This document shows positions 1 through 32,000 of a stretch of 32,000 nucleotides of DNA, in pieces. The translations under genes were made by a program, and so were the position numbers. Source of the stretch: Candidatus Methanophagaceae archaeon (GTDB taxonomy: Archaea > Halobacteriota > Syntropharchaeia > Alkanophagales > Methanospirareceae); assembly GCA_003194425.1 (NCBI GenBank), contig PQXB01000003.1, positions 1 to 32,000 of the forward strand, read 5' to 3'. Each line of letters starts with the position of its first letter. Within the stretch, counting starts at the first letter, position 1. The notes beneath the pieces were generated by a model. It ran no database searches and was not told where the DNA came from. It saw only the letters and a list, made by a program, of their open reading frames with translations.

Positions 1-84
1 CAAAGTTGGGTCAAGATTGGAGAGGAAAAAGGGGTAAAATTTGTGAAGGGTAGTGATGCTCACAGTGTGAAGGATTTAAGATGA
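1..84 (+). CDS. 3' end of an upstream gene (partial); possibly a PHP-family metal-dependent phosphoesterase
   Basis: Frame 1 is open from the window edge to TGA at 82-84 (...VKFVKGSDAHSVKDLR*). GSDAH resembles the C-terminal His motif of PHP-domain proteins. The stop overlaps the next ATG (ATGA, 81-84). Only 27 codons are visible. Confidence 0.3.
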   Translation, partial: QSWVKIGEEKGVKFVKGSDAHSVKDLR

Positions 85-233
85 AAGTCGGTGTCGTCGG
101 GACAGGGACGATGGGAAGGAACCATGTCAGGGTCTACTCCGAGCTCAAGGCGGTTGAAGAGGTCTCTGTTTTTAAGGGTGTAAAAATAGAGGACGATGTT
201 TTGGTCGGTCCTGCCGGTAACTTTCACGAATGA
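81..233 (+). pseudogene. Chimeric remnant: Gfo/Idh/MocA-type oxidoreductase N-terminus joined directly to hexapeptide acetyltransferase turns, then frameshifted
   Basis: ATG at 81 gives MKVGVVGTGTMGRNHVRVYSELKAVEEVSVF, a Rossmann GxGxxG N-terminus typical of sugar-nucleotide dehydrogenases. It runs straight into [12 protein letters not shown] (left-handed beta-helix motif) and stops at 231-233. The acetyltransferase sequence continues in the +1 frame. Confidence 0.55.
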
Positions 234-582
234 CTTGTATCCAAGAGCGTTCAGTTGGGGTGAGGAGAAGGTCGTTTCGACGGTGGTCAAGAAGGGTGCG
301 AGCATCGGTGCGAACTCGACGATAGTTTGCGGCGTTGTGGTGGGGGAGTACGCGCTGGTCGGGGCGGGGTCTGTGGTAACGAAGGATGTGCCGCGGTTTG
401 GGTTGGTGTACGGGAATCCTGCTGAATTTAAGGGTTTCGTGTGCTACTGCGGGAGGCGACTGAGCAAGGTTGTTGGAATTAGAGAAGCCGTAGAGAAAGG
501 GAAGGGAGAGGGGGAGGAGAAAGGAGTTTGCAAGGAGAGAGAGGTTTACAAGTGCGAATGCGGGCAGGAAGTGGAGGTATAA
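196..582 (+). pseudogene. Hexapeptide-repeat (LbH) sugar N-acetyltransferase, C-terminal portion only, with a CxC...CxC zinc-ribbon-like tail
   Basis: The ORF contains [11 protein letters not shown]...[33 protein letters not shown], typical of WbpD/WbbJ-like acetyltransferases. The N-terminal beta-helix turns are missing. Continuity with the 81..233 frame needs removal of one base near 213. The tail is CYCG...(30 aa)...CECG. Confidence 0.6.
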
Positions 583-853
583 TTTTCCAAAGTTCTCAAG
601 ACTTTACCACCTCTTTTATCTTCTCCTGTTACTTTTCCACCCGATTTTACCTCTCAAAAAATAGGTCGTACAGGCGAAAATCAAGCACATAAGAATAAAA
701 GTTCAATAAATAACCCTTCGACGGATTTATCAAACCCAAAGTGGCGAAAGAATTTTCTCAACCGCCCATAAATTTAGAGACCTATAATTCCTAAATAAAT
801 AGTTTATCTTCTCTGCCAAGATTTCACTGACCTTACTGCCTTCGCAAGGACTT

Positions 854-928
854 CGGAGTGGCGGAGTGGCGGAGTGGCGGAGTGGCGGAGTGGCGGAGTG
901 GCGGAGTGAGCGGAGTGGGCGGGGCGGG
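854..928. repeat. 8-bp microsatellite (CGGAGTGG): 6 perfect copies followed by degenerate copies
   Basis: Perfect units at 854-901, decaying into cggagtgagcggagtgggcggggcggg. Intergenic position. The unit length is not divisible by 3. Confidence 0.95.
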
Positions 929-1074
929 ATTTTTCCTCCGCCGGTTTCATAAAGATTTTTTGTTAGAGAACGGAGCAAATTGAAGACCATATTTCCAGCA
1001 GTTTCCAGCAGCGCCGCCGTAGTAGTTGTGCTTGTCGTTCAATTTGGGCGATGAAATGTTCAAAATTTTCATAA

Positions 1075-1082
1075 TTTTATAT
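1075..1082 (+). promoter_or_regulatory. Candidate archaeal TATA box for clpB
   Basis: ttttatat lies about 29 bp upstream of ATG 1111, which would give a leaderless or short-leader mRNA. Assigned by position and sequence only. Confidence 0.3.
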
Positions 1083-1110
1083 GTCTTGGGATTTCAATTT
1101 TATAAAAGAA

Positions 1111-3750
1111 ATGAGGCTCGACAAACTAACTTTAAAGGCGCAGGAGGCGTTGCAAGAGGCGAAGAACCTCGCGGAAGAACACAACCACCAGCAGATTGGG
1201 GAGGAACACTTGTTGCTGGCGCTGGTTGAGCAGTCAGAGGGCGTAGTCGTCCCGGTGCTGCAGAAAATTGGGGTTGAGATTGAGCAGCTAAAGGCGCGGC
1301 TTGAGGAGCATTTGAACTCCCTGCCGCAAGTGCACGGCGGAGGGCAGGTCGGCGGACCCGAGCAGATTTTCGTGACGCCGAGCTTGAACAAGACGCTGGA
1401 GAGTGCGTGGCGGGAGGCGCAGGCGATGAAGGACGAATATTTGAGCACCGAGCACCTGCTCCTCGCGATTGCCGAAGCGGAAGAGGCAAACCCGTCCTCG
1501 CCAGAAATCCTTAAAGGACTGGGCGTGACGAAGGAGCGGATTTACGAGGCGCTGACTGGAATTCGTGGCGGGCAGCGGGTGGTTGACCAGAACCCGGAGG
1601 GGAAGTACCAGGCGTTGGAACGTTACACGCGGGACTTGACAGACCTCGCTCGTAAGGGGAAGCTTGACCCTGTGATTGGCAGGAACGACGAAATTCGGAG
1701 AGTGATTCAAGTCCTCTCGCGGCGAACGAAGAACAACCCAGTGCTGATTGGTGAGGCGGGCGTGGGGAAGACCGCGATCGTTGAGGGCTTGGCGCAGCGA
1801 ATTGTGAGCGGCGATGTTCCGGAGACCTTGAAGGAGAAGCGAGTCGCAGCGCTGGATATGGGAGCGTTGATCGCGGGCACGAAGTTCAGGGGCGAGTTCG
1901 AGGACCGGCTAAAAGCGGTGCTTAAGGAGATTAACGAGGCGGCGGGTCAGATTATCGTTTTTATAGACGAGTTGCACACCGTCGTCGGAGCGGGTGCGGC
2001 GGAGGGCGCGGTCGACGCCTCGAATATGCTGAAACCCGCTCTCGCGCGGGGCGAGCTCAGGTGCGTTGGTGCGACCACGACCGAGGAGTACCGAAAATAC
2101 ATTGAGAAGGACGCGGCGCTGGAGCGGAGGTTTCAGCCGATTTTGGTTCGTGAGCCAACAGTTGAGGATACAATCTCAATTCTGCGTGGCTTGAAAGAGC
2201 GGTACGAACTGCACCACGGGGTTCGGATTCACGACTCCGCGTTGGTCGCCGCGGCTGTGCTCTCCAGCAGGTACCTCACCGAGCGGTTCCTGCCCGACAA
2301 GGCAATCGACATCGTTGACGAAGCCGCGTCCAAGTTGCGAACCGAGATTGAGAGTATGCCGACCGAGATTGACGAGGTAGAGCGGAAGGTCAGGCAGCTC
2401 GAGATTGAGGAGCAGGCGTTGAAACGCGAGAAGGACAGGGCGTCGCGGGAACGGCTGGCGAAACTCCGCAGCGAACTGGCGGGGCTGAAGGAGAAGGGCG
2501 ACCGGCTCAAAGCGAAGTGGCAGAACGAGAAGGAGATAATTCAGCGAATCCGCGAGGTCAAGGCAAAAATTGACGAGGCGAAGTTGGAGGAGCAGCAGGC
2601 GGAGCGGAGTGGGGATTTGGAGCGCGTGGCGAAGATTCGGTACGGCACGCTCGTCGAGTTGCAGAAGGAATTGGAGTCCGAGAAGGAGCGGCTGGAGGCG
2701 TTGCAGCAGGCGGGGGAGCAGAAAATGTTAAAGGAAGAGGTCGACGAGGAGGACGTCGCCGAGGTGGTTGCGAAGTGGTCGGGGGTTCCAGTGGCGAAGA
2801 TGCTGGAGGGCGAGACCGAGAAACTCGTTCGGATGGAAGAGCGTTTGAAAGAGCGTGTCGTTGGGCAGGACGAGGCGATTTCGCTGATTTCCAACGCAAT
2901 CCGACGGGCGAGAGCAGGTCTCAGCGACCCGAACCGACCGATCGGCTCGTTCATTTTTATGGGCCCCACCGGCGTCGGAAAGACCGAACTCGCAAAGGCG
3001 CTCGCCGAATTCCTGTTCGACGACGAGCGGGCGATGGTTCGGATGGATATGTCTGAGTTTATGGAACGGCACTCGATCGCACGACTCATCGGCGCTCCGC
3101 CGGGCTACGTTGGCTACGAGGAGGGCGGATTTCTTACCGAAGCGGTTCGCAGGCGACCCTACACCGTCGTCCTCTTCGACGAAATCGAGAAGGCACACAA
3201 CGATGTCTTTAACCTCCTGCTTCAAATCCTCGACGACGGCAGGCTCACCGACGGGCACGGCAGGACCGTGAACTTCAAGAACACCGTGATTATTTTGACC
3301 TCAAATGTCGCGAGCCATTTAATGCCCAAGGCACGCCCGCGGGCGCAGGAGCGAGGAGAGGAGTTGCGAGGAGAGAAGTTGCGGGAGCGGGTGCTGGAGG
3401 AGTTGAAGCTGCGGTTCCGCCCCGAGTTCCTGAACAGGATTGACGAAATTATTATTTTTAACCCGCTCGGCAAGGACGAGATAAAAAAGATTGTGGAGAT
3501 TCAAATGCGGTATTTGGAGGAGCGGCTCGCAGCGGAGCGGAAAATCTCGCTCTCTGTCAGCGAGAGCGTAAAGGAGTTAGTGGCGAGCAAGGGATTTGAC
3601 CCTGCGTTCGGGGCGAGGCCGGTAAAGCGGACGATTCAGCGGCTCATCGAAGATCCGTTGTCGGTGAAGATTTTAAGTGGCGAGTTCGCAGAGGGCGAGA
3701 CGGTAAAAATTAATGTCTCGGAGGGGGCGGTTGTGTTTTCACACGATTAA
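1111..3750 (+). CDS. clpB: ClpB-type AAA+ disaggregase
   Basis: The ORF is 1081..3750. The canonical ClpB N-terminus [14 protein letters not shown] starts at the internal ATG 1111. There are two AAA+ modules (Walker A GEAGVGKT and GPTGVGKT), a long coiled-coil middle domain and a C-terminal FGARPVKR motif. Confidence 0.93.
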
Positions 3751-3810
3751 AATGCAGACGTAAGGGAGAGGGATAAAAAGTTGCCGGGTGTGATGCGAAA
3801 ATAGAAAATC

Positions 3811-3818
3811 TTTTATAG
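3811..3818 (+). promoter_or_regulatory. Candidate TATA box for tfb
   Basis: ttttatag lies about 33 bp upstream of ATG 3851. Confidence 0.3.
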
Positions 3819-3850
3819 AAAAAGTAAAATGTTTTAATAACGACAAGAAG

Positions 3851-4753
3851 ATGGAAAGCAAAACAAGAAAATGTCCCGAATGCGGCTCCAAGAGGGTAGT
3901 CTCCGATTCAAAGCACGCGGAGCTTTACTGTGCCGACTGCGGGATTGTAATCGCAGAAAACATCGTTGACCTTGGACCGGAATGGCGTGCCTACGACTCG
4001 GAACAGGCGTCCAAGCGAGTGAGGACAGGACCTGGGATGAGTTACAGGATTCACGACAAGGGCTTGAGCACGCCAACGCCGAAGTTGCCTGCGGGGATAA
4101 AACGGCTTCGGTGGGTAAATATGGACAGCAGCGAGAAGACCCTCGCCTTCGCTCTCATCGAGATTGACAGGATGTCCTGCGCGCTTAAACTGCCGAACGA
4201 CATCAAGGAGGCGGCATCGGTCTTGTACCGAAAGGCAGCGAGGCAAAGTATGATTAAAGGGCGGAGCATTGAGGAACTGGTCTCTGCAATGCTCTACATC
4301 GTTTGCAGGCAGTACGGGATTCCGCGGACGCTGAAAGAGATTGCAAAGGTCTCGAGAAGTCCGATAAAGAAAATCCGGCGGTCGTACATCTTCCTTCTGC
4401 GGAAGTTGGGGCTGAAAATCGCACCTGCTGACCCTGCTCACTACATCCCGCGGTTCTGCTCTGAACTTGGATTGAGCGAGACGACACGGGAACAGGCGAT
4501 AGAAATTCTGAATCAGGACAAGGGAACGGGAGCCGCAAGGGGCTGGGCGCCGATTGGGACCGCGGCTGCGGCGATTTACATTGCTGCTGTTTTAAGTGGC
4601 GACGCCGAGTACCGCCCAGAGCGGGCGATTGCAAAGGTCGCAGGCACGACTGAGATTACGATTCGGAGCAGGTGTAAAGACTTGGGCAAGGCGTTGGAGT
4701 TGGATTTAGACGCCTTCTCCTCCCCCCCTCGCCGACACCCTCGTGCGGTTTAG
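3851..4753 (+). CDS. tfb: Transcription initiation factor IIB (TFB)
   Basis: N-terminal zinc ribbon CPECG...CADCG, a B-reader/linker (GPEWRAYD) and two cyclin-like repeats. Length is 300 aa. Confidence 0.93.
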   Translation: MESKTRKCPECGSKRVVSDSKHAELYCADCGIVIAENIVDLGPEWRAYDSEQASKRVRTGPGMSYRIHDKGLSTPTPKLPAGIKRLRWVNMDSSEKTLAFALIEIDRMSCALKLPNDIKEAASVLYRKAARQSMIKGRSIEELVSAMLYIVCRQYGIPRTLKEIAKVSRSPIKKIRRSYIFLLRKLGLKIAPADPAHYIPRFCSELGLSETTREQAIEILNQDKGTGAARGWAPIGTAAAAIYIAAVLSGDAEYRPERAIAKVAGTTEITIRSRCKDLGKALELDLDAFSSPPRRHPRAV

Positions 4754-5442
4754 TGGTTGATTTTCGTGCAGACCGTCTCTCGCCCTTCGAGTGCGTCAAT
4801 TATTCGGCTCGGGAAATTGCCGTTCACAAGAACGCAACTCATTTTATTCTGAACCAAAAATCTCGGCAGCTCCGCGTCTACGCAACCGCACCCCTTCCCA
4901 ACCAGCTCTTCTGCGCGGACTCTCTTGAGAAGACGCCCTTGTTCGTCCAGCACTCCGTCCACGTCGGTCAGTTTTACGAACGCCTTTTCGCCAACCCGCT
5001 TCGCAACAAACGCGGCAATCGTGTCCGAAGTAACAGCCCAACTGTGCGGCAAGCAGTTGTCGGCTCTCAAAATTTTGAGGGGCAGAAAGATGCGGAGAGC
5101 AGGTCCCCCCTCGTCCACACACTCAACCAACGGCACAACTCCGCCGTCTGCAAGAAAGAAGCCGTACTGGTGCGTTGCGAGGACAGCCAACCAGTGTGCC
5201 GTCTCGTCTGAGATTGAGAGTTCTTTTTGGAGGGTTCTCACCGCTTCTGCGAACGGACCACCGCCGGGGATTAAAATTATCGTCAAGTCGCCACGCTCTT
5301 CTGCGTAATTCTTAAGCCGCCGCACAATTCCCTTACCTTTTTTTATTAGACTGCCTCCCAGTTTTACTACTACCCGCTCCCTTTTCCTCTCTCTTTTCCT
5401 CTCTCTTTTCCTCTCTCCTTTCCTCTCTCCTTTCCCGCTCAT
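4750..5442 (-). CDS. Amino-acid-kinase-fold small kinase, MfnE-like (archaeal COG2054 type), with an N-terminal (GERK/RERK) repeat
   Basis: Contains VVVKLGGSL...ILIPGGGPFAEAVR...AHWLAV. The size without the repeat is about 205 aa. The first ~20 residues are encoded by the 12-bp tandem array. The MfnE assignment is by resemblance only. Confidence 0.5.
   Translation of the reverse strand: MSGKGERKGERKRERKRERKRERVVVKLGGSLIKKGKGIVRRLKNYAEERGDLTIILIPGGGPFAEAVRTLQKELSISDETAHWLAVLATHQYGFFLADGGVVPLVECVDEGGPALRIFLPLKILRADNCLPHSWAVTSDTIAAFVAKRVGEKAFVKLTDVDGVLDEQGRLLKRVRAEELVGKGCGCVDAELPRFLVQNKMSCVLVNGNFPSRIIDALEGRETVCTKINH
5381..5440. repeat. 12-bp tandem repeat (cttttcctctct x3 plus 2 variants) encoding the GERKGERKRERKRERKRER N-terminus
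   Basis: Read directly from the sequence; in frame with CDS 4750..5442. Confidence 0.9.
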
Positions 5443-5508
5443 TTAAAAGTCTAACTTTAGCTGAAGTTCATTCCGGAGTGCGAGAAGAAGGGCAGGACAT
5501 TTACATTT

Positions 5509-5688
5509 TCATAACTTTAACTTCCCCTTTATCGCCGCCACATCCCTGCTCAGCGCTTCGTATTTATCCCTCGACTCTACCTTTTCACTGTGAATCTCCT
5601 TTAAAAAAGGCAGTGCATTCTTTATTTCACCCGTATCGTCCCGCACATCCTCCAAAATTCCTATCGTCCTGTCCTGCTTCTCCAGCAT
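5509..5688 (-). CDS. Small (59 aa) predicted coiled-coil protein of unknown function
   Basis: ATG at 5688 gives MLEKQDRTIGILEDVRDDTGEIKNALPFLKEIHSEKVESRDKYEALSRDVAAIKGKLKL. It lies on the same strand between the ferredoxin gene and the kinase gene. Its first 17 codons are duplicated immediately upstream. Confidence 0.45.
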   Translation of the reverse strand: MLEKQDRTIGILEDVRDDTGEIKNALPFLKEIHSEKVESRDKYEALSRDVAAIKGKLKL

Positions 5689-5741
5689 TGTCCCGCACAT
5701 CCTCCAAAATTCCTATCGTCCTGTCCTGCTTCTCCAGCATT
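5638..5741. repeat. Perfect 52-bp tandem duplication (5638-5689 and 5690-5741) containing the start codon and first 17 codons of the small CDS
   Basis: The two copies are identical base for base. On the minus strand each reads A ATG CTG GAG AAG CAG GAC AGG ACG ATA GGA ATT TTG GAG GAT GTG CGG GAC. Confidence 0.95.
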
Positions 5742-5751
5742 TTATCCTCTA

Positions 5752-6066
5752 TCAAAATGTTTTTACAGCCCTTCTCGTTTCCCGCAATTCTTGCTTCAAC
5801 TTTTTCACCTCCACCCTCAAACCAGCCAACTGAACGCCCTGCTGTGCTATCTGCGGCAGTTGCGGGCTTTTTAGCTCCAACGCCCCCCACTTGCAGATCC
5901 GGTCGCAGACGCCGCAACAACTGCACTTGTTGTAGTCGACGACCAATTTTTTGTCAACAATTTTCAACGCGCCGTCGGGGCAGACCTGCACGCAGTCTCC
6001 ACAGCCCTTGCACACTCTCAGGTCGACAACAGGAATCCACATTTTTTTTATTATATTTAAATGCAA
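5752..6066 (-). CDS. 2x[4Fe-4S] ferredoxin-domain protein with a charged helical C-terminal tail
   Basis: Two cluster motifs, CKGCGDCVQVCP and CSCCGVCDRIC. The likely start is the internal ATG at 6042 (MWIPVVDL). Confidence 0.75.
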   Translation of the reverse strand: MHLNIIKKMWIPVVDLRVCKGCGDCVQVCPDGALKIVDKKLVVDYNKCSCCGVCDRICKWGALELKSPQLPQIAQQGVQLAGLRVEVKKLKQELRETRRAVKTF

Positions 6067-6099
6067 AATAAAAATAAAGAGAAAGTTGGAAGGAGGAAT

Positions 6100-6184
6100 G
6101 TCGGGATGGCCCAGAGGTTAAGGCGGTAGGTTGCTAACCTACTTCCCCTTACGGGGAGCGAGGGTTCGAATCCCTCTCCCGACG
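6100..6184 (+). tRNA. tRNA-Ser (anticodon GCU)
   Basis: Acceptor stem GTCGGGA/TCCCGAC with discriminator G. Anticodon arm GTAGG-TTGCTAA-CCTAC. Long variable arm (CCCC-TTAC-GGGG). T arm GAGGG-TTCGAAT-CCCTC. No intron and no encoded CCA. Confidence 0.9.
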
Positions 6185-6189
6185 CTACA

Positions 6190-6960
6190 ATGTCTGTCTC
6201 GGTCTTGAACGCTTTTTCGTGCGTCTACGAAAAGATATTGAAGAAGCGAGTATTGAACTCGCCGATCCTCGTGGAGCATATTCTTCTCGTCTTGGACGAG
6301 ACCGACCTTCTCGCAGCGGGCGGGCTGGAGAAACTCAAGCAGTTCGTAAAGTGCTGTCACGCACTAAAAGTAAATGTCGTGACCGTTTATGTCAGCGTCG
6401 TTCAGGGCGGGGACGGGCAAGGCGGGGACGGGCAGGGCAGGGGCGGGCAGGGGCTGGACGAGGAATTGCTGCAGCGGGCGTACTCGCACCTTCGTGAAGA
6501 AATTGCAAAGGCGTTGAGCAAAGAGAACGCGTCGATCGCGATTTACGCAAACACACCAACTCCAAACTCTGCTCCAAACTCTGCCGACTACCTGGATCCT
6601 GAATCCCTGGATCCTGAATCTCTAAATCCTAACCCCAAGAAAAAAATAAATATTTCAATCGGGCTGGGAGGCAGGAGCGAGCTGACGAAGGCGATAAAAA
6701 AGATTATGAGCAGGGTGCAGGCGGGGGAGGTGGAGCCTGATGAAATAGACGAGAAACTGATTGAGTCCGAATTAATCTTCAAATCCGAGCCCGACCTCGT
6801 CATTCGGTCTGGAGCCACGCTACTAACTGATTTCCTGATTTGGCAGTCGGTGTACAGCGAGTTTTACTTTACGGATGTCAATTGGGCGCGGTTCAGGAAA
6901 ATAGACCTGCTCCGTGCGGTTCGCGACTTTCAGTGGCGAGAGCGGCGATTTGGTCGCTGA
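6190..6960 (+). CDS. cis-prenyltransferase (UPP synthase) family protein with degenerate catalytic motifs; possibly an accessory (Nus1/NgBR-like) subunit
   Basis: The C-terminal half is UPPS-like (EPDLVIRSG...DFLIWQSVYSEFYFTDVNW...RERRFGR*). The N-terminal DGNRRWA motif is replaced by HILLVLDETDLL and the FSxENxxR motif is absent. It carries three in-frame tandem-repeat inserts. Confidence 0.65.
   Translation: MSVSVLNAFSCVYEKILKKRVLNSPILVEHILLVLDETDLLAAGGLEKLKQFVKCCHALKVNVVTVYVSVVQGGDGQGGDGQGRGGQGLDEELLQRAYSHLREEIAKALSKENASIAIYANTPTPNSAPNSADYLDPESLDPESLNPNPKKKINISIGLGGRSELTKAIKKIMSRVQAGEVEPDEIDEKLIESELIFKSEPDLVIRSGATLLTDFLIWQSVYSEFYFTDVNWARFRKIDLLRAVRDFQWRERRFGR
6406..6450. repeat. 15-bp tandem repeat x3 (ggcggggacgggcaa) encoding GGDGQGGDGQGRGGQ
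   Basis: Read directly; in frame within CDS 6190..6960. Confidence 0.9.
6560..6620. repeat. Two adjacent in-frame duplications: 12 bp x2 (6560-6583, PNSAPNSA) and 15 bp x2 (6591-6620, DPESLDPESL)
   Basis: Perfect copies read directly from the sequence. Confidence 0.9.
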
Positions 6961-7241
6961 ACTAACTTCCTCTTTTTAACAGCATTTTAACAGCATCTCC
7001 ATTTGGGGTAAAGCCAAAGTCAGGAGGCGTAGGAGAGAGAAGGAAGAAGAAACGCAGCAGTTAGGAGGGCGGAACACACCCAAGGATTTCATCAGGCTCC
7101 AAAACAGTCTTGAGAGTATTGGGGGAGGTAAAGTAGAAAAAAGACAGAACAGGAGTTTATACAAAGAAAGCGAACCTGTTAAAAGGGGAAGGAAGAAAAG
7201 AAATACCAAAGAAAAGGATTTAAGATGTTTGATAAAGAGTT

Positions 7242-7285
7242 ATTCAAGATATTGGAAAGAGCAATTCAAGATATTGGAAAGAGCA
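7242..7285. repeat. Perfect 22-bp tandem duplication (attcaagatattggaaagagca x2) in the pyrG upstream region
   Basis: Copies at 7242-7263 and 7264-7285 are identical. It lies inside a 43-codon ORF (7225..7356) that ends 1 nt before the pyrG ATG. Confidence 0.9.
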
Positions 7286-7330
7286 AGAGGGAGAAGACAG
7301 GAGGTGAGCGGGCAATTCCTCCCGCCCTGA

Positions 7331-9022
<1,692 letters not shown>

Positions 9023-9034
9023 CGACGAAATTGA

Positions 9035-9418
9035 AAATATTTATCACAAAAAATATTTAGAGCAGAGTGGCGTGAAAGACGGTACGGCTACCGGTGTGCT
9101 ACTTGCGGTTCAAGGGAGGGCGAGCCAAACATTCACTGGCCAAACACCACTACAAAATTGCAGAAAAGCCACAAAGACCCGACTAAACCGCTGGTTCCAC
9201 AGAACACCCTTCCTCAGTGCCAAAAATGCAACCGAGCAGACAGAAACAATTGGGTTTACGACGAGAGAGGTCGTGTGATAAAATTAGCAAATCCCACTGT
9301 AATAAAACGGTCAGACAAAGAAATTAGGTGGAAGGTCTACAAAATCTTGCACGAAGAGTTTGAGGGGGTGAACCCAAATGACCCAAATGAACGAGAAGAA
9401 CGAGAAAATGCTGAATAA
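9035..9418 (+). CDS. Small HNH-motif nuclease, putative restriction endonuclease partner of the adjacent methyltransferase; start codon unresolved and possibly decayed
   Basis: The frame is open from 9035. It reads ...YGYRCATCG...LQKSHKDP...QNTLPQCQKCN, i.e. CxxC / H / N / CxxCN HNH architecture. The first ATG/GTG/TTG in frame is TTG at 9158, downstream of the first CxxC. The stop overlaps the MTase start. Confidence 0.5.
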   Translation, partial: KYLSQKIFRAEWRERRYGYRCATCGSREGEPNIHWPNTTTKLQKSHKDPTKPLVPQNTLPQCQKCNRADRNNWVYDERGRVIKLANPTVIKRSDKEIRWKVYKILHEEFEGVNPNDPNEREERENAE

Positions 9419-10373
9419 AATCTTGTGTGGAGACGCTGAAAAAATATTGCCCGAAATTGAAGACTGCTCAATTGACCTTGTCTTGACAGACCCGCCGTAT
9501 TTCTTGGACAAAATGGACAACCACTGGAGCCACAAAACCGTCTCAACCCTGACCGACTACTGCCGCACTGTAAAATCGCTCCCGCCGGTAATGAAGTTTG
9601 ACAAAGAGCAGGGGAAAAGATTTTACAAATGGTTTCTGAAAATCTCGAAGGAGTTGCAGAGGGTGTTAAAACCCGGCGGTTTCTTCTTCTCGTTCTCAAG
9701 CCCGCGGCTTTACCACAGAATGGCTTCCGCGGTTGACGACGCGGGTTTTTTGATACGGGACTGCTTTATTTGGCTTTACACGCAGAACCAGCCGAAAGCA
9801 ATGTCGCTCAACCATTTTATCGAGAAGTTGAACTGCGACGGAGAGACAAAAAATGAATTGAAAGAACGGCTGAACGGGTGGAAGACCCCGCAGATAAAAT
9901 CCTGCTTCGAGCCGATTGTGTTGGCTCAAAAGGAGTGCGAGAAGACTTTTCTGAACAACATCTTAAAGCACAACGTCGGGCTCTTAAACACGAGCGTGAA
10001 AATCGGAGTTGGAGAAAGGGTAGGAGAAGGAATGTTTCCCGCAAATGTCGTGACCACGCAAGAAATTAGCGAGGCTGTGGACAGGTGTTTTCTTCTGCCG
10101 AAGCCGAGCAAAGACGAGAAAGGAGTGTTCAACACGCACAGAACCGTGAAACCGCTGGCAATTTGTGAGCACTTAATCAAACTAACGACCTTCTCTGAAG
10201 AGGCGGTTGTTTTAGACCCTTTTGTAGGAAGCGGGACGACCGCGGTTGCAGCAAAGAAGTTGGGAAGAAAATTCGTTGGGATTGACAGTAACCGGGAGTA
10301 CGTGGAGGTTGCGTTGAGGAGGTTGGAAAAGTTAGGAAGACAGAAAAATGCTCACTTCTGGCAGGAAACTTGA
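9408..10373 (+). CDS. Beta-class N6-adenine/N4-cytosine DNA methyltransferase
   Basis: Motif IV TDPPY lies near the N-terminus and motif I DPFVGSGTT near the C-terminus, the beta-class permuted order. The ORF opens at 9378, but the family-typical N-terminus MLNKILCGDA starts at 9408. Confidence 0.88.
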   Translation: MLNKILCGDAEKILPEIEDCSIDLVLTDPPYFLDKMDNHWSHKTVSTLTDYCRTVKSLPPVMKFDKEQGKRFYKWFLKISKELQRVLKPGGFFFSFSSPRLYHRMASAVDDAGFLIRDCFIWLYTQNQPKAMSLNHFIEKLNCDGETKNELKERLNGWKTPQIKSCFEPIVLAQKECEKTFLNNILKHNVGLLNTSVKIGVGERVGEGMFPANVVTTQEISEAVDRCFLLPKPSKDEKGVFNTHRTVKPLAICEHLIKLTTFSEEAVVLDPFVGSGTTAVAAKKLGRKFVGIDSNREYVEVALRRLEKLGRQKNAHFWQET

Positions 10374-11223
10374 GGAGTTGCGGAGAGGCGTAAGAGAGAG
10401 AGGGAGGGCGGAAGGCGGGTTAGTTGTCGCTTTCTCGGGCGGTGTGGACAGCGGTCTTCTGCTGACTGTTGCTCACGAGGTGCTGGGAGAAGTTGGAGCG
10501 AGGGTCTTGGGGGTGACGCTCGAGAGCGAACTCTTGCCAAAGCGGGAGTTAGAGCAGGCGAGGAGTTTTTTAGAACGCACGGGCGTCCGGCACAGGCGAG
10601 TGCAGTTCGCGTGGCAGGAGAACGAGGATTTTGTCAGGAACCCGCGAGAGAGGTGCTATTTTTGTAAGAAGCAGTTTTCGCGGGTCTTAAAGGCGGTTGC
10701 AGCGGAAGAAGGGCTAAAAACCGTCGCAGAGGGGGTTACCGCCTCCGACCTTGTGCAAGACCGTCCTGGAATCGCCGCAGCGGAAGAAGAAGGCGTTTGG
10801 CACCCGCTGGCGGAAGTCGGGCTAACGAAGGTGGAGGTGCGGCAGGCGGCGAAGGAGTTGGGTCTGCCTTTCTGGGACAAGCCCGCTTCTCCGTGCTTGG
10901 CTACGAGGATTGAGCACGGCGAGCGGGTAACGGTGGAGCGGCTGGCGCGGGTGGAGGCAGCGGAGAATTTCTTGAAGGATTTGGGCTTTGGCTGGCACAG
11001 CGTCGGGCAAGGCAGGCACGGAGAAGGGCAGGTTAGGGTTAGGCTGCACCGCGGGGGAGTAGCGAGGCTTGAGGTTGAGAGAGAGGAGTTTGAAGCGTTC
11101 TTAGACGGAAAGAAGCTTGAGGAGATTTGTGGCAGGCTGAAAGGGCTTGGGTTCAATTTCGTCACGCTTGACCTCGAGGGCTACAGAAATGAAATAAAAG
11201 GAGCAGTTGGAGGGAGAGTGTAG
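10348..11223 (+). CDS. LarE-family PP-loop ATP pyrophosphatase / sulfur transferase (COG1606 type)
   Basis: PP-loop VVAFSGGVDS, plus CYFCKK and ASPCLATRI motifs. The C-terminal region ends with VRVRLHRGGVARLEV. The start overlaps the MTase 3' end by 26 bp. Confidence 0.75.
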   Translation: MLTSGRKLEELRRGVRERGRAEGGLVVAFSGGVDSGLLLTVAHEVLGEVGARVLGVTLESELLPKRELEQARSFLERTGVRHRRVQFAWQENEDFVRNPRERCYFCKKQFSRVLKAVAAEEGLKTVAEGVTASDLVQDRPGIAAAEEEGVWHPLAEVGLTKVEVRQAAKELGLPFWDKPASPCLATRIEHGERVTVERLARVEAAENFLKDLGFGWHSVGQGRHGEGQVRVRLHRGGVARLEVEREEFEAFLDGKKLEEICGRLKGLGFNFVTLDLEGYRNEIKGAVGGRV

Positions 11224-11227
11224 CGTT

Positions 11228-12139
11228 TTAATGCTCTCGGAAGTGAAATCTGAAAGGCAGCGTCCCCTTCGTCTCGTACACCGCCCACGAGAAGTACAGC
11301 AGTGCGTAGAGCCACAGGAAAGCATAATAAATGCAGATCGTAACATTCTCGCTGACGCCGATTGGAAAAATTGTAGAGAAGAGAATGTACAGGAGCATAA
11401 AAGTAACGGGAACCGAGAGAATGGACGCAAAGACCGTTAGCCACGCAACAGAGTTGCTAAAGAGTCGGAATTCACTTGTAATTAGCGCCCACCAGAGCAC
11501 AAAAAATGCGAGCGTGATGTAGTGAATGCCGCCTAAATTGACCTCGATCATCAAGAAAAAGGCGGACATCGTAATTATCGCCAAGAGGATGGATTTTACA
11601 GCGAAAGCCATTGAAGTGCCGGGAACTATCGCCCTTCTTACCTCCGCCTCCCCTCTCACCCCTCTCGCCCTCGCTCCCTCTCCCTCCCCTTCTGCCCCCC
11701 CCGTACCTACCGCCGCGCCAACTTTTGGTTTCACCTGCTCCTCAATCACGGTCTCAACCATTCGGTCGATTTTGTTGATGCGACTTTCTAATCCTTCCAT
11801 TCCAACCTGCGTCTCGGCTACCTTCCGCAGCACCGGCTCCAGCCGCGTGTAAATCCCCTTTTCAAAGGCAGAATTCACGAGACTCTCGTAGTAGACCGAT
11901 TTTTTGTAGATGCGAACCGAGAAATGCCCGAGTGCGCCGCCGACCGCGAGGAAGACAAAATCAACCACGACGCCGTGCAAGTTAAATTGAAGGAGCAGGT
12001 CAACCGCAAGCGAGAAGAGCGAGAAGGCGGTTAGAACCGCAGCGATGACCAGACTAATCGCTAACCCTACCTTCTCGGTCGCGGGCATCGTTGCGGTTGC
12101 CCCGCTGGCTTGTGGTGTCGGCGTCGGTGCGTTCCCCAT
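11228..12139 (-). CDS. Polytopic membrane protein of unknown function
   Basis: 303-aa ORF with two N-terminal and about four C-terminal hydrophobic helices. They flank a soluble helical segment that has a GAEGEGEGARARG low-complexity insert. No family recognised. Confidence 0.55.
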   Translation of the reverse strand: MGNAPTPTPQASGATATMPATEKVGLAISLVIAAVLTAFSLFSLAVDLLLQFNLHGVVVDFVFLAVGGALGHFSVRIYKKSVYYESLVNSAFEKGIYTRLEPVLRKVAETQVGMEGLESRINKIDRMVETVIEEQVKPKVGAAVGTGGAEGEGEGARARGVRGEAEVRRAIVPGTSMAFAVKSILLAIITMSAFFLMIEVNLGGIHYITLAFFVLWWALITSEFRLFSNSVAWLTVFASILSVPVTFMLLYILFSTIFPIGVSENVTICIYYAFLWLYALLYFSWAVYETKGTLPFRFHFREH

Positions 12140-12160
12140 TTCTGTTCTAAATCCCGCTCA

Positions 12161-13057
12161 TTAAATTTTGCTCATCAAATCCTCAACCTCAGGGTCAGAG
12201 CAGACTTCTACGGGCTTGCCGTCTGTCAAGTTGCAAATCAACGCAGTTAAGACCTTCGCTTCCTGCTCCTCGCCGATGCTTGTGCCAGCGCCGGGTCGGT
12301 AATATTTGCAGCCCAGAACCAGTGTCGGCACGCCACCACCGGGATTATATTTCTCGAAGATTTCCCTGTCCGCGCTGAAATTTCCCATATTGTCGTGCAG
12401 CGAAATGAAGCCCTCGAACTTTGCGGTGACATTCTGGAAGACTGGATGCTCCCACTTGCAGTACCCGCACCCTTCGGAACCGAAGAAATAAATAATCGGT
12501 TTCCCTTCGCCTTCTTCTCCTTCTTCTCCTTCTTCGCTACCCTCTCTGCAGACCTCGTCCTCGCTCACTTTAAAATTGCCAATGGTTCTTACTTCTAGCT
12601 CCTCCTCTTCTTTCTCCGCTGACTGATTCTCCGCTGCTGTTTGATTCTCTGTTTGATTCTCAATTTCTTTTTCCTGCTGCTCTACCATTTTCTTGAATTC
12701 TTCGACTTCAATTCCGGTTGGGAAGATCAGTTTGCCGTCTCTTGAAATGTAAGAGTTTCCAGGCTGTGAGATTCCAAACGCGGAAGAAATATTGAACGCC
12801 ACTTTGTACAAGCCCGCTCCCTCTACCTCAGTCGCATTTACCAACTCAACCTCAACGCCTGGCGGAAGACCACCGTAATTCATGATAAAATCCACCGTCG
12901 CGTTACCTGCTTCGTCTGCTGTTAGCACCTCTGCGGTGCCAGTGCCAGTAGAGGGGCTTTGAGTTTGAAAAGAGAGCCCGAACGATCCGACTACAACTCC
13001 AACTACCACACCAACCACCAGTCCAAGAGCCAAAACACCGACTGTCTCTGTCTTCAT
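12161..13057 (-). CDS. Membrane-anchored thioredoxin-fold thiol:disulfide oxidoreductase
   Basis: N-terminal signal anchor (VLALGLVVGVVVGVVVG). C-terminal thioredoxin-like domain with a CGYC active site (IIYFFGSEGCGYCKWEHP...GGVPTLVLG). Acidic repeat-rich linker. Confidence 0.65.
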   Translation of the reverse strand: MKTETVGVLALGLVVGVVVGVVVGSFGLSFQTQSPSTGTGTAEVLTADEAGNATVDFIMNYGGLPPGVEVELVNATEVEGAGLYKVAFNISSAFGISQPGNSYISRDGKLIFPTGIEVEEFKKMVEQQEKEIENQTENQTAAENQSAEKEEEELEVRTIGNFKVSEDEVCREGSEEGEEGEEGEGKPIIYFFGSEGCGYCKWEHPVFQNVTAKFEGFISLHDNMGNFSADREIFEKYNPGGGVPTLVLGCKYYRPGAGTSIGEEQEAKVLTALICNLTDGKPVEVCSDPEVEDLMSKI

Positions 13058-13180
13058 TTTCCCGCCGCCTCCTTTCTTCTCTGCTTTCCCTGGCTTCTCT
13101 GCTTCCCTTTTCCTACTCCTTCTCCTTTACCTTTCTCTTCGCTCAACATTTGACAACACTTACTCTCTAAATTTCAAGAC

Positions 13181-13188
13181 TATAAAAA
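13181..13188 (+). promoter_or_regulatory. Candidate TATA box for dph2
   Basis: tataaaaa lies about 27 bp upstream of ATG 13215, consistent with a near-leaderless transcript. Confidence 0.3.
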
Positions 13189-13214
13189 CCTCTTCTAATT
13201 TTCACAGAAACGCA

Positions 13215-14243
13215 ATGAAAAATCACGCTTACGACTTTGAGTTGGAGAAGATAAAAAGGTTGGTGAGGGAGAAGGGGGCGAGAAGGGTAGGGCTGCAGCT
13301 GCCCGAGGGGCTCAAGACAGTGGCGACCGAACTCGCTGCGGAGATTTCAGGAGCAGCGGGAACTGAAGCGGGTGCGGAGGAAGTGGAAGTCTTAATTTCT
13401 GGGAACTCGTGCTTCGGGGCGTGCGACGTGGACGAACGGCTGGAGCGGGTCGTTGACCTGCTCTTTCATTTCGGACACACTTTTTCTTTTCAAAAAAGAA
13501 AACCTGTGCTAAAAGAAAAAGAAAAAACGCCGGAGAAGGTTGTTTTCGTAGAGCTCAGGAGCAGTGCAGACCTTAAGCCCGCGGTGGAGAAGGCGGTAGC
13601 CGCGATAAAAGGGGAGGTGGTAGGACTGGTAGCGACGGTGCAGCACGCCCACGCCTTAAAGGAGGCTGAAGAGGTGCTTGCTCGGTTTGGAAAGAAGGCA
13701 GAAATCCGGAAATCCAGGAATTTAAAATACGAGGGGCAGGTCTTGGGTTGCGACTTCTCCGCCGCAGTTGGCAGTGCCTGCGAGGACTGCGAGGAGGTTT
13801 TGTTCGTTGGCACGGGCAGTTTTCACCCAACTGGGCTCGCCCTCTACACAGGGAAGCGAGTAGTCGCGGCTGACCCGTTCACGGAGCAAGTGAGCGTCTT
13901 CGAGCCTGAAGAACTGCGGAAGAGGCGCTGGCTCGAGATTGCACGAGCGTTGGACGCGAGGTCTTTTGGGATAATTTTGAGTCTAAAGAGCGGGCAGTTC
14001 AACCAGGAAGCCGCGGTCTCGTTGCGGAGAAGAGCAGCAGAAAGAGGGTTAAAAGCGTTTTTGCTCGCTTTTGACGAAGTGAGCGAGGAGAGACTGCTCG
14101 GGTTCAAGACCCAGGTTGACGCTTTCGTGAACACTGCGTGTCCGAGGTTGGCGGAGGATTTCGTTCATTTTGAGAAGCCCGTTCTCTCTGCCGCGGAGTT
14201 TGAGGTCGTTCTCGGCGAGAGGGAGTGGGAGGCGATTTTTTAA
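13215..14243 (+). CDS. dph2: Diphthamide biosynthesis radical-SAM enzyme Dph2 (2-(3-amino-3-carboxypropyl)histidine synthase)
   Basis: Contains YDFELEKI...VGLQLPEGLK...SGNSCFGACDV...HFGH. 342 aa, the typical archaeal Dph2 size and layout. Confidence 0.85.
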   Translation: MKNHAYDFELEKIKRLVREKGARRVGLQLPEGLKTVATELAAEISGAAGTEAGAEEVEVLISGNSCFGACDVDERLERVVDLLFHFGHTFSFQKRKPVLKEKEKTPEKVVFVELRSSADLKPAVEKAVAAIKGEVVGLVATVQHAHALKEAEEVLARFGKKAEIRKSRNLKYEGQVLGCDFSAAVGSACEDCEEVLFVGTGSFHPTGLALYTGKRVVAADPFTEQVSVFEPEELRKRRWLEIARALDARSFGIILSLKSGQFNQEAAVSLRRRAAERGLKAFLLAFDEVSEERLLGFKTQVDAFVNTACPRLAEDFVHFEKPVLSAAEFEVVLGEREWEAIF

Positions 14244-14253
14244 GCTTACAAGC

Positions 14254-15252
14254 CTACAAATATTCCACCGCACCGCTCGAATGCACCCTCGCAGACGCCT
14301 TACGAGCCGCCCAGCACTGAAAATTTACCGCCACGGGCAGGCTTGTGATGTGCGTGTCCGCGGTCTCTACGAGGACGTCGAGCGCGGTTGTTCTCCCGCC
14401 TAAGCCCATCGGACCAATTCCCGTGCGGTTCACTGCCTCAAGAAGTTCCGTCTCAAGCCGCGCCACTCTTTCTTCTTTGTTCCGCTCGCCGACGGGTCGG
14501 AGCAGCGCTGCTTTCGCCAAAAACATCGCCAAATCCGCAGACCCTCCTACGCCCACTCCAACAATCGTCGGCGGGCAGGGCTTCCCCGCAGCCTTGACCA
14601 CCGCCTCGAGAACAAACTCCTTAATTTCCCGCACCGCCTCCTCCTCGGGCTTGGGAGAGAGCATTCTAAAAGCACTCATATTTTCTGACCCCCCGCCCTT
14701 CGGAAACGCCGTCAACTCAATCCCGTCAAAATCCGCCTCTGCAACATTCGCAATCTTGTAATTCACACTCGGCATCCCGCGACCTGTGTTCCCTTCCCTC
14801 CCTCTCCCCTTACCGCCCACTCTTGTCAACGCATTTACCACGTTCGGACGCAGCGGAATTGTCTCCGTCGCTTCCTTCACGCCCTCGATTATGCCTCGTT
14901 CAATTTCGACGAGGGACAGATTTAAGTTCCTACCACTCCCTCTTCCGTTTCCGAACTTCACGAAAAAGAGCGGTAGTCCCGTGTCCTGACACAAGGGTCG
15001 CTGCAGCTCTTCCGCAAGCCGCACGTTCTCAAGCATCGCCTCCAACTGCACCTTCGCGATCTCGTTCCCTTCTCCTTCGCACCCGCACTCGCACCCGCAC
15101 CCGCACCCGCACTCGCACTCGCACTCGCACCCGCACTCGCACTCACGCTCGTACGCCCGCGCCAACGCTGCTTTCACATCTTTCGGAAGCGTCGTCTCCG
15201 CCCGCCTCAAAATCTCTGCTGTTACGCCTCTAATCAGTTCTTTCGAGAGCAT
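14254..15252 (-). CDS. Class I (Fe-S) fumarate hydratase / tartrate dehydratase alpha subunit carrying a 22-aa alternating-Cys insert
   Basis: Contains LPKDVKAALARAYERE...QLEAMLENVRLAEELQRPLCQDTGLPLFFVKFG and the rest of the alpha-subunit fold. The ORF opens at 15306, but MLSKELI at 15252 is the family-like start. Insert: CECGCECECECGCGCGCECGC. Confidence 0.85.
   Translation of the reverse strand: MLSKELIRGVTAEILRRAETTLPKDVKAALARAYERECECGCECECECGCGCGCECGCEGEGNEIAKVQLEAMLENVRLAEELQRPLCQDTGLPLFFVKFGNGRGSGRNLNLSLVEIERGIIEGVKEATETIPLRPNVVNALTRVGGKGRGREGNTGRGMPSVNYKIANVAEADFDGIELTAFPKGGGSENMSAFRMLSPKPEEEAVREIKEFVLEAVVKAAGKPCPPTIVGVGVGGSADLAMFLAKAALLRPVGERNKEERVARLETELLEAVNRTGIGPMGLGGRTTALDVLVETADTHITSLPVAVNFQCWAARKASARVHSSGAVEYL
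15079..15144. repeat. Hexanucleotide array, 11 units of GCACYC (sense strand GRGTGC), encoding (E/G-C)x11
   Basis: Read directly: gcaccc/gcactc units with no interruption; in frame in the fumarase gene. Confidence 0.95.
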
Positions 15253-15293
15253 TAAACTTTTTCGCCTCGCAAATTGATAACTTCTAAAAAGTT

Positions 15294-17360
15294 TTAAGCC
15301 AGCCACCTGTGCAGAAGCATCGCGATTAAATACAGCGCGAAAAAGAGAAGAACCAGCAGCAACCCTGTCCCGATGCTCATCTTCTGCAGGTGCTCGTCTA
15401 CAGGTCGCATTTTCATCTCCTCCAAGTCCTGCTCGTAGCGCTTGTAGACTGGGTGAAACAAGGGGTTGAAGACGAAGACGAAAGGTTTTAGCAGTGACAG
15501 AACGATTAAGTCCCGCCCCATTCGCGTCGCTTTAAGCGGGTTCTTGCTGAAGTCCGCGAAGAGCGAAACAACCCGCAACAGTCCCCGCTCCAACAGCCTC
15601 GCAAAACTCAAGACCGGCCCCTCGCAGAGCCAAATGAACCTTCTACCCGCTTTTCTGTAAATGTAATCGATGTCGTAGGTTACCCTCTCGTGCGGCATAA
15701 TTAAGACCCGCAGTGCGAAGAACATAAATCCAGTCATCGCCAACAACTCTATCGTGCCCAAAGTATGCCCAACAGAGTATGCCTGATATTCAAAAGCGTC
15801 CGCCGGATACGGAAGAATTTCGTAAAGCATCCGCGGATAAACGCCAATCGCAACGCAGAGGAACGCGGTAACGCACATCGGAATAAGCATTAACAACGGC
15901 GCCTCCTTCACCTCTCCTACCCCCTCTCTCCTCTCACCCCCTCTCTCCTCTCGCCTCTCTCTCCCACTTTTCCCCACTCGGCCTCCCTCTCGCCTCTCTC
16001 TCACCGCTCTCTCCATTTCCTCGTTTCGTCTGAAAAAAGTGAAGTAAGTGAGTTTCAAGAACGAGAGAAAAGTCCCTACAGAACCGAGCATCAAAGCAAG
16101 AGCGAGAATGTGCATCTCTTTCAACTCCGCAGCGTGAATTATCATCCCCTTGCTCACGTACCCGTTAAAGCCCACGACGCCTGAAATCGAGAGTGCCGCG
16201 ATCACACAAGTTACCGTCGTCACCGGCATCTTCCTCGCCAGCCCCCCGAGTTCCGTGAGGTTGCTCTTTCCTGTCCGAAAAATTACCGCTCCCATACACA
16301 TAAACAGCAGAGCCTTGTACAGAATGTGGTTGAAGACGTGTGCGATTCCGCCGTTTATTCCCATCTGCACGACCTCTCCGTGCACCACGACCGCCCCGAT
16401 TCCGACGCCCGCGACCATGTAGCCGACCTGGGAAATTATGTGGTAGGAGAGGAGTTTCCGCACATCGTTCTGCAGCAACGCAAACACAACGCCGTAAACG
16501 CACATCACGCCGCCAATGTACGCGACTGCCTCTACGCCCGGGAAAGTCCGAGCCAGCACGTAGACGCCCGTCTTCGTCGTGTAGACAGACATAAACACGG
16601 CACCCGCGATCGTCGCCTTCGGGTAAGAGTCCGGCAGCCAAGTGTGCAGCGGTATAAAAGCGGCGTTCACGCCGATTCCGACAAGCAAGAGGAAGTAGCC
16701 CAAGCCCGGTTCGACAGGTCCCACCGCGATGTTGCCGGTGCTCATATAATTAATAATTATCCCTGCGAGAAGCGCACAGCCGCCGAAGAGGTGAAACAAA
16801 ATATACCGCATTCCCGCGTTCGTCGCCCGCTCGGTTCGGCTGTACCAAATCAGCCCGAGCGAAGAGAACGCCATTATTTCCCAAAAAATGTAGAGCGTGA
16901 AGAAGTCGCCTGCGAAAACCGCACCCAACGCACTCCCCAAATAAAGCAGCCCGCACGCAACCTCGCCGTTCTCTCTCGTCGCAGGGAGCGAGTACAAAAT
17001 CGCAGCAGCACCGATTAAAGCGAAAATGTAGCCCATTATTCGGCTCAGCGGGTCAACGTGCAAGAAAGTCAGCACAAACCCCGAGACAGGAAATTCCCAC
17101 GACGTCTGCGGTCTCAGCACTGCCACACTGACTAATCCAACCGCCGCCAGAAGGATGAGGTAGATTTTCCTTGCCGTCTCCGATGCCCCTCCGCCAGCTG
17201 CCGTGCCTGCCGTCGTGCCTGCCGTCGTGCCTGCCGCCGTCGTGCCTGCCGTCCTGCCTGCCGTCCTGCCTTTCCCGAAGAGAGGCAGCAACGCCGCTCC
17301 TGCAAGGTAAATAAAAGCAGGCGGGACGGCGGGCAGAATATTTGCTACGCTCTCAATCAT
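15294..17360 (-). CDS. NuoL/MrpD-like antiporter-type membrane subunit (Proton_antipo_M family), paralogue B, with a C-terminal lateral-helix-like extension
   Basis: 688 aa and about 14 or more TM helices. Family motifs FWEIMAF, LHTWLPDSYP, TTKTGVY, SQVGYM and GYVSKGMII. The tail is DIDYIYRKAGRRF...FSKNP...RYEQDLEE followed by a final TM. Two repeat-derived inserts: GRTAGRTAGTTAAGTTAG... and RERREGGR...ERREERGGERREG. Confidence 0.8.
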   Translation of the reverse strand: MIESVANILPAVPPAFIYLAGAALLPLFGKGRTAGRTAGTTAAGTTAGTTAGTAAGGGASETARKIYLILLAAVGLVSVAVLRPQTSWEFPVSGFVLTFLHVDPLSRIMGYIFALIGAAAILYSLPATRENGEVACGLLYLGSALGAVFAGDFFTLYIFWEIMAFSSLGLIWYSRTERATNAGMRYILFHLFGGCALLAGIIINYMSTGNIAVGPVEPGLGYFLLLVGIGVNAAFIPLHTWLPDSYPKATIAGAVFMSVYTTKTGVYVLARTFPGVEAVAYIGGVMCVYGVVFALLQNDVRKLLSYHIISQVGYMVAGVGIGAVVVHGEVVQMGINGGIAHVFNHILYKALLFMCMGAVIFRTGKSNLTELGGLARKMPVTTVTCVIAALSISGVVGFNGYVSKGMIIHAAELKEMHILALALMLGSVGTFLSFLKLTYFTFFRRNEEMERAVRERREGGRVGKSGRERREERGGERREGVGEVKEAPLLMLIPMCVTAFLCVAIGVYPRMLYEILPYPADAFEYQAYSVGHTLGTIELLAMTGFMFFALRVLIMPHERVTYDIDYIYRKAGRRFIWLCEGPVLSFARLLERGLLRVVSLFADFSKNPLKATRMGRDLIVLSLLKPFVFVFNPLFHPVYKRYEQDLEEMKMRPVDEHLQKMSIGTGLLLVLLFFALYLIAMLLHRWLA
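17197..17272. repeat. 12-bp-period tandem array (gtgcctgccgtc and variants) encoding GRTAGRTAGTTAAGTTAGTTAGTAAG
   Basis: Read directly; in frame near the 5' end of CDS 15294..17360. Confidence 0.85.
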
Positions 17361-17547
17361 CCTGCTTCCCCTCTCTTTGTATCGCCGACAATATTTTCAT
17401 CGCCAGCACGAAAAACCCAACTCCTGCCGCTCCGTACAAGAGATAGAACCACACAAAATGCTTGCTGTACACGATCAAGACCACAGACGCGACCAACGCC
17501 GCCACTACGCCTACCGCCACTGCTTTTAGTATATTCTCTATCTTCAT
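17353..17547 (-). CDS. Small 2-TM membrane protein translationally coupled to NuoL-like paralogue B
   Basis: MKIENILKAVAVGVVAALVASVVLIVYSKHFVWFYLLYGAAGVGFFVLAMKILSAIQREGKQDD. Its stop overlaps the downstream ATG by 8 nt (ATGATTGA). The ORF track opens at 17634, but that region looks like promoter sequence. Confidence 0.55.
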   Translation of the reverse strand: MKIENILKAVAVGVVAALVASVVLIVYSKHFVWFYLLYGAAGVGFFVLAMKILSAIQREGKQDD

Positions 17548-17575
17548 CGTCTTCAATGTGTGTGTTTTTTCACTC

Positions 17576-17583
17576 TTTATAAA
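17576..17583 (-). promoter_or_regulatory. Candidate TATA box (palindromic tttataaa) for the second small-TM/NuoL-like module
   Basis: It sits in an A/T-rich patch 29 bp upstream of ATG 17547. Confidence 0.3.
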
Positions 17584-17703
17584 CTTCAAGAAGAATCTAT
17601 GTTGGTGTATGTGTGCCTCAATATGTAGGTGCATAAACCCTACCTGCTCAAGCTCAGACAGGCAGGGTCAGCAACCTTCTTTTCCTCTCCTTCTTCTCTA
17701 CTT

Positions 17704-17759
17704 TTCTCTTCTCCTTTCTTTCCCTTTCGGCTTCTCTTCTCCTTTCTTTCCCTTTCGGC
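17704..17759. repeat. Perfect 28-bp tandem duplication inside a ~190-bp tract that is CT-rich on the plus strand (17650-17835)
   Basis: ttctcttctcctttctttccctttcggc at 17704-17731 and again at 17732-17759. Intergenic, between the two NuoL-like modules. Confidence 0.9.
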
Positions 17760-17840
17760 TTTTCCCTCCTCTATTCTCTCTTCTCTTCTCTCTTCTTCGT
17801 TCCCTTTTCTTCTCCTCTCCCCCACTCTCTTCGGCTCGCT

Positions 17841-19731
<1,891 letters not shown>

Positions 19732-19739
<8 letters not shown>

Positions 19740-19992
19740 AATAATTCACCTCCTTCTGCAGCCAGCGGTGCCCCAGCGCCTTCGAGACGACGATGATAAG
19801 AATGCAGCCAACGAAGCCGTAGATCGCGCTGAACCCCGGGATCTCCTGCCACACGAACGCGGCGTGAGCCTGCTCGTGGGAAAGAGGAGGGGAAAGAAGA
19901 GGCACAAGCAGTTCCGCCACTACACTCGCCGCGAGGCACGCGTACAAGATTCCAAACAACTGCTTCTGCCTTTTTTTTGTCTCCATTTTCAT
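19732..19992 (-). CDS. Small 2-TM membrane protein translationally coupled to NuoL-like paralogue A
   Basis: 86 aa with two hydrophobic helices. Its stop overlaps the downstream ATG by 8 nt (ATGACTGA), the same geometry as the 17353..17547 / 15294..17360 pair. Confidence 0.55.
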
Positions 19993-19998
19993 CCCTCT

Positions 19999-20355
19999 CT
20001 AAACGAAACCCTGCGCGCTCTCAATCAGCGATTTGCCGAGTTCTGAGAGCCTGTAGTAAGTTGCATTTCCGTGCTCCTTCTTCTCCACGACCCCGTGTTT
20101 GAGGAGCGAGTTCCCCGCGTCGAACCTGTTCCCCATCCCGCGCAGTCCGCCGAGGACGTTCGCGGGGTTTATCCCTGTCTTCCTCGAGATCTCCGCGGGA
20201 TACGACGCATTCGGATAACACTTATACAAAAACATCAGAATCTCGGTCCTCACTCGGCTCCTTCTAAGCGATCGAAACACCTGCTCAAATCCCCCCTTCT
20301 TCTTCTCCTTTCTCTTCTCCTTTCTCTTCTCCTTTCTCTTCCCCTTCTCTCTCAT
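19999..20355 (-). CDS. Winged-helix (ArsR/MarR-like) DNA-binding protein, copy 2, with an N-terminal KEKR repeat
   Basis: RSRVRTEILMFLYKCYPNASYPAEISRKTGINPANVLGGLRG...LLKHGVVEKKEHGNATYYRLSELGK. Paralogue of 20904..21227; they share a 102-bp perfectly identical tract. Confidence 0.7.
   Translation of the reverse strand: MREKGKRKEKRKEKRKEKKKGGFEQVFRSLRRSRVRTEILMFLYKCYPNASYPAEISRKTGINPANVLGGLRGMGNRFDAGNSLLKHGVVEKKEHGNATYYRLSELGKSLIESAQGFV
20301..20341. repeat. 12-bp tandem repeat (tcttctcctttc, 3 full copies plus a partial one) encoding KRKEKRKEKRKEK
   Basis: Read directly; in frame at the 5' end of CDS 19999..20355. Confidence 0.9.
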
Positions 20356-20369
20356 CTTGTTTCCTCCTC

Positions 20370-20624
20370 CTAAAACCAGAGCGCCCCGTAGGTCAGGTAA
20401 ATGAAGAGATACATCACGGCAAACGCAAGCGTATACAACGCCGCAGTCGCCACCGCCAAGGTTCGCGTATCCTCCAAATAACCCGCCTTCTCCAAATCAA
20501 GCACATAACGCACAGGATTAGACTCTCGCACTGTCGCTCCTGCGGTGTTCATCAACACCCTCGTCGCAAGCTCCGGGTTCTTACTAAAACACCTCCACGC
20601 ACTCCAAATCCCATTTATTTCCAT
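20370..20624 (-). CDS. Stand-alone 84-aa homologue of the C-terminal tail of the NuoL-like proteins; probable remnant of a third paralogue
   Basis: ...CFSKNPELATRV...NPVRYVLDLEKAGYLED...final TM...YLFIYLTYGALWF aligns with FSKNPTAATRI...RYEQDLEE...YLLIYLTHGVLWV (A) and with the equivalent tail of B. Confidence 0.5.
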   Translation of the reverse strand: MEINGIWSAWRCFSKNPELATRVLMNTAGATVRESNPVRYVLDLEKAGYLEDTRTLAVATAALYTLAFAVMYLFIYLTYGALWF

Positions 20625-20692
20625 TTTCCTCTCCTCTCACTCCTATTTTTTATCCCTCTCTTCTCTCCTTCTCGCCTACTTCTCGCCCTTCT

Positions 20693-20737
20693 CACTTCTT
20701 TCACTTCTCTCACTTCTCTCACTTCTCTCGCCTCTCT
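20693..20737. repeat. 9-bp tandem array (cacttctct, 3 perfect copies plus flanking variants)
   Basis: Read directly. Intergenic, inside minus-strand ORF 20615..20803, where it reads REVREVREV. Confidence 0.85.
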
Positions 20738-20769
20738 TGCCTCTCCCCTTTCGCCCTTTTCCAACAAAC

Positions 20770-20807
20770 ACATATGTTCTAACATATGTAATAGTATATG
20801 CATATGT
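20770..20807. promoter_or_regulatory. Cluster of palindromic ACATATGT motifs (2 perfect, 1 at 7/8); candidate protein-binding site
   Basis: ACATATGT at 20770-20777 and 20782-20789; gCATATGT at 20800-20807. They sit in an A/T-rich patch between wHTH copy 1 and the tail remnant. Confidence 0.3.
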
Positions 20808-20903
20808 CTTAAAAAGATTTTCGCTTTTTTTCTATTCTATTTTCTATGAAACCCGAAAAAATCCAAGAAATCGCAAAAACCGAAATTGACCTAAAAAACT
20901 ACT

Positions 20904-21227
20904 CTAACTCTTCTGTATGCTTTCTATTAGCGATTTGCCGAGTTCTGAGAGCCTGTAGTAAGTTGCATTTCCGTGCTCCTTCTTCTCCACGACCCCGTGT
21001 TTGAGGAGCGAGTTCCCCGCGTCGAACCTGCCCCCCATCCCGCGCAGCCCGCCGAGAATATTTGTAGGGTCGATCCCGGTGTTCCTTGAGATCTCCGCGG
21101 GATACGACGCATTTGGATAAATTTTATAAAGAAACATCACGATTTCCGTCCTCACCCTGCTCCTCCTGAGAGAACGCAAAATCTCCTCAAACCGCACTTC
21201 TTCGCTCCCCTCGCTTCCCTCAGTCAT
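20904..21227 (-). CDS. Winged-helix (ArsR/MarR-like) DNA-binding protein, copy 1
   Basis: RSRVRTEIVMFLYKIYPNASYPAEISRNTGIDPTNILGGLRG...LLKHGVVEKKEHGNATYYRLSELGK. 107 aa. Confidence 0.7.
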   Translation of the reverse strand: MTEGSEGSEEVRFEEILRSLRRSRVRTEIVMFLYKIYPNASYPAEISRNTGIDPTNILGGLRGMGGRFDAGNSLLKHGVVEKKEHGNATYYRLSELGKSLIESIQKS

Positions 21228-21269
21228 TCCTTTCCCTCCTCCCGCTCTGTCATTCCTTTCCCTCCTCCC
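21223..21269. repeat. 26-bp-period duplication (21-nt perfect core gtcattcctttccctcctccc x2) that includes the wHTH copy 1 start codon
   Basis: Cores at 21223-21243 and 21249-21269. The upstream copy creates a 9-codon uORF (ATG 21253) whose TGA overlaps the genuine ATG (21227) as ATGA. Confidence 0.85.
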
Positions 21270-21644
21270 TCACTCCCCAAAAAGTTTTTCAAGCACATCA
21301 AATAGATTTTTTACCGTGAACGGCTTCCACAAGTATTCTTCAGCCCCCGCGTCCAGCGCCGCGTTCCTCTGATCCGGCGTGCCCAACGCCGTAATTGCGA
21401 CAATCAAAGCCTCTGGGTCGTGCTTTTTTATCTCCTTTATCGCCTGAATCCCGTCCATCACTTCCATCACCAAATCCATCGTAACAAGGTCAGGCTTCAA
21501 TTCCTTGTACTTCTCCACAGCCTCCAGTCCGTTCTCCGCAAAGCCCACCACCTCGTATTTCCCCCCTGCCTGCTCCAGCATTTCGACCAGCATCTCCCGC
21601 ATATACGCCGCGTCTTCCACAATCAAAATCCTTTTCTTCTCCAT
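21270..21644 (-). CDS. Single-domain CheY-like response regulator (receiver only)
   Basis: RILIVEDAAYMRE...KPDLVTMDLVMEVMDG...ITALG...YLWKPF. 124 aa with no output domain. Confidence 0.88.
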   Translation of the reverse strand: MEKKRILIVEDAAYMREMLVEMLEQAGGKYEVVGFAENGLEAVEKYKELKPDLVTMDLVMEVMDGIQAIKEIKKHDPEALIVAITALGTPDQRNAALDAGAEEYLWKPFTVKNLFDVLEKLFGE

Positions 21645-21654
21645 CTTCTTTCTC

Positions 21655-21786
21655 CTTCGCCCTCTTCTTCGCCCTCTTCTTCTCCCTCCCTCCTTTCCAC
21701 CCTCTTGTCCCCTCTCCTTTCCACCCTCCTGTCCCCTCTCCTTTCCTCCTTCCTTTCCCCTCTCCTTTCCCCCCTCGCTCTCCTTC
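21655..21786. repeat. Composite tandem arrays filling the HK-RR spacer: 12 bp x2 (21655-21678) and a 24-bp period x~4 (21691-21786)
   Basis: cttcgccctctt x2. tcctttccaccctcttgtcccctc is followed by copies with 1 or more substitutions. The sequence is purine-rich on the transcribed (minus) strand. Confidence 0.85.
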
Positions 21787-21827
21787 TCTCTGCTCCCGTC
21801 TTCATTCCCCTTTATTTATCTTTGTCC

Positions 21828-24128
21828 TTACCTTTGTCGTTTTGGGATTATAAAAAAGAATTTTGAGCCTTTCCCGAGTTCGCTCGTCGCCCAGACCCTC
21901 CCGCCGTGCAATTTTACATACTCCTTAACAATTGATAAACCCAGTCCGAGACTGCCTGACTTCCGCGTTAGCGAGGTGTCGACCATATAAAACCGCTCAA
22001 AAATCTTCGGCAGATCCTCCGCGGGAATTCCAATCCCTGTGTCCGCAACGCAGCACCGCACTTCTTCGCCCCTGTCTTCTACCCTGTCAACCCTGATCTC
22101 AATTCTACCGCCAGAGGGTGTGTATTTAATTGCGTTGGAAATCAGGTTAGAGAAGACCGCGACCACCTGCTGCTTGTCCGCCTGAATCACTTCTCCTACC
22201 TCCGAGACGACGGTGGAGATTTTTTGTTCCTTCTTCGCTGCCTCGGGTTCGAAGCCCTTAACCACTTCCTGCACCACATCCGAAAGCGAGAACTCCTTCA
22301 AATTTAACTTTATTTTCCTGCTGTCAATCCGCGCAAGTTCCAACATCCGATTAATCATCTTCTCAAGTTCCTTCGCACACTGCTCGATATTTTGAATGTA
22401 ACGCCGCCCCTTGTCCGGCAGTTCACAGCGCTCCAAGAGGCTTGCGTAACCCACGATCGGCGCAAGAGGGGACCGCATCTCGTGGTAAGCCACATTAAGA
22501 AACTCCCGCTTCATATCGTCCAGCTCTGTAAGTTTTTCGCAGGTCTCTCGCAGCTCGTCCTCCTTCCTCTTCAACTCTGTAATGTCAAGCAAGGAGGCAA
22601 TGCACCTTTTTGACCCCTTTCCTGCCCTTGCCTCTGGCTCTGTTTCTACCCCTGCCTCTGTCCCTGCCTCTACCTCTGCCCCTGCCTCTACCTCTGCCCC
22701 CGGAATCGGTTCTATCCAGGACTGCACATTTCGTATCTCGCCACTGCGGCTAACGAACTTGAAAGGGCAGCACGCGGGCGCTTTCCCGTCCCTCCGCTTG
22801 GCGCAGTAATTCTGCACCCGCACCCTGTCCTCGTCAGCGATGAAATCGCCCCACTTCTTCCCCCTCAGTTCGCTCCTTGAGTAGCCACTCAGAGCCTCAA
22901 ATTCCTTGTTCGCCAACGAAATCCGCCCGCCAGCCTCAATGAGACACAAAGCGGTGAGTGCATGCTCAAAAATCACCCTGTACCGCTCCTCTGCGTCCCT
23001 TAACTTCTTCTCAATCCGCTTTCGCTCGGTGATGTCTCGGAAAATCGTTAATTTTGAGACCGTGCCGTCAATGTTCCTGAGCGGCGTCTCAACGAGGTCG
23101 TAAGTCCTCTCCTTCTTGCGAGAGTGCCACTCCCACTGCACTGTCTCGCCCTTTCTGACCTCTTCCTGTTTGCACAGCGGACAGGGTGTCGTCCTGTTAT
23201 GAAAAACTTTGTAGCAGACCTCGCCAACATTGTAGCCAAAAACCTCAATTAAAGTCCTGTTCATAAACTCCACCTCGTAGTCCTTTGAGACGATGTAAAC
23301 GCCGTCAGGCAGGGTCTCAAGAATCAAATTCAGGTTGTCTCGCTCCTTCTTTATCTTCTCTCGCTCCTCCTTTTTCCTCTCCTCCAACTCCTCTTCCAAC
23401 TCCTCCTCTTTTGTTACATCTCGGCTTACACGGACGGTCCCAACCGGCACGCCGAGTTTGTCCTTTAGCAGCGCCGCGGACATTCGAATGCGAACCGGCT
23501 TTTTAGCCTTGTTTAGCACGGTCGTTCGGTAATTCTTGAGCTCCCCCTCTCGCTCCACAATTTCTGCTATTCTCTCCGCTTCGTCAGGGTCGGCGAAGAA
23601 CCTTTTGTTTGGCGTGCCGAGGACCTCTTTTGCAGTGTAGCCCATATAATCTTCCGCGGCTTTGTTCCAGGACCGCACTTTTCCGTCCAAATCCACGACG
23701 ACAATCGCGTCCGCAGAACTCGCAATAATGTTGTCCAAATAATCTTTTGTCTCTTTTAGCCGCTCCTCGCCCTTAGCCCGCTTCTCGCTCACGAGTCCGA
23801 TTGTGTACGCGACCGCGACAAAAATGACGCTCCTCTCGAGGATCCTCTCGAGGACAGCAACCGAAAGAGACGGGGTCAAAGGCGGGGTCAGAGGACAAGT
23901 AACAAGAATGTAGAATAGGCTGAGAAAAAGGGCGACATAAATCGCCTTCTTGTGGTACCACACCCCGGCTAAAAGGATGGGAATGTAGAAGAGGTGGGTG
24001 TAAACGCCTGTCTCTCCTTTAGAGGCGAAATAAACGGTCACGACAACGCAGAATAAAACACTGAAAAACAGTACAAGAAATTTACAATTCAATTTCTTTG
24101 CCAGCGTCCCCATTCTTCCTGTTTCCAC
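21828..24128 (-). CDS. Membrane-bound multi-PAS sensor histidine kinase
   Basis: N-terminal TM helices and several PAS-like segments. H-box HEMRSPL. ATPase boxes NAIKYT, DTGIGI and GSLGLGLS. Repeat-derived insert EVEAGAEVEAGTEAGVETE. Confidence 0.88.
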   Translation of the reverse strand: METGRMGTLAKKLNCKFLVLFFSVLFCVVVTVYFASKGETGVYTHLFYIPILLAGVWYHKKAIYVALFLSLFYILVTCPLTPPLTPSLSVAVLERILERSVIFVAVAYTIGLVSEKRAKGEERLKETKDYLDNIIASSADAIVVVDLDGKVRSWNKAAEDYMGYTAKEVLGTPNKRFFADPDEAERIAEIVEREGELKNYRTTVLNKAKKPVRIRMSAALLKDKLGVPVGTVRVSRDVTKEEELEEELEERKKEEREKIKKERDNLNLILETLPDGVYIVSKDYEVEFMNRTLIEVFGYNVGEVCYKVFHNRTTPCPLCKQEEVRKGETVQWEWHSRKKERTYDLVETPLRNIDGTVSKLTIFRDITERKRIEKKLRDAEERYRVIFEHALTALCLIEAGGRISLANKEFEALSGYSRSELRGKKWGDFIADEDRVRVQNYCAKRRDGKAPACCPFKFVSRSGEIRNVQSWIEPIPGAEVEAGAEVEAGTEAGVETEPEARAGKGSKRCIASLLDITELKRKEDELRETCEKLTELDDMKREFLNVAYHEMRSPLAPIVGYASLLERCELPDKGRRYIQNIEQCAKELEKMINRMLELARIDSRKIKLNLKEFSLSDVVQEVVKGFEPEAAKKEQKISTVVSEVGEVIQADKQQVVAVFSNLISNAIKYTPSGGRIEIRVDRVEDRGEEVRCCVADTGIGIPAEDLPKIFERFYMVDTSLTRKSGSLGLGLSIVKEYVKLHGGRVWATSELGKGSKFFFIIPKRQR
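22651..22698. repeat. 18-bp tandem repeat (cctgcctctacctctgcc x2 perfect, preceded by a degenerate copy) encoding the EVEAGAEVEAG insert
   Basis: Read directly; in frame in the histidine kinase gene. Confidence 0.9.
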
Positions 24129-24208
24129 CGTTTTGCAGTTAGAAATTAATTTATAAGTGTTTTATCTTTTTAAATGTAAAATAAAAGGAGAAGAGGGGAG
24201 AGAAGAAG

Positions 24209-24643
24209 ATGGGAATAGAAGCAAAAACATTAGAAGTAAGGGATGTAATGACGCCGCGGGTCGTTACCGCGGATGAGGAGACGCCGCTCACCAAAGTGTC
24301 GACCGAGATGGAGGTGGCGGGAATCGGGAGCGTTGTGATAACAAGGCAGGGAAAGCCAGTGGGGATCGTCACCGAGCGGGACATTGCACTGAATGTCATA
24401 ATGAAGGACCGAATGCCAAGCGAGGTAAAAGTGAAAGAGGTGATGTCGTCGCCGTTGGTCACGATTGACCCGTTTGCGTCGGTTGAAAAGGCGTGCGAGC
24501 TACTTGCAGAGAAGAGGATAAGACGGCTGCCGGTGGTTGAGGCGGAGGCGGAGGGAGACAGGCTTGTTGGAATTATAAGCGTGAGGAACATCTTAACGAG
24601 AAATCCTACCTCGGTGACCAAGTTTTATTACGAGGGTTCTTAA
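24209..24643 (+). CDS. CBS-domain pair protein
   Basis: Two CBS motifs (VRDVMTPRVVTA...IGSVVI...GIVTERDI and VKEVMSSPLVTI...IRRLPVV...GIISVRNI). 144 aa. Confidence 0.85.
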   Translation: MGIEAKTLEVRDVMTPRVVTADEETPLTKVSTEMEVAGIGSVVITRQGKPVGIVTERDIALNVIMKDRMPSEVKVKEVMSSPLVTIDPFASVEKACELLAEKRIRRLPVVEAEAEGDRLVGIISVRNILTRNPTSVTKFYYEGS

Positions 24644-24737
24644 AGTAGAAGAGAGCAAGCGAAGTTCTTCGCCGTTGGTCACCGTTAGGTTGGGTGTGTG
24701 AACTCGCGCTCGCGGCGGGGGACGGGTGCCGATTTAA

Positions 24738-25877
24738 TTATTCCGTGTCCTCAAACCGCTCCTCCAGCCTCTTCAACACATTCGGCAGCGTCGTGTACTC
24801 CATTTCCTCAACCGGCAGCCTGTGTGGCTCGAACGGTCCGTGCGCTCTCATATAATCCGCGACCTCTGTCGCCCTCCTCCTCGCGAGGTCAAAAGCAGGG
24901 TCGTCGAACAAGTCCGCAGTCCCCACGAGCCTGCCCTTACTCACTTGGAAGCCAGCAGCGAGAACCCGCGGCGGTCCGTCGAACCGAGTGCACTGCGAGT
25001 ACCTGAACGGAACCGGAATTATAGGTCCGTTGTGCGAGCCTCGCATCCAGCCACTAACGAGGTAAGGCAGCGAGAACGGCTCTAAAACCTCGCCCAACGC
25101 AGGCAGTCCGCCCTGCGACCGCACCAACGCCACTGGGTCGTCCTTGCCCACATATTTTCCTGCAGTGAAGAACAACTTCTCGGTGCTAACTACCGCCACC
25201 GGCTCGTCCTCTGGAATTGGGCTCGCCCCCGTGCCCTTCGGAAAGACGCGCTTTATCACATATTTGCTCTTCGCCCCAATCAACGCAAGTAGCGAGTACA
25301 ACTCCTCGGGGCACCGTAAAAAGACCTTCTTCTTCTCTTTTATGTCCCACACTTCAAAGACGAACCCGTCGTGCATCGTTGGGTCAATCACGAGCCCCGC
25401 GGTGTTGAACGGGTCTGCGAACATCTTGTAAATCGGGTAGTTGAACGCACCCGGCTCGGTCTTGTCCATCATAAACGCGACCAACGGCTCGGACCCCCGC
25501 TCTTCAAATTCCATCTCTGCAATCCCCGGTCCCATTCCGCGAATGTTCCCGCTGAACGCGTCCACGAGCAAGTCCTGACCCGCACCGTGCAACTTCAGCT
25601 CCTTCGCCACCTCGGTCGCCGCCTCAAATGTCTCCCACGCCAACCCGTGAATCTCCTCCGAGTCCGTCCCTTTCCTGTGGCTCATCAGCAACTGCAAATC
25701 GTCGCCCGCGTGCAGAACGTGGTAGCTCACGAGCAGCCCCTCGCTCTTCGCCTTCTCCATCCTCTCTCTCGCCTTCTCCTCCAACTCAGGTCGCACCGTC
25801 GAGTGCCCCGGAAATCCACCTACGTCTGCCTTTATCAAACTTACTGTTATTTTTTCCATTTTTTCCATTTTTTCCAT
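24738..25877 (-). CDS. fbp: Bifunctional fructose-1,6-bisphosphate aldolase/phosphatase (class V FBPase)
   Basis: KITVSLIKADVGGFPGHS... and collinear similarity across ~370 aa to the archaeal FBPA/P family. The N-terminus MEKMEKMEK comes from a triplicated 9-bp unit, and the ancestral start is probably ATG 25859. Confidence 0.9.
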   Translation of the reverse strand: MEKMEKMEKITVSLIKADVGGFPGHSTVRPELEEKARERMEKAKSEGLLVSYHVLHAGDDLQLLMSHRKGTDSEEIHGLAWETFEAATEVAKELKLHGAGQDLLVDAFSGNIRGMGPGIAEMEFEERGSEPLVAFMMDKTEPGAFNYPIYKMFADPFNTAGLVIDPTMHDGFVFEVWDIKEKKKVFLRCPEELYSLLALIGAKSKYVIKRVFPKGTGASPIPEDEPVAVVSTEKLFFTAGKYVGKDDPVALVRSQGGLPALGEVLEPFSLPYLVSGWMRGSHNGPIIPVPFRYSQCTRFDGPPRVLAAGFQVSKGRLVGTADLFDDPAFDLARRRATEVADYMRAHGPFEPHRLPVEEMEYTTLPNVLKRLEERFEDTE

Positions 25878-25878
25878 T
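25852..25878. repeat. 9-bp unit (ttttccatt) x3, each copy containing an in-frame ATG of the FBPA/P gene
   Basis: Perfect copies at 25852-25860, 25861-25869 and 25870-25878. Minus-strand ATGs lie at 25859, 25868 and 25877. Confidence 0.95.
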
Positions 25879-25930
25879 TTTCAGTCCTCTTATTTTTAGT
25901 TTTTAGCAAGCATAAAATTAGTTAAAGTTC

Positions 25931-26419
25931 TCACACCTCCGCTCCGAACACCCGTTCTGCCTCCTCGTCCCTGCGTTTGTGCTCTTGCTTTATCATTTCC
26001 CCGCGCTTGAAATACTGCTCTGCTTTCTCTTCTTCCCCCGTAGTTTGGTAAAGCAGCGCGAGATTGTAGCAAGCCGAGATGCCCTCGTCCATCAAATATC
26101 TGCTGAGGTTCAGCGCTGCGTTGAAGAACCCCTTCGCCATCTCGTACTGCTCCAAACTTGCGTAAGCCACGCCGCAGTCGTTGCAGACTTTAGCAAGCGT
26201 AGGACGAATCGGCTCTTTCCTCACGATTTCCTTGTAAATTTCTATCGCCTCCTCGTACCTCCCCTCACCAAGAAATTTCTCGCCAACGAGGAGCAACTCT
26301 TCCGCCGTCTTTTCTCCCTCTTCGCTCCTCTTTCCTTCCTCTTCCTCCGCTTCCCTCTTTCCCTGCATAAAATTACAAATGCCTCTTAACCTTATTAATC
26401 TGCGCAAATAAAACTTCAC
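25931..26419 (-). CDS. TPR-repeat protein
   Basis: LLLVGEKFLGEGRYEEAIEIYKEIV...GVAYASLEQYEMAKGFFNAALNL...YNLALLYQTTGEEEKAEQYFKRG gives about three TPR units. GTG 26419 overlaps the upstream stop (GTGA); an alternative ATG lies at 26368. Confidence 0.7.
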   Translation of the reverse strand: MKFYLRRLIRLRGICNFMQGKREAEEEEGKRSEEGEKTAEELLLVGEKFLGEGRYEEAIEIYKEIVRKEPIRPTLAKVCNDCGVAYASLEQYEMAKGFFNAALNLSRYLMDEGISACYNLALLYQTTGEEEKAEQYFKRGEMIKQEHKRRDEEAERVFGAEV

Positions 26420-27609
26420 CCGAGCCTGCCCGCGTCTTCTCTCACTCGCATTCTGAACGCTTTGTGCAGTTTTATAATCTCTGCTCTCCTCCGCTCGTCT
26501 GCACGCTCGAGGTTGTGAAAATACGGAATTTCAAAACCAATAAACCCACCAAACCAACTAAACCCACCAAACTCGCCACGCTTCTCTTCTTCCCTCCCAC
26601 GCTTCTTTTCTTCCCTCCAACGCTTCTCTTCTTCCCTCCGCCGCACCTCTTCAAACACTGCCCTCTTTCCGCCCCGCGCAAAAGCGTCGCACAAAACCCA
26701 AAGTGAGCCCACATTCAGAGACGCGAGCCCGACATTCGCGTAGGGAACTGCGTACTCGTTCCCGTTGAAGACGACCGCGACTCCGCCGTGCTGTGCGACC
26801 TCGCGCAGCATTTTGTAGTCGGTAATGCTGTCGCCCACCGCGATGACTTCGCTCAGCCGCACGCCCTTCGCTCTCGCGATTTTCCGCACTGCCTCCGCTT
26901 TCCGCTCGCCTCCCACCACCCGCGTCGCCCCGAGCACGTCGTAGCCCAGAGCGGGCAGTTGGCGAAAAAAGAACTCGTCCAACCGACTCACAAATCGCTC
27001 TCTCACTGCCTCGTCAATGCTGGAATAAAGTCCGATTAAGTCTTCCTCGACTTTTTCCACCAAAGAAAAAAAAGCCTCTTTCTCTCCCAGCTTCGCTCTC
27101 GCACCCTCCAAGTCCAACCTCGTGCAGACAATATTTTCCTCGGGGACCCCCAGCCTGCGACCGACATTGTAAGCGTGCTGCTCGTAGCTCGTTGAAATTA
27201 TGTAAACCTCCCACTTCTCTCCCCCCTTTCCCTCCTTTTCTCTCTCCTTTCCCTCCTTTTCTCTCTCCTTTCCCTCCTTTTCTCCACCCCCTTCCTGCAG
27301 CCGCTCAAACAACTCTCTCGCACCGTCCACCAACTTCGCACGCTCCGAGACCCGTTTTATCTCCGCCTCGGTTACGCCGTGCAGCAGGAGAAAAGGGACA
27401 ATTAAGGCGAGCGTGTCGCCGGGCTCGTAGCCTTCGCGTTCCTGAAGCGAAATAAAGTCGTCGTATTTGCTTATCGCCTCAAAGACGCGGGCTCCCTCCT
27501 TTCCTCCCTCTCCCGCCTTGCCCTCCTTTCCTACAAGTTTCATCACCTCGTAGGCGTTGTCCTGCGGCGATAAAGGTCCCTCGAGGTCAAAGAAAATTGT
27601 CCTTCGCAT
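26416..27609 (-). CDS. HAD-superfamily protein resembling the proteins annotated EhaR (energy-converting hydrogenase A subunit R)
   Basis: The N-terminus MRRTIFFDLEGPLSPQDNAYE carries the DxEGP HAD motif I position. GDSITDYKML and NGNEYA follow near the C-terminal half. Two 21-bp repeat-derived inserts. The EhaR likeness is from memory of that family's N-terminus. Confidence 0.45.
   Translation of the reverse strand: MRRTIFFDLEGPLSPQDNAYEVMKLVGKEGKAGEGGKEGARVFEAISKYDDFISLQEREGYEPGDTLALIVPFLLLHGVTEAEIKRVSERAKLVDGARELFERLQEGGGEKEGKEREKEGKEREKEGKGGEKWEVYIISTSYEQHAYNVGRRLGVPEENIVCTRLDLEGARAKLGEKEAFFSLVEKVEEDLIGLYSSIDEAVRERFVSRLDEFFFRQLPALGYDVLGATRVVGGERKAEAVRKIARAKGVRLSEVIAVGDSITDYKMLREVAQHGGVAVVFNGNEYAVPYANVGLASLNVGSLWVLCDAFARGGKRAVFEEVRRREEEKRWREEKKRGREEEKRGEFGGFSWFGGFIGFEIPYFHNLERADERRRAEIIKLHKAFRMRVREDAGRLG
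26576..26638. repeat. 21-bp tandem repeat x3 (ccacgcttctcttcttccctc, 1 mismatch per copy) encoding REEEKRW/REEKKRG/REEEKRG
   Basis: Read directly; in frame. It is preceded by an imperfect 18-bp x2 repeat (26541-26576) encoding the FGGF motifs. Confidence 0.9.
27226..27285. repeat. 21-bp tandem repeat, ~2.9 copies (ctttccctccttttctctctc), encoding EKEGKER repeats
   Basis: Read directly; in frame in CDS 26416..27609. Confidence 0.9.
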
Positions 27610-27631
27610 TTTGTTTTTCTATTAACTTTTG

Positions 27632-28831
27632 CTAAATTATGCTTTCTAACCGCTCCAGCCCCTCCAAAATGTCTTCCATCGCGGCGGCGTACGAGAACCG
27701 CACGAAACCTCTGCCCGCCTCTCCAAACGCCGAACCCGGCGTAACAACAACGCGAGCCTCCTTTAGCAACCGCTCCGTGAATTCTTCCCCGTCTCCGTTT
27801 ACATTCACAAAAGCGTAAAACGCACCCTCCGGGTTCAAGCACCGCAGTCCCACCGCTCCCGCGTTCAGCCGCTTCACAATTACATCCCGCCGCCTCTTGA
27901 ACTCCGCAACCATTTCCGCAACGCACTCCTGCGAGCCTTGAAGCCCTGCCAAAGCCGCGAACTGCGAAACCGACGGTGCGCAGGTTACCGAGTGCTGCTG
28001 TATTTTTAGCATTCCCCCCACAATTTCAGGCGGTGCGACCGCGTAGCCAACTCGCCAGCCGGTCATCGCGTAGGTCTTCGAGAACCCGTTTATGACGACC
28101 GTCCGCTCCTGCATTCCGTCAAAACTGGCGATGCTCACGTGCCTCCGACCGTCGTAAATTATCCGCTCGTAAATCTCGTCAGACAGCACGATTATGTCGT
28201 GCTCTACCGCGAACTCCGCAACCTCCCGCAACTCCCGCTCGCTCAAAACGTACCCTACAGGGTTGTTTGGACTGTTTAGCACCAGCAGCTTCGTCTTCTC
28301 TGACGCCGCAGACGCCAACGATTCGTAGGACACGCCTCCTTCTCCTCCGTCTTCCCCTTCCCCTTCGCCCGCCGCACCCAGCCGCCGCACCCACTTTGGC
28401 ACGCCACCTGCGAGTTTCACTGCGGATTCAAAGCTGACCCACGAAGGGTCGAGCAGAACCACCTCGTCGCCGTCGTCCAAAACCGCCATCATTAACTCGT
28501 AAATCGCCTGCTTCGCTCCAGGCGTTACCAAGACATTCTCAACCTCCACCTCAACCCCGTTCTCCGCCCGCATCTTCGCCGCAATCTCCGCCCGCAACTC
28601 TTCAATTCCCGCACCGCTCGTGTAGTGCGTCTCTCCAGCGTCCAACGCCTTTTTCGCGGCTTCGCAAATGTGCTTCGGCGTCTTGAAGTCTGGCTCGCCA
28701 AGCGAGAAGTTTAAGACTCGTTTTACTTTCCTTTCTCCCTCCCCCTGACTTTCCGCCTCCAACTGCCTCGCCAGATGCCCCATTTTCATCGTCGCCGACT
28801 CCTCCACCCTGCTCAGTCTTCTTGCCAACAT
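27632..28831 (-). CDS. Class I pyridoxal-phosphate aminotransferase (aspartate aminotransferase family)
   Basis: LNFSLGEPDFKTP, NSPNNPVGYV, and SKTYAMTGWRVGY with the PLP lysine. The ORF opens at 28858 inside the 14-bp repeat array; ATG 28831 (MLARRLSRVEES) is the more plausible start. Confidence 0.88.
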   Translation of the reverse strand: MLARRLSRVEESATMKMGHLARQLEAESQGEGERKVKRVLNFSLGEPDFKTPKHICEAAKKALDAGETHYTSGAGIEELRAEIAAKMRAENGVEVEVENVLVTPGAKQAIYELMMAVLDDGDEVVLLDPSWVSFESAVKLAGGVPKWVRRLGAAGEGEGEDGGEGGVSYESLASAASEKTKLLVLNSPNNPVGYVLSERELREVAEFAVEHDIIVLSDEIYERIIYDGRRHVSIASFDGMQERTVVINGFSKTYAMTGWRVGYAVAPPEIVGGMLKIQQHSVTCAPSVSQFAALAGLQGSQECVAEMVAEFKRRRDVIVKRLNAGAVGLRCLNPEGAFYAFVNVNGDGEEFTERLLKEARVVVTPGSAFGEAGRGFVRFSYAAAMEDILEGLERLESII

Positions 28832-28841
28832 TTCACTCCAA

Positions 28842-28882
28842 CACACCCTAAAAAACACACCCTAAAAAACACACCCTAAAAA
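28842..28882. repeat. 14-bp tandem repeat x3 (cacaccctaaaaaa) in the divergent promoter region
   Basis: Units at 28842-28855, 28856-28869 and 28870-28882 (the last lacks one A). Confidence 0.9.
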
Positions 28883-28897
28883 CAAAAAGTCGCACAA

Positions 28898-28905
28898 TTT
28901 AAATA
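28898..28905 (+). promoter_or_regulatory. Candidate TATA box for tiaS
   Basis: tttaaata lies 25 bp upstream of the TTG start at 28930, implying a leaderless mRNA. Confidence 0.3.
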
Positions 28906-28929
28906 TCTTGACATTGAATTTAAAGAGAA

Positions 28930-30306
28930 TTGATTATCGGAATAGACGACACAGACTCGAGAAAAGGAATGTGCACCACCTACTTGTGCGCGGTTTTAGT
29001 CGGCGAACTTGAGCGGTTTGGGCAGGTCTCGAGACCACGACTGGTAAGACTCAACCCCTGCGTCCCGTTTAAGACAAGAGGCAACGGTGCGGTCTCTTTT
29101 GAGGTGCGTGTGGCACGAGCAGAAGCACGAGCAGAAGCACGAGCAGAAGAAGTGAAAAAAGTGAAAGAAGTTGTCAAATCGCGAGTGAGCGAGTTCTCGG
29201 AGTTGGGCGAGGAGGGGACGAACCCGGGTGTTGTTTTTGTTGAGGAACAGAATTCAGGTTTAGGTAAAGGAGAAATAGGCGTTTTAAAGCGTTTTTACGA
29301 GGACGCGGTCAGGGAAGTGCTGACGCTGGAGGACGCCTGCGAAGTCATTTCAGAGTTGCGTTTGGACTGCTTTGGGCTGAAGAACAGGCGTGGTTTAATT
29401 GGGGCTTTGGCTGCTGCTTCTTTCCTGGTGCTGCAGAGGAGCCAGAAGACCAGGAGCCAGAAGACCGGTCTCTGCGACTGCGACTACGACTTTACCTACG
29501 AACTGGTGGCGTACAGGAGGAGGGAGCGGTGGGGGACGCGGAGAATTATTGACGAGGCGAGCGTGTGGCGGGCGGCTGCGGCGACTTACCCGCTGGTCTG
29601 GGACACCGTAGACGCAGCGAACAAGCAGGTTGTCTTCGCTCCGCATTCTCCGTGCCCCGTCCTCTTCGGGCTGCGGGGCGACAGCGTAGAAGCCATTTAC
29701 AAGGCTTACGAACTGATTCAGCCGAATGCCGAACCCGTAGAGCGAGCAGAGTTGTTCGTGACAAATCAAGGCACGGACTTCCATTTAATCGACACGAGAA
29801 AGAAAAGAGAAGAGAAACTGGAACTGCAGGACGACCGCTCCTACATTTTGGACGGCGTGGTCTGCTCCAACCCCAGGACAATAAAAGGAGGGCACACGGT
29901 CTTTTCGCTCTCGCTCTCACTGCCAGCGGGCAGTGAAGAGGAAAAACTCGAGTGCATTGCCTACGAGCCGACGAAGGGCTTTCGTGCTGTTGTGAGGCGA
30001 CTCCGAGTCGGCGACGAGGTCACAGTTTACGGGTCTCTAAAGAAAGGGGCGGTAAATCTTGAGAAGTTGGAGGTGAGGAAATTGAACCTGCTGGAAGTGA
30101 GGAATCCCAGGTGCGAGAGGTGCGGTAAGGCAATGAAATCGGCTGGCAGGTCGCAGGGCTACCGGTGCAAACGCTGCGGGACTTTCTGTGCGGAGAAGGA
30201 GGTGAAGGAGGAGGAAAGGGGAGTTTTGAAGGGGTTTTACGAAGTCCCGCCGGTTGCGAGGCGGCATATTTCTAAACCCTTGGTTCGCACTCGTCCGAGC
30301 AAATGA
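28930..30306 (+). CDS. tiaS: tRNA(Ile2) 2-agmatinylcytidine synthetase TiaS
   Basis: Hallmark N-terminus (M)IIGIDDTDSRKGMCTTYL. OB-like region and C-terminal zinc ribbon CERCG...CKRCG. Repeat inserts ARAEARAEARAE and RSQKTRSQKT. Confidence 0.88.
   Translation: MIIGIDDTDSRKGMCTTYLCAVLVGELERFGQVSRPRLVRLNPCVPFKTRGNGAVSFEVRVARAEARAEARAEEVKKVKEVVKSRVSEFSELGEEGTNPGVVFVEEQNSGLGKGEIGVLKRFYEDAVREVLTLEDACEVISELRLDCFGLKNRRGLIGALAAASFLVLQRSQKTRSQKTGLCDCDYDFTYELVAYRRRERWGTRRIIDEASVWRAAAATYPLVWDTVDAANKQVVFAPHSPCPVLFGLRGDSVEAIYKAYELIQPNAEPVERAELFVTNQGTDFHLIDTRKKREEKLELQDDRSYILDGVVCSNPRTIKGGHTVFSLSLSLPAGSEEEKLECIAYEPTKGFRAVVRRLRVGDEVTVYGSLKKGAVNLEKLEVRKLNLLEVRNPRCERCGKAMKSAGRSQGYRCKRCGTFCAEKEVKEEERGVLKGFYEVPPVARRHISKPLVRTRPSK
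29113..29148. repeat. 12-bp tandem repeat x3 (gcacgagcagaa), perfect, encoding ARAEARAEARAE
   Basis: Read directly; in frame in tiaS. Confidence 0.95.
29437..29466. repeat. 15-bp tandem repeat x2 (aggagccagaagacc), perfect, encoding RSQKTRSQKT
   Basis: Read directly; in frame in tiaS. Confidence 0.95.
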
Positions 30307-30956
30307 TTTTTGAGACGCTGGGAAGGGCGGTAGTAATTTTTGCAGTAGCGTTCGCGGTTCTCTTAGTACTCGCGCTCCTCTTCTGCCTTTTCATTTTTCA
30401 CACCAACCGAATAATTTTCCCGAACTTCGTGCTATTCGCAACAAGCCTGCTTTACGAGCCTTTACGCAGGCTGCTCTCGTTCTTTCGTGTTGACCCGACG
30501 CTGATTGACCGCGTCTCGGTAGAAATAAGAAACGCACTTAACTACCACGAGTTTGCGGCTACGCGTGTGGACGAGCGAGTTTTACTGCTACCGCAGTGCC
30601 TCCGCAGTCCTGAGTGTCCTGCGAAACTGAGTGCGGTGGACGGGCTTCACTGTGCGGGAAAAGAGGCGTGCGGGCGGTGTGCGATCGCGGAGCTGAGCGC
30701 TGCCTGCGAGGAGCTCGGGGTCAAGGTCTTCGTCTCGCCAGGCGGGACATTTGCAAAGCGGATTCTCCTGCAGAGCCAACCAAAAGCGGTGGTTGGCGTT
30801 GCCTGCTACAACAACCTCGCTGAAGGAATGTTGAACGCAAAACTCGTGGGTGTTCCAGCGCAGGGAGTGCCTCTCACGACCCCGGGCTGCGTTAGCACCA
30901 CCGTCGACATTGACAAAATAATTGAGAAGTGCAAAATGCAAAAGGAAACGAAATGA
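30303..30956 (+). CDS. DUF116-family Cys-rich membrane-anchored protein, copy 1
   Basis: N-terminal TM helix, then LLLPQCLRSPECPA...C...CGRC...VVGVACYNNL...PGCVSTTVD. The ATG overlaps the tiaS stop (ATGA). Confidence 0.7.
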   Translation: MIFETLGRAVVIFAVAFAVLLVLALLFCLFIFHTNRIIFPNFVLFATSLLYEPLRRLLSFFRVDPTLIDRVSVEIRNALNYHEFAATRVDERVLLLPQCLRSPECPAKLSAVDGLHCAGKEACGRCAIAELSAACEELGVKVFVSPGGTFAKRILLQSQPKAVVGVACYNNLAEGMLNAKLVGVPAQGVPLTTPGCVSTTVDIDKIIEKCKMQKETK

Positions 30957-30971
30957 AAAAGAGGATAAAAA

Positions 30972-31640
30972 ATGATTTATGAGTGGGTAGGGAAGATTTT
31001 TGTAGTCGCGGTTGGCGTGTTGGCGGCGTTAATTCTGACCGCTGTCTGCCTCGCGATTTACAAAAGAGACCTGTTCCCGAGGTTCACGCTCTCCGTGCTC
31101 AACCTCTTCTACCAGCCCGCCAAACTGCTGTTCGGCTACTTCCGCGTAAATCCCGTGCTCGTGGACGAGCTCGGAATTGCACTGATGAACTCGGTTTACC
31201 GAGACGCGTACGGGAAGACGCCGTTGGAGAGGCGGTTGTTGTTTCTGCCGCAGTGCCTTCGCAGTCTGGAGTGCCCGGCGAAGACCTCGTCGCAGGAGGG
31301 AATAATTTGTAGGGAGTGTGGCAAGTGCGGGATTTCGGAGATTAAGCGGCTCTGCGACGAGCACGGAGTGGGGCTTTGCATTGCTCCCGGCGGTGAGTTC
31401 GTGAAGCGGGCGGTGAGGGACAAGAAGCCGCAGGCTGCGGTCGGCGTTGCGTGTCAGCACGACCTTTACGAGACGATGAAATATGTCACTTCGCAGGGCG
31501 TGCCGATGCTCGGCGTGCTGCTTTCAAAGACCGGCTGTGTGCTGACCGAGGTGGACTGGGAGGAGGTGAAAAGGGTGTTAGATTTAACTTTAGCTCACGC
31601 CAATTATCGCACTGTTCCCCGTGGGGTCGTCAATTATTAA
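30972..31640 (+). CDS. DUF116-family Cys-rich membrane-anchored protein, copy 2
   Basis: Paralogue of copy 1: LLFLPQCLRSLECPA...CRECGKCG...AVGVACQHDL...TGCVLTEVD. Confidence 0.7.
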   Translation: MIYEWVGKIFVVAVGVLAALILTAVCLAIYKRDLFPRFTLSVLNLFYQPAKLLFGYFRVNPVLVDELGIALMNSVYRDAYGKTPLERRLLFLPQCLRSLECPAKTSSQEGIICRECGKCGISEIKRLCDEHGVGLCIAPGGEFVKRAVRDKKPQAAVGVACQHDLYETMKYVTSQGVPMLGVLLSKTGCVLTEVDWEEVKRVLDLTLAHANYRTVPRGVVNY

Positions 31641-32000
31641 AGTCACTTTCTCCTCTCCTTCGCCCGATTTTATTTTCTCTAACCGCTTCAAAACCGCTTC
31701 TGCACGCTTCTTTTCTTCGTTCCTTGCATTTCTGCTCAGCATTTTCACCACCTTCTCCACCCGCTTCAAGACGCCTTCAACCGTAGAAATAAACGCCTCC
31801 CCTCTCCTCGGCTCTACGCTGACGCCCAGCTCGGGAATTTCAATCCGCCCGAACGACGACCTCACTACCCGAGCATTTAAGTCCCGCACCGACGAAATCT
31901 CAAACTCGCACCTCCTTCCCCGCCCACTCCGCTCTCCGCTCTCTCCCTCCCCCGCCAGCAACATCAAATCGGCAGACCGAAACCCACACAAGGGGCAGAC
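31590..32000 (-). CDS. ZPR1-type zinc-finger protein (5' end lies beyond the window)
   Basis: ...CPLCGF...FISTVEGVL...TLIIDDPTGNSAIIG. The frame stays open to the window edge. The 3' end overlaps DUF116 copy 2 convergently by 51 bp. Confidence 0.7.
   Translation of the reverse strand, partial: VCPLCGFRSADLMLLAGEGESGERSGRGRRCEFEISSVRDLNARVVRSSFGRIEIPELGVSVEPRRGEAFISTVEGVLKRVEKVVKMLSRNARNEEKKRAEAVLKRLEKIKSGEGEEKVTLIIDDPTGNSAIIGVS

Follow-up and report, generated by a model that had tools for sequence, protein, structure and literature searches.

Perfect tandem repeats within and between genes have so far been described for the giant Borg elements of Methanoperedens. A first-pass annotation of the present locus, made from its letters alone, likened its many short arrays to those repeats and placed them in a housekeeping, chromosome-like context. 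To follow up these claims, we analyzed the window, the whole 32 kb stretch at positions 1 to 32,000 of contig PQXB01000003.1 (GCA_003194425.1), together with related genomes and conspecific contigs.

Abundance, reading frame and placement of the arrays

Merging overlapping Tandem Repeats Finder (TRF) rows into non-redundant arrays (score ≥30) yielded 71 arrays in the 32 kb window, 37 of them scoring ≥50, 14 scoring ≥80 and 27 perfect, which together occupy 2,622 bp. The corresponding means of 100 dinucleotide-preserving shuffles were 4.8, 0.1, 0 and 1.2, so the arrays are in excess of chance expectation, and an exact scan returned 27 perfect arrays of at least 24 nt with at least two copies. 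Many arrays hold only about two copies, and all but one span 15-87 bp, the exception being a 52-bp x2 duplication of 104 bp. Unit sequences are locus-specific (the most similar pair is 67% identical) and differ at every locus, which argues for independent origins of the arrays. While TRF recovered essentially all of the array coordinates given in the first-pass annotation, its description of them as mostly perfect fits only roughly half of its 14 named genic arrays, the others matching at 78-95% (for example 90% at 15077-15151, 78% at 22622-22700 and 88% at 6403-6452). The principal arrays are listed below, with length alleles given relative to the window and conspecific genomes called siblings.

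854..918, + strand: intergenic 8-bp array, CGGAGTGG x8 (TRF score 121), ~160 bp upstream of the ClpB start; perfect over 854-908; six length alleles, -32 to +33 bp (9 conspecific contigs)
3351..3387, + strand: ClpB, 15-bp x2.5 (TRF); fixed, length constant in 10 siblings
5377..5435, - strand: N-terminus of amino-acid-kinase-family protein, 12-bp x4.9, GERK/RERK repeats (TRF); alleles -24, -12 and +24 bp, sibling proteins 191 to 238 aa
5638..5741, unstranded: perfect 52-bp x2 intergenic duplication in the ferredoxin-like ORF/kinase gene spacer (TRF score 208); single copy in 6 of 9 siblings, the other three longer by 96 or 117 bp
6403..6452, + strand: UPPS-like (NgBR-like) protein, 15-bp x3.3, QGGDG repeats (TRF), an insert found in none of the UPPS-like orthologues; alleles -15 to +45 bp
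6560..6620, + strand: UPPS-like protein, 12-bp x2.1 (PNSA) and 15-bp x2 (LDPES), both perfect and fixed; lineage-specific by orthologue alignment
7234..7286, + strand: intergenic 22-bp x2.4 upstream of CTP synthase (TRF)
8146..8431, + strand: CTP synthase, four short arrays (QLE, RRKS, EVEA, FDG; TRF) in the interdomain linker and GATase-domain loops, aligning to gaps in 1vco; a polymorphic 9- or 18-bp tandem insertion lies at ~8745, its 9-bp site duplicated in 9 siblings
12505..12661, - strand: hypothetical 298-aa protein, 9-bp x3.4 (EEG) and 12-bp x2.1 (ENQT) (TRF); alleles -9, 0 and +9 bp, with -12 bp in one sibling
15077..15151, - strand: class I fumarate hydratase alpha subunit (FumA), (TGCGAG/TGCGGG)n hexamers encoding (CE/CG)n (TRF); the window's most variable array, with eight length alleles in 11 genomes (window and 10 siblings), the shortest 48 bp (eight 6-bp units) below the window's length
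15919..15964, - strand: NuoL-like protein 1, internal R/E/G-rich repeat within a 33-aa lineage-specific insert; fixed
17198..17263, - strand: NuoL-like protein 1, N-terminal 12-bp-based array, TAGR/TAGT, within a 30-aa lineage-specific insert; eight length alleles, -39 to +18 bp
17679..17796, - strand: three adjoining intergenic arrays (11, 28, 12 bp) upstream of a 93-aa ORF and NuoL-like 1, their transcribed sense strand >90% purine; alleles -28, -16 and +12 bp
17988..18032, - strand: NuoL-like protein 2, perfect arrays with a 6-bp unit, giving (TQ)n and (TR)n (TRF); alleles -12 to +6 bp with TQ/TR unit shifts
20293..20352, - strand: EarA-like protein 1, N-terminal 12-bp array, KEKR (TRF); alleles -15 to 0 bp, orthologues ~15 aa shorter
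20656..20755, - strand: intergenic 9-bp x9 and 7-bp arrays between two EarA genes (TRF); alleles -18 to +9 bp, one sibling +93 bp
21219..21269, - strand: 26-bp x2 repeat copying the ribosome-binding site and ATG of EarA-like 2 (TRF), giving an upstream ORF of 9 codons with a stop that overlaps the true start (ATGA); duplication missing in one sibling
21651..21776, - strand: 12-bp and 24-bp arrays filling the HK/response-regulator gene spacer (TRF), a ~180-nt stretch whose sense strand is nearly all purine and contains many GGAGG motifs; alleles +12 to +48 bp and -48 to 0 bp
22622..22700, - strand: HK, 18-bp array, GAEVEA, a 28-aa insert between PAS and HisKA domains; alleles -18 to +6 bp
23338..23408, - strand: HK, 21-bp and 12-bp E/K/R-rich arrays, an 11-aa linker insert; fixed
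23831-23854, - strand: HK, 12-bp duplication (LERI; TRF)
25849..25881, - strand: FBP aldolase/phosphatase, perfect 9-bp x3.7 across the start, MEKMEKMEK (TRF); six length alleles, sibling proteins 373 to 380 aa
26297..26357, - strand: TPR protein, degenerate 21-bp x3, E/K/G-rich; fixed
26534..26639, - strand: HAD-family protein, 18-bp (FGGFSW) and 21-bp (RREEEKR) arrays (TRF) where homologues have a non-repetitive C-terminal segment; alleles -18 to +51 bp and 0 to +30 bp
27214..27284, - strand: HAD-family protein, 21-bp x3.4, EKEGKER, a 24-aa insert missing from all homologues; alleles -21, 0 and +21 bp
28840..28882, unstranded: perfect 14-bp x3.1 in the aminotransferase/TiaS divergent promoter region (TRF); one unit shorter in 5 of 6 siblings
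29113..29171, + strand: TiaS, perfect 12-bp x3.1 (RAEA) and 9-bp x2.4 (TRF); alleles +12 and +24 bp
29437..29491, + strand: TiaS, perfect 15-bp x2 (RSQKT) and 6-bp (CD repeats), a 10-aa insert absent from 30 orthologues; fixed

The period is divisible by three in 45 of the 48 arrays that lie wholly within genes, versus nine of 18 intergenic ones. Of the three genic exceptions, two involve an indel, namely a true 9-bp unit to which TRF for that reason assigned a period of 8, and a 17/18-bp unit; the third is a 13-bp array with 1.9 copies. Similarly, 68 of 78 coding indels that distinguish strains are divisible by three, versus 27 of 51 intergenic ones; the bias toward multiples of three reported for coding sequence is thus strong at this locus, and the 8-, 14-, 22-, 26-, 28- and 52-bp units are, as had been stated, every one intergenic or across start codons. 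The sense strand of the arrays is indeed purine-rich: among genic arrays scoring ≥50 it reaches 67% in genes of the + strand and 83% in those of the - strand, versus 55-58% in coding sequence outside repeats, and the bias tracks gene orientation. Insert residues are enriched in E (2.7-fold), R (2.2-fold), G (1.9-fold) and K (1.7-fold) and depleted 4- to 7-fold in the hydrophobic L, V, I, Y, M and F, and one insert, in the Fe-S enzyme FumA, is cysteine-rich. Judged from alignments, the inserts are located in loops, linkers and termini, and they fall opposite gaps in the solved structures 1vco (CTP synthase) and 7xky (fumarase), the FumA array being a pure insertion at residues 46/47 of the latter; the predicted FumA structure, with a mean pLDDT of 45.6, is too poor to judge this insert as a disordered surface loop.

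Chromosomal setting and comparison with relatives

The window comes from the ordinary chromosome of a single ANME-1a species and is no Borg. Its source species, GTDB ANME1a sp003194425, is shared with the 'ANME-1 G37' enrichment genome, and GCA_026133975.1, assigned to ANME-1a, species sp003194425, in its source paper's table, carries an identical TFB gene. In addition to TFB, the archaeal housekeeping genes include CTP synthase, Dph2, TiaS (whose top matches are ANME-1 genomes) and FBP aldolase/phosphatase. Core genes, best matches and an identical gene in a conspecific genome together bear out the proposed chromosome-like context.

Within long ORFs, arrays occur at 10.65 per 10 kb in the window, as against 0.19 in other ANME-1 (361 kb), 0.21 in Methanoperedens and 0.62 in Methanosarcina; a second ANME-1 locus of 113 kb carries 0.62 per 10 kb overall, and conspecific flanks beyond the window carry 3.6-8.2. 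In this species, repeats in and between housekeeping genes are ~50 times commoner than in relatives; the analysis covered ~50 kb of one genomic neighbourhood, and generality across the genome is an extrapolation from it. The inserts are missing from ANME-1 orthologues (~60-75% identical) of TiaS, HK, FumA, the UPPS-like protein, the HAD hydrolase and the two NuoL-like proteins, CTP synthase having been set against solved structures only. All FumA orthologues lack (CE/CG)n and carry an 'AYEC-E' seed at this point. Compared with orthologues, the housekeeping proteins gain 3-13% in length. In HK, NuoL-like 1, NuoL-like 2 and TiaS, window-specific insertions of at least 7 aa coincide with arrays in every case but one, and deletions are few; the alignments of TiaS, HK, FumA, the UPPS-like protein and the HAD protein agree with this.

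Copy-number variation within the species

Twenty syntenic conspecific contigs, assembled from other samples, match the window at 98-99% identity but depart from it at the arrays, and repeat-unit indels are the main difference among strains, as measured between assemblies that represent population consensuses. Length differences are mostly whole repeat units, with up to eight length alleles per array, and alleles also vary in the order of internal units. Arrays with at least three copies are length-variable in 17 of 23 cases, versus seven of 32 with fewer than 2.5 copies; many two-copy duplications are fixed in all strains, and some weak arrays are invariant. Among 129 distinct inter-strain indels, 90 lie within an array or one unit of it (13% of the window), and at least 70 are tandem duplicates of adjoining sequence. 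This copy-number polymorphism directly demonstrates the recent or ongoing expansion that the first-pass annotation had deduced from perfect copies.

Origin of the arrays

Lineage-specific, ongoing tandem duplication and slippage, with selection leaving in-frame, hydrophilic, tolerated insertions, is in our view the likely explanation. On this reading, sequences of 6-52 bp are tandemly duplicated at an unusually high rate and then expand and contract like minisatellites. The seed would usually be purine-rich, either a stretch that encodes E/K/R/G in loops, linkers or termini or else a 5' leader, and would be duplicated once, probably through microhomology-mediated template switching or slippage. 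From two or three copies on, copy number shifts by slipped-strand mispairing or unequal recombination, in whole-unit steps and quicker with more copies, as the strains show. Purifying selection is the probable cause of the observed scarcity of gene-breaking changes, and would leave in ORFs units of a multiple of three that encode hydrophilic, disorder-prone peptides outside the protein core, while intergenic arrays would escape the frame constraint. Most inserts are probably near-neutral passengers, if neutrality is assumed; expression could be affected by some intergenic arrays, which shift the length of a leader or copy a start site. As a caveat to neutrality, function or a mutational bias linked to transcription could underlie the purine-sense bias of the intergenic arrays, the GGAGG-rich leaders and the retention of the cysteine-rich insert in the Fe-S enzyme. 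The root cause of the lineage's proneness to repeats may lie in an altered replication or lagging-strand-processing factor, or in structural properties of homopurine tracts.

Selection for function, as proposed for Borgs, is a rather unlikely alternative, according to which charged disordered inserts tune enzyme or regulator behaviour or thermostability, and variable intergenic arrays act as evolvable expression switches or unstructured Shine-Dalgarno-rich leaders. It would fit the fixation of two-copy duplications across strains, the E, K, R and G bias, the duplicated ribosome-binding site and ATG, and the clustering of arrays at start sites, in leaders and in a signalling/regulatory operon (HK, response regulator, EarA), as well as the independent repeats that an unrelated ANME-1 lineage carries in corresponding loops of the UPPS-like protein. 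However, the host enzymes are unrelated and have no functional theme, high-copy arrays drift freely between strains, and the arrays are missing from the thermophilic relatives ANME-1-THS and L101 (FW4382_bin035, for which growth is predicted to be optimal at 65 C). Moreover, all-purine DNA encodes E, K, R or G in any frame and cannot form stop codons, so DNA bias with purifying selection accounts for insert composition.

The remaining alternatives are far less credible. Repeats are known to cause assembly error, and genes are split in one older JGI assembly (L084), but short-read assemblers are most improbable as the source of the arrays or their length differences, since arrays recur at matching sites, with differing copy numbers, in ~20 independent contigs from varied samples and assemblers (NCBI, ENA, JGI, Logan), ORFs are intact throughout, unit order differs as well as length, and the spans, with one exception, are taken to be below typical read length. 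It is equally hard to credit that the inserts are low-complexity regions merely kept from the ANME-1 ancestor: the relatives' host loops are already variable and charged (e.g., the FumA seed and an EEELEEE linker) and the weak invariant arrays would fit, but in all seven proteins aligned with orthologues the inserts are missing, and copies that are identical or nearly so in DNA vary in number among closely similar genomes. A Borg-like or other mobile element with captured housekeeping genes, suggested by Borg-like repeat behaviour, is very doubtful too, given core genes on both strands, a GC content of 50-57% (moderate, as first estimated, and not low), binning of the contig with an ANME-1a genome, and gene order partly common to other ANME-1a.

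The repeats invite comparison with Borgs, and the resemblance noted at first pass stands for the behaviour of the repeats, though not for membership, the window being chromosomal. Borg repeats are longer and more perfect than these ANME-1a arrays, only one of which (854..918) counts as a Borg repeat under strict criteria, and the composition bias is toward G+A here versus A in Borgs. Taken together, these data indicate that a repeat process so far described for giant Borg elements also works on a cellular chromosome.

Tandem arrays in the window and the DNA that carries them

Tandem Repeats Finder (TRF) returned 107 rows for the window, and merging of overlapping rows left 71 non-redundant arrays at a score of ≥30, 37 at ≥50 and 14 at ≥80, with 27 perfect arrays and a total array span of 2,622 bp. 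In 100 dinucleotide-preserving shuffles the mean numbers were 4.8 (≥30), 0.1 (≥50), 0 (≥80) and 1.2 (perfect), and codon shuffling within genes removed most of the genic arrays, i.e., those lying wholly inside a gene. The excess of repeats is real, and its interpretation in the first-pass annotation is supported. Every array listed there was recovered by TRF, at the same coordinates or a few bases off. The description of the arrays as mostly perfect fits about half of the 14 genic arrays it named, the remainder being 78-95% matched; across the window the perfect arrays are shorter, and the longer ones are 72-96% matched.

Array copies adjoin each other directly, with no unique spacers, which rules out a reading as CRISPR arrays. 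A genuine CRISPR array looks quite unlike them: it adjoins TiaS in another ANME-1 genome (Hel0.bin107, locus L001, 12073-18428; repeat GTTTCAATCCTTGTTTTATTGGATTAGCCTCTGCGAC) and accounts for the apparent 23% repeat content of that locus. A shared mobile repeat of REP- or MITE-like type is likewise ruled out as the source, each locus having its own unit sequence, with a best identity of 67% between units of equal length.

The window holds a tRNA-Ser gene and the following genes identified by Pfam:

ClpB, TFB, amino-acid-kinase-family protein
Undecaprenyl diphosphate synthase homologue (UPPS-like protein), CTP synthase, DNA methyltransferase, PP-loop ATPase
Dph2, class I fumarase alpha subunit (FumA)
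Two NuoL/Mrp-like membrane subunits, two EarA-like regulators
Response regulator, PAS histidine kinase (HK)
FBP aldolase/phosphatase, TPR protein, HAD hydrolase
Aminotransferase, TiaS, two DUF116 proteins

Among species-representative genomes, the relatives of TiaS are ANME-1 (Methanophagales; 59-68% identity) followed by Methanoperedens (~48%); a conspecific TiaS was not found among these genomes, though GCA_003194425.1 is the namesake genome of the GTDB species. Searches for exact matches to TFB and to the response regulator in NCBI, ENA, JGI and Logan assemblies identified ~20 syntenic contigs with 98-99% nucleotide identity to the window, while the same look-up with the FBP aldolase/phosphatase gave no match because its MEK repeat varies in length between strains. 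One sibling contig, JAOQIL010000009.1, is part of GCA_026133975.1, which is listed as ANME-1a, Methanophagaceae 'gen. nov. 3', GTDB ANME1a sp003194425 (Laso-Perez et al., 2023, supplementary table; PMC9894754). This species also takes in 'ANME-1 G37' (GCA_003194425.1) and ex4572-4, and has a predicted optimal growth temperature of ~68 C (PMC9894754). A Borg, by comparison, is a linear, low-GC extrachromosomal element of Methanoperedens in which each replichore is coded on one strand (PMC9879509). The window has a GC content of 50-57% (about 53%), genes on both strands, core gene content and a place in an ANME-1a genome; it is therefore cellular chromosome of an ANME-1a species and not a Borg, in agreement with the chromosome-like housekeeping context noted at first pass.

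Several features of this chromosomal region are recorded here in their own right:

5478-6071 (+), long ORF, probably spurious; sibling annotations place a 96-aa ferredoxin-like gene (-) opposite
24151-24621 (-), long ORF, probably spurious; sibling annotations place a 144-aa CBS-domain gene opposite, at 24209-24643 (+)
15294-24128 (-), gene order common to ANME-1a genomes (L101 10001-19145; L102 10001-18517): PAS histidine kinase, response regulator, EarA-like, ~84-aa ORF, EarA-like, ~84-aa ORF, NuoL/Mrp-like, ~63-93-aa ORF, NuoL/Mrp-like
6190-6960 (+), UPPS-like protein with LLVLDETDLL in place of the absent N-terminal catalytic DGNRR-type motif and a C-terminal RFGR, an RXG motif

With the DGNRR-type motif missing and an RXG end, the UPPS-like protein looks like the non-catalytic, NgBR/Nus1-like partner in a heteromeric cis-prenyltransferase, and this form is conserved in ANME-1 and Alkanophaga orthologues. 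In some conspecific contigs (L093, L096; 4513-6776) the FBP aldolase/phosphatase and CBS genes are separated by a ~2.3-kb block of three genes, one of which encodes a PIN-domain protein. Upstream of the hexapeptide-repeat gene and the window start, some contigs (L081-L090) carry variable genes of sugar-modification type (PIG-L, ATP-grasp, PHP, GFO_IDH_MocA), and the A-type ATP synthase catalytic subunit of the species (L082-L087; 1074-1081 aa) contains an intein with a LAGLIDADG domain.

To place the array density among archaea, arrays scoring ≥50 were counted per 10 kb with identical TRF settings for all sets.

Table. Arrays (score ≥50) per 10 kb, inside and outside long ORFs.
Set; inside; outside
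Window; 10.65; 15.8
Other ANME-1 (361 kb); 0.19; 1.3
Methanoperedens (190 kb); 0.21; 0.2
Methanosarcina (235 kb); 0.62; 13.6

An additional 113 kb of ANME-1 control sequence from another locus (a metagenome scan with the neighbouring MTD gene, which did not bring up the window's species) gave 0.62 arrays per 10 kb overall, and flanks of the same species beyond the window gave 3.6-8.2, against 0-0.7 in syntenic relatives; altogether the survey covers ~50 kb of this genome. The unusual part is the genic richness, which is ~50-fold over other ANME-1. Intergenic richness has a precedent, since the density outside long ORFs in Methanosarcina is near that of the window, although Methanosarcina genes are nearly array-free and its units are AT-rich where those of the window are purine-rich. 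Around TiaS in Methanosarcina (L046, L071, L075 and other loci) there are many AT-rich non-genic tandem repeats, most with unit lengths not divisible by 3. Neither thermophily nor high GC is a sufficient cause of the excess, since arrays are lacking both from ANME-1a locus L101 (FW4382_bin035, predicted 65 C) and from ANME-1-THS (GC 50%). Our searches of the literature on tandem repeats and ANME-1 or related orders turned up no description of tandem repeats pervading ANME-1 genes.

Reading frame, composition and host proteins

The claim that coding arrays keep to in-frame units holds: 45 of 48 genic arrays have a TRF period divisible by 3, and the other three are period-calling artefacts or have fewer than two copies. 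Intergenic arrays follow this rule in half of the cases (9/18), and all of the 8-, 14-, 22-, 26-, 28- and 52-bp units lie between genes or across a start codon, again as first described. The purine-rich sense strand was also evident, at 67% purine in genic arrays (score ≥50) of + strand genes and 83% in those of - strand genes, compared with 55-58% in non-repeat coding sequence. As the bias flips with gene orientation, it tracks the direction of transcription, and most intergenic arrays between co-directional genes are biased likewise. Both A (33% vs. 23.5% elsewhere) and G (47% vs. 33%) are raised on the sense strand of arrays, and the bias is thus one of purine, not of A alone.

The repeat peptides are enriched in E (2.7-fold), R (2.2-fold), G (1.9-fold) and K (1.7-fold), and the hydrophobic residues L, V, I, Y, M and F are depleted 4- to 7-fold. 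Part of this composition would follow from the DNA bias, since all-purine DNA contains only E, K, R and G codons in any frame and can form no stop codon. The FumA array encodes a cysteine-containing peptide repeat, (CE/CG)n.

Alignment with orthologues from related lineages addressed whether the inserts are ancient low-complexity segments with diverged copies; those examined are instead specific to the window's species. The HK orthologues comprise a 99% conspecific cluster and next-closest relatives that are only 73% identical, with lengths of 757-768 aa and 707-717 aa, respectively, and all length differences are tandem duplications in the window's species (TPPL, LERI, an 11-aa E/K/R linker insert, a 28-aa GAEVEA insert and RVD). 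With one exception, window-specific insertions of ≥7 aa in HK, the two NuoL-like subunits and TiaS, the last aligned with 30 orthologues, coincide with TRF arrays, and deletions are rare. FumA has (CE/CG)n where relatives carry an 'AYEC-E' seed, the inserts in the UPPS-like protein are lineage-specific and match arrays, and the HAD hydrolase has gained a 24-aa EKEGKER insert and had a C-terminal segment swapped for repeat-derived sequence. Mapping onto known structures put the arrays of CTP synthase in the linker between its domains and in glutamine amidotransferase domain loops (1vco), and showed the FumA repeat to be purely inserted sequence, placed after residue 46 and before residue 47 of 7xky; an AlphaFold2 model of FumA from a 21-sequence alignment was too poor for use (mean pLDDT 45.6).

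A contig (L110; Logan SRR27899006) from a different ANME-1 lineage (proteins P0318 and P0320; 55% identical) has independent 6-bp repeats at 5811-6015, where the corresponding UPPS-like protein loops contain runs of HS, SR and SA, and no arrays in the remaining ~5.5 kb of its 6.4 kb. This is a weaker, independent version of the repeat inserts elsewhere in ANME-1.

Copy number among strains and the origin of the arrays

To measure allele lengths, the flanks of each array were located in conspecific contigs and the distance between them was taken. Length variability climbs with copy number.

Table. Length-variable arrays by copy number in the window.
≥3 copies; 17/23
2.5-3 copies; 5/14
<2.5 copies; 7/32

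Most differences are steps of the repeat unit or a sub-unit, and a single array can have as many as 8 length alleles. That number is reached by the FumA hexamer array (TGCGAG/TGCGGG) in a set of 11 genomes; the window holds its longest allele, the shortest is smaller by 48 bp (eight units), and the order of units inside the array varies as well. Other arrays range across strains from 47 to 95 bp (kinase GERK), 34 to 52 bp (NuoL-like (TQ)n) and 45 to 110 bp (the octamer upstream of ClpB). In pairwise alignments, 185 of 288 indel events fall within the arrays plus or minus one unit, a mask that covers 13% of the window, as do 90 of 129 distinct indels of ≥3 bp. At least 70 of these 129 are tandem duplicates of adjoining sequence, and some duplication sites have one copy in the window and two in siblings. 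The indels that distinguish strains are divisible by 3 in 68 of 78 coding cases and in 27 of 51 intergenic ones. Unit-step polymorphism of this kind, seen between samples of one species, bears out the recent or ongoing expansion proposed at first pass, and it is visible in protein length.

Table. Protein lengths among siblings.
Amino-acid-kinase-family protein; 191-238 aa
UPPS-like protein; 203-276 aa
CTP synthase; 554, 557, 560 aa
NuoL-like 2; 628-634 aa
HAD hydrolase; 371-414 aa
FumA; 303-332 aa

As a consequence, protein lengths, gene calls and 90%-identity clustering are unstable for ANME1a sp003194425; conspecific FumA proteins, for example, split into separate clusters at 89-96% identity. 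The same arrays provide many hypervariable markers for ANME-1 strain tracking. Two conspecific FumA proteins (P0122, P0123) also differ at residues ~90-125 (window ~14890-14990, -), where a block IFFVRLGGGE..VNLAEIEDGIRE replaces the window's LFFVKFGNGRGSGRNLNLSLVEIERGIIE, which looks like allelic segment replacement within the species.

The arrays or their length differences could be artefacts of assembly, but this is very unlikely: many assemblies made independently contain the arrays, whose length, with one exception, is 15-87 bp and so presumably below that of a read. A different possibility is that the repeats are adaptive, as proposed for Borg repeats, which would apply especially to the intergenic arrays. 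Two features lend it some weight:

21219-21269 (-), 26-bp duplication copying the ribosome-binding site and ATG of an EarA-like gene
21645-21827 (-), spacer of ~180 nt between the HK and response regulator genes, nearly all purine in sense orientation and rich in GGAGG motifs

A 9-codon ORF starts at the upstream copy of the duplication and ends in a TGA that overlaps the true ATG (ATGA), and the duplication is missing from one conspecific contig; the spacer is built largely from 12-bp and 24-bp arrays that vary in length. We regard adaptation as an improbable general account of the repeats.

The mechanism that we favor draws on the unit-step polymorphism, the independence of units, the excess of insertions over deletions, the frame filter and the siting of inserts in tolerant parts of proteins. 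Purine-rich seeds would first duplicate in tandem, through slippage or template switching; slipped-strand expansion and contraction would come next, and purifying selection would leave only in-frame, hydrophilic, peripheral inserts. Why this lineage should be affected may lie in an altered lagging-strand-processing or polymerase factor, a candidate suggested by analogy with the duplication mutator phenotype of yeast rad27 (FEN1), or in the tendency of long homopurine tracts to form structures, a further candidate.

Implications and comparison with known systems

Pervasive tandem repeats that evolve fast and insert peptides in frame have been presented as a hallmark of Borgs that is virtually absent from their Methanoperedens hosts, and they are in use for telling Borg DNA from host DNA. 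The same behavior occurs here on the chromosome of a different methane-oxidizing lineage, in enzymes such as CTP synthase, fumarase and FBP aldolase/phosphatase, so that the process is not confined to Borgs. The window thereby provides a natural comparator for whether the cell's machinery or the element's own makes the repeats, as well as a prokaryotic case of the rapid birth of low-complexity segments in ancient protein families. It is conceivable, if rather doubtful, that repeat formation of the Borg kind is a cellular process that is raised in some archaeal lineages through an altered replisome or lagging-strand factor or a shared mobile function; the ANME-1a species would in that case offer, on a chromosome and in a culturable organism (the G37 enrichment), direct access to the mechanism behind Borg repeats and new disordered segments. 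Since the species includes an enrichment-culture genome (PMC9894754, table), its repeat dynamics could be followed experimentally.

Several known systems share part of this behavior. Minisatellites and VNTRs evolve by slipped-strand mispairing, and the window arrays resemble them in their whole-unit length steps, in an instability that rises with copy number (17/23 variable at ≥3 copies vs. 7/32 at <2.5) and in their many alleles per locus. Prokaryotic genomes usually hold only a few VNTRs, mostly in surface or contingency genes, whereas the loci described here are dense (~1 per kb) and lie in core metabolic and informational genes. Phase-variable contingency loci of bacteria, which switch genes on or off by frame-shift or by a change in promoter spacing, are not matched inside genes, where arrays and indels stay in frame. 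In Plasmodium falciparum, the surface loops of conserved enzymes contain low-complexity inserts that differ between strains and take their composition from a genome bias, and yeast rad27 (FEN1) mutants show short tandem duplications with flanking microhomology and repeat instability; both are eukaryotic and serve as analogies only. Among prokaryotes, short repeats that proliferate in coding sequence by replication slippage give rise to low-complexity regions as a general process that acts chiefly on families of recent origin and rapid evolution (Persi et al., 2023; PMC10120016). The low-complexity peptide segments of the window arise similarly from short in-gene repeats, but in a single lineage and in ancient, well-conserved proteins (CTP synthase, fumarase, TiaS, FBP aldolase/phosphatase).

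The closest comparison is with Borg repeats, for which slipped-strand mispairing has also been discussed (PMC9879509). The likeness suggested by the first-pass annotation stands for behavior: both have head-to-tail repeats in coding and in spacer DNA, with units that are multiples of 3 inside genes but often not between them (14-38% of intergenic units divisible by 3 in Borgs, a range somewhat exceeded in the window; PMC9879509). In both, each locus has its own unit sequence and so an independent origin, copy number changes fast and differs among close relatives, in Borgs also within a population, the repeats are missing from homologues elsewhere, the base composition of the coding strand is skewed and the peptides appear rich in disorder-promoting residues (PMC9879509). 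It does not extend to context, composition, length and perfection, or host proteins. The host here is an ANME-1a chromosome of ~53% GC coded on both strands, and the proteins affected are cytoplasmic housekeeping enzymes, where Borg repeats are found mainly in extracellular or membrane proteins. The bias is toward G+A, where Borg repeats are enriched in A on the coding strand (PMC9879509). The arrays are also shorter and often imperfect, such that under the strict Borg criteria (perfect, ≥50 nt, ≥3 units; Schoelmerich et al., 2023; PMC9879509) the array at 854-908 alone qualifies within the 32 kb. Moreover, the TGC codon is absent from Borg repeats and cysteine almost absent from their peptides (PMC9879509), whereas the FumA repeat of the window is a TGC-based cysteine repeat. 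Taken together, these are Borg-like, minisatellite-type repeat dynamics on an ANME-1a chromosome, inside ancient housekeeping genes.
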